Below, one piece after another: positions 1 to 46,562 of a DNA stretch of 46,562 bases. Source of the DNA: Candidatus Eiseniibacteriota bacterium. Lineage in GTDB: Bacteria; Eisenbacteria; RBG-16-71-46; SZUA-252. Below the pieces are notes generated by a model. The model was not told the origin of the DNA. It worked only from the letters and a program-made list of their open reading frames with translations, and searched no databases. Location: NCBI GenBank assembly GCA_041484545.1, contig JBGPHU010000002.1, positions 1 through 46,562 on the forward strand. Reading direction: 5' to 3'. The position numbers were made by a program, and so were the translations under genes. Positions within the stretch are counted from its first letter, which is position 1. Every line of letters begins with the position of its first letter.

Positions 1-2931
<2,931 letters not shown>

Positions 2932-2946
2932 ACCAGGAGGAGAACC

Positions 2947-3417
2947 ATGGATGACAGCGTTCGCGAGATGATGTTTCTCATCGTCGAGCAGCTCAAGGCG
3001 TACGTGGACGGAAACGAGGATGCCCTGCTGGAGCTGACGCAGCTGCTCGATTCGGGGAACCACGATGCCGATGTGGTGAACCAGGCGTTCGAGATGATCT
3101 TCCGCGCCCTGGAGCCGTACTCCCGGGAGGATTATCCGGGCGAGCCGCGCGTCCCGCGCAAGCACGTGAGGGTGCCGACCGGGCCCGAACGGGCGCTCCT
3201 GTCTTCGCCCGCATACACATACTTTTTCCGCCTGAACGAGTCGGGCCGGGTCACGCCGGAGCAGTTCGAGGAGATCATGGCTCGCGCGCGCGAGGAGGGA
3301 CCTTCCCTCGACAGCGAAGCGAGAGCGGAGGAGCTGGCGACCGAGGTGCTGATCCACTGGTTCGACGAGGAGCATGGAGTCCCGTCCGATCCGGGCGCGC
3401 CACAGACCGCGCACTGA
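2947..3417 (+). CDS. Smg/DUF494-like small protein
   Basis: 156 aa, the same size as Smg. The N-terminal helix (MMFLIVEQL) and spacing resemble Smg. It lies directly upstream of topA, as smg does in many bacteria. AGGAGGAG Shine-Dalgarno at 2934-2941. Confidence 0.5.
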   Translation: MDDSVREMMFLIVEQLKAYVDGNEDALLELTQLLDSGNHDADVVNQAFEMIFRALEPYSREDYPGEPRVPRKHVRVPTGPERALLSSPAYTYFFRLNESGRVTPEQFEEIMARAREEGPSLDSEARAEELATEVLIHWFDEEHGVPSDPGAPQTAH

Positions 3418-3419
3418 CC

Positions 3420-5882
3420 GTGATTAAACCGACCAAGAAATCGAAAGCGAAGGCCTCCGCCGCGAAGTACGCCGCGAAGCCCGTCGCGCCCAAGGCCGAT
3501 CCCGCTCCGGCCGCGAAGCCCGCCAAGGCGAAGGCCGCTTCCCGGAAACGGGCGCCGGCGGCCGCCCGCGTGGCGAAGGCCGCCGAAGACGAGACGCGCG
3601 ATCCGAAAGCGTCCTCCCGCGGGGGTAAGCCCGGCAGGAACCTCGTGATCGTGGAATCGCCCGCGAAGGCTCGCACGATCGGGAAGTATCTGGGGCCGGG
3701 CTTCGAGGTTCGCGCTTCGAACGGCCACGTTCGGGATCTCCCGAAGAGCAAGCTCGGCGTCGATATCGAGAAGGGTTTCCAACCTTCCTACATCCTCATC
3801 AAGGGGAAGGCGAAGATCCTGAAAGAGCTGAAGCAGAGCGCCCGGCTGGCGAACACGATCTATCTCGCCCCCGATCCCGACCGCGAAGGCGAGGCGATCG
3901 CCTGGCATCTGGCCGAGACGCTCGGGAACGGCGCGGGCGGCCGGATCCAGCGGCTCGCGTTCTACGAGATCACGAAGCGCGGAATCCTCTCGGCGCTCGA
4001 AGCGCCGCGCGCAATCGATATGAACAAAGTGCACGCGCAGCAGGCCCGCCGCGTTCTTGACCGGCTCGTGGGCTATCAGGTGAGCCCGTTTCTCTGGAAG
4101 ACCATCCGCTACGGACTCTCGGCCGGTCGCGTCCAATCGGTCGCCCTGCGTCTGATCTGCGAACGGGAGGACGAGGTCCGGGCCTTCGTGCCGCGCGAAT
4201 ACTGGACGATCGACGCCGACCTCGCCACCGCGAAGGACGAGCCCTTCCGCGCGCGGGTTCAGAAGAAGGCGGGAGAGAAGTTCCTGCTCGAGAACGAGGC
4301 GCAGGCGAAGGAAGCCGCCGCGGAGCTCGGGAAGGAATCGTTCCGCGTCACGGGCGTGCGCACGCAGGAGAAGAAGCGCAATCCCTTGCCCCCCTTCATC
4401 ACGAGCACGATGCAGCAGGAGTCCTTCCAGAGGCTTAGGTACAGCGCCCAGAAGACCATGGTGGTCGCGCAGCAGCTCTACGAGGGAATCGACATCGGAA
4501 CCGAGGGATCGACCGGGCTCATCACGTACATGCGCACGGATTCCACCCGCACCTCGTCCGAGGCCCTGGCGGAGGTCCGCGACTTCATCGAGGCGTCGTT
4601 CGGACCGGGCTATCTTCCACCCGAAGCGCGCCACTTCCGCTCGCGCGAGACGTCGCAGGACGCGCATGAGGCAATCCGCCCGACGTCGGTCGCGCGGACG
4701 CCCGCATCGATGAAGCGGCATCTCGAGCCCGATCAGCACCGCCTCTACGAGCTGATCTGGCAGCGGTTCGTGGCTTCCCAGATGAACCCGGCGCTCGTGC
4801 TCACGACCACGGCGGACATCGCCGCGGGCGTCTATCTCCTGCGGGCTTCGGGAAGCCGTATCAAATTCGACGGCTTCACGCGCGCGTACCAATCGGCCCT
4901 CATCGAAGACACCGGCCCCGAGGCCTCGAAGCTGCCGGCCTTGAACGAAGGGGACGCGCTGAAGCGGCTCGGCATTCTTCCCGAGCAGCACTTCACGGAG
5001 CCGCCGCCCCGCTACACCGAAGCCTCCCTCGTAAAAACGCTCGAGGAGAAGGGCATCGGGCGGCCGAGCACCTACGCGACGATCGTCGGCACCATCCTCA
5101 CCCGCGACTACGTGCTCCGCGATCGCGGCAAGCTCACCCCTACGGACCTGGGCATGATGGTCTGGAAGCTCCTCGCCCGGATGTTCGGCGACGTGTTCGA
5201 GGTCGAGTTCACGGCCAAGATGGAGCGGGAACTGGATCGGGTGGAGAGCGGGAAGGACGCCTGGGATCACGTGGTCGCCGAGTTCTACGCGCCCTTCCGG
5301 AAGGATCTCGCGGAGGCCGAGTCGCAGCGCGAGAGTCTCAAGGCCTCGCTCACCGAGGAGTCGGATCGTGTATGCCCGAAGTGCGCCTCGAAGATGGTGA
5401 AGCGTTACGGGCGGAACGGTCCGTTCCTCGCGTGCCCCCGCTATCCCGAATGCAAGACCACGATGCCGGTCGAAGAGGAGGCGGTGACCCCCGACGTTCC
5501 GACCCGGCCTTGCCCCCTGTGCGAGAGCCCCATGCGGGTCCGGTCGGGACGGTTCGGGAAGTTCCTCGCGTGCTCGCGCTATCCGGAGTGCAAGGGGACG
5601 CGTCCGCTCGGGCTCGGCGTGCCCTGTCCCGACTGCGGAACGGGGGAGCTGGTGGAGCGGAGGACGAAGCGCGGCAAGGCGTTCTTCGGATGCAGCCGCT
5701 ATCCGGAGTGCAAGTTCGGCATCTGGGACCGCCCCCTCAAGCAGCCGTGTCCCGCGTGCGCGTATCCGATTCTCGTTCAGAAGCAGACCAAGACCAAAGG
5801 CGACTACCTCCAGTGCCCGAAGTGCAAGCATCGCGTCGACGCCGAAGCTTCCGAGGCCGTGAGTGAATCGCTGGATCACTGA
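3420..5882 (+). CDS. topA: DNA topoisomerase I with Lys/Ala/Pro-rich N-terminal tail and four C-terminal C4 zinc fingers
   Basis: Toprim start LVIVESPAKARTIGKYLG and catalytic region GLITYMRTDSTR. Four CxxC..CxxxxC modules are present (CPKC..CPRYPEC, CPLC..CSRYPEC, CPDC..CSRYPEC, CPAC..CPKC). The GTG start sits 2 nt after the preceding stop. An alternative in-frame GTG at 3570 would shorten the tail. Confidence 0.95.
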   Translation: MIKPTKKSKAKASAAKYAAKPVAPKADPAPAAKPAKAKAASRKRAPAAARVAKAAEDETRDPKASSRGGKPGRNLVIVESPAKARTIGKYLGPGFEVRASNGHVRDLPKSKLGVDIEKGFQPSYILIKGKAKILKELKQSARLANTIYLAPDPDREGEAIAWHLAETLGNGAGGRIQRLAFYEITKRGILSALEAPRAIDMNKVHAQQARRVLDRLVGYQVSPFLWKTIRYGLSAGRVQSVALRLICEREDEVRAFVPREYWTIDADLATAKDEPFRARVQKKAGEKFLLENEAQAKEAAAELGKESFRVTGVRTQEKKRNPLPPFITSTMQQESFQRLRYSAQKTMVVAQQLYEGIDIGTEGSTGLITYMRTDSTRTSSEALAEVRDFIEASFGPGYLPPEARHFRSRETSQDAHEAIRPTSVARTPASMKRHLEPDQHRLYELIWQRFVASQMNPALVLTTTADIAAGVYLLRASGSRIKFDGFTRAYQSALIEDTGPEASKLPALNEGDALKRLGILPEQHFTEPPPRYTEASLVKTLEEKGIGRPSTYATIVGTILTRDYVLRDRGKLTPTDLGMMVWKLLARMFGDVFEVEFTAKMERELDRVESGKDAWDHVVAEFYAPFRKDLAEAESQRESLKASLTEESDRVCPKCASKMVKRYGRNGPFLACPRYPECKTTMPVEEEAVTPDVPTRPCPLCESPMRVRSGRFGKFLACSRYPECKGTRPLGLGVPCPDCGTGELVERRTKRGKAFFGCSRYPECKFGIWDRPLKQPCPACAYPILVQKQTKTKGDYLQCPKCKHRVDAEASEAVSESLDH

Positions 5883-6783
5883 GTTCCTCGAATACATGGA
5901 AGGGCAGCGGCGCGCCGCGCCGGGTACGCTCCGCGCGTATCGCGACGACCTGACGCGCTTCGCCGCCTTCGCGAAGGCCCGCCTGGGCGGCGACGCCCGG
6001 GTCCCGGAAGACCTGACGCCCGAGCTTCTCGCCGCGTTCGCCGCGGCCCGTTCGCTCGCGAAGGCGGCCCGCAAGCATCGCCAGATCTCGGCCCGGACGC
6101 TCGGACGCTCGCTCGCGGCGCTCCGCTCCTTTCTCCGCTACCTGGAGCGCCGGGGCAAGACGACGGCGGCCCTGCGCGGCGCGCTGCCGCGCGTGAGCGC
6201 CCCTCAGCCGCTTCCCTCCGCCATCTCCGAGACGCCCCTGAACGAGCTTCTGGACCGCGCGGCCTCCTCGATCCCGGACGGCGACACACGCTCCCTGCGC
6301 GCCCTGCTCGCGGCAGAATGGCTCTACGGCTCGGGGCTAAGGCTCGGCGAGCTGACCGGGCTCACGTGGGGCCGCTTCGACGCCCGCCGGAGGCTCGCGA
6401 GGGTCATGGGGAAAGGGTCCAAGGAGCGCGTCGTGCCGGTGGGGGAGCGGGCCGCGGACATGCTCACCCGCTACTGGGCGGCCATCGGGCGCACGCCCGC
6501 GCCGGAGAGTCCGCTGATTCCCGGCCGCGGGTCGGCCGCGGTCTCTCCGCGCACGCTCGAGCGCGACATCCGCGCCTTCCTGGGCGGGCTCGGGCCGAAC
6601 GCCGCGACCCACCCGCACGCCCTGCGGCACAGCTTCGCCACGCATCTCCTCGACCGGGGCGCGAACCTCCGCGCCGTCCAGGAGCTGCTCGGGCATCAGA
6701 ACCTGGGCACCACACAGATCTACACGCATGTGACCCGGCGCCGGCTCAAGGCCGCCTATGCGCGCGCACACCCGCGCGCATGA
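5863..6783 (+). CDS. xerC: Tyrosine site-specific recombinase, XerC/XerD family
   Basis: N-terminal SAM-like region (RAYRDDLTRF). Catalytic region has GLRLGEL, ALRHSFATHLLDRGANLRAVQELLGHQNLGTTQIYTHV. The GTG start overlaps the topA 3' end by 20 nt. Confidence 0.85.
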   Translation: MNRWITEFLEYMEGQRRAAPGTLRAYRDDLTRFAAFAKARLGGDARVPEDLTPELLAAFAAARSLAKAARKHRQISARTLGRSLAALRSFLRYLERRGKTTAALRGALPRVSAPQPLPSAISETPLNELLDRAASSIPDGDTRSLRALLAAEWLYGSGLRLGELTGLTWGRFDARRRLARVMGKGSKERVVPVGERAADMLTRYWAAIGRTPAPESPLIPGRGSAAVSPRTLERDIRAFLGGLGPNAATHPHALRHSFATHLLDRGANLRAVQELLGHQNLGTTQIYTHVTRRRLKAAYARAHPRA

Positions 6784-6823
6784 CCCTTATTCCCCACACG
6801 AACCCAGTCGAGGAGCGAACAGG

Positions 6824-7882
6824 ATGACGAAGCGTAATCTGGTGTCCTTTGCGGATCTCACCCGCGCCGACGTGGACCGGCTGTTCCAGACCGCGGGGCG
6901 GCTCAAGGGCGACCTCCGCGCGGGACGCGCGCACCACGAGCTGAACCACCGCTCGCTCGCGCTGATCTTCCACAAGCCCAGCCTGCGCACGCGGCTCTCC
7001 TTCGAGGTGGCGATGACCCAGCTCGGGGGATCCTCGATCTTCATCACGGAACGCGAGATCGGGATGGGTCAGCGCGAATCGGTCTCGGACGTGGCGCGGG
7101 TGCTCTCCGGATACGTGGACGGCATCATGATCCGCACGTTCGCGCACGACCTCGCGGTGGACCTGGCGCGGCACGCGACGGTCCCGGTCATCAACGGCCT
7201 CACCGACTGGCTCCATCCGTGCCAGATCCTGGCCGACCTCTTCACCATGAAGGAGCACGGCGTGGACCTGGACCACGCCGTCGTCTGCTACGTCGGGGAC
7301 GGGAACAACGTCGCGAATTCCTGGATCGAAGCGGCGAGGCTCTTCGGGCTGGAGGTCCGGATCGCATGCCCGGAGGGCTATGATCCCGATCCCAAGCTCG
7401 TGGCGCAGGTGGGGCGTAGCGGTCCCGGGCGAGTCCGCGTGTTGCGGTCCACGGCGGAAGCGGCGCAGGGGGCGGACGTGCTCTACACCGACGTATGGGC
7501 GAGCATGGGGCAGGAGGCGGAGCGGGAGAAGCGCCTGCCGGTCTTCCGCTCCTACCAGATCAACCGTTCAATCTTGCGTGAAGCGAAGACCGGGGCGTTC
7601 GTGATGCACTGCCTGCCCGCCCATCGCGGCGAGGAGATCACCGAAGACGTCTTCGAGGGGACCCAATCGCTCGTCTTCCCGCAGGCCGAGAACCGGATGC
7701 ATCTCCAGAAGGCGATCCTCTACGACCTCCTGGTGGGGCGCGTCGCCGGCGCGAAGAAGAAGGGCGGCGCCGGCGCCGGCGCGAAGAAGAAGGGCGCGTC
7801 CAAGCCCGCCGCCCGGTCTCGCGCGGCCGGAAAGCCCGGCGCGCGCCGGAGCGCACCCGCGCGGAGCCGCCGCGGGCGGTGA
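6824..7882 (+). CDS. argF: Ornithine carbamoyltransferase with basic Lys/Ala/Gly-rich C-terminal extension
   Basis: Motifs SLRTR, HPCQILAD, GDGNNVANSW and HCLPAHRGEE. ATG at 6824 lies behind AGGAG (6811-6815). About 45 extra residues follow the normal C-terminus. Confidence 0.9.
   Translation: MTKRNLVSFADLTRADVDRLFQTAGRLKGDLRAGRAHHELNHRSLALIFHKPSLRTRLSFEVAMTQLGGSSIFITEREIGMGQRESVSDVARVLSGYVDGIMIRTFAHDLAVDLARHATVPVINGLTDWLHPCQILADLFTMKEHGVDLDHAVVCYVGDGNNVANSWIEAARLFGLEVRIACPEGYDPDPKLVAQVGRSGPGRVRVLRSTAEAAQGADVLYTDVWASMGQEAEREKRLPVFRSYQINRSILREAKTGAFVMHCLPAHRGEEITEDVFEGTQSLVFPQAENRMHLQKAILYDLLVGRVAGAKKKGGAGAGAKKKGASKPAARSRAAGKPGARRSAPARSRRGR
7744..7796 (+). repeat. Perfect 23-nt direct repeat with 30-nt period inside the argF 3' extension
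   Basis: CGCCGGCGCGAAGAAGAAGGGCG occurs at 7744-7766 and again at 7774-7796. It encodes an in-frame duplication of AGAKKKG. Confidence 0.9.
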
Positions 7883-8931
7883 TGCGCCGCGCGGTCTCGG
7901 CCGGGAGAAGCCTCGCGCCCGCGTTTCTTCTCGCGGCGCTCTTGGGTGGGTGTGCCAAGCCTGACTTTCCGCCCGGCGGACCGGTCGACACGATCGCCCC
8001 GCGCGTCCTGGCGACCGTGCCCGCCGACAGCACCGTGCGCGTGGCGGCCGACGCCGGGATCGAGCTTCTCTTCTCGGAGCCCATGGACCGCGTGAGCGTG
8101 CGCGACGGATTCCGGATCTATCCGCCGCCGGGCACGCCCTCCTATCACTGGAACGGGCGCCGCTTCCGGATTTCCTGGGAGGAGCCGCTGCGCCCCCATA
8201 CCACGTACCAGGCGTTCCTGAGCGCGACCGCGCGCGATGCCCACGGCGTGCCGACCGGTCATCCCATCACCATCCGTTTCACGACGGGCGACTCGCTGGA
8301 TCCGGGGAAGATCCGGGGCGTGCTTCGCGCCAAGACCCTCCCGATTCGGGGCGTTCCGATCTGGGCGTATCCGGATTCGCTGGGGCTGGTCCCCGACTTC
8401 GCGAACGCGGTTCCCTCCTATGCGACCGAGACCGACACCTCCGCCGCGTACGCCCTCACCGGCTTGCCGCCGCGACAGGGGTTCACCGTCCATGCCGTCT
8501 ACGACTTGAATCGGAGCGGCTCGATCGACTCGGCAACCGACGTCGTGGCCAACTACCCGACCGTGATCCGGTTGACACCCGAGCGGCCGGTCGCGGATAG
8601 TATCAACATCGTCGCCGTGGACCCGCGCGCGGGCGCGACGTTGACCGGCACGATCTACGCGGCCGACTCGACCTCGCGGTATCGCGTCGAGGCGAAGTCC
8701 GATTCGGACACGACCTTCGTCCGCTTCGTCGAGCGCAAGGGGCCCGGAGACTATCTCCTGCACCTAGCGCCCGGACGGTACCGGCTTCGCGCGACCCGTC
8801 TCAGGCCTACGCCCGGCCCACCGGCGGCGGAGGTGAGGTATCCGGAGATCCTGAACGCGCGGCCCGAGGAGCAGTACGAGCACGTCGATTTCCGGTTCGA
8901 GGGCGAGGTGAAACCCCCGCCGCGGCGTTGA
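7879..8931 (+). CDS. Lipoprotein with Ig-like (SbsA/Big-type) N-terminal domain
   Basis: Signal peptide plus lipobox (LLAALLGGCAKPD). The segment DTIAPRVLATVPADSTVRV..IELLFSEPMD resembles bacterial Ig-like domains. The start overlaps the argF stop (GTGATG). Confidence 0.5.
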   Translation: MMRRAVSAGRSLAPAFLLAALLGGCAKPDFPPGGPVDTIAPRVLATVPADSTVRVAADAGIELLFSEPMDRVSVRDGFRIYPPPGTPSYHWNGRRFRISWEEPLRPHTTYQAFLSATARDAHGVPTGHPITIRFTTGDSLDPGKIRGVLRAKTLPIRGVPIWAYPDSLGLVPDFANAVPSYATETDTSAAYALTGLPPRQGFTVHAVYDLNRSGSIDSATDVVANYPTVIRLTPERPVADSINIVAVDPRAGATLTGTIYAADSTSRYRVEAKSDSDTTFVRFVERKGPGDYLLHLAPGRYRLRATRLRPTPGPPAAEVRYPEILNARPEEQYEHVDFRFEGEVKPPPRR

Positions 8932-8965
8932 CCGGGGATCGCGGCTTACGAGGGAGGAGCGGAGC

Positions 8966-9871
8966 ATGACGGATCCGAAAGCGATGTTCGAGGGCCTGGC
9001 GGTCGCGATCATCACGCCGTTTCGAAACGGCGCGGTGGACAAAGACGCGCTCGCGCGTCTCACGAACCACCTGGTCGAGGGAGGCGTCCGCTCCCTCTAT
9101 CCCTGCGGCTGCACGGGCGAAGCGACCTCGCTGACGAGGGAAGAGCGCACGCAGGTGATCCAAACCGTGATCGAGGCCGCGCGGGGACGCGCCGCCGTGA
9201 TCGCCGGGACCGGGACCGCCGTGACGGCGGAGACGATCGAGGTATCCCAGGACGCGATCCGCGCGGGCGCGGACGGCGTCATGGTGATCACGCCCTACTC
9301 CGTGAAGCCGACGCAGGAGGGGCTCATCGCGCACTACCGCGCCGTGGCCGATCGGGTGGACCGGCCGATCGTTCTCTACAATGTTCCCTCCCGGACCGGC
9401 GTATCGATCGCTCCCGAAACCGTCGCGACGCTGTCCGAGCACCCCCGGATCGCCGCCATCAAGGAAGCGAGCGGATCCCTCGACCAGGCGAGCGCCATCC
9501 GCGCGCGTTGCGACATCGTCATCCTGGCCGGGGACGACTCCCTTTATCTGCCGCTTCTCGCGGTGGGCGCGCGCGGGGTCGTTTCGGTGGCCGGGCATTT
9601 GGTGCCGAAGGAGATGAGCGAGATCGGAAAGCACGCCGCGGCGGGTCGCATGGCCGAAGCCGAGGCGATCCACCGAAAGCTCATCCCGATATTCCGGGCC
9701 ATCTTCCTCGAAACGAGCCCCGCTCCGGTGAAGCACGCGCTCATGCGCCTCGGCTTCACGACCGGAGAGCTGCGCCTGCCGCTCGTCCCGGTGCGGCCGG
9801 AAACGGCCGCGGCCGTGGACCAGACGCTGGAGCGTCTCGGCATCGCGTCGCCCGCGCGGTCGGGCCGCTGA
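8966..9871 (+). CDS. dapA: 4-hydroxy-tetrahydrodipicolinate synthase
   Basis: Motifs AIITPF and GCTGEATSLTREER, and the active-site Lys context AAIKEASG. GGAGGAG Shine-Dalgarno upstream. Confidence 0.92.
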   Translation: MTDPKAMFEGLAVAIITPFRNGAVDKDALARLTNHLVEGGVRSLYPCGCTGEATSLTREERTQVIQTVIEAARGRAAVIAGTGTAVTAETIEVSQDAIRAGADGVMVITPYSVKPTQEGLIAHYRAVADRVDRPIVLYNVPSRTGVSIAPETVATLSEHPRIAAIKEASGSLDQASAIRARCDIVILAGDDSLYLPLLAVGARGVVSVAGHLVPKEMSEIGKHAAAGRMAEAEAIHRKLIPIFRAIFLETSPAPVKHALMRLGFTTGELRLPLVPVRPETAAAVDQTLERLGIASPARSGR

Positions 9872-9878
9872 CCGCGGC

Positions 9879-10658
9879 GTGACCGCCACCCCGATCATTC
9901 TTTTCGGCGCCACCGGTCGCATGGGCCGCGCCGTTCGCGCCTCGATCGCGGAATATCCGGAGCTGACCCTTCATACGTGCGTGGCGCGCTCCACCGATCC
10001 CGCGGGCCGCGAGTCCGGATGCGCCTGGATGACGCCGGATCGGCTCGTGACGGGAGGCGCGGACGCCGTCCCGGGCAACGCGGTCGTCATCGACGTGAGC
10101 CTCGCCGCGGGCACGACGCGGCTCTTGGACTGGCTGGACCGCTCGCCGCGCGCGCTCGTGAGCGCCACGACCGGGCTCAGCGGGAGCGACGAGAAGCGGA
10201 TCGATGATCTGTCCAAGCGCGTGCCGGTCCTCCGGGCGATGAACCTGAGCTTCGGGAACGCGCTCGCGCTCACGATGCTCCGCTCGGTGTCCCCCGCCGC
10301 CCAGGCGGCGTTCGAGATCGACATCATCGAGCACCACCATGCGGGGAAGCGCGACGCGCCGAGCGGAACGGCGCTTCTGTGGTCCGCGTCGCTCACGGAG
10401 AAATCCGACGCGGTCGATGCATCGCCGGATATGACGAAACCGCGCGAGCCGGGGAAGATCCGTCTTCACTCCATCCGGTCCGGCACCGCGGTCGGAACGC
10501 ACCGGGCGCTCCTCGCCGGAGCGGGGGAGACGGTGGAGGTGATGCACACGGTCACCGACCGCGCGGTCTTCGCCCGGGGCGCGCTCCGGGCCGCGCGGTT
10601 TCTCGCGGGACGGCAACCCGGGCACTACACGCTCGAGCAGACGCTCGTGAACCCCTGA
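9879..10658 (+). CDS. dapB: 4-hydroxy-tetrahydrodipicolinate reductase
   Basis: Signature EIDIIEHHHAGKRDAPSGTA. N-terminal Rossmann start ILFGATGRMG. Directly follows dapA. Confidence 0.9.
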   Translation: MTATPIILFGATGRMGRAVRASIAEYPELTLHTCVARSTDPAGRESGCAWMTPDRLVTGGADAVPGNAVVIDVSLAAGTTRLLDWLDRSPRALVSATTGLSGSDEKRIDDLSKRVPVLRAMNLSFGNALALTMLRSVSPAAQAAFEIDIIEHHHAGKRDAPSGTALLWSASLTEKSDAVDASPDMTKPREPGKIRLHSIRSGTAVGTHRALLAGAGETVEVMHTVTDRAVFARGALRAARFLAGRQPGHYTLEQTLVNP

Positions 10659-10680
10659 ACGGAGGCAGGACCCTACCCCC

Positions 10681-12408
10681 ATGCGCTTTTCGCGAGCGTT
10701 CGCACCGACGCTGAAGGAAGACCCGGCCGACGCCGAGCTGATCAGCCACAAGCTGATGGTTCGCGCCGGCATGCTGCGGAAGCTCGCGGCCGGCATCTAC
10801 ACGCTCCTGCCTCTGGGTTGGCGCGTCGCGCGCAAGGTGGAGCAGATCGTGCGCGAGGAGATGGACCGGGCGGGCGCCCAGGAGCTCCGCCTGCCGATCT
10901 TCATGCCGGCGGAGCTGTGGCAGGAAACCGGCCGCTGGGAAAAGTACGGGAAGGAGCTGTTCCGCATTCGCGACCGCCACGAGCGCGACTACGCGATCGG
11001 CCCCACGCACGAGGAGGCGATCACCGACCTCGTGCGGAATCACATCCGCTCCTATCGCGACCTGCCGCTCAACCTGTACCAGATCCAGACCAAGTTCCGG
11101 GACGAGATCCGCCCGCGATTCGGCGTGATGCGCGCCCGCGAATTCCTCATGAAGGACGGCTACAGCTTCCACACGGACGAACTGCAGCTCGAGACGGCCT
11201 ACGAAGAAATGCGCGAGGCCTACGCGGCGGTCTTCCGGCGTTGCGGGTTGGAGTTCGTCATCGTGGAGGCGGATTCGGGCGCGATCGGGGGCGACGTGAA
11301 CCACGAGTTCATGGTCACCGCCGATTCGGGGGAGTCCTTGATTTTCTCCTCGCAGTGCGGGTACGCCGCGTCCTCCGAGAGCGCGACCTACCGCCTGGAC
11401 CCGGCGCCGGACGAGAAGGAAGCGCCGCTCACCAAACGCGAGACGCCGGGGCGGAAGACCGTGGAGGAGGTATCCGCGTTTCTAGGCGTCGAGCCCTCGC
11501 GTCTCCTGAAATCCCTCGTCTTCTTCGCGGGCGGGGATCCGGTCCTCGCGGTCGTGCCTGGAGACCGCGAGCTGAACGAGGCCAAGCTCGCCAGGGTGCT
11601 CGGACATCCGGCGCCGCGTCTCGCCACCGCGGAGGAGATCGAGCGGCTGACCGGCGGCCCCCTCGGGTTCACCGGCCCTGCGGGAAGCCCGGAGACGCTG
11701 CGCACCGTCCTGGACACGTCGATCCAGGAGAACCTGAACTACGTGACGGGCGGCAACGTCCGAGACGTGCATCTCGTGAATGTTCGCGTGGGCCGCGACG
11801 TGCGCTCGCGGGAGCGGGCGGATCTCACGACCGCGCGCGAGGGGGACCGGTGTCCCCGCTGCGGCGACGTCATGCGCCTGGGGCGCGGCATCGAGGTGGG
11901 GCACATCTTCAAGCTGGGGACCAAGTATTCGCAGGCGATGGGCGCGCGCTACCTTGACGCGGAGGGTGCGGAGCGCACGATCATCATGGGCACGTACGGG
12001 ATCGGGATCACGCGAACCGTCGCCGCGGTGATCGAGCAGCTTCACGATCCGAACGGCATCGTGTGGCCGTTCTCGATCGCGCCCTACCACGTGCACCTCG
12101 TGCCGGTGAACGTGAACCACGCCGAGACGAACAAGGTCGCCGAATCGATCTACGAGAGCCTGAACGGGTGGGGCGTGGAAACCCTGATCGACGATCGCGA
12201 CGAGCGTCCGGGAGCCAAGTTCAAGGACGCGGACCTGATCGGAATCCCTCTCCGGGTGACGATCGGGGAGAAGGGGCTGAAAGACGGAGTCGTCGAGCTG
12301 CGTGACCGGAAGACCGGTCAGGTAGACCGGGTGCCCTTGGGCGAGGCCGCCGGCGAGTGCCGGAAACGGGTCGAGGCGGCGCTCAGGAAGCTTTCGCCGA
12401 CCGGTTGA
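10681..12408 (+). CDS. proS: Prolyl-tRNA synthetase (bacterial type with INS editing domain)
   Basis: Class II motifs (QIQTKFRDEIRPRFGVMRAREFLMKDGYSFH, GIEVGHIFKLGTKYS), a central insertion, and a C-terminal anticodon-binding region. Confidence 0.95.
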   Translation: MRFSRAFAPTLKEDPADAELISHKLMVRAGMLRKLAAGIYTLLPLGWRVARKVEQIVREEMDRAGAQELRLPIFMPAELWQETGRWEKYGKELFRIRDRHERDYAIGPTHEEAITDLVRNHIRSYRDLPLNLYQIQTKFRDEIRPRFGVMRAREFLMKDGYSFHTDELQLETAYEEMREAYAAVFRRCGLEFVIVEADSGAIGGDVNHEFMVTADSGESLIFSSQCGYAASSESATYRLDPAPDEKEAPLTKRETPGRKTVEEVSAFLGVEPSRLLKSLVFFAGGDPVLAVVPGDRELNEAKLARVLGHPAPRLATAEEIERLTGGPLGFTGPAGSPETLRTVLDTSIQENLNYVTGGNVRDVHLVNVRVGRDVRSRERADLTTAREGDRCPRCGDVMRLGRGIEVGHIFKLGTKYSQAMGARYLDAEGAERTIIMGTYGIGITRTVAAVIEQLHDPNGIVWPFSIAPYHVHLVPVNVNHAETNKVAESIYESLNGWGVETLIDDRDERPGAKFKDADLIGIPLRVTIGEKGLKDGVVELRDRKTGQVDRVPLGEAAGECRKRVEAALRKLSPTG

Positions 12409-12637
12409 CCATCTTCGCGAGGCGGGACTTGCGGCGGTTGGCCACCGTCTTGTGCAGCATGCCCTTCTTGACGGCGCGGTCGAGCTTGGCTGTAACCGAA
12501 CTCATAAGTGCCGCGTTCGCAGGTTCTTGCCTGGCTTTCTTCAACAGGGTCTTCAGCTCCGACTTCACCGCGAGGTTCCGCTTCTGGTCACGCAGGTTCG
12601 TATTGACTCTTTTCACGGCCGATTTGTGGCGAGGCAT
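12383..12637 (-). CDS. rpsT: 30S ribosomal protein S20
   Basis: N-terminus MPRHKSAVKRVNTNLRDQKRNLAVKSELKT, 84 aa. GGAGGA Shine-Dalgarno upstream. Its last 26 nt overlap the proS 3' end on the opposite strand. Confidence 0.93.
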   Translation of the reverse strand: MPRHKSAVKRVNTNLRDQKRNLAVKSELKTLLKKARQEPANAALMSSVTAKLDRAVKKGMLHKTVANRRKSRLAKMVNRSAKAS

Positions 12638-12686
12638 TCGTTCCTCCGGTTCATCGTCATCGTTCGATAGCGGGGCGTAAGCCGTT

Positions 12687-12715
12687 AGAGTATCGGGGGA
12701 TCACCAGGCTGTCAA
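12687..12715 (-). promoter_or_regulatory. Sigma70-type promoter for rpsT (TTGACA-17-TACTCT)
   Basis: On the minus strand, a perfect TTGACA (12715-12710) is followed by a 17-nt spacer and TACTCT (12692-12687). GGAGGA Shine-Dalgarno lies before the ATG at 12637. Confidence 0.5.
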
Positions 12716-12737
12716 CACCCGAGGCGCGATTCCCTCA

Positions 12738-12746
12738 TGCTATACT
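12738..12746 (+). promoter_or_regulatory. Extended -10 element TGCTATACT directly upstream of uvrC (near-leaderless geometry)
   Basis: TGCTATACT at 12738-12746. The predicted +1 is about 12753 and the uvrC ATG is at 12754. No Shine-Dalgarno is present. Confidence 0.45.
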
Positions 12747-12753
12747 CGCTCGG

Positions 12754-14655
12754 ATGGTCCCGCGTCCTCGAAAACGCCATGGTGATTCCCTCACTCCGCC
12801 TCCCGACGAACCGAACCCGGAAGAGCTGAAACGCAAGATCGCCTCGCTCCCGCTCCTGCCAGGGGTATACGTCTTCAAGGGCATAGGCGGCGGCGTGCTC
12901 TATGTCGGGAAGGCCAAGCGGCTCGATCAGCGGGTCCGGTCGCATTTCCAGAGCCCCGACCTGATCGGTCCGCGTCAGGTGGCGTTGATCCGCAAGGTCC
13001 GGGATCTCGATTTCATCGCGGTCGACTCGGAAGGGGACGCGCTCCTGCTCGAGGCGACTCTCGTCCGGGAGCACCAACCGCCCTACAACATCCGACTCAA
13101 GGACGACAAACGATATCCCTACATCCGCGTCTCCTGGCAGGAAGCGTATCCGCGCATGTCGCTGGTTCGCCGGATCGAGCGCGACGGAGCCCGCTACTTC
13201 GGTCCGTACACCGAGGTGAAGGCGCTTCGCGAGCTCTTACGCATGACCCAGACCATCTTCCCCATGCGCTCCTGCCAGGACATCGACGCTCACATCGCGG
13301 CGGGGCGGGAGTGTCTGGATTTCCACATCGGACGCTGCACCGGTCCCTGCATCGCCAGGCAGACGCAGGAGGAGTACCGCGCGATGGTGGAGCAGTTCTG
13401 CGATTTCCTGGCGGGAAAGCGCGAAGACGTGATCCGCGCGCTTCAAGGGTTGCAGACGGCCGCGGCCGCCCGCCGCGAATACGAGCGGGCGGGGAAGATC
13501 CGCGACCAGGTGCGAGGCATCGAGTCGATCCTCGCGCGGCAGCGTGTCGTGGATCTGAGCGGGTCCGAGGCGGACGTCGTCGGCGTGGCGCGCCAGGGCG
13601 AGGCCGCCTGCGCGGTGATCTTCAAGATTCGGGAGCGGCGCGTGCTGTCGCGTGACGTCCGGTGGCTCTCGGGAGCGGGAAACGCGGACGAGGCGGAGCT
13701 TCTGCGCGCGTTTCTCACGCTCTACTACACGCGCGCGGAACAGGTGCCAGGTTGTGTGCTCGTCGAGGTCGAGCCGGCCGAAGCCAAGCTGCTCGAGCAG
13801 GTCCTCTCTGCGGCCTCGGGGACGGCGGTGCGCGTTCGAACATCGCGGGGTCTCGCGGAACGGGCGCTGGTGCGCACGGCGCGCCGCAACGCCTCGCTCC
13901 TCCTGGGACGCGAGTCCGAGGAGCGGGATGGATCGCGTCCGCTCCGCGCGAACGAGTTCGACGAGGCGCTCGAGCTGCAGCGGGAGCTGGGGCTGGCAAT
14001 CCTTCCTAGAAGGATCCGATGCTTCGACGTCTCCACGATCCAGGGCCGCCACACCGTCGCTTCGATGGTCACCTTCCGGGACGGAACCCCGTTCAAGGGG
14101 GAGTACCGGCGGTTTCGGATCGGCTCGGTCTCGGGACAGGACGACTTCGCCGCGATGGCGGAGGCGGTGGGGCGCCACGCGGCCCGGGTCGGGGAGGGAG
14201 AGATCGAGCCGGCCGACCTGATCGTGATCGACGGGGGCGTGGGGCAGCTGGAAGCGGCGCGCAAGGCCGCCCGGGGGACGCCGATCGAGCGCGTGCCGTT
14301 CATCGGGCTGGCGAAGCGTCTCGAGGAGATCTTCATCCCGGGCCGGCGGGATTCGCTCCTTCTGCCGCGGCGCTCGCCGGCGGTGAAGCTCCTGATGCGG
14401 GCGCGCGACGAGGCGCACCGCTTCGCGATCGGGTACCACCGGACCCTGCGCGCGAAGGCAGCGCGCGCCTCGGCGCTCGACCAAATCCCCGGACTCGGCC
14501 CCAAGCGCCGCGCGCTCCTGCTCCAGACCTTCGGATCGCTCGAGCGGATCCGCCGGCAGCCGCCCGATGCGATCGCGGCGATCCCGGGCATCGGGCTGCG
14601 CATGGCCGAGCGAATCCTGCGCGAGATCGGCCATGCGAACGAGGCGAGCGCTTGA
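12754..14655 (+). CDS. uvrC: Excinuclease ABC subunit C
   Basis: GIY-YIG domain (PGVYVFKG..VLYVGKAKRLDQRVRSHF), UVR motif, endonuclease region, and C-terminal (HhH)2 (IPGLGPKRRALLLQTFGS..IPGIG). Confidence 0.93.
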   Translation: MVPRPRKRHGDSLTPPPDEPNPEELKRKIASLPLLPGVYVFKGIGGGVLYVGKAKRLDQRVRSHFQSPDLIGPRQVALIRKVRDLDFIAVDSEGDALLLEATLVREHQPPYNIRLKDDKRYPYIRVSWQEAYPRMSLVRRIERDGARYFGPYTEVKALRELLRMTQTIFPMRSCQDIDAHIAAGRECLDFHIGRCTGPCIARQTQEEYRAMVEQFCDFLAGKREDVIRALQGLQTAAAARREYERAGKIRDQVRGIESILARQRVVDLSGSEADVVGVARQGEAACAVIFKIRERRVLSRDVRWLSGAGNADEAELLRAFLTLYYTRAEQVPGCVLVEVEPAEAKLLEQVLSAASGTAVRVRTSRGLAERALVRTARRNASLLLGRESEERDGSRPLRANEFDEALELQRELGLAILPRRIRCFDVSTIQGRHTVASMVTFRDGTPFKGEYRRFRIGSVSGQDDFAAMAEAVGRHAARVGEGEIEPADLIVIDGGVGQLEAARKAARGTPIERVPFIGLAKRLEEIFIPGRRDSLLLPRRSPAVKLLMRARDEAHRFAIGYHRTLRAKAARASALDQIPGLGPKRRALLLQTFGSLERIRRQPPDAIAAIPGIGLRMAERILREIGHANEASA

Positions 14656-15164
14656 GCGCCCTCGAGGTGGCGTCCGCGAGCGTGGCGACCGAGTTGGGCC
14701 CGGTCTGGATCCTCGCGACCCAGGCGGGGCTCCGGGGGATCGGGCTCGGCGAGCGGGAAGCTCCCTCGGCCCGCGAGGCCCGGGCGCTCGGAATTCACTA
14801 CGTGAAGCGGCCCCGCTGGACCGACCCGACCCGGCGCGCCCTCGACCATTACTTCGCGGGCCGCGAGGTCGCGCTGGATCTTACGCTGGACCTGGCGCAA
14901 GGCTCGCGATTCGAGAGACGCGTCTGGGAGGCCGCCCGCCGCGTGCCCTACGGGGCTCTCGTCTCCTACGGAATGCTGGCGGTCCGGCTCGGAGTGCCGG
15001 GCGGCGCCCGCGCCGTCGGGAACGCGCTCGGGAGGAATCCCGTGCCGATCGTGGTCCCCTGCCACCGCGTGATCCATGGCGACCAGTCGATCGGCGGCTT
15101 CTCGAGCGGACTGCGCTGGAAGCGCTTCCTGCTCGAGCTTGAGCGCGGAAAGCTCGATCTATGA
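14652..15164 (+). CDS. ogt: Methylated-DNA--protein-cysteine methyltransferase
   Basis: Active site VPCHRVI plus GNALGRNPVPIVVPCHRV. It lies in the same frame as ORF 14019..15164. The TTG start at 14652 overlaps the uvrC stop; an alternative GTG start is at 14667. Confidence 0.85.
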   Translation: MSALEVASASVATELGPVWILATQAGLRGIGLGEREAPSAREARALGIHYVKRPRWTDPTRRALDHYFAGREVALDLTLDLAQGSRFERRVWEAARRVPYGALVSYGMLAVRLGVPGGARAVGNALGRNPVPIVVPCHRVIHGDQSIGGFSSGLRWKRFLLELERGKLDL

Positions 15165-16060
15165 AGCCTCCGCGAAGCGTCCTGGGGGATCGGATCCGCC
15201 AGTTCCGGGAGCACCTGAGTCTGGAGCGAAGGCTCGGGGACAACACCGTGAGCGCCTACGTGAGGGACCTTGAGCAGTACGACGCGTTCCTCGTGGCGCG
15301 CGGGAAACGAAGCGCGGCAGCCGTCCGGGTCGAGGAGGTGGAAGCCTACGTCTCGGAGCGGGCCTGGGCGGCTTCCACCGTGGCGCGGAAGATCGCCTCG
15401 CTCCGCGCTTTTCATGAGTTCTTGCGCCGGCGCGGCCACACGGAGGAGAATCCCGCGCTCCAGATCCGCCCGCCGCGCAGGACGCGGCCCCTGCCCGACG
15501 TGCTCACCGTTCCCGAGGTCGAGGCGCTGCTGGGCTCGCCCCGTGGAGAGGAGCCCGCGGCGGTCCGGGATCGCGCGATGCTGGAGCTGGCGTACGCGAC
15601 GGGGCTTCGCGTGAGCGAGCTCGTCGGGCTCACGCTGGAGGAGGTGGATCTGGACGAGGATCTGGTCCGGTGCTTCGGGAAGCGTTCACGCGAACGGATC
15701 GTGCCGTTCGGCGGGAAGGCCAAGTCGGCGCTGCGGCGCTATCTCGACTTCGCCCGCGCGTGCTTCCTGAGGGAGCGGAGCGAGCGGGGGCTTTTCCTGA
15801 CGCGCCTGGGCCGGAGATTCACGCGCATGGGCTACTGGAAGCTCCTCGAGGGGCACCGGCGAGCGGCGGGAATCACGCGCCCGATCTCGCCCCACACCCT
15901 GCGCCACTCGTGCGCGACGCACCTGCTCGAAGGAGGATGCGATCTTCGCGTGGTCCAGGAATTCCTGGGGCACCGCTCGATCGAGACGACGAGGATCTAC
16001 ACGCATCTGGACCGGAATTACCTGCGCGTGGAGTACAAGCAGTTCCATCCACGCGCCTGA
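15161..16060 (+). CDS. xerD: Tyrosine site-specific recombinase, XerD-like
   Basis: Motifs ELAYATGLRVSELVGL and TLRHSCATHLLEGGCDLRVVQEFLGHRSIETTRIYTHL. ATGA overlap with ogt. Confidence 0.87.
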   Translation: MKPPRSVLGDRIRQFREHLSLERRLGDNTVSAYVRDLEQYDAFLVARGKRSAAAVRVEEVEAYVSERAWAASTVARKIASLRAFHEFLRRRGHTEENPALQIRPPRRTRPLPDVLTVPEVEALLGSPRGEEPAAVRDRAMLELAYATGLRVSELVGLTLEEVDLDEDLVRCFGKRSRERIVPFGGKAKSALRRYLDFARACFLRERSERGLFLTRLGRRFTRMGYWKLLEGHRRAAGITRPISPHTLRHSCATHLLEGGCDLRVVQEFLGHRSIETTRIYTHLDRNYLRVEYKQFHPRA

Positions 16061-16088
16061 CGCGTCGGCCGGCATCGGGGAGGACTGG

Positions 16089-16784
16089 ATGAACGTACGG
16101 GTGACGGGTATCGCGGTGGTCTGCGCGGTCGCAGTGCTCGGGGCGACGCGCCACGCGGGCGCGGAGGACCTCACGAGATGGGCGCGCGCGGGATCGGCCG
16201 AGACTCTGATGCGCCGTCAGCCGGCGCCGGTGTCGCCGCGGACGACGCCGACGCTGCGGCGGCAGCGGAAGGGGACGATCAGCCTCGGCGGGCAGATCGG
16301 GTACGGAATGGTTCGCGGCTCCTCGGAGCTGAACGACCATTTCGATCGGGGTGTGGGGTACGGCATTCGATTTCGGTACATGCTGAGCCCTCGGGCGGCG
16401 CTCGGGTTTTCGTTCGAGAGCCAGCGTTACGGGACGCGCGCCGGACTTCCGGTGAGCACGGAACCGCTCGCCGCCAAGGACAGCGAGTTGGTGATCACCA
16501 CTGTCGGCACCGAGGCCGTCGTGTTCTTTCATCGCGATCGGAGCACGACGCCGTACCTCGTTGGAGGCCTCGGGTTCGCGAGCCCGAACGTGACCTACGA
16601 GTCGACGGAAGCCCGCCGCGTGGACGAGGGCCCGTTCCTGGTCTTTGGGGCCGGCCTCGAGCACTTCGTGCGCCCGAGGATGTCCCTGGACTTCTCGCTC
16701 CGCGGCCAGGCCCAGGTGGGGAACTCGGAGCTGTCGCTCTTGTCCCAGCTGACCGCGGGGATCCATCTGTATCCGGGGGACTGA
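16089..16784 (+). CDS. Outer-membrane beta-barrel protein (OmpA-like 8-stranded barrel family)
   Basis: Signal peptide (AVVCAVAVLGATRHAGAED). Alternating hydrophobic beta-strand pattern (GYGIRFRYMLS, LGFSFESQ, VFGAGLEHFV, LDFSLRG). Confidence 0.5.
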   Translation: MNVRVTGIAVVCAVAVLGATRHAGAEDLTRWARAGSAETLMRRQPAPVSPRTTPTLRRQRKGTISLGGQIGYGMVRGSSELNDHFDRGVGYGIRFRYMLSPRAALGFSFESQRYGTRAGLPVSTEPLAAKDSELVITTVGTEAVVFFHRDRSTTPYLVGGLGFASPNVTYESTEARRVDEGPFLVFGAGLEHFVRPRMSLDFSLRGQAQVGNSELSLLSQLTAGIHLYPGD

Positions 16785-16816
16785 CGGCGTGAGCGCGGAC
16801 TTGTGAGCGCGGCCTC

Positions 16817-18198
16817 GTGAGGGTGACCTTCTGGGGCGCCGCGCGGACCGTCACCGGATCCAAACATCTCCTCACCGGCCGATCGGGAGCGATGCTCCTG
16901 GATTGCGGCCTCTTTCAGGGAAGGCGCGCGGAATCGGAAGCGCGAAATCGGGCGCTGCCGTTCGCGGCGACCTCGGTGGATTGCATGGTTCTCTCGCACG
17001 CCCACATCGACCACTCAGGCGCCATCCCGTTTCTCTGCAAGCAGGGATTCGACGGCCCCATCCACGCCACGGCCACGACCGTGGATCTGTGCCGCGCCAT
17101 GCTGCTGGACGCCGCCCACATCCAGGTCAAGGACGCCGAGTTCGTGAACCGTCATCATCGCGGCGGGTCGAGGGGACCCGTAGTGCCGCTCTACACGGCC
17201 GAGGACGCGGAGCGGGCGCTGACGCAGTTCGTGCCCCACGCCTACGAAGAGCCCTTCGAGCCCCTGGAGCGTACGTCCGTCAGCTTCCATGAAGCGGGAC
17301 ACATCCCCGGCGCGGCATCCGTGGAGGTCCAGTGGAAGGAGAACGGCCGCGCGGGATCGCTGGTCTTCTCGGGAGACCTCGGGCGGCCGGACCGCCCGAT
17401 CCTGCGCGATCCGGCTCCCCTCCCGAAGGCCGATTACCTCATCACCGAGGCAACCTACGGCGGCAAGCGACATCCCGACGAGGTCTCGCTCCACGAGACG
17501 CTAGAGCGCGTGTTGCGGAGCGCCCTGGAGCGGCGGGGAAGGATCGTGATCCCGGCCTTCGCGGTGGGACGGACTCAGGAGGTCGTGCACGCGCTGGACC
17601 GTCTCTTTCTCGCGGGACGCGTTCCGGAGGTGCCGATCTACGTCGACAGCCCGCTCGCGTCCGAGATCCTGACCGTCGTGGGGCGTCACCCCGAAGTCTA
17701 CGACGACGAGACGATCGCGGCGCTCCGCCGAGGCGAAGACCCGCTGGGAATGCGACGGATCACGCTGGTGCGCGACGCGGAGGATTCCAAGAGGCTGAAC
17801 GAGAAGTCGGGGACCTTCATCACGATCGCCGCCTCCGGGATGTGCGAGGGGGGCCGCGTCCTGCATCACCTCAAGCACACCGTCTCCGATCCGAAGCACA
17901 CGATCGTCATCGTGGGCTACCAGGCCGAGGGAACGCTGGGCCGCCGTCTGGTCGAGCGCCGGGAGGAGGTGCGTATCTTCGGCGAGCCCTACCCGCTGCG
18001 GGCCTCAGTCGAGGTCCTGAACGGGTTCAGCGCGCACGCCGATCACGACGCCCTCGTCGCGCAGGCCAGGTCGTGCGGCGCGCCGAAGGGGTGCGCCATC
18101 GTCCACGCGGACCTGGAGCGCGCCGAAGCGCTCCGAGCCGCCCTCGCCCCCTCGATCCCGGTCCGGATTCCCTCGGAGGGCGACGTGTGGGAGCTCCG

Positions 18199-18202
<4 letters not shown>
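16817..18202 (+). CDS. MBL-fold beta-CASP ribonuclease (CPSF73/RNase J-related)
   Basis: N-terminus MRVTFWGAARTVTGSKHLL, HxHxDH motif SHAHIDHSGA, ITEATYGG, and beta-CASP motif C context GFSAHADHDAL. Confidence 0.85.
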
Positions 18203-20200
<1,998 letters not shown>

Positions 20201-20214
<14 letters not shown>

Positions 20215-21001
20215 ATCGGATCGGCGGCGCGTCGAGCTCCCGGAGATCCTGGCCTCGATCCTGGAATCTCGCGGCGCCGCCGTGTCCCGGGACGGCATGA
20301 TCTGGGAGGCGTCGCTGACCGCCGAGCTCACGTCCTCGCTCGGCGTGAGCCGGGTGCGGCTCGTCGCATCGCCCGCGGGGCGCGCGGCGCGGGGCGCGGA
20401 GATGGACGCCGCCATGACCGAGCGCATCCTCCTACTCGGGCGCTCGCACGGCGAGGTGGCGCGGCTGGTGGGCCCTGCTCCCTGGCCCAAGGGAGCCTCA
20501 CAGGAGCCCAGGATCTGGGGCCGCCTCCACTGGAGGATCCGGTACGGGAGCGACGAGATCCCGGAGGAGCTTCTGGTCCAGGAGCTGCCCGTCGGCGGCA
20601 CCGGGGGGGTGCGTGTCCCGCGGCCCGCGGTCCTGCGCGCGGCGACCCCCGAGGAGGAGGAGCGGCTTCCGCGCCCGGATCCGGAGGCGCTCGCCACGAC
20701 CTGGACCCGCGCCCTTCGGCTACTCGAGGGCCGAGCGCGCCGTAAGCTCCGTCCGCACGAGGACCGCGCGAGGCGCGAGCTCCATCGCGAGATGCGCACG
20801 CTGAGCAGCCATTATCGATCGCTCATCGCCGAAGAGCGGGCGGGGCGCGCGCGGCGCCCCGAGGATCGCGAGGCCGGCCGGATGCTTCAGCTCAAGGAAG
20901 ACTGGGAGCGGAAGCTGGTTCAGGTGATCCGGCAGCGCGCCTTCGAGACCGAGGCGACCCTCGTGGCCGCGGCGCTGCTCTACGCGGTTCCGGAGCGCTG
21001 A
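20201..21001 (+). CDS. Hypothetical protein, possibly YqhG-like partner of the SNF2 ATPase
   Basis: The ATG at 20201 overlaps the SNF2 gene 3' end by 14 nt. About 266 aa. Its size and its position next to an SNF2 gene recall the Bacillus yqhH/yqhG pair. The similarity was judged by eye only. Confidence 0.4.
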
Positions 21002-21011
21002 GCGCGCCCGT

Positions 21012-21040
21012 TTGACAGGGAGCGCCCACGGGGTTAAACT
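21012..21040 (+). promoter_or_regulatory. Sigma70-type promoter (TTGACA-17-TAAACT) for the TPR/GH57 unit
   Basis: Perfect -35 at 21012-21017, a 17-nt spacer, and TAAACT at 21035-21040. GGAGA Shine-Dalgarno and ATG 21069 lie downstream. Confidence 0.5.
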
Positions 21041-21068
21041 CGCGCGCTCGTACTCAACGGAGACATTC

Positions 21069-21770
21069 ATGACCACGCGACTCGTGAAACACCAGAAACT
21101 CACAAAACGGCAGATCAAAGAGGATCCGCTCGTCACGGCGGCGTTCCGGGGCACCCAGGTGTGGGAGCAACACGGGACCCGGATCCTCATCGGCCTCGGG
21201 GCGCTCGTGCTCCTCGTGCTTCTCGTCTTCTTCGTTTCACGCAGCCGGGCTCAGACCGAGGAGCGCGCGGGCGCCGATCTCTTCCGGGCGGAAATGTCGG
21301 TGGGGCAGAACGACTACGCTTCGGCCGTGCAGATGCTCCGCGAGATCGTGGACTCCGCGCCAGGAACCAACGCCGCGCGGAGCGCGATGCTCTACCTGGG
21401 CGACGCCTACTCGGCGCAGGGGAAGCCGGGCGAGGCGGTGAGCTGGTACCGCCGCGGCCTCGCCAAGGCCGGGAAGGACCGCGAGGCCAGGGTCGCCGGC
21501 CTCCATGGGCTGGCGGCGGCGCTCGAGGACCGGGGCGACTTCGCCCAGGCGGCCTCGAACTATGCCGAGCTGGCGAAGCTCGGGACGACCGACAACGAGC
21601 GCGGGCGAATGATGCTCGGCCAGGCGCGCTGTCTTGCCAAGGCCGGGCAGACCCAGAATGCCGTGGCCGTCTATCAGGCGGTCCAGCGGCTCCCCGTCGT
21701 CGACACCGATATCTTGAATTCGGCGGGCGTCGGCATGGGCGAGCTCTCCACCGGCTCCGCGACTCCCTAG
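21069..21770 (+). CDS. Membrane-anchored TPR protein (YfgM-like architecture)
   Basis: A basic N-terminus is followed by a single TM helix (ILIGLGALVLLVLLVFFV) and TPR-like helices. GGAGA Shine-Dalgarno lies 5 nt upstream, with a sigma70-type promoter further upstream. Confidence 0.55.
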   Translation: MTTRLVKHQKLTKRQIKEDPLVTAAFRGTQVWEQHGTRILIGLGALVLLVLLVFFVSRSRAQTEERAGADLFRAEMSVGQNDYASAVQMLREIVDSAPGTNAARSAMLYLGDAYSAQGKPGEAVSWYRRGLAKAGKDREARVAGLHGLAAALEDRGDFAQAASNYAELAKLGTTDNERGRMMLGQARCLAKAGQTQNAVAVYQAVQRLPVVDTDILNSAGVGMGELSTGSATP

Positions 21771-21784
21771 CTTCACCGCCGCGA

Positions 21785-23980
21785 TTGGCGGATCGCGTCC
21801 GGCTCGCGCTGATGTGGCACATGCATCAGCCGTCCTATCGGGATGCTCTCACAGGTCGGACCCTTCTACCCTGGACGCGGCTCCACGCCACGAAAGACTA
21901 CGGCGACATGGTGACGGTGCTCCGCCGCCACCCGAGCGTGCACGCCACCTTCAACCTCACGCCGGTGCTCCTGGACCAGCTCGAAGCGATGGCTTCGGGG
22001 GACCCGGACCTCTATCTCGACCTGGCGCGGAAGGACGCGGTCTCCGTCACGCCGGAGGAGCAGCGGTTTCTCGCGCGACATTTCTTCAGCGTGGACGAGG
22101 CGCGTATGCTCGAGCCCTATCCGCGCTACCGCGAGCTCAAGGCGCGCTGCGCGGCCGCTGCGGGCGGACCGCGGGGCCCGCGCGAGCAGCCTCTGACACC
22201 GGCGGAGATCCGCGATCTCCAGACCTGGTTCTACCTCGTTTGGGTCGACCCCGAGTATCGGAGCGAAGAACCCATCCGTTCTCTCTTCGCCAAGGGAAGG
22301 GGATTCACCGAAGCTGAGAAGCGCTCGCTCCTGGACTGGGGAACGGCGCTCGCGGCCCGGATCATCGGGATCTACGGGGAGGCGGAGCGCGCGGGGCAGA
22401 TCGAGATCGCCACGTCGGCCCATCACCACCCGATCCTCCCGCTCCTCGTGACCACCGAGGCGCCCCGCGAGATCTCATCCTCGATCCGGCTTCCGAATCC
22501 GCCGTTCCGCGCACCCGAGGATGCGGCCCGCCACCTGCGGCGCGCGCGCGAGAGCCACGAGCGGCGTTTCGGAAAGGCAGCCCGCGGAACGTGGCCTCCG
22601 GAGGGAGCGGTGAGCCAGGAGGCGCTCTCGCTCATCGCCGAGGCGGGCTTTGCGTGGTGCGCGTCGGACGAGACGGTTCTCGCGCGGGCGATCGGCCGCG
22701 CCGAGCCCGGCGGAGGAGGCTGGGCGGGCGCGCTCTACCGCCCCTACCGCGTCGAGACCAAGTCCGGACCGCTGGCGATGGTGTTCCGCGACCGGGCTCT
22801 CTCCGATCGCATCGGCTTTACCTACATGGCGTGGGAGCCCGAGCGGGCCGCTGAGGATTTCGCGGGCCGCGTCCTGGATTGCGGCGCGCGCGCGCGGGCC
22901 GAAGGTGTCGAAGATCCGCTCGTGACGGTGATCCTGGATGGCGAGAATTGTTGGGAATCGTACGCCGAGGACGGCCGCCCGTTTCTCGAGGCGTTCTATG
23001 CAAGGCTCGCCGCGGAGTCCGGCCTCGAAGCGCTGACGATAGGGGAGGCGCTCGCGCGTCGCGCGCCTTCCGACGCGATCTCTCACGTTCCCGTGGGATC
23101 GTGGATCGCCGCGGACCTCTCCGTCTGGGTCGGGCACGCCGAAAAGAACCGGGCCTGGGCCGAGCTGCGCCGGGTGCGCGACCGGCTCGAGCGAGCGATC
23201 GTGAGCGGTTCCATGCCCGCGGCGCGGGCAGAGCAGGCGCGCGATGAGATTCTCGTGGCGGAAGCAAGCGACTGGTTCTGGTGGTACGGGGACGATCACC
23301 AGAGCGCGCACAAGGACGAGTTCGACGCCCTGTTCCGCTCCCATCTCGTCCGCGCCTACAACCTCCTCGGTCTGCCCACGCCCGCGACCGTGCGGCGAAG
23401 CCTGCGCGGCGCGCCGCCGGAAGGGCCCGACGGAGAGCACGTGCCGTATCTTTCGCCGACGCTGGACGGCCGCGACACGCACTTCTACGAATGGAGAAAC
23501 GCGGAGCTCTACGACGCCGCTTCCGACCAGGGCGCCGAGCACCGGACGAGCGGCGCGATTCGACGGGTTCTGTTCGGCCTGAACGAGAGCGATCTCTTCG
23601 TGCGCGTGGATGGCGTCGGGGTGGGCGCGTCTCCGTCGCGCGCGATCCGTCTCCGCTTCACGCTGCCGCGCCCGATCGAGGCTCGGGCGCCGATCTCGGC
23701 CGCGGCGCGCGGACCGCTCGAGTGGACGTCGGCCGCGGGCGCGGAAGATTCTGGCGCGGTGGGTTCGGGCGCGGGGGACCCTGGTGAGTACGTGGCGGGC
23801 GGCCTGACCGAGATCCGCGTTCCGCTCGCGCGGCTTCAGGCGGCGCCCAGGGGCATCCTACGATGGTCGGTCGTACTGGAGGAGTCCGGGGAAGTCGTCG
23901 AGGTGATTCCGAGGTCGGGAGAACTCGCCGCCCCGACGCTCGAGCCCGACTTCGAGGCTCGAAACTGGTCGGCCACCTGA
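21785..23980 (+). CDS. Glycoside hydrolase family 57 alpha-glucan enzyme (alpha-amylase / 4-alpha-glucanotransferase type with C-terminal domains)
   Basis: Motifs LALMWHMHQPSYRD, ATSAHHHPILPLL, ILDGENCWE and WFWWYGDDH. The proposed TTG start at 21785 is the only start that retains the first beta-strand. An ATG at 21812 is the alternative. Confidence 0.8.
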   Translation: MADRVRLALMWHMHQPSYRDALTGRTLLPWTRLHATKDYGDMVTVLRRHPSVHATFNLTPVLLDQLEAMASGDPDLYLDLARKDAVSVTPEEQRFLARHFFSVDEARMLEPYPRYRELKARCAAAAGGPRGPREQPLTPAEIRDLQTWFYLVWVDPEYRSEEPIRSLFAKGRGFTEAEKRSLLDWGTALAARIIGIYGEAERAGQIEIATSAHHHPILPLLVTTEAPREISSSIRLPNPPFRAPEDAARHLRRARESHERRFGKAARGTWPPEGAVSQEALSLIAEAGFAWCASDETVLARAIGRAEPGGGGWAGALYRPYRVETKSGPLAMVFRDRALSDRIGFTYMAWEPERAAEDFAGRVLDCGARARAEGVEDPLVTVILDGENCWESYAEDGRPFLEAFYARLAAESGLEALTIGEALARRAPSDAISHVPVGSWIAADLSVWVGHAEKNRAWAELRRVRDRLERAIVSGSMPAARAEQARDEILVAEASDWFWWYGDDHQSAHKDEFDALFRSHLVRAYNLLGLPTPATVRRSLRGAPPEGPDGEHVPYLSPTLDGRDTHFYEWRNAELYDAASDQGAEHRTSGAIRRVLFGLNESDLFVRVDGVGVGASPSRAIRLRFTLPRPIEARAPISAAARGPLEWTSAAGAEDSGAVGSGAGDPGEYVAGGLTEIRVPLARLQAAPRGILRWSVVLEESGEVVEVIPRSGELAAPTLEPDFEARNWSAT

Positions 23981-24001
23981 CGCCCCGGGGCCGTGGCAGC
24001 C

Positions 24002-24030
24002 TTGACGCTCCCCACGGCGCGTGCTATTCC
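24002..24030 (+). promoter_or_regulatory. Sigma70-type promoter (TTGACG-17-TATTCC with TGC extension), leaderless geometry
   Basis: TTGACG at 24002-24007, a 17-nt spacer ending in TGC, and TATTCC at 24025-24030. The GTG start at 24037 coincides with the predicted +1. Confidence 0.4.
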
Positions 24031-24036
24031 TGCCTC

Positions 24037-24414
24037 GTGGCGGCAGCGTCTCCATATGATTCGATCGCTCCCGAGGACGTCGAGCGCGGGCGGCTCCTCG
24101 CCGCCGTCGCCTACCTGCCGGGACTTTGCTTTCTCGGTCTCCTCGGCGCCCCCGACAACGCCTTCATCGGCTTTCATTCCCGTCAGGGATTCCTGCTCTT
24201 CATGGTCGAGGTGGCGCTCGCGGTCTTCTTCGCGATCTACGACGGCACATTGGGAAGAATCCCGTACGTCGGGCCCTTCATCGGCTACGTCGTGAAGTTT
24301 CTCGTGTGGACGTCGGTCCTGCTCGTGACCGCGTTCGCGGCCGCCAAGGCGGCCAATGGCGAGACCACGCGCCTGCCGTATCTCGGCGATCACGTGGAGC
24401 GGGTGCCGTTCTGA
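24037..24414 (+). CDS. Small integral membrane protein (weak DUF4870-like)
   Basis: Three predicted TM helices. The GTG at 24037 lies exactly 7 nt after a -10-like hexamer. It is in the same frame as ORF 23863..24414. Confidence 0.5.
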   Translation: MAAASPYDSIAPEDVERGRLLAAVAYLPGLCFLGLLGAPDNAFIGFHSRQGFLLFMVEVALAVFFAIYDGTLGRIPYVGPFIGYVVKFLVWTSVLLVTAFAAAKAANGETTRLPYLGDHVERVPF

Positions 24415-24779
24415 TGGCCGCGCCCACCGAAAAGCGATTCTGGCTGCTCCGGCGCCTGTCGAAGGTCATGAGCGTTCTGGCCTGGGTGGTCCTCGTGATC
24501 ATCGCACTCGTGGTTCCGGTGGGTTTCGCCAGGGCGATCGTCGGCCGATCGCCCGAGGATTTCATGCAGACCCTGACCTACGGGGTGTCCGGCGGCTTCA
24601 TCTTCATCTATCTGCTCTACACGGCCCAGTGGATCCAGGTGATCCTGGCGGTCGAGGAAAATACCAAGCAGGCCACGTACGTCCTCGAGAAGCTCACGAC
24701 GCTCACGCAGCAGGTGCGGGACCGTCTGGGCGAGCCCTCCGAGCGGCCAACTCACGAACCAGGGGACAAGTTCGAATAA
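24414..24779 (+). CDS. Small membrane protein, unknown function
   Basis: The ATG at 24414 overlaps the preceding stop (TGATG). Two TM helices (VLAWVVLVIIALVVPVGF, GGFIFIYLLYTAQWIQVIL) are followed by a C-terminal helix. Confidence 0.5.
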   Translation: MAAPTEKRFWLLRRLSKVMSVLAWVVLVIIALVVPVGFARAIVGRSPEDFMQTLTYGVSGGFIFIYLLYTAQWIQVILAVEENTKQATYVLEKLTTLTQQVRDRLGEPSERPTHEPGDKFE

Positions 24780-24853
24780 GCGGCGGACGGCGTTGGCACC
24801 GGGCCCGTGCCGCGCGGAGGGCGAGCCCAAGGGGCCAGGTATGTCGTAGAAGA

Positions 24854-24935
24854 GATATTATGTCAACTACGATCCGGAGGGGATCTGGGCTCCCAAAGCC
24901 CAGCGCCATGCCCGGATCGCAGTTGTCATAATATC
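24854..24935. repeat. 82-nt nested imperfect palindrome (three-tier hairpin)
   Basis: Outer arms GATATTATGTCAAC and GTTGTCATAATATC pair 13/14. Middle arms CGATCCGG and CCGGATCG pair 8/8. Inner arms CTGGGC and GCCCAG pair 6/6 around the loop TCCCAAA. It lies between convergent genes in a lower-GC spacer. Confidence 0.7.
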
Positions 24936-25142
24936 CTGCGGTCTGCTGCCGGTTCCCCATTCCCATCCTGCGACACTCAATGAACTCAAGGCTAACGGTG
25001 GGATCCACTTTGGGAAGGCTCGTTCCGGCGCTCTTGGGGCGCGGGCTGGCTCTCGCTCTGGTCCGTCCTGTTCGGCTTCGTCGGCGGGCTCGTCGGAACC
25101 TGAGCCCGATATCGAGTGTCCAGACTCTGAATCGGCGGCGTG

Positions 25143-25973
25143 TCAACGCGTAGCTGTACTGCGGCGAACGATCACTGAGATAGTTGCCCAATCTGCTACC
25201 GGTCTCCCGTTAGAGTGAGCCGGCTCGAAGCGCCACTTCTTGGCACCTTCAATCGCCGCCTCGAGAAGCTGCGGAGCGATATTGGAGTTCCATGGCCTTC
25301 TAGGTTGGACCCAAGTTACGCGTCCGTTCCTGCCGACCGTCACCACGAGGTCTGCTTTGTCCGAGTCCGCCGCGCACGAGGGACATTGTGCGACGTATTC
25401 GCGCTTGATGGAGGGGCGAGAGTCGATGCGCGGACGCGTCGTCTCCGATTCGTCTATGGCCACGAGGTACTTGCCTCCGTAGCGAAAGCGCTGGCCGCGT
25501 TCCACTCGTGTGGCGCGGATTCTCTCTTGCCGTTCGACGTGGACCGACCCTTCATGGATGGTCACATCCAGACGGACTTCCTGCTCATCGATCGCAGGCC
25601 CTCCGGAATGTCCAATCCGGATCGTTGCGGAAATATGACGCGGACCATCACCCTGTGTGATCAGCGTTACAGGCCAGTTCATCGTCCCTGCTCCCGTGGG
25701 ACCGAGTGGAACGGTCTTCGTTCGATCCTCGGTGGCGCATTCAAGGTCTGGGCCCGGTTCCAGACGTACCGTCGCCACGGTGCCATGCAGCGAGTCAGAC
25801 TCACTCCATGCCCATACCATGATTCTCCAGGATCCATCGGAACCGACGTGTTCGGTGGGAGCCAAGCTGACGCCGAACTGCTCCCAGCCTTCCTCGGAGG
25901 GCTGGGATGCTTGGGCGCTCCCGCAAGCCAGGAGGTCGAAAAGTACAGCCAGGATCACAACGTACCGAAGCAT
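25143..25973 (-). CDS. Lipoprotein with TonB C-terminal-like domain
   Basis: Lipobox LFDLLACGS. C-terminal segment LVVTVGRNGRVTWVQP..LLEAAIEGAKKWRFEPAHSNGRPV resembles TonB_C. AGGAG Shine-Dalgarno lies 6 nt upstream. GC is lower than the surroundings. Confidence 0.55.
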   Translation of the reverse strand: MLRYVVILAVLFDLLACGSAQASQPSEEGWEQFGVSLAPTEHVGSDGSWRIMVWAWSESDSLHGTVATVRLEPGPDLECATEDRTKTVPLGPTGAGTMNWPVTLITQGDGPRHISATIRIGHSGGPAIDEQEVRLDVTIHEGSVHVERQERIRATRVERGQRFRYGGKYLVAIDESETTRPRIDSRPSIKREYVAQCPSCAADSDKADLVVTVGRNGRVTWVQPRRPWNSNIAPQLLEAAIEGAKKWRFEPAHSNGRPVADWATISVIVRRSTATR

Positions 25974-26001
25974 CGAGGACTCCTGCCCGGCTCCTGGAGA
26001 C

Positions 26002-28602
26002 TTACCTCACCACCACATTGACCAACCTCCCCGGCACGATGATGACCTGCGCCACCGTCTTTCCGGCGGCGTAGGAGCGCACCTTGGGGTCGGCCAGGGC
26101 GGCCGATTCGATGGCGGCTTTGTCGGCGCCGGTGGGCACCTCGATGCTGGAGCGCACCTTCCCGTTGACCTGGAGCACCAGCGAGATCGTGTCGCGCTCC
26201 AGGGCCTCCTTCGAGGCCGTGGGCCAACCGGCCGTGAAGATGGATCCCTGGCCGCCCAGCCGGCTCCAGGCTCCCTCGGCGGTATTGGGGGCGAGCGGAG
26301 CGAGGAGGCGCGTGCCGAGGCTCATCGCCTCGGCGATCTCCGGAGCCGTCATATCTCCCCCGGAATCACGGTATTCGTCCAGGGCGTTCACGTACTGCAT
26401 CATCCCGCTCACCGCCGTGTTCAGATGCAGGCGGTCCATGTCGGTCAGGATCTGAGACGTGAGCTGGTGCACCCGGCGTCTCAGGTCACGGCGCGGCCCG
26501 GTCTGCGACCACGCGCCCGAATGCGACCGGCCCGGGCTGAGCGGCAGCGCTCCAGGCCCTGATGCCGCAGCAACATCCTGAACCAGCTTCCAGTACTTGA
26601 TCAGGAAGCGAAACGCCCCCTCCACGCCGCGGTCGTTCCACTCGGCGTCCTTCTCCGGCGGACCGATGAAGAGGGTGTAGAGGCGGACCGTATCGGTTCC
26701 GTAGCGCTCGATCAGGTCGTCGGGCGCCACCGTGTTCTTCTTCGACTTCGACATCTTGATACCGTTCTTCGTGATCATGCCCTGCGTGAAGAGCCGCTCG
26801 AAGGGCTCGGAGAACGAAACGAACCCCATGTCGCGGAACACCTTCACGATAAATCGCGAATAGAGAAGATGCAGTATGGCGTGCTCCACCCCGCCGATGT
26901 ACTGGTTCACGGGCAGCCAGCGGTTCACCGAGGCGGTGTCGAACGCATGCCGGTCGTTCTTCGGGCTCAGGAAGCGCAGGAAGTACCAGCTGGAATCGAC
27001 GAACGTGTCCATCGTGTCGGTCTCGCGCCGGGCGGCGCCCCCGCACTTGGGGCACTTCGCGCGCAGGAACGTTTCATTCGTCTTGAGCGGCGACTCCCCC
27101 GTCGGCTTGAACTCGACCTGATCGGGCAGGAGCACCGGCAGCTCGGATTCGGGCACGGGCTGGATGCCGCACTGCTCGCAGGTCACCATCGGAATGGGCG
27201 CGCCCCAGTAGCGCTGTCGCGAGATGAGCCAGTCGCGCAGTCGGTAATTCACGCGCGCCTCCCCCGCCGACTTCGCGGCGAGCGCTTCCACGATCGCGCG
27301 CTTCCCCACGGCGCTCGAAAGGCCGTCGAAGGCGCCCGAGTTCACGAGCTTCCCTTCCCCTTCGTACGCGGCGGCGCCGTCGTACGCCGGGCCTTCGGTC
27401 GCGCGCACCACCTCGACGATCGGCAGCTTGTACTTCGTCGCGAATTCGAAGTCGCGCTGATCGTGGGCCGGCACCGCCATGATGGCGCCGGTGCCGTAGC
27501 CCAGGAGCACGTAGTTGGCGATCCAGACCGGGATGGTGGCGCCCGTCAGAGGATGCACGGCACGGATTCCCGCTTCCGCGCCTTCCTTCTCCGTCTCGAC
27601 GGCGAAGCGATTTTCCATTCGAGCGCGTCGTAGACGCTCGACCAGATCGGACGCGGCGCGCGGCAGCTTCCCGCTCTCGCGCAGCCGCGCCACCAGCGGA
27701 TGCTCCGCGGCCAGCACGACGTAGGTCGCGCCGAGGAGCGTGTCGGGACGCGTGGTGAAGACCTCGATCGTGTCCTTCGATCCTTCGATCGGAAAGCGGA
27801 TCGTCGCGCCCTCGCTCCGGCCGATCCAGTTCGTCTGCATCGTCCGGACCTTCTCCGGCCAGTGGACGAGCTGCTCCAGATCGTGGAGCAGAGGCTCGGC
27901 GTATGCGGTGATCTTGAAGTACCACTGCTCGAGGTCGCGGATTTCAACCGTGGCGCCGCAGCGCTCGCAGGCGCCGTCCACCACCTGCTCGTTCGCGAGC
28001 ACGGTGTTGCACGAGGGGCACCAGTTCACGGCGCCCTTCGCGCGATAAGCCAGGCCGCGCTCGTAGAGCTTGAGGAAGAGCCACTGGGTCCACTTGTAGT
28101 ACGAGGGGTCGCAGGAAGCGATCTCGCGCTCCCAGTCGTAGGCCAGCCCCCAGTGGACCAACTGCTCCTTCATGCGCGCGATGTTCTTCTTCGTCCAGGT
28201 CGCGGGATGGATCTGGTTCTGGATCGCCGCGTTCTCCGCGGGCAGCCCGAACGCGTCCCATCCCATGGGGGTCAGAACCGAATGCCCCTGCATCCGCTTC
28301 AGCCTCGTGACCACGTCGCCCAGGATGTAGTTCCGGCCGTGTCCCACGTGGAGATCGCCCGAGGGGTACGGGAACATGTTGAGGCAGTAGAAGGGGCGCT
28401 CCGCCTTCATGGGGTCTTTGATCTCGAAGAGGGCCTCGTCCTTCCAGAGCTTTCGCGCGGCGCGCTCCAGCTCGTGGAACGGATAGGCGTTCCTGCGCGA
28501 AGACTCCTCGGCGCCCGGCGGCACGGGATGCGAGGCGTCGGGCGGCACGGACGGTTCGGTCCCGGGCTGTCCCGGATGTTCGTCTCGGATCGACTTACCC
28601 AC
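26002..28602 (-). CDS. leuS: Leucyl-tRNA synthetase
   Basis: HIGH-type motif [18 protein letters not shown] motif IKMSKSKKN, and the CP1 editing region. About 40 aa of Pro-rich N-terminal extension. The start overlaps the holA 3' end. Confidence 0.96.
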
Positions 28603-29563
28603 GGATGGCGCGCCTCACGGTCTGAACGAGTGTCGAGGCAAGCTCGGTGTCTCGGATCTCGCCGCGCTTGAGCGCGCGGTCAGCCCGGTAGACCTGGTCC
28701 AGCACCGCGCGCGCCTTGACCACTGGAAGCGGCGCCGAGGGGCGGGCGGCGCGGCGGTAGTAGAAGCTCTGCGGCTCCAGCGCCCCGAGGGCGCATTCGG
28801 CCAGCGCCCAGAGGGCGCTCGTCCCGCCGATGCCCTCGCGGGTCAGGGCTTCCGTTTCGGCGCGCGCTTCGGCCGCGGTTCCGGCGAGCACGGCCTGCGC
28901 CCACCGCTCCACCGAGGCGCCCGCCGTCGTCTCGCGCAGCGCATCGAGCGCGCGCGCGGGAACCCGGCCTTCGGCGTCGGCGTGCGCGGCGAGCTTCCGC
29001 ATCTCCTGGCGGAAGGAGAGAAGATCGGGAGCGCTTCTATATACGGCCTCGAGTGTGGCGCCGGGAAGCTTCACGCCTTCCTCGATCGCGATGATCCCCG
29101 CCCACTCGAGCCCTTCCCCTCCCCGCGCGCGGCAGAGCACGGTCGTCGCGATGGAGGCGAGCGCGCCCAGGAACTTGAGATCTTCCGGCTCGCGCGACGT
29201 CGTGACCAGCACCGAGACGCCTTCGCCGGGCGCCTGCGCCCACGCGAGAAGGGTCTCCTCCGTCGCGCTCCCCATCTTGGAGCCCTCGCGGATCCAGACG
29301 CGTTGGGCGCCGCCGAAGAGCGAGAGGGTCGCCAGAGCGCTCGCGAGGGTCTCGGCGCCGAGCACGTCCCCCTCCAGGCGCTGGAACTCGGCACCTTCCG
29401 CTACGGCCCCCGCGCGGAACGCCTCCGCGAGCCGGCTACGCAGGAATTCGTCGGGTCCGGCGCCGAGCGTGAGGGTCGGCAAGACGCCCCCGCCCGGGCC
29501 TCCGCGCAGCAGCGCCTCCGCGTCGCGGAGCGGCGTGACGCCTCCGTGGCGCCGGGTCACCAT
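28595..29563 (-). CDS. holA: DNA polymerase III delta subunit
   Basis: 322 aa, helical and Ala/Leu-rich. It occupies the conserved lptE-holA-leuS neighbourhood. The N-terminal region ([12 protein letters not shown]) is consistent with HolA. Confidence 0.6.
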
Positions 29564-30129
29564 CCCTGCACCGTGCGGCTCACGACCTGATCGGTCAGCT
29601 TCTGGATGACGTCCCTCCGTCCATCGGTCTCGGTCTTCGCGGCCTCGCTGCCCACGGGGACCACATTGTACGTGGTTCTCATCGTGAGGGCGTCCTCCTT
29701 CCAGAGGTCCTTGTTCTTGACCAGGTCGCGGAACGAGATCGCCACCGTGAGGACGATCTCGTACTCGGTGGCGCGCTCGGCCGAGGTGTACCCGAACACC
29801 TGGTTCTTATACGCCACGATGGTGCCGCGCAGGACGGCGTTGGCGTCGCGCTCCTGGGCGATGCGGAGATGACGGTCGTTCAGGAATCCGTTCACCATCG
29901 ATTGCGTGATGTCGTCGGAGAGTCCGAACTCGACGGTGTTGTTCCCGAAGGCCGGGATGGCGATCGTTTTCAGGTGCGGCGGGAGCGCGCTTCGAACCGT
30001 GTAGGCGCATCCGCCGGCCAGCGCGGCGAGCGCGGCGAGGAGGAAGGCGATGCCGAGGCTCGCGCGGAGGCGCGGGGTGAAACGGGTAGCGCTACCCCAC
30101 ATCCGCTGCGGGTGTGTCCTGGAAGCCAT
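29557..30129 (-). CDS. lptE: LptE-like LPS-assembly lipoprotein
   Basis: Lipobox LAALAGGCAY, about 170 aa mature length, and a position next to holA and leuS. An alternative start at 30102 (MWGS..) would reduce the overlap with the regulator gene. Confidence 0.55.
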   Translation of the reverse strand: MASRTHPQRMWGSATRFTPRLRASLGIAFLLAALAALAGGCAYTVRSALPPHLKTIAIPAFGNNTVEFGLSDDITQSMVNGFLNDRHLRIAQERDANAVLRGTIVAYKNQVFGYTSAERATEYEIVLTVAISFRDLVKNKDLWKEDALTMRTTYNVVPVGSEAAKTETDGRRDVIQKLTDQVVSRTVQGW

Positions 30130-31522
30130 AGAGTTTCATCCGGTACCGGAGTTTGTCCCTCTTCATCTGCAGCAGGCCGGCCGTCCGGCTCTGGTTTCCC
30201 CCCGAGCGGTCGAGGGCGCGCTGGATGATATCGCGTTCGATCTGTCCCAGGGTGCCTTCGAGGTCGAACCCTTCATCGGGAATCTGCCCCGACTCGAGCA
30301 CCGAGCGGAGCGTCTGGATCGACGAGGAGTCGCCTTTCGCGGACTGAGGCGTGATGGCGCTCGTCAGATGCTGGGTCACGATCTTGTTCCCCTGGGACAG
30401 GAGCACGATCCGCTCGAACAGGTTCCGCAGCTCCCGGATGTTCCCGGGCCACGGATAGGACAATAACACCTGTTCGGCGGCGGAATCGACCGCCTCGAAC
30501 GATTTCCCGAACTGCTTGTTGAACTGGGCGAGGAAGTGCTTGGCCAGGGGGAGGATTTCCTCGCGGCGCTCCCGGAGCGGCGGGACGCGGATCGGCACGA
30601 CCTTGAGGCGGTAGTAGAGGTCCTCGCGGAAACGCTGCTCCCGGACCATGGTCTCGAGATTCTGGTTCGTGGCCGAGATGACCCGCACGCTCACCGTGAT
30701 GTCCTTCGTGCCTCCGACGCGCTTGAACGTCATGCGCTCGAGCACGCGGAGGAGCTTCACCTGGATGGTGAGCGACATCTCGCCCACCTCGTCCAGAAAG
30801 AGCGTTCCGCCGTCCGCCAGCTCCAGCAATCCCTGCTTCTGCTGCCGCGCGTCCGTGAAGGCGCCCTTCTCGTGTCCGAAGAGCTCCGACTCCAGAAGCT
30901 CCCTGGGAATCGCGGCGCAGTTCACCTCGAGCATCGGCTTGTCGCGCCGCGACGAGAGCTCGTGGATCCAGTGCGCGATCAGCTCCTTCCCGGTGCCGCT
31001 CTCCCCCTCGATCAGGACGCTCGTGGAATCGCTCTGCGCGACCTGCTCCACGATCGTGTAGACCTGCTCCATGGCGGGGCTCCGCCCGCGGACGAACTCG
31101 CGCGAGAACTTCTGGCTCTTCTCCTGGCGATGGTGCTGCACCTCGCGGCCCAGGCTCTGCGACGAAAGCTCGCGCTCGAGCACGAGCAAGAGCTCCTCGC
31201 GGATCGGCTTTCCCTTGGTGAGGTAGTCCCGGGCGCCAAGGCGCATGGCCTGCACGGCGGTTTCGTGATCGGGCTCGCCCGTGAGCATGACCACGATCTG
31301 CTCGGGCCACTGCGCCCGGATTCTCTCCAGCACCTGGATGCCGGTGAGATCGGGCAGGCGGATGTCGAGGAGCACGAGATCTGCGGGCTCCTTCTCGAGG
31401 ATCTGAAGCCCGGCCTTCCCCGAATCGGCCGTGAGGACCTGATAACCCTCCGCCTTCAGCTCGCGCGGAAGGAAATGGCGGATCGTCTCGTCGTCATCGA
31501 TGACCAGTACCGTTGCCTTCAT
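30092..31522 (-). CDS. Sigma54-dependent response regulator (NtrC family; PrsR-like by context)
   Basis: Receiver domain (VLVIDDD..LLDIRLPD). AAA+ domain has GESGTGKE, a GAFTDA loop and the RFREDLYYRL region. C-terminal Fis-type HTH GNQSRTAGLLQMKRDKLRYRMK. Confidence 0.9.
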   Translation of the reverse strand: MKATVLVIDDDETIRHFLPRELKAEGYQVLTADSGKAGLQILEKEPADLVLLDIRLPDLTGIQVLERIRAQWPEQIVVMLTGEPDHETAVQAMRLGARDYLTKGKPIREELLLVLERELSSQSLGREVQHHRQEKSQKFSREFVRGRSPAMEQVYTIVEQVAQSDSTSVLIEGESGTGKELIAHWIHELSSRRDKPMLEVNCAAIPRELLESELFGHEKGAFTDARQQKQGLLELADGGTLFLDEVGEMSLTIQVKLLRVLERMTFKRVGGTKDITVSVRVISATNQNLETMVREQRFREDLYYRLKVVPIRVPPLRERREEILPLAKHFLAQFNKQFGKSFEAVDSAAEQVLLSYPWPGNIRELRNLFERIVLLSQGNKIVTQHLTSAITPQSAKGDSSSIQTLRSVLESGQIPDEGFDLEGTLGQIERDIIQRALDRSGGNQSRTAGLLQMKRDKLRYRMKLYGFQDTPAADVG

Positions 31523-31536
31523 TCAGGCTCCCCCGC

Positions 31537-33414
31537 TCAGGCGGCCGCGGGCAGGAGAATGCGGAAGCGGGTTCCCTGCCCCGGCGCGCTCACGACCTCG
31601 ATCGATCCCCCGTGGCGCTGCACGATCCCGTGCGCCACGAAGAGGCCCAGGCCGGTGCCCTTCGGCCGCGTCGTGTAGAACGGCTCGAAGAGGTGCGGCA
31701 GATGCTCGGGCGATATACCGGCTCCCGTATCCGAGACCTCGATCTCCACGCGCGGGGTCGGCGGGTTCCCGACGAGGCGCGCGCGGATCGTCACGCGGCC
31801 CTCGCCCTCGATCGCCTGGACCGCGTTCTGGATGAGGTTCAGAAAGACTTGGAGGAGCTGGTCGGTATCGGCCAGGACCTTGGGCCAATCATCGGCACCC
31901 TCGAGACGGATCTCGACTCCTCCCTCCTGGACCGACGGGGCCAGGGTCCGGAGGGCGCGGGCGGCCACGTCGGAGAGCGAGACGGGCCCCAGGGTGAGCA
32001 TTCGGGGCCTCGTGGCGGAGAGAAGGTCCTGGACGATGGAATTGAGGCGCGAGACTTCGCGAAGGATGAACTGGACGTCTACGCGCCGCTCGTCCCCCTC
32101 CGGAAAGCCCCGGCTCAGGTACTCCACCCCCGTCGCGATCCCGGTCAAGGGGTTGCGGATCTCGTGGGCGACGCTCGAAGCGAACCGCCCGAGAGCGGCA
32201 AGACGGTCCAATTGTCGGATTCGTTCTTCCATGCTGCGCACGTCCGAGAGATCGGTGAGCGTGGCCACCGCGCCGCGCGTCCGCCCCTCTGCGTCCCGGA
32301 GGGGGGCCGCGTTCACCTCGACCGGGATGGTGCTGCCGTCCTGCCGGCGCACGATGTGCTCGGAAGGCGCGCCGGCGCCGCTCTGGCCCAGCGCCCGGAG
32401 CAACGCCTCCTGCCAACCCTCGGCGCCGCCGATCTGATCGATGGTCTTCGCCAGCGTGGTTTCGCGCGGGGCTCCGAGGATCTCCTCGGCGGAGCGGTTC
32501 CAGGCCAGGATCTGGCCCTCGCGGTCCACCGCGACGACGCCGAGCGGCATGCTCTCGATCACGTCCTCCCGGAAACGCGCCTCGAGATCCAGCGCCTCGT
32601 TCAGGCTCAGGTTCACGCAGAGGGCGCCCAGCGCGGGCACGATCGCCTCGACCGAATCCTGGCGCGCCCGGTCCGATTCGCCGGCGATCCCCATGATCCC
32701 CACGAGCCGGTGAAACTGGCAGGGCGAGCACATGAGCCGTCCGTCCGTGTGGGCCCCGAGGGGCGCGCCCGTCAGGACGCACGACTTCCCTTCCACGCAC
32801 GATCCGGGGCAGGCCGGCTGGACTCCGCTCAGCCTTTCCTCGGGCATTTCGCCGCGGATCGGGACGGGATGCCAGGGGCCGCCCCGCGGGTCCCCCCAGG
32901 GGTCGGCCGGGAGGGTGGGCTCCCCTTCACCCAGCGTGAGCCAGCGCAGCCACTCGGGATCCATGTCGCGGAGCGATACGCGTCCGGACCGGGCTTCCGG
33001 CTCGCCGCCCGCGCCCAGACTCCAGATCGCGAACACCGGCGGATTGCCGCGCCTCAAGGCGAGCCAGAGACGGGGCTCGTTGAGCGCGCGCGCCAGGTAC
33101 TGGAGGAGCGTCTGGAAGGGGCTCGACCCGGGTCCGGGCACGGCGAACGCCATGAGCTCGCCCAGGCCCTTCAGCTGAACGCGGGTGGCGAGCTCCCGGC
33201 GGAAGTTGCCCTCCAGATCCCGGAGGAGGATCTCGACCAGCGCCTCGGCCGGATGGCTTGAGCTGGTCGCCGCCACGGGAAGCGATTCCGCGAGGGGCGG
33301 CAGGCCGCACAGGGCGCGGATCTCCTCGGCGCGCCGCCAGAGCGCCTCGAGGTCCCATCCCTGGGTCTTGTGGTCGGGTTTGGTCAAGGGGGAGCGGGTC
33401 CGCCGATGCCGCAA
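31537..33414 (-). CDS. Soluble sensor histidine kinase (GAF-like with Cys cluster, PAS, HisKA, HATPase)
   Basis: H-box SSVAHEIRNPLTGI, N-box FLNLIQNAVQA, G-boxes DTGAGI and GTGLGL. PAS segment MPLGVVAVDREGQILAWNRSAEEILG. No TM helix is seen. It ends 14 nt upstream of the regulator gene. Confidence 0.88.
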   Translation of the reverse strand: MRHRRTRSPLTKPDHKTQGWDLEALWRRAEEIRALCGLPPLAESLPVAATSSSHPAEALVEILLRDLEGNFRRELATRVQLKGLGELMAFAVPGPGSSPFQTLLQYLARALNEPRLWLALRRGNPPVFAIWSLGAGGEPEARSGRVSLRDMDPEWLRWLTLGEGEPTLPADPWGDPRGGPWHPVPIRGEMPEERLSGVQPACPGSCVEGKSCVLTGAPLGAHTDGRLMCSPCQFHRLVGIMGIAGESDRARQDSVEAIVPALGALCVNLSLNEALDLEARFREDVIESMPLGVVAVDREGQILAWNRSAEEILGAPRETTLAKTIDQIGGAEGWQEALLRALGQSGAGAPSEHIVRRQDGSTIPVEVNAAPLRDAEGRTRGAVATLTDLSDVRSMEERIRQLDRLAALGRFASSVAHEIRNPLTGIATGVEYLSRGFPEGDERRVDVQFILREVSRLNSIVQDLLSATRPRMLTLGPVSLSDVAARALRTLAPSVQEGGVEIRLEGADDWPKVLADTDQLLQVFLNLIQNAVQAIEGEGRVTIRARLVGNPPTPRVEIEVSDTGAGISPEHLPHLFEPFYTTRPKGTGLGLFVAHGIVQRHGGSIEVVSAPGQGTRFRILLPAAA

Positions 33415-33500
33415 CGACAGGAGCGGCAGTCGTGAAGCTTCACCCGCCGCACGCTAGCACCGGGTGCGACGGAGGGTCAAGCGGAGGACCGTCCGGGGAG

Positions 33501-34235
33501 CTAGTGAGCTCCCTCGCCCCGAGCCATGACTTTCACGGTGGCTGCCATGATCTTAAGATCGAGCAGGATGCGACCGTTCTTGAGGTAGTAGAGATCGTAC
33601 TGGAGCTTGCGATTCGCGCTGTCCACCGAGGTGTCGTAGCGGGATTTCACTTGGGCGAGCCCGGTGATGCCCGGGAGCGCGCTACATCGCTTGGGATAGT
33701 CGGGGATCGAAACCGAGAGCGACTCCACGAAAATCGGCCGCTCCGGGCGCGGTCCCACGAGACTCATGTCGCCGAGCATCACGTTCCAGAGCTGGGGGAC
33801 CTCGTCGAGGCGGGCGCGGCGCAGGAACCTCCCCACGCGCGTGACGCGCGAATCCTGGGGGGAGGCCCAGACCGGACCCGTGTTTCGCTCCGCGTCGGTG
33901 ATCATGCTGCGGAACTTGTAGATCCGGAACGGCCGTCCGAATGTATCGGCCTTGCGGCGTTCGGTCGCGGGCGCGTCGCCGTTCCCGTTGCCGTTGCCGT
34001 TGCGCCGAACTCGGCGGCGGTTGATGCCTACGCGAATCTGGCTGTAAAAGACCGGTCCCGGACTATCGAGTGCTACCGCCGCAGCAATGACGAGACAGAC
34101 TGGAAGAAGAAGAATGATTGCGATCGAGGATGCCGTGAGGTCGATTGACCTTTTGAAGATCCGCTCGAAAGCCCGCCCCTCCCCCGAATTCTGCCTCGCC
34201 GCCCAACGCGCCGAAGGGAGAATCATGATGCTCAA
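33501..34235 (-). CDS. Initiating sugar-phosphate transferase (bacterial sugar transferase family, EpsL/WbaP C-terminal type)
   Basis: Motifs KRSIDL, one TM helix, DSPGPVFYSQ, YKFRSM, DEVPQLWNVMLGDMSLVGPRP. The listed start is TTG at 34235; an ATG at 34226 is the alternative. Confidence 0.88.
   Translation of the reverse strand: MSIMILPSARWAARQNSGEGRAFERIFKRSIDLTASSIAIILLLPVCLVIAAAVALDSPGPVFYSQIRVGINRRRVRRNGNGNGNGDAPATERRKADTFGRPFRIYKFRSMITDAERNTGPVWASPQDSRVTRVGRFLRRARLDEVPQLWNVMLGDMSLVGPRPERPIFVESLSVSIPDYPKRCSALPGITGLAQVKSRYDTSVDSANRKLQYDLYYLKNGRILLDLKIMAATVKVMARGEGAH
33981..34004 (-). repeat. Imperfect hexanucleotide repeat encoding (Asn-Gly)4 inside the sugar transferase gene
   Basis: The plus strand reads GTTCCC GTTGCC GTTGCC GTTGCG. 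On the coding strand this translates to NGNGNGNG within an apparent insertion of about 25 aa. Confidence 0.85.
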
Positions 34236-34441
34236 CCCACCCTCTGCTTTCGAGCCGGGCTACGATGCCGATCCGGGAGCCGAGACTTAGGTGTGCTCGG
34301 TCGTGGCCCGGAGGTTCTACGGCGGAGCCTTCGCGGGCACCGGCACCGCGCGAGGCATCGTGGAAGGCTGGGTGCGAACGCCGGCGGAGAGTGGACACAC
34401 TACCACCACTGCGTTGAATGCCCTGCCCCACGACGCCCAGA

Positions 34442-34470
34442 AGTATAGCAACGGCATGGTGGGAGCGCAA
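34442..34470 (-). promoter_or_regulatory. Sigma70-type promoter (TTGCGC-17-TATACT, extended TGC) upstream of the sugar transferase gene
   Basis: On the minus strand, TTGCGC (34470-34465) is followed by a 17-nt spacer ending in TGC and TATACT (34447-34442). The 9-mer TGCTATACT is identical to the one at uvrC. This would give a 5' UTR of about 200 nt. Confidence 0.35.
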
Positions 34471-34492
34471 GGGACAAACGAGCGGGTCCCCG

Positions 34493-35842
34493 CTAGCGGC
34501 GAGCGACCTCGACCCGGGGGGCGAAGGAAAGGGCCACCAGGGAGGCGGCGAGGTCGTCGGCCGATTTCCTGGAATTGAAGCGCACGAGCAAGAGCCGGTA
34601 GCCGCCGCCAGGGGCGGGTGCGATGTTGGCCTCCTTGAGGGAGAACCCGAGGATCCGGAGCGCCTTGAGCTCGGACTGGGCGCTGGTCTCGCTCTGATAG
34701 CTCCCGAGCACCACCTCGTACTGATCCGGCGCGTCGTCCTTCCGTGAAGGCGCCGGCCCTGCGTTCGGCGCGGCCTTCGGGGCCGGAGACGCGCTGGCGA
34801 TGACCGGAGGCTGCTTGGGGGCCGCGGGCTTTGCCGGATGCTGCTTCGGCTCGGGTCTATTGGGCTCCGTCTTGGCCTCCCCGCCGAACGTGTACCCGAA
34901 CGAAAGGCGATGGATGTCGGCGAACCCATTGTCGGGAGTCATGGCATAGTCGAGGTTCACCGGGCCGTAGTGGGCGCCGAGCCCGAAGGAGAGCCCGGTC
35001 GAGGGGTCGTCGACGGTTCCCGCGACGCGACGGTAGCCGAGCCGGAGCGCGAGAATGGAGTTCGGCCTCACCTCCGCGCCGACCCGGAGATCGTTGAAAT
35101 AAGTCTTGGGCATCGTGTAGTCAACGGCCAGCAGGAGCCGATCGGAAAGGAAGGGATGGCTCACGCCGAATCGCGTGAGCTGCGGCAAGGAATAGCTCCC
35201 TCCCCCGAGCGAGATGTCCGGTCCCAAATTCTGAACCGTGGCGCCCAGCGTGGCGCCCGCGATCGTGGCGCTCGCGCCGAAATCCATCGCGGCTCCCGTT
35301 CCAGAGACCGAGGCCAGGGTCTGTCGGATGAGCTTTCCGTTCGCGCCGAGCATGAGCCCCTTCGCGAGCGGCCTCGCGTATCCGAGGGTCACGGCCATGT
35401 CGTACACCCGGAAGTCACCGGTAGGTTGATCGAATTCGTCTACCCCACTGATGCTGGGCATGTGGAAATAGGCGACGCTCAACGATCCGACGCCTTTCCG
35501 AGCGCCGAGCGGCCGCGCGTAGCCGACCCACTCGTACTGGAGATTGCCGAGCCAGGTCGCGTGCATCATCGACGCCTGCGGGCGCGTCATGCCGGCGAGA
35601 AGCGATGGATTCCAGAACTGCGAGGTGGCGCCGCTCGCGATGCTCGTGTTTGCTCCAGCCAGCCCTGCCGAGCTGGCGCCTACCTCGAACCCGAGGAAAT
35701 CACCCGCGCTCGTCCCGACCGAGCCCGCCGCGAACGCGGGACGTACCGCGAGGTACAAGGGTGCGGTCAGGAGAACACATGCGAGGAGAGCGGAAATTCG
35801 ACTCAGCGTGAAGAGCGGGTGCGCGAACTGATTCTTTCGCAT
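34493..35842 (-). CDS. PorV/PorQ-like outer-membrane beta-barrel fused to C-terminal SPOR domain
   Basis: Signal peptide. The segment GTSAGDFLGFEVGASSAGLAGANTSIASGATSQFWNPSLLAG is typical of the PorV/PorQ family start. A Pro/Ala/Lys linker follows. The C-terminus YEVVLGSYQSETSAQSELKALRILGF..YRLLLVRFNSRKSADDLAASL is SPOR-like. Confidence 0.65.
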   Translation of the reverse strand: MRKNQFAHPLFTLSRISALLACVLLTAPLYLAVRPAFAAGSVGTSAGDFLGFEVGASSAGLAGANTSIASGATSQFWNPSLLAGMTRPQASMMHATWLGNLQYEWVGYARPLGARKGVGSLSVAYFHMPSISGVDEFDQPTGDFRVYDMAVTLGYARPLAKGLMLGANGKLIRQTLASVSGTGAAMDFGASATIAGATLGATVQNLGPDISLGGGSYSLPQLTRFGVSHPFLSDRLLLAVDYTMPKTYFNDLRVGAEVRPNSILALRLGYRRVAGTVDDPSTGLSFGLGAHYGPVNLDYAMTPDNGFADIHRLSFGYTFGGEAKTEPNRPEPKQHPAKPAAPKQPPVIASASPAPKAAPNAGPAPSRKDDAPDQYEVVLGSYQSETSAQSELKALRILGFSLKEANIAPAPGGGYRLLLVRFNSRKSADDLAASLVALSFAPRVEVARR

Positions 35843-35925
35843 TGGCTAAACCCCCCGGAGAAGTCGCCCGCGAACTCAGCGGCACTCTCGAAGATGATCT
35901 GATTGGCCTCGAAAGCCATCAAGGG

Positions 35926-35940
35926 GCAGCTAACGTGCCA
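35926..35940 (-). promoter_or_regulatory. Sigma54 -24/-12 promoter element TGGCACGTTAGCTGC
   Basis: The minus strand reads TGGCACG-TTAG-CTGC, against the consensus TGGCACG-N4-TTGCW. GG and GC have the exact canonical spacing. It lies about 85-100 nt upstream of the porV-like ATG (35842), in a 263-nt intergenic region. A sigma54-dependent regulator is encoded downstream on the same strand. Confidence 0.6.
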
Positions 35941-36105
35941 CGCAGGGGTTCGCGCGAAACTTTGATACGGGTGCAGTTGTTTGCGCCGCAATGCGGTACG
36001 CGTGGCCAGATCGAGCCAGGAAGCGCTCTTCTCCTCGGGGGCGATCGCGTGTGCAGATTGCGTACACCTGTGCTCCGCGAAGGGCCGGCGGAAATCAGGC
36101 GGAAA

Positions 36106-37209
36106 TCAGAAGGGGTAACTGAGGGCGATTTCCGCGCGCCCAAATCCCACGGGCGCCGAGATCGACACTTTCCTCTTCGCGGCCGAGCCGCCCCCGATCG
36201 GGACGATCCCCGCGTCGATGACGTTCGCGGCGTAGACGGCGGCCGTCATGAGAATCAGATGATCGACGAGACGGCTCGACCGCTTTTCGAGAGCGGTGAA
36301 GTGGTCCACATCAGCCTGCCGGTCCGCGGTCTCGGCGGGGCTGGCGGCGGCGAGAAGCTCCTCCGATCGGGCGAGCTTGATCCAGATGCGATGGTGGCTC
36401 TCCTCCGAGGTGAGGTAGGCGGCGCCCGCCAGGAGCGTCCCGCCGAGCCAGAGAGATCCTCGGGCACTGCGGCCGGCATAGTCCTGCCCCGCCCCGGAAA
36501 CCAGGGCCGAGCGCCACAGGACCCCGGAACGGCTCAGTTTGGGGGTCCCGAGCGTGACCTGCGTGGGGGTGGACTCCAGGAGCTGAACGCGGGTCTGGAC
36601 GAGATTATCGATCGCGCTCATCGCCCAGACCGCACCCGTGTAGATGGCCCATCGGCCCCGCGCGTACCGGAAGCCTGCCGCGCGGTCCTGCGATTCGAAA
36701 TCGGCCTTGTCGCGATTGCTGCGGTACTCGAGGTGATCGCGGATCACGGCTCCGAGACCGCCGATCCCCACCGTCAGAAACGCGGCTCCCCGTTCCGAGC
36801 GCCGGCTCGTCAGGGCGGGCACCCCCGGAAAGTTGAGGGAGTGGAGGAGGAGTCCGCGATTGGGGAGCGCGTATGGTTTTCCGCCGCGCGGCGGGAAGTA
36901 GAGCGCTCCTTCCGCCGTGGCGTAGCCCGGCGCGGCCACCGTGACCTTGTAACGGCCGATCCACTGCGGTCCGAGGTCCAGAGGCGAGGCGCCCATGAGC
37001 TCGCTCGACCCGCGCAGCTCGACTTGAGCGTTGGGAGGAGAGCTCTGCAGCGTCAACCCACCGGCGCTCGAACCCGTCCCCGCCTCGTGAGATTCCTGCG
37101 CGGGCGCGGGCGAGGAGACGAGGGCTAGGGCGACGCACAGAACAGCCGCGGCCGCGGCGAGCCGCGCGCGAATGCCGGGAACGATGAGGGTGGGTCGAGT
37201 CGTTTTCAT
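36106..37209 (-). CDS. Secreted/membrane protein with PEGA domain
   Basis: Signal peptide (AAAAVLCVALALVSSPAPAQE). PEGA-like segment LTLQSSPPNAQVELRG..GASPLDLG..GRYKVTVAAPGYATAEG. Hydrophobic segments lie downstream. The protein ends in YPF. Confidence 0.55.
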   Translation of the reverse strand: MKTTRPTLIVPGIRARLAAAAAVLCVALALVSSPAPAQESHEAGTGSSAGGLTLQSSPPNAQVELRGSSELMGASPLDLGPQWIGRYKVTVAAPGYATAEGALYFPPRGGKPYALPNRGLLLHSLNFPGVPALTSRRSERGAAFLTVGIGGLGAVIRDHLEYRSNRDKADFESQDRAAGFRYARGRWAIYTGAVWAMSAIDNLVQTRVQLLESTPTQVTLGTPKLSRSGVLWRSALVSGAGQDYAGRSARGSLWLGGTLLAGAAYLTSEESHHRIWIKLARSEELLAAASPAETADRQADVDHFTALEKRSSRLVDHLILMTAAVYAANVIDAGIVPIGGGSAAKRKVSISAPVGFGRAEIALSYPF

Positions 37210-37246
37210 TCGGTCCTGGGTCGGTGCGCGGCCCAGACGCGTGACG

Positions 37247-38677
37247 TTACTCGCCGCGTTCGATCGAAGTCAACCGCGTCGTCACCATCTGCGCGACGAC
37301 CTCGAGGAGCAGAAGCGTCCCGGCCAGGTTCTCCCGCCCGTACTCCGGATCGCCGCAGAGCAGAAATCCCAGGAGCTTTCCGCGGTGGCTTAGCGGAACG
37401 GCGCAAGCCGCCTCGCACGCCGCGATTTGTTTCGCGTTCTCCACGTAGATCGGGATCAAGCCGAGATCGTCCGATCGCCCGCGGAGATGGATTGCATGTC
37501 GCGAGCCGCTCAGCTCGGATGCAAGCGGCTCATCGGGTCCGACGCGTTCCACCGGCGGCGGCCGGAGCGTGCTCCCGGCGATCGTGTACTCGGAGGCGCC
37601 GTTCCAAGCGAGGAAGAGCGTCACCGGCGTGACGCCGGTGATGTCGGCCGCGCGACCGGGAATGAGACGGCAGAGGTCCTGACGGGTGGACGTCGCGTCC
37701 AGCTCGTGCGAGAGCCTGCTCCAGACCACCTCCGGATCGAAGCGCGATGTGTAGAGATAGGGCTCGAGAAGCTGCCGGAGCTTCAGCTGGAGCCCTCCAG
37801 AGATCGCGAGCGCGGCGAGGCCCAGGAGCGTGGCGCAGAGGATCGAGATCCAGGCGGTGCGCGCCAGGGACCACCCGGTGAGATGGGAGATTTGGACGAT
37901 GCCCACCGACAGGATGAGCGCGCCGATTCCCAGGGCGAACGAGAGGGTCTCGTAGAAGGGCCGGAGCTGCGCGGTGACGGTGGCCTCGACGCCGCGCCGC
38001 TTGACGAGCGATAGAGGCATCATGAGCGAAAGGAACCCGAACGCGATCGAGGACTTCGACACGTCCCAGAGCGAGAGCCGGCCGAGCAGGATGCTGCTCG
38101 AGATGAAGACCAGGCACCACGCGAAGAGGAAGATGATGCCGAGCACCGCAGGAGAGAACGCGCGACGCCAGCGGGAGGAGAGCGCGACGTACGTGGATTC
38201 GAAGTTCGCGCTCATGAGCGAGACGTTGAGGAGCAGCATGGCGAGCACGAGGACTCCGAACGTGGTGACCGGGAGCGAGGCGACCGACGCGTCGCCGACC
38301 ACGGTGCGGCCGAGCGGCGTGAGCGCGTAGAGCGCCACGATCATCCCGGTCGAAAGGAGGGCCTGGATCCACACGTACACGCGCCATCCGTGGTTTTGCT
38401 GCGGATCGGTCCCCCGCGCGAGGGTGATCGAGAGAAGCAGCCAGGCGAGCGACACCGGGAGCCAGCAGACGAGCGAGAGGTCCAGCCAGTAGTTCCGCTC
38501 TCCGAGTGGAATCGCGGTGATCGCGCGGACCCACCCGAGCTGCTGCAGACCCAGCAGGAGGAGTGCTACGCCCGCGAGAAGCGTGACGACTCGGTTCGGT
38601 TTCCAAATGAGAATCACGGTGCCGGACACCAGCGCGAGCGTGGCGCTGATCAGAAGCGGGAGGAGGAGGAAGCTCAT
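37247..38677 (-). CDS. Polytopic membrane protein with C-terminal GAF domain (resembles the N-terminal two thirds of PrsK, no kinase domain)
   Basis: The ATG at 38677 overlaps the deacetylase stop (ATGA), so the listed 38863 start is rejected. About 10 TM helices are followed by a GAF-like segment (..IPIYVENAKQIAACEAACAVPLSHRGKLLGFLLCGDPE..). No H-box or ATPase motifs are present. Confidence 0.7.
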   Translation of the reverse strand: MSFLLLPLLISATLALVSGTVILIWKPNRVVTLLAGVALLLLGLQQLGWVRAITAIPLGERNYWLDLSLVCWLPVSLAWLLLSITLARGTDPQQNHGWRVYVWIQALLSTGMIVALYALTPLGRTVVGDASVASLPVTTFGVLVLAMLLLNVSLMSANFESTYVALSSRWRRAFSPAVLGIIFLFAWCLVFISSSILLGRLSLWDVSKSSIAFGFLSLMMPLSLVKRRGVEATVTAQLRPFYETLSFALGIGALILSVGIVQISHLTGWSLARTAWISILCATLLGLAALAISGGLQLKLRQLLEPYLYTSRFDPEVVWSRLSHELDATSTRQDLCRLIPGRAADITGVTPVTLFLAWNGASEYTIAGSTLRPPPVERVGPDEPLASELSGSRHAIHLRGRSDDLGLIPIYVENAKQIAACEAACAVPLSHRGKLLGFLLCGDPEYGRENLAGTLLLLEVVAQMVTTRLTSIERGE

Positions 38678-39555
38678 GCGGTCCCGTTCACGGAGCGAGG
38701 GTCGAGGATTCCCAGCTCGGCGAGCCGAACCGCAAGCGTCGTGAACCGCCCGACGCGCAGAATCCGGCGCAGAATCCCCTCCGTGCTGCCCAGGCGCGCG
38801 TAGTGTGTCCACTTCGAGGACCGCGGGAATCCCACGGACGGCTGCTCCGGATCGATCTCCCACGGATGGACGTTCACGGCGAGAGGGATCCGTCCCCTCT
38901 TGTGATACCCGGCCGCCGCGAGCGAGACCCAGGCCGGCAGGAGTCGCAAGTACGCCCCCGCGAGCACCGGAATCCGGATCGGTCCCAGAGGGACGGTGGG
39001 CAGCGGAAACTCGGCGATGTCGCGCGCTCCGGCCGGAATCCGAGCCGGAACGACCGGGCCTTCCGGGTATCCGTACCGACGACGCCGAATCGGGTAGATG
39101 CTGGAGTCATACGTGTAGCCGGTCTCGCGCAGCACCTCCAGCGCCCAGAGCGTGCTCCGGTTGATGCTGTAGCTGGGGGCGCGAAAGCCGACCACGGCGG
39201 ATCCAGATAGGTCCTCGAGGATGAGGCGGGAGTCCAGCGCTTCCTCCCGGAACTCGGCGGGCGTGAGCTCGGTGATCATGCGATGGGAGACGCCGTGGGA
39301 CGCCACCTCGTGACCGCGCCCGGCGATGCGCGCCACCAGTCCGGGATGACGTCGCGCGATCCATCCCAGGGTGAAGAAGGTGCCCTTGGCGCCGGACTCG
39401 TCGAACAGATCGAGGAGTCGTTCGACGTTCCGCTCGACGCGAGGTTCAAAGCTGGGCCAGTCCTCCCTGGAAACGCGCCCTGCGAACGCCTGCACCTGGA
39501 AGTAATCCTCGACGTCGACGCTCAGCGCAAGAGGAGGTTCACGTCGCGCGGCCAT
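38674..39555 (-). CDS. Polysaccharide deacetylase, XrtA/PEP-CTERM-locus subfamily type (NodB fold plus DUF3473-like C-terminus)
   Basis: N-terminus LALSVDVEDYFQVQAF, then GAKGTFFTLGWIARRHPGLV, GHEVASHGVSH and GFRAPSYS. Confidence 0.8.
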   Translation of the reverse strand: MAARREPPLALSVDVEDYFQVQAFAGRVSREDWPSFEPRVERNVERLLDLFDESGAKGTFFTLGWIARRHPGLVARIAGRGHEVASHGVSHRMITELTPAEFREEALDSRLILEDLSGSAVVGFRAPSYSINRSTLWALEVLRETGYTYDSSIYPIRRRRYGYPEGPVVPARIPAGARDIAEFPLPTVPLGPIRIPVLAGAYLRLLPAWVSLAAAGYHKRGRIPLAVNVHPWEIDPEQPSVGFPRSSKWTHYARLGSTEGILRRILRVGRFTTLAVRLAELGILDPRSVNGTA

Positions 39556-39622
39556 GGCCGGAGCATAGGTTTCCTGGCGGGATCTGTGAAGGAGGAACTC
39601 TGCTCGGGTAATCTACGGCGAA

Positions 39623-40609
39623 TCAGGGGACGATGGCGACTCGCGTCACGGCGCGGCCCGAAGCTCCATCCACGATCACGTTGTAGATGCCGGGAGCGAC
39701 CCGGACTCCGGAATCGGTACGGCAGGGCCACGCGACCGTGTGCATGCCCGCAGGGAATGTCTGGTCGGCGAGGAGACAGATCCTGTGACCGGTTAGATCG
39801 AATATCGTCACTCGCGTCCGCTGACCCGAGGAGGCCGTGTCGACGGAGAGGCGGAACGTAACCTGATCGCGCGCGGGATTGGGATAGCCGTGCACGACGG
39901 GTATCTCGGAAGCGGTTCCCGGAATCGTGAGCCGGAGCGTGGCCTGGGTTCCCTCGGCGGTGTCGTCATAGGTCGCGAGCGAGAAATCGTAACTCACGCC
40001 CGCCACGTCCGTGGTGTCGGTCCAGCTGGTCGCGCTCAGCGGGAGCGTCTTGAGAAGCGAGGGCGCGGGGTCCGGCGCCGCCTTGCGATAGAGCCGGTAC
40101 CCCAGCTCGGGTCCGCCCGGCGTCACCGCGCTCCACGTGAGGAGCACAGCGCCGGTCTCAACGGACCCCCCGAAGTTGCCGGGCGTGGCGAGCGGCACCC
40201 CACCGCTCGCCGTTTGCCTCGCCGCGATATTCGAATACCCCGAGACGTTTGGAATTTCATCCGAGGATCGGATCGCGAAATAGTAGGTCGTGGCGGGAGC
40301 GAGTCCCGCCACGATGAAGGATTCGCGTGAGCCAGCGCCCAGCGGCGCCGGCATCGTTCCCACCGAGGAGGCGGACGCCCACCAGCCCGCGGTGTCCGCG
40401 GAGACCGGCGTCTGGGAGAACCGCATCTCGTACGAAGCCGCCGTTCCGGTGTTCCCGTCGTCGCCCGGGGCCGTCCAGGTCAGCGCCACCGAATCGGCGG
40501 TCGCGTTCCGCGGTCCCAGGATGGAACCCAGGAGAGCCGCCGCACCGAGGAGCGCCGCCCGCGCCATCTTGGACGCGTGACGCCGACCGTATCGTCTCCT
40601 AGCGCGCAT
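39623..40609 (-). CDS. Secreted FN3-repeat protein with T9SS-type (Por_Secre_tail / FlgD-Ig-like) C-terminal domain
   Basis: The ATG at 40609 lies behind GAGGTGG. Basic signal peptide. FN3 signature LTWTAPGDDGNTGTAASYEMRFS..YYFAIRSSDE. C-terminus HGYPNPARDQVTFRL..VTIFDLTGHRI..GMHTVAW..GVRVAPGIYNV. An alternative start is at 40567. Confidence 0.75.
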   Translation of the reverse strand: MRARRRYGRRHASKMARAALLGAAALLGSILGPRNATADSVALTWTAPGDDGNTGTAASYEMRFSQTPVSADTAGWWASASSVGTMPAPLGAGSRESFIVAGLAPATTYYFAIRSSDEIPNVSGYSNIAARQTASGGVPLATPGNFGGSVETGAVLLTWSAVTPGGPELGYRLYRKAAPDPAPSLLKTLPLSATSWTDTTDVAGVSYDFSLATYDDTAEGTQATLRLTIPGTASEIPVVHGYPNPARDQVTFRLSVDTASSGQRTRVTIFDLTGHRICLLADQTFPAGMHTVAWPCRTDSGVRVAPGIYNVIVDGASGRAVTRVAIVP

Positions 40610-41477
40610 CGCTGGCCACCTCGACGCGCAGACCCGCGTCCACCATCGGGTCCGCGACGCCGGAATCGGGGTCGAGCGAGAGGTCATGCACCGGAGCGGG
40701 GGCGACGGTATCAGGCGTCGTCGCCGTGGGAACGTTCGAGAGTCCGGAGACGTTACCGGCGTCGTCGGTCGCCCGGATGGCCACGTAGTAGCTCCGGCCG
40801 GGCGTCAATCCATTGATCGTGAAGGTCTGCTGCGTGCCCGCCGCGGCCGGCGCCGGCTCCCCCGTCACCGCTGTCGCGGAGCCCCAGTTGACCGTCGTGA
40901 TGGCGGAGGATGAATAGCGGATGTCGTAGGTCGTCGCCGTTCCGGTCGTGCCGTCGTCTCCCGGCGCGGTCCACCGGATGCTGGCCGACGTGCCCGTGGT
41001 CCCGGTGACGGTGAGATCCGCGATGGCCGCAGGCGCGGTCAGGTCTCCGGACGTGGCCTTGACCGCCACGTTGGAGTATCCGGACCAGTTCGGAACTTCG
41101 TCTCCGACTTTGAGGAGGAAGTAGTACGTGGTGAGCGGCGTCAGTCCGCGCACCCTCATGGAGTCGGTGACGCCCGAAGCCTGGGGCGCGGGAAGGTTCG
41201 TCACCTTCGTCGCCGCGTTCCACCAGGTGAGGGTGTCGGTGCCCGCGATCGCTGTGGTGCGGTAGCGCAGGTCGTAGGAGGTGGCCGTGCCCACCGCGCC
41301 GTCGTCGCCGGTCGCCGTCCACATGACGGCTACTGTCGAGTCGGCGGAGGTCTGGGCGAAACCGACGTTCGGACCGAGCAGCATCCCCAGGGCGCACAGG
41401 ATCGCCGCAAGGGCCATTCGCGATGCGTGGCTGGATCGAACCGAGTGGAGCGCGTCGGTGCGCGGAGTGATGAGCAT
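40599..41477 (-). CDS. Secreted protein with two FN3 domains, no C-terminal sorting domain
   Basis: The ATG at 41477 lies 7 nt after GGGGGAGGA. Signal peptide (ALAAILCALGMLLGPNVGFAQ). Two FN3 signatures are present: MWTATGDDGAVGTATSYDLRY and RWTAPGDDGTTGTATTYDIRYSS. The protein ends shortly after a DTVAPAPVHDLS motif that normally opens another FN3 domain. Confidence 0.75.
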   Translation of the reverse strand: MLITPRTDALHSVRSSHASRMALAAILCALGMLLGPNVGFAQTSADSTVAVMWTATGDDGAVGTATSYDLRYRTTAIAGTDTLTWWNAATKVTNLPAPQASGVTDSMRVRGLTPLTTYYFLLKVGDEVPNWSGYSNVAVKATSGDLTAPAAIADLTVTGTTGTSASIRWTAPGDDGTTGTATTYDIRYSSSAITTVNWGSATAVTGEPAPAAAGTQQTFTINGLTPGRSYYVAIRATDDAGNVSGLSNVPTATTPDTVAPAPVHDLSLDPDSGVADPMVDAGLRVEVASDAR

Positions 41478-41845
41478 GGTGCGTCCTCCCCCTCTGCTGT
41501 CGAGCAAATGGACGTACCGCCATGGTGCTTAGGTCCACGGCGGCCCGGCCAGCATCGACAGCGCTCCGGAGGACCTCCCGGCGCACGATCTTTAGCTCCG
41601 CGGCTCTGCGTCCTGCCCTTTCGGACAGTTTGCTCTGAGCATGGACAGGCGGTTCGCCCGCCGATCCCCCCGTCAACGGGTTGAGCAGATTCGGGGCCAC
41701 CGAAAAGTTGCAGTGTGCACGGCGGTGTTCGCGGGTTCAGAGCGGCAGGTTGGGGCGAATCCGGGGGCGTTTCGAGTGACTTGCGTGCAGGATGCGTGTT
41801 GAACTCTGCACGGCCGCGACGGTTAGATTGCGATGAAAGCCCGAC

Positions 41846-42862
41846 TCAGGGCAGAAGGATGAGGCGCTCGCGCACGGAGGCGAGGCCGACCGTTCCGATC
41901 GATTCGTAGTAGCCGGGAGCCACGCGGTCCCCTCGCAAGGTCATCCGCGGCCAGGAAAGAATGGTGTCTCCCGCGGGGAACGATCCGTCCGCGATAGTGG
42001 CGATGACGCGCCCCGTGAGATCGTAGATGCGGATGTGGGCGACCTGGTCTGAGGAGCCGCCCACGTGGATCACGAAATGGACGGCGGCGCTCGAGGGATT
42101 CGGGTAGGCATGGAGCGGGGGCGTGGTCGCGATGGTCGCGGAGCTCAGGGGCGGGGTCGAGTCGCCCGCTCCGATCGAGATGGTGATTGAAGCGGTGGCG
42201 GGGCCGTCGCCGCACGAATCCGCCCACGTCGCGCGGTAGCGGTACGTGTGCCGCGACCTCACGTTCGTGTCCCGGTACTTTGTTTGGCCGAGGTCGGCCA
42301 CTGTTCCGAGAAGGATCAAAGGACCCGAACCGCTGGCGCGCCACAGGTGGAGCGCCGAGGAAAGGGAATCCCTGGTCGCCGCCCACGAGAGGAGCACGCC
42401 GCTGGAGTCTTCGACGGCGTCGAACCGCGTCGGAGACACGTGGGGCGTTTCGCAGCCCGCCTGAGCGGCTGGAATCTCGGCGCCGGTTTCCGCTGAGGCG
42501 ACGTTCGAGTATCTGGAGGAGTTTCCAGCGTCGTCGTAGGAACAGAGTATGAAGTAGTAGGTCGTCTCGGGAGCGAGGCCCACCACGCTTGCCGAGTCCG
42601 CCTGTCCCGCGGGCGACGGAGTCGGAAGGCCTGCCGCGGAGCTCGCGGCGTTCCACCAACCCAGCGTGTCGGCTCCCACCTGCGAGCTGGAGTAGCGCAG
42701 GTCGTACAGGGAGGCGCGCCCAACGTCGGCGTCATCGCCGGGCGCGGACCACTCGAGCGTGACGGAATAGGGCGAGCTTGCCGCAGCGCACGGACTCGCA
42801 GAGAACGCCGCGAATAGAAAAAACGCGGCGCACGAGCCTGGTAGGCGCCTGAGACGTGGAAT
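41846..42862 (-). CDS. Secreted FN3-repeat protein with T9SS-type C-terminal domain; apparent ATT initiation codon (or start-codon loss)
   Basis: The ORF track begins at GTG 42679. My own translation shows the frame stays open upstream to TAA at 42887-42889. The upstream stretch encodes a signal peptide (PRLRRLPGSCAAFFLFAAFSASPCAAASS) and the family motif EWSAPGDDADVGRASLYDLRYSS. No ATG, GTG or TTG occurs in that stretch. An ATT at 42862-42860 lies 8 nt after GGAGGG. The C-terminus AYPNPSSAAVHFVIHV..IRIYDLTGRVI..VAPGYY is CTD-like. Confidence 0.6.
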   Translation of the reverse strand: MPRLRRLPGSCAAFFLFAAFSASPCAAASSPYSVTLEWSAPGDDADVGRASLYDLRYSSSQVGADTLGWWNAASSAAGLPTPSPAGQADSASVVGLAPETTYYFILCSYDDAGNSSRYSNVASAETGAEIPAAQAGCETPHVSPTRFDAVEDSSGVLLSWAATRDSLSSALHLWRASGSGPLILLGTVADLGQTKYRDTNVRSRHTYRYRATWADSCGDGPATASITISIGAGDSTPPLSSATIATTPPLHAYPNPSSAAVHFVIHVGGSSDQVAHIRIYDLTGRVIATIADGSFPAGDTILSWPRMTLRGDRVAPGYYESIGTVGLASVRERLILLP

Positions 42863-43180
42863 CGTCCGGACCCTCCGCGCGAAGCCTTACGAAGCGTGAA
42901 TATGTTGTCGAGTTGGTTGTTGGGGATAGAATGCGATTATTCTGAAAATTGTAATTTGCAAGAACTGATCCACTCGACGGGTGAAACGCAACGCACCCGC
43001 GCAAGCCGCTCAAGCGAAAGTCGTTCCGTATCCCTGGAAGAGCCTTTGTCGTCAGGGGATAGGCAACTGGAGCGTACAGACACGTTGCAAGGCTTGTACG
43101 GTTCAGTGCGCGGAGCAACTACTGCCCGGGAAAGCGGGGACGGACCATTTCCCAGCCGTTCGGGAGTTCGGTGGCGCGTA

Positions 43181-44590
43181 TTAGGGCAAGGATGGGCGGG
43201 CCCGTCGAGCCCGGGAGGCGAATCTCCAGCGAAGCAGGTAGGCGGCAGGAGCCAGGAGAAAGAGAAGATCGAGAGGCGGCGGCCCTCCCCTCGGGGGGCC
43301 GGACCCGTACATGGCGGCGAGAGAGCCGCAGCCGAAAATCGACTCGCCCGGGAGCCGTCTCGCCACGGGCTGCGAATTCTGCGTCACTCCCCCTTCCCTT
43401 CCATCCACGATGCCGTTCGAATTGCAGTCGGGGTTCGAGGGGCAGGAATCGAGCACATCCGGGATGCCGTCCCCGTCCTGATCGAGATAGTTCCCGTAGG
43501 CGATTTTCAGGGCCGACGTCGTCGCGTCGTAGTAGCTGATGATGGGCCTGTCCGAGCTGTCCAGCTTGAGGGAGCTGTACGCCCCAACGTCTCCTGCGCT
43601 GTCCACGGTCTGAACCGTCCAGACTCCGCCCGCGCGGGATGCGTATTTGAGGGAAGTCGTGGCGGCGTCATAGTAGGAAATGTGTGGATTCCCGGCCGAG
43701 TCCAGAGCCAGGGACGTGACGGAGCCGTCACCGATCGGGCCGACCCCGGCCACGTCCTGGAAGCTCCATGTGCTCGTTGTCGGGGTCAGGGTCAGCGCAG
43801 AGGCATACCGGAGCTGAAACGACGTTCCGGCGATGTAGCTGATGCGAGGCAGACTCGTTGTCCTGTCGATCGCGATCGAGTTGAAATATCCCGGTTCTCC
43901 GACGGAGTCGACCACCTGCGTGGCAAAGATGCCTCCAGCCCCGTTGGCCAGCCGGAGCCGCCGGGCGGTGCCGTCGAAGTAGGCAATGTAGAGAGTTCCC
44001 AGCGCGTCGAGACCCAGGCTGTTGTACCTGCCGCGTCCGAACGTGGGATCCGCGAAGGTGCGGGCCCAGGAGGATCCGCTCGCGAAGGCGAACTTGAGCC
44101 GGTCCGCGGTCGGCAAACCGTCGGGCGCCTTCCAGTAGTAGTAGCTGACGCGCGGAACGCCGGAGCCGTCCACCTGGATCGAATTGAAGAATCCCATTCC
44201 CCCCAAGCCCGTCTCGGAGTCGATGACCTGAATCAACCCCTGTCCCTGATTGTTCTTCCAGTACTTGAGCTGGCCGGTCGCGCCCAGGTAGGCGACATGC
44301 ACGATGCCGGCGGCATCGACCGCGAGGGACGTGTATCCTCCGCCGGCGTCCACCCGCAACAGGTTCCACGTCAGAGTCTGGGGATTCAGCGCCGCGTACT
44401 TGAGATTGCCCAGCGCATCGGAGTAGGCGATCACGGGGTAGCCCTGGATGAGTCCGAGGGAACTCGAGATACCGCTGGCTGAGCCCACGTCGACGAACTG
44501 AAGCGCCCACGTTTCCCCCGACGCGGGCCCCGGGGCTCCTGCCAGGAGCCCAAGGGACAGCGCCAGGAGGGCGATCACGCGGCCGCGCAT
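43181..44590 (-). CDS. Secreted 7-bladed beta-propeller-like repeat protein with TSP3-like Ca-binding motif and tripartite C-terminal sorting-like tail
   Basis: ATG at 44590 (MRGRVIALLALSLGLLAG..signal peptide). Seven repeats of about 45 aa match the pattern G.y.SlalD..G.p.isYyd....LkyA. These are followed by DQDGDGIPDVLDSCP, and then GCGS...PPP-LDLLFLLAPAAYLL-RWRFASRARRAR. Confidence 0.65.
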   Translation of the reverse strand: MRGRVIALLALSLGLLAGAPGPASGETWALQFVDVGSASGISSSLGLIQGYPVIAYSDALGNLKYAALNPQTLTWNLLRVDAGGGYTSLAVDAAGIVHVAYLGATGQLKYWKNNQGQGLIQVIDSETGLGGMGFFNSIQVDGSGVPRVSYYYWKAPDGLPTADRLKFAFASGSSWARTFADPTFGRGRYNSLGLDALGTLYIAYFDGTARRLRLANGAGGIFATQVVDSVGEPGYFNSIAIDRTTSLPRISYIAGTSFQLRYASALTLTPTTSTWSFQDVAGVGPIGDGSVTSLALDSAGNPHISYYDAATTSLKYASRAGGVWTVQTVDSAGDVGAYSSLKLDSSDRPIISYYDATTSALKIAYGNYLDQDGDGIPDVLDSCPSNPDCNSNGIVDGREGGVTQNSQPVARRLPGESIFGCGSLAAMYGSGPPRGGPPPLDLLFLLAPAAYLLRWRFASRARRARPSLP

Positions 44591-44615
44591 GATGGCGAGG
44601 CCCCCGGCGAGGGTC

Positions 44616-45230
44616 TTAGGAACGGTGGACACTCCGCAGTCTCTTGAGAACCCGAAGTCCGCAGACATTGACGAAAAGATACCATCCCGCCGGGCGGAAC
44701 CCAACCTTGGTATGCGCGACCATGGACGTCTCGTTGCCGTAGTCGATGTGAGAGATCAGGCGGCTCCTCCGCTCGTTCCTCATCAGTTCGGTCGCGGCAA
44801 CGAGGATCTGGCTCCAGACGCCCCGACCGCGAAAGGCCTCCGAGGTGAACGCATCGTAAGCGTAGAGCGCGTCGCCGGGTATGGTGATGGGGTAGTGGTA
44901 CCGCTCCTCGAATAGCAGGCCCTTGGCCGAAAACCATTCGTATCCCACCACGGCCTCATCGGCAATCGCGACGACGCAGTGCTCTCCCGCCTCGAAGCGT
45001 CGTTCGTACGTGGAGCGCTTGTCTAGACAACGGACCAAGCCCTCGAGATCGCGCGCGTCGGCCGGACGCGTGGACATCGACTCGACCTGCCGCTGCGCGG
45101 CGCGGGGGTAGCCGTTGAGTTCGAACCGCTGGAAATACGCGACTCGAATGAGGTGAAACGGGGTCCGGTTGAGCGCCGCGCGGACGATCGAGACGGTGTC
45201 CTTTCCCCGGAACTTCTCGAGGGGGTTCAT
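44616..45230 (-). CDS. GNAT-family N-acetyltransferase
   Basis: The ATG at 45230 overlaps the upstream stop (ATGA). Acetyl-CoA motif context AFRGRGVWSQILVAA. The listed 45539 start is an extension that overlaps the upstream gene. Confidence 0.6.
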   Translation of the reverse strand: MNPLEKFRGKDTVSIVRAALNRTPFHLIRVAYFQRFELNGYPRAAQRQVESMSTRPADARDLEGLVRCLDKRSTYERRFEAGEHCVVAIADEAVVGYEWFSAKGLLFEERYHYPITIPGDALYAYDAFTSEAFRGRGVWSQILVAATELMRNERRSRLISHIDYGNETSMVAHTKVGFRPAGWYLFVNVCGLRVLKRLRSVHRS

Positions 45231-46339
45231 CGACCGGCCCGGAGCAGTCGCTTCGCGACCGCCGCCAACGCGCTCCTTCCTCGATTGGTTCCCTGGATCA
45301 GCCGCCCCGCCAGCGTGCGGTTGTAGAGGTTCACACTCATCAGCTCGCGCCGATGGCTGGTCCAGTGAGCCTTGAACTCCCACCCACCCCGTAGCATATC
45401 GATCTCCTTGATCCCCTCCCGGCAGGCTTCCTCGATCAGATCGTAGAGGAGCACCCTCGCCACGCTGCGGCTCTCCCATTCCGGATCGAACCCCTGCTGG
45501 TAGGTGAACACGCGCCCCTGGAGATTGAAGCAGTACCACGCGGCGATCGGCGCCCGGTTGTGGCGGAGGAACCGCAAGCGCAGCCAGCCCGCCTCATTCA
45601 AGAGCGATGCTACTTCGCCATGAAACCGCACCAGAGGCTCGCCACGAAAGTCCGACTGGGTTCCCTTCTGGATCGCGCGCCGGTTGTGCAGGTCGAACAG
45701 CTCCCGTATCGCGTTTGGAATCGCATTTGAATCACAGCCCTCGTAAACCACCCCGGGCTCTTCATGCAGCTTGCTTCGGGCGCGTTTCAAATTGTGTCTC
45801 GTCGAACGACTCAGCGTTTCCCGGAATGCCTCGAAGTCCCCTTCCAGGGGAATGTAGGCCGCCGTCGAGACCGTCCGTACGGAAACATCGAACGGGATCG
45901 AGCGTCCGCGGACGAATTCGATGAGCTTCGCGTCCTCGGCAACGTGGGACAGCTGCATGACATCCCACCCAGGGCAGTCACTTCGCAGGAACGTGATGAC
46001 GGCGTCCAGGCATTCGGCCGCGTCTTGCTCTGCGCAGATCACGTCCACATGGTCGGAATATATTTCGGTGCTGCCGCAATAACTCAGAACGCGGCCCGGC
46101 ACAATCGCGCCCTTGACACGCATGAGGCGGGACGCGAGAGGGAAAATCCCCACCAATGCGTCCTCGCGATAGATGAAGAGGAGCACGAGATCGTACGACT
46201 TGCCGAAATGCGTCCACCAGGTGTGGATCCACTCCCAGGTGCAGAACGTCGAGGGTCGAGCCATCGCAAGGACCAGTCGATTCCACTCCTCGCGGATTTG
46301 GTGGAACCGCTCTACGTCGGCGCGTTCGACCCGCAGCAT
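45227..46339 (-). CDS. CelD/BioF2-like (FemAB-related) acyl/aminoacyl transferase
   Basis: 370 aa. The N-terminus W..L......STFCTWEWIHTWWTHFG, followed by ..LVLLFIYREDALVGIFPLA, is typical of the CelD-like GNAT_6 family found in EPS loci. Confidence 0.65.
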   Translation of the reverse strand: MLRVERADVERFHQIREEWNRLVLAMARPSTFCTWEWIHTWWTHFGKSYDLVLLFIYREDALVGIFPLASRLMRVKGAIVPGRVLSYCGSTEIYSDHVDVICAEQDAAECLDAVITFLRSDCPGWDVMQLSHVAEDAKLIEFVRGRSIPFDVSVRTVSTAAYIPLEGDFEAFRETLSRSTRHNLKRARSKLHEEPGVVYEGCDSNAIPNAIRELFDLHNRRAIQKGTQSDFRGEPLVRFHGEVASLLNEAGWLRLRFLRHNRAPIAAWYCFNLQGRVFTYQQGFDPEWESRSVARVLLYDLIEEACREGIKEIDMLRGGWEFKAHWTSHRRELMSVNLYNRTLAGRLIQGTNRGRSALAAVAKRLLRAGR

Positions 46340-46562
46340 CAGTTCGTCGCGCTCCCTTCCAGCATCTCCGAGTACAAGTTGAGGTGAGCCGACACCATCG
46401 CGTCGACGGTGTACCTCTGAGCTGTGCTCCGCGCGTTTTCGCCGATGCGACGGGCGAGATCCGGATCGCCGAGGAGCATCCCGATGCGCGCCGCCAGGCC
46501 TTCCACGTCACCCAGCTCGACCAGGTAGCCGCTGACCCCTTCCTGGACCAATTCGACATTCC
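46339..46562 (-). CDS. Glycosyltransferase family 1 (C-terminal fragment; gene continues beyond the window)
   Basis: C-terminal GT-B pattern VQEGVSGYLVELGDVEGLAARIGMLLGDPDLARRIGENAR. The stop overlaps the next start (TGATG). Confidence 0.65.
   Translation of the reverse strand, partial: NVELVQEGVSGYLVELGDVEGLAARIGMLLGDPDLARRIGENARSTAQRYTVDAMVSAHLNLYSEMLEGSATN

Follow-up and report, generated by a model that had tools for sequence, protein, structure and literature searches.

A putative XrtA-type exopolysaccharide and surface-matrix locus of Candidatus Eisenbacteria without the xrtA-epsI pair of its relatives

The window analyzed here, which is an entire contig of 46,562 nucleotides, carries a long run of minus-strand genes for polysaccharide synthesis, surface proteins, and signal transduction (Table 1). 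By third-position GC and homology, this run comprises 18 intact genes spanning position 46562 down to 25143, and every open reading frame in it is intact. The earlier note, made from the sequence alone, had placed all genes from 46562 to 26002 on the minus strand, which is correct; the run extends past that point to a TonB_C-like gene (25143-25973, minus strand). It had also described many overlapping junctions. Overlaps are present at 7 of the 17 junctions (1, 4, 11, 4, 38, 7, and 8 nt), but six intergenic gaps of 67 to 368 bp are found as well, and the locus is therefore not one tight operon. The array closes, as had been described, with lptE-holA-leuS in overlapping codons, and this order 3′ of the regulator gene is kept in all relative loci reaching that far. 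The remaining 25 kb of the window forms another long co-oriented block, whose genes are unrelated.

Table 1. Genes and other features of the locus, in the order of the minus strand
Feature	Position	Strand	Evidence
GT4 glycosyltransferase, C-terminal 73 aa, cut by contig end	46339..46562	-	PF00534 and generic GT4 matches
CelD/BcsL-type acyltransferase (Acetyltransf_6), 370 aa	45227..46339	-	PF13480, 96 bits
GNAT acetyltransferase, 204 aa	44616..45230	-	PF00583; ATGA overlap with upstream gene
Secreted repeat protein, thrombospondin-type-3-like repeats	43181..44590	-	C-terminal Cys-Gly motif, short hydrophobic helix, Arg-rich tail
FN3 protein with C-terminal sorting-type domain	41846..42862	-	fn3, 31.6 bits; TIGR04183, 22.8 vs 23
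150-bp spacer at relatives' xrtA-epsI site	41700..41850	.	blastn vs L012
Sigma-54-type -24/-12 element, TGGCCC-N5-CTGC	41685..41699	-	Pattern match
c-di-GMP-I riboswitch aptamer	41536..41644	-	RF01051, 55.2 bits vs gathering score 35, E 3.3e-8
Terminator-like hairpin, then short U run	41505..41550	-	5′ arm is aptamer 3′ strand; alignment and folding
Secreted protein, two FN3 domains (FN3x2), no CTD, 292 aa	40599..41477	-	fn3, 59.8 bits
Secreted FN3 protein with T9SS type A-like CTD, 328 aa	39623..40609	-	TIGR04183, 25.6 vs 23; FlgD_ig, 27.2 vs 27
XrtA-system polysaccharide deacetylase	38674..39555	-	TIGR03006, 304.5 vs 276.2; Polysacc_deac_1 and DUF3473
Multi-pass membrane protein with GAF, PrsK sensor-half homologue, no kinase	37247..38677	-	TIGR02916, positions 25-434 of 679
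Secreted PEGA + DUF5683 protein	36106..37209	-	PF08308, 23.9 bits; PF18935, 38.7 bits
Sigma-54-type -24/-12 element, TGGCAC-N5-CTGC, ~100 nt before barrel gene	35926..35940	-	Pattern match
PorV/PorQ-family outer-membrane barrel with C-terminal SPOR	34493..35842	-	NF033709, 151.6 vs 90; SPOR, 25.6 vs 21
Small polyprenyl-phosphate sugar-phosphate transferase (initiating enzyme)	33501..34235	-	PF02397, 202.7 bits
Soluble PAS histidine kinase	31537..33414	-	PAS, HisKA, HATPase_c
NtrC-family sigma-54-dependent response regulator	30092..31522	-	Response_reg, Sigma54_activat, HTH_8
lptE (29557-30129), holA (28595-29563), leuS (26002-28602)	26002..30129	-	PF04390; TIGR01128, 70.9 vs 80; TIGR00396, 1025 bits

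Six of these genes had been named as markers of XrtA loci; five were scored with the curated NCBIfam models against their cutoffs, and the glycosyltransferase is present only as a 73-aa fragment. Only the deacetylase passes, as an XrtA-locus marker under TIGR03006. The FemAB/CelD-like protein reaches 20.5 against 260 for TIGR03019, the EpsL-like sugar transferase stays below both TIGR03025 (278.8 versus 295.6) and TIGR03013 (250.9 versus 393), and the PrsR-like regulator scores 380.7 against 502.6 for TIGR02915, outscored by AtoC and NtrC. Its full-length homologue in relative loci L022/L025 gives 157 bits with TIGR03088, for which the cutoff is 409 (the homologue of the glycosyltransferase). 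Most of the markers named in the earlier note are generic. Among the remaining genes at this end, the one for the CelD/BcsL-type acyltransferase overlaps both of its neighbors, by 1 and 4 nt; the GNAT acetyltransferase has a homologue in L025; and the secreted repeat protein, which gave no family match in our scans, is limited to the window and L022/L025, with its tail conserved in the L022 homologue. The window shows neither Wza/Wzc-type export genes nor PrsT.

The membrane-GAF protein, likened to PrsK in the earlier note, is a true homologue of the PrsK sensor half but is kinase-less. TIGR02916 is its sole NCBIfam match (53 against a cutoff of 300, covering only the N-terminal sensor part), and the same single match is obtained for 35 of 36 members of its family; its 88 homologues are nearly all ∼475 aa long, with a few shorter entries. 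Its gene and that of the deacetylase overlap each other by 4 nt. The PAS kinase has a conserved 270-aa N-terminal domain with four invariant cysteines; its best NCBIfam match is AtoS, its kinase core matches PrsK over positions 464-679 with 100 bits, and it scores below the XrtA-specific cutoff. Homologues of the NtrC-family regulator in relatives are 77-93% identical, and the PEGA + DUF5683 protein is kept in most relative loci.

Thirteen distinct syntenic loci were found, nearly all labelled or inferred as Candidatus Eisenbacteria. The recurring order is FN3+CTD, FN3x2, FN3+CTD, TIGR03006 deacetylase, PrsK-N-like sensor, PEGA/DUF5683, PorV/PorQ+SPOR barrel, sugar transferase, kinase, sigma-54 regulator, and lptE-holA-leuS, with single members missing from individual loci and two contigs stopping short of the last genes. 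L016 has no FN3, deacetylase, PEGA, or barrel genes, L107 and L108 have no PEGA gene, and the left part (43181-46562) varies among relatives. The core order persists down to 35-39% sensor-protein identity, in at least nine loci. This recurrence indicates that the mixture of XrtA-type and T9SS-type genes is genuine rather than a chance neighborhood, and a literature search found no paper reporting such a mixture, in keeping with the earlier statement that the architecture is not a described one. Since the PorV/PorQ-family barrel with SPOR and FN3 proteins with a TIGR04183-type CTD accompany each other in every locus retaining that part, the hybrid is real but is best regarded as a lineage variant of the XrtA locus.

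Neither an exosortase nor EpsI was detected in the window by tblastn with the relatives' XrtA and EpsI or by Pfam/NCBIfam scans of the large open reading frames chosen as genes, and a regular-expression scan of all 46.5 kb returned no PEP-CTERM open reading frame. The absence noted previously is thereby confirmed; the exosortase-free design drawn from it is not, as 6 of the 13 relatives hold exosortase and EpsI in the locus (L010/L011, L012, L014, L017, L024, and L109), at a fixed site between the first two FN3 genes. The L010 and L024 exosortases pass TIGR03109 (224 and 270 bits versus 208), and the Cys/Arg/His residues are invariant in the relatives' exosortases. In blastn comparison, positions 5282-6979 of L012 (exosortase, 5322-6191; EpsI, 6188-6856) have no window counterpart: where the relatives have the 1.7-kb pair, 150 bp stand in the window, leaving a clean gap. 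The exosortase gene is inverted in L109, so the pair can move inside the locus. On the tree, exosortase-plus and exosortase-minus loci interleave, so that loss or relocation of the exosortase has recurred. In L010/L011, L024, and L109, a small gene sits between the membrane-GAF and DUF5683 genes (two were translated); the proteins of this interval from L010 and L023 end in a canonical PEP-CTERM tail, and the one from L024 ends in a PEP-like tail. The L023 protein has a choice-of-anchor N domain and the tail ...DVPEPGTPWTLAACLAGLTFATARRKK, and the 10 kb flanking the L023 membrane-GAF gene on each side contain no exosortase.

Taken together, the window appears to be a copy of the locus minus its xrtA-epsI pair. 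We regard it as reasonably probable that this is a Candidatus Eisenbacteria XrtA-type exopolysaccharide and surface-matrix locus from whose conserved position xrtA-epsI has been removed. The XrtA-type identity is based on the TIGR03006 pass, the PrsK-N homology in 35 of 36 family members, the synteny in 13 loci, the relatives' exosortase and EpsI, and the PEP-CTERM and PEP-like tails; loss of the pair is based on the clean gap, the tree interleaving, and the closest long relative, whose 10 kb of upstream sequence contain no exosortase. Relative to XrtA-type systems, the locus shares the deacetylase and the PrsK sensor half, whereas the window has no exosortase, EpsI, or PEP-CTERM protein. Alternatively, a complete XrtA/PEP-CTERM sorting system may persist, with exosortase-EpsI moved elsewhere in the genome and its substrates scattered as usual, given the report that most PEP-CTERM genes form single-gene operons at dispersed places in the genome (Haft 2006). 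The in-locus PEP-CTERM protein of exosortase-less L023, the mobility seen in L109, and the intact deacetylase and PrsK-like sensor of the window are consistent with this possibility. We nevertheless consider it clearly the less likely one: the whole window is devoid of PEP-CTERM open reading frames, no exosortase turns up in those 10 kb upstream in the closest long relative, and two species-representative genome scans with Eisenbacterial exosortases, pattern limited and run on incomplete MAGs, recovered only the three in-locus copies, with no match in the exosortase-less assemblies VBOR01 and VBOX01.

The surface-protein genes may relate the locus to a second system. In the FN3 gene at 41846..42862, whose product is 53-54% identical to its L012 and L017 homologues, no canonical start codon precedes the signal peptide, and the sole plausible start is GGAGGG, 8 nt, ATT. 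The FN3x2 gene, with the ribosome-binding site GGGGGAGGA 7 nt before its ATG, encodes a protein 64-73% identical in relatives, and the next FN3 gene overlaps it by 11 nt. T9SS-type CTDs, as claimed previously, are present, with marginal TIGR04183 scores, one just above the cutoff and the other just under it. In the PDB, the CTD at 39623..40609 is matched best by those of PorZ and PorU, whether compared by sequence or by fold. The domain has 14,475 relatives; in 78 of 99 single-match hits it ends ≤5 aa from the C terminus, in proteins of 80-1812 aa, behind passengers as diverse as proteases, glycosidases, propellers, and beta-helix proteins; it therefore appears to behave as a sorting tag. The PorV-like barrel reported in the locus is confirmed at the PorV/PorQ-family level (NF033709) but lies below the equivalog cutoffs for PorQ (85.9 versus 220) and PorV (47.2 versus 250). 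Compared with T9SS, the locus has CTD-type proteins and a PorV/PorQ-family barrel, but the window has no T9SS machinery gene.

These observations could also mean that the CTDs belong to the ordinary FlgD-like type of Ig domain, that the barrel is a generic FadL/PorV-superfamily porin (e.g., for polysaccharide or lipid passage), and that neither is involved in T9SS or CTD anchoring. In Pfam, FlgD_ig passes and Por_Secre_tail falls below threshold; FlgD structures rank close behind in the fold search; some top relatives carry 9-15 internal tandem copies of the domain; the barrel matches no PDB sequence; and a literature search gave nothing on T9SS in Eisenbacteria. We judge this explanation unlikely, as the domain behaves as a tag, 9 of 10 such CTD-bearing proteins pass TIGR04183, PorZ and PorU outrank FlgD, the barrel passes the PorV/PorQ subfamily model with PorQ, PorV2, and PorV as its only other matches, and Flavobacterium provides a precedent for linkage of cargo and shuttle genes (PMC12618676).

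Regulatory elements unmentioned in the earlier note were also detected: a riboswitch for c-di-GMP and a pair of sigma-54-type motifs. In exosortase systems, PrsK and PrsR go with sigma-54 motifs (Haft 2006). Upstream of the FN3x2 gene, TGGCAC-N5-NTGC is present in 10 of 10 loci tested, and a conserved GTGCAG...CTGCAC repeat lies ∼100 bp upstream of this first element. The element before the barrel gene is found at -89 to -112 in nine of nine loci, downstream of the conserved block TGTACGCAA-N-TGCACA. The riboswitch also exceeds the threshold at this site in eight relatives, was undetected in three, and shows seven covarying pairs. The terminator-like hairpin is weaker in the window (-24.8 kcal/mol) than in L012, L008, L015, and L023 (-26.5 to -39.7 kcal/mol), in its stem as well as its U tract (AUUUG).

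Under the XrtA-type reading, a working can be proposed, all functional steps of which are inferred from sequence. The PrsK-like sensor would be split into the membrane-GAF protein and the separate PAS kinase, which would phosphorylate the NtrC-type regulator; the regulator would activate the two putative sigma-54 promoters, whose -24/-12 motifs are conserved. The first precedes the riboswitch; because the aptamer 3′ strand can alternatively pair into the terminator-like hairpin, bound c-di-GMP is predicted to permit read-through, which would extend into the FN3 genes and those for the deacetylase and the sensor. The second promoter would drive the barrel gene. The glycosyltransferases, acyltransferases, initiating sugar transferase, and deacetylase would make a polysaccharide and modify it, and the barrel, presumably anchored to peptidoglycan by its SPOR domain, would retain the FN3 proteins with the type A-like CTD at the cell surface. 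Exopolysaccharide synthesis may in this way be functionally linked to CTD display. Least probable of the explanations is a set of independent co-oriented operons (exopolysaccharide, surface proteins, two-component system, and housekeeping) with polysaccharide synthesis uncoupled from the CTD proteins and barrel, which would fit the six gaps, at least two internal promoter motifs, the nonconserved left third, the members missing from L016, L107, and L108, and the likewise co-oriented remainder of the window, but not readily the core order kept among distant relatives, the match of both internal promoter motifs to the locus's single sigma-54 regulator, or the one riboswitch leader ahead of the FN3 genes and the overlapping deacetylase/sensor pair.

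The contigs carrying homologues of the membrane-GAF protein (88 homologues, nearly all of ∼475 aa) are mostly labelled Candidatus Eisenbacteria, and 13 distinct loci related to that of the window were compared (L008 to L026 and L107 to L109 designate the related contigs or loci, with a slash joining two handles for one locus). These loci share a core order: an FN3 gene with a T9SS-type C-terminal domain (FN3+CTD), (exosortase and EpsI), a noncoding leader, the FN3x2 gene, a second FN3+CTD gene, the deacetylase, the membrane-GAF sensor, (a small PEP-CTERM gene), a PEGA/DUF5683 gene, the barrel with its SPOR domain, the sugar transferase, the PAS kinase, the sigma-54 regulator, and lptE, holA, and leuS. 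One or two core members are absent from some loci, two contigs stop before the final genes, and L016 lacks the whole left part; the order persists down to 35 to 39% identity between sensor proteins. The fused exosortase-EpsI gene of L109 runs in the opposite direction to the rest of its locus, and in L017 the PEGA/DUF5683 gene lies upstream of the exosortase rather than after the sensor gene, so the order of the modules is not wholly fixed. The hybrid proposed in the earlier note, in which XrtA-locus markers are combined with T9SS-type cargo and a PorV-like gene, is therefore real and conserved across loci, but it is not exosortase-free by design, as relatives carry an exosortase-EpsI pair in the same locus. 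On sequence evidence, it represents an XrtA-type locus in a form specific to this phylum, the exosortase being missing from the window, with functions predicted throughout.

Coordinates and principal matches of features in the window and in related loci (scores in bits where so reported)
Feature	Contig	Position (strand)	Model or motif	Score (cutoff)
Secreted repeat protein	window	43181-44590 (-)		
Tail region of repeat protein	window	43181-43400 (-)		
First FN3+CTD gene	window	41846-42862 (-)	TIGR04183	22.8 (23)
Start region of first FN3+CTD gene	window	42680-42886 (-)		
Counterpart of L012 exosortase-EpsI segment	window	41700-41850		
Sigma-54-type -24/-12 element	window	41685-41699 (-)	TGGCCC-N5-CTGC	
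c-di-GMP-I riboswitch	window	41536-41644 (-)	RF01051, full length	55.2 bits (gathering, 35)
Terminator-like hairpin	window	41505-41550 (-)		
FN3x2 gene	window	40599-41477 (-)		
Second FN3+CTD gene	window	39623-40609 (-)	TIGR04183	25.6 (23)
Deacetylase	window	38674-39555 (-)	TIGR03006, full length	304.5 bits (276.2)
Membrane-GAF sensor	window	37247-38677 (-)	TIGR02916 (PrsK), positions 25-434 of 679	53 bits (300)
Second sigma-54-type element	window	35926-35940 (-)	TGGCAC-N5-CTGC	
Barrel	window	34493-35842 (-)	NF033709 (PorV/PorQ subfamily), residues 45-319	151.6 (90)
PAS kinase	window	31537-33414 (-)	TIGR02916, positions 464-679	100 bits
N-terminal domain of PAS kinase	window	32600-33414 (-)		
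Sigma-54 regulator	window	30092-31522 (-)	TIGR02915 (PrsR)	380.7 (502.6)
TonB_C-like gene	window	25143-25973 (-)	TonB_C, weak	
Region of lower GC	window	24400-25140		
XerC/XerD-type recombinase	window	15161-16060 (+)		
XerC/XerD-type recombinase	window	5863-6783 (+)		
Segment with exosortase and EpsI genes	L012	5282-6979		
PEGA/DUF5683 gene	L017	4221-5186		
PEP-CTERM protein	L023	11711-12391	NF038141	103.7 bits
Exosortase, EpsI, and CelD-like genes	L026	3764-5244 and 10001-12341		
Fused exosortase-EpsI gene	L109	3046-4674		

In 6 of the 13 related loci, an exosortase and EpsI are encoded between the first two FN3 genes, either fused (L010/L011, L024, and L109) or as separate genes (L012, L014, and L017). 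The XrtA model (TIGR03109; cutoff of 208) gave scores of 224 for L010 and 270 for L024, and the L012 exosortase scored 165 against a cutoff of 105.6 with the general exosortase model. The Cys, Arg, and His residues proposed as catalytic by Haft et al. (PMC1569441) are invariant in the exosortases of these relatives. The small protein encoded after the sensor gene has a canonical PEP-CTERM tail in L010 and L023 and a PEP-like tail in L024. As the earlier note had stated, the window itself contains neither an exosortase (TIGR02602/TIGR03109) nor a canonical PEP-CTERM protein: the L012 and L010 exosortases retrieved nothing by tblastn, Exosortase_EpsH was absent from the chosen ORFs scanned with Pfam, and the proteins scanned with NCBIfam gave no PEP-CTERM (TIGR02595) match. 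EpsI (TIGR02914) gave no tblastn match in the window below an E value of 0.1. A PEP-CTERM regular expression that recovers the L010 protein retrieved a single ORF in the window, which lies antisense within secA and was judged spurious. In a DNA alignment, just 150 bp of the window stand opposite the L012 segment that encodes the exosortase and EpsI, and the flanks align continuously.

The pair is likewise missing from six more distinct loci (L008/L009, L015, L022/L025, L023, L107, and L108). On a neighbor-joining tree built from the sensor, kinase, and regulator, loci with and without the exosortase are intermixed: the window pairs with the plus locus L012, and L015 (minus) with L017 (plus), as sisters, and L023 (minus) falls into a group with L010 and L024 (both plus). 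This pattern implies that xrtA-epsI was lost or relocated independently at least three times among these loci, and in the window the pair may be missing for either reason. Relocation is possible given L023, an exosortase-less locus whose PEP-CTERM protein, with a “choice-of-anchor N” domain, has no exosortase nearby. L025, the closest long relative for the left part, continues beyond the point at which the window ends with a GT4 gene, a deacetylase, a GT2 gene, two further GT4 genes, and a Wzy-like gene, with no exosortase within 10 kb. Two narrow and insensitive genome scans retrieved no Eisenbacterial exosortases beyond the known loci, a weak negative. L026 was rejected as a relocated Eisenbacterial exosortase on the basis of its GC content (41% versus 67%). 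On this contig from another lineage, two CelD-like acyltransferase genes are located within a few genes of a separate exosortase and EpsI, and one of the encoded enzymes is 46% identical to that of the window; this acyltransferase type thus accompanies exosortases elsewhere too, though it fails TIGR03019.

Six genes had previously been assigned as XrtA-locus markers, and of these only the deacetylase is a curated member of the XrtA system. The PrsK assignment stands for the sensor half: the N-terminal sensor region of TIGR02916 is the sole NCBIfam match of the membrane-GAF protein, as it is in 35 of 36 family members, and we consider the protein a true, kinase-less homologue of that half rather than an equivalog. 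The kinase core would be supplied by the separate PAS kinase, which otherwise looks generic, with AtoS as its top NCBIfam match. This kinase begins with a conserved 270-aa domain without a Pfam match, containing four invariant cysteines (CPG-x9-10-C ... C-x2-C-x-F) and a GGPWH motif, which suggest a metal or redox site. The assignments of the regulator, the acyltransferase, and the sugar transferase did not hold. The AtoC, NtrC, and LuxO models all score above PrsR for the regulator, which classifies as NtrC-like. The CelD-like acyltransferase scored 20.5 with TIGR03019 (cutoff of 260.35) and matches only the generic PF13480; in a scan of species genomes, its relatives were limited to matches of 28 to 37% in other phyla. 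The sugar transferase is a short, generic member of the Bac_transf family, and the glycosyltransferase of the window is a fragment of 73 aa.

The noncoding leader of the FN3x2 gene shows higher conservation than the genes themselves and includes a c-di-GMP-I riboswitch, which, like the sigma-54-type motifs, had not been noticed in the earlier note. The riboswitch occupies the same position in eight relatives (48.8 to 56.4 bits), is weak in L024, and was not detected in L022, L107, or L108; seven of its base pairs covary across relatives. The 3′ strand of the aptamer can alternatively pair downstream to form a GC-rich hairpin with U residues (−24.8 kcal/mol in the window and −26.5 to −39.7 kcal/mol in L012, L008, L015, and L023). 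Given this competing hairpin, c-di-GMP is predicted to permit read-through past the terminator-like structure. In the window, the lower stem is mismatched and followed only by AUUUG, whereas in L008 and L015 the stem is perfectly paired and a run of 4 to 6 U residues follows (about −36 to −37 kcal/mol); the riboswitch may be leakier in this genome. As in other c-di-GMP-I (GEMM-I; RF01051) members, a two-helix architecture, a GNRA tetraloop, covariation, and placement in the 5′ leader of surface or matrix genes are evident. Unlike them, it sits directly behind a sigma-54-type promoter motif, and for its expression platform this high-GC organism uses a GC-rich hairpin whose U tract is poor.

That motif lies just upstream of the riboswitch, and a second is found ∼100 nt before the barrel gene. 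The number of −24/−12 motifs in the window alone is at chance level (7 versus 5.9 expected), and the evidence is instead conservation: TGGCAC-N5-NTGC (mostly CTGC) is retained at the two intergenic sites in 10 of 10 and 9 of 9 loci, respectively. Each element is accompanied by a conserved block ∼100 to 130 bp further upstream, which could be the binding site of the regulator. A sigma-54 motif has been reported for PEP-CTERM genes (PMC1569441), and the conserved elements match both this motif and the locus's own sigma-54 regulator. If the promoter motif and the riboswitch both work as predicted, transcription would need two signals, namely, an activated enhancer-binding protein and c-di-GMP.

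The claim of T9SS-type CTDs was borne out, as the second FN3+CTD protein passes TIGR04183 and the first just misses it. Using the last 95 residues of the second protein as the query, an exhaustive search retrieved 14,475 related representatives; it took over from a word-index search with a 105-aa CTD that had given only 5 candidates. Among the best 150 of the 14,475, 99 proteins of 80 to 1812 aa contained a single match, and their CTD ended within 5 residues of the C terminus in 78 cases and within 20 in 97. Ten long CTD proteins carry unrelated passengers (beta-helix, Kelch, FG-GAP, M14/S8 peptidases, GH16, and FN3 arrays), and nine of these pass TIGR04183. The alternative that the CTDs are merely FlgD-Ig folds has in its favor that FlgD follows closely in the fold comparison, but PorZ and PorU outrank it by both sequence and fold. 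Against PDB sequences, the CTD of PorZ came first (E value of 1.8e-5), then PorU (6e-4) and FlgD (0.02); a structure model of the CTD (pLDDT of 87, pTM of 0.76) matched PorZ 5m11 (E value of 6.6e-4, 30% identity) and PorU 6za2 (TM scores of 0.69 to 0.70) best, with FlgD following. When the model of the full-length FN3+CTD protein (pTM of 0.37) served as the query for the fold search, tandem FN3 proteins dominated the matches, which are uninformative on the CTD. Taken together, the C-terminal placement, varied passengers, TIGR04183 passes, and PorZ/PorU matches point to a domain that behaves like a T9SS type A tag, albeit with modest scores.

The barrel is PorV-like at the level of the PorV/PorQ subfamily, as is its L010 orthologue (NF033709 score of 171.6), with a SPOR domain added. 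It falls below both equivalogs, scoring higher with PorQ (NF033711; 85.9 versus a cutoff of 220) than with PorV (NF033710; 47.2 versus 250), and comparison with PDB sequences returned nothing useful. No gene for the T9SS core (SprA/Sov, PorK/L/M/N, or PorU) was found in the window, which spans its entire contig of 46,562 bp. In Porphyromonas, PorQ holds PorZ via the uncleaved CTD of the latter; our preferred inference is that the barrel and the FN3 CTDs would likewise form an anchoring pair. Shuttle barrels of Flavobacterium are often encoded beside their cargo (PMC12618676), and the linkage of barrel and CTD-protein genes seen here resembles such shuttle-cargo pairs, which include the cargo-linked PorP/SprF shuttles. 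As for the PorV-PorU and PorQ-PorZ pairs of Porphyromonas, the window likewise encodes a PorV/PorQ-family barrel beside type A-like CTD proteins, and the retained CTDs of PorZ and PorU are nearest to that of the window. The present pair differs in its phylum, its subthreshold barrel with an extra SPOR domain, the lack of translocon or motor genes in the window, and its embedding in an exosortase-type polysaccharide locus.

Two further observations concern the secreted proteins. No ATG, GTG, or TTG precedes the signal peptide of the first FN3+CTD gene, and the sole candidate start is an ATT at 42862, 8 nt after GGAGGG; this position is ACT in L012 and ATG in L010 and L017, and the orthologue is shortened or absent in some other exosortase-less loci. 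The secreted repeat protein (469 aa) ends in ...LPGESIFGCGS...GPPPLDLLFLLAPAAYLLRWRFASRARRARPSLP, comprising a Cys-Gly motif, a short hydrophobic helix, and an Arg-rich end that are kept in the L022 homologue. This tail resembles a sorting signal and has no NCBIfam match even at an E value of 1.

With the XrtA/PEP-CTERM system (Haft et al. 2006, PMC1569441), the locus shares a TIGR03006 deacetylase, a PrsK-like sensor, an NtrC-type sigma-54 regulator, sigma-54-type promoter motifs with a conserved upstream element, an initiating sugar transferase, GT4 enzymes, and acyltransferases, as well as, in relatives, an XrtA-type exosortase, EpsI, and PEP-CTERM proteins. It differs in that the window lacks these last three, the two halves of PrsK are encoded separately, as a membrane-GAF protein and a soluble PAS kinase, and no PrsT or Wza/Wzc-type genes were seen in the window. 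Also present are a SPOR-bearing barrel of the PorV/PorQ family, a PEGA/DUF5683 protein, three FN3 proteins (of which two bear a T9SS-like CTD), a c-di-GMP riboswitch, and a physical junction to lptE-holA-leuS. The literature on Eisenbacteria, exosortases, T9SS, DUF5683, and c-di-GMP riboswitches yielded no description of this arrangement. Apparently new are the split PrsK, the built-in barrel with CTD-bearing FN3 proteins, the succession of sigma-54-type motif and riboswitch, and the repeated loss (or relocation) of xrtA-epsI.

Surface display of proteins in Gram-negative bacteria by exosortase/PEP-CTERM sorting and by type IX secretion is generally regarded as following separate routes, and to our knowledge the exosortase mechanism is still largely unproven. 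The phylum offers a natural experiment in which one conserved locus occurs with or without the exosortase pair, in every case together with a PorV/PorQ-like barrel and proteins bearing a T9SS-like tag; a comparison of these genomes could reveal the contribution of the exosortase and whether either route can stand in for the other. A bolder proposal, which we think improbable though worth stating, is that an Eisenbacterial XrtA-type locus permanently recruited FN3 proteins with PorZ/PorU-like CTDs and a SPOR-anchored barrel, under joint sigma-54 and riboswitch control, as a module able to replace exosortase/PEP-CTERM sorting. If true, this would explain the repeated loss of xrtA-epsI with the rest of the locus intact. 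As the organism is uncultured and all functional steps are inferred, what the locus offers at present is a well-defined target for comparative and biochemical work.

Since the GC content of the window is 65 to 71%, long spurious ORFs are plentiful; selection by third-position GC and family searches gave one consistent gene set. The single-strand array described in the earlier note extends past 26002, its previously assigned end, and comprises 18 minus-strand genes from 46562 to 25143, all intact save for truncation of one by the contig end. Stop and start codons overlap, as claimed, at 7 of the 17 junctions (by 1 to 38 nt). Six sizeable intergenic gaps (67 to 368 bp) and the two internal promoter motifs rule out a single 20-kb operon. 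The other 25 kb is a plus-strand housekeeping block without an exosortase (secA, topA, two xerC/D-like recombinases, an aspartate/ornithine carbamoyltransferase-family gene, dapA, dapB, proS, uvrC, ogt, a metallo-beta-lactamase/beta-CASP nuclease-family gene, an SNF2 helicase, and a GH57 enzyme), and with this second long block co-orientation alone becomes weak evidence for a single unit. The terminal lptE-holA-leuS genes are present with overlapping codons. In Escherichia coli and other Proteobacteria, the same three essential genes are likewise adjacent with overlapping codons but in the order leuS-lptE-holA; here, they lie directly 3′ of the sigma-54 regulator gene and overlap it. A weak TonB_C-like gene prolongs the run past leuS. 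The two blocks converge at ∼24.9 to 25.1 kb, within a region of lower GC (62%) without an assigned gene, and the two tyrosine recombinase genes lie ∼9 kb apart amid the housekeeping genes.
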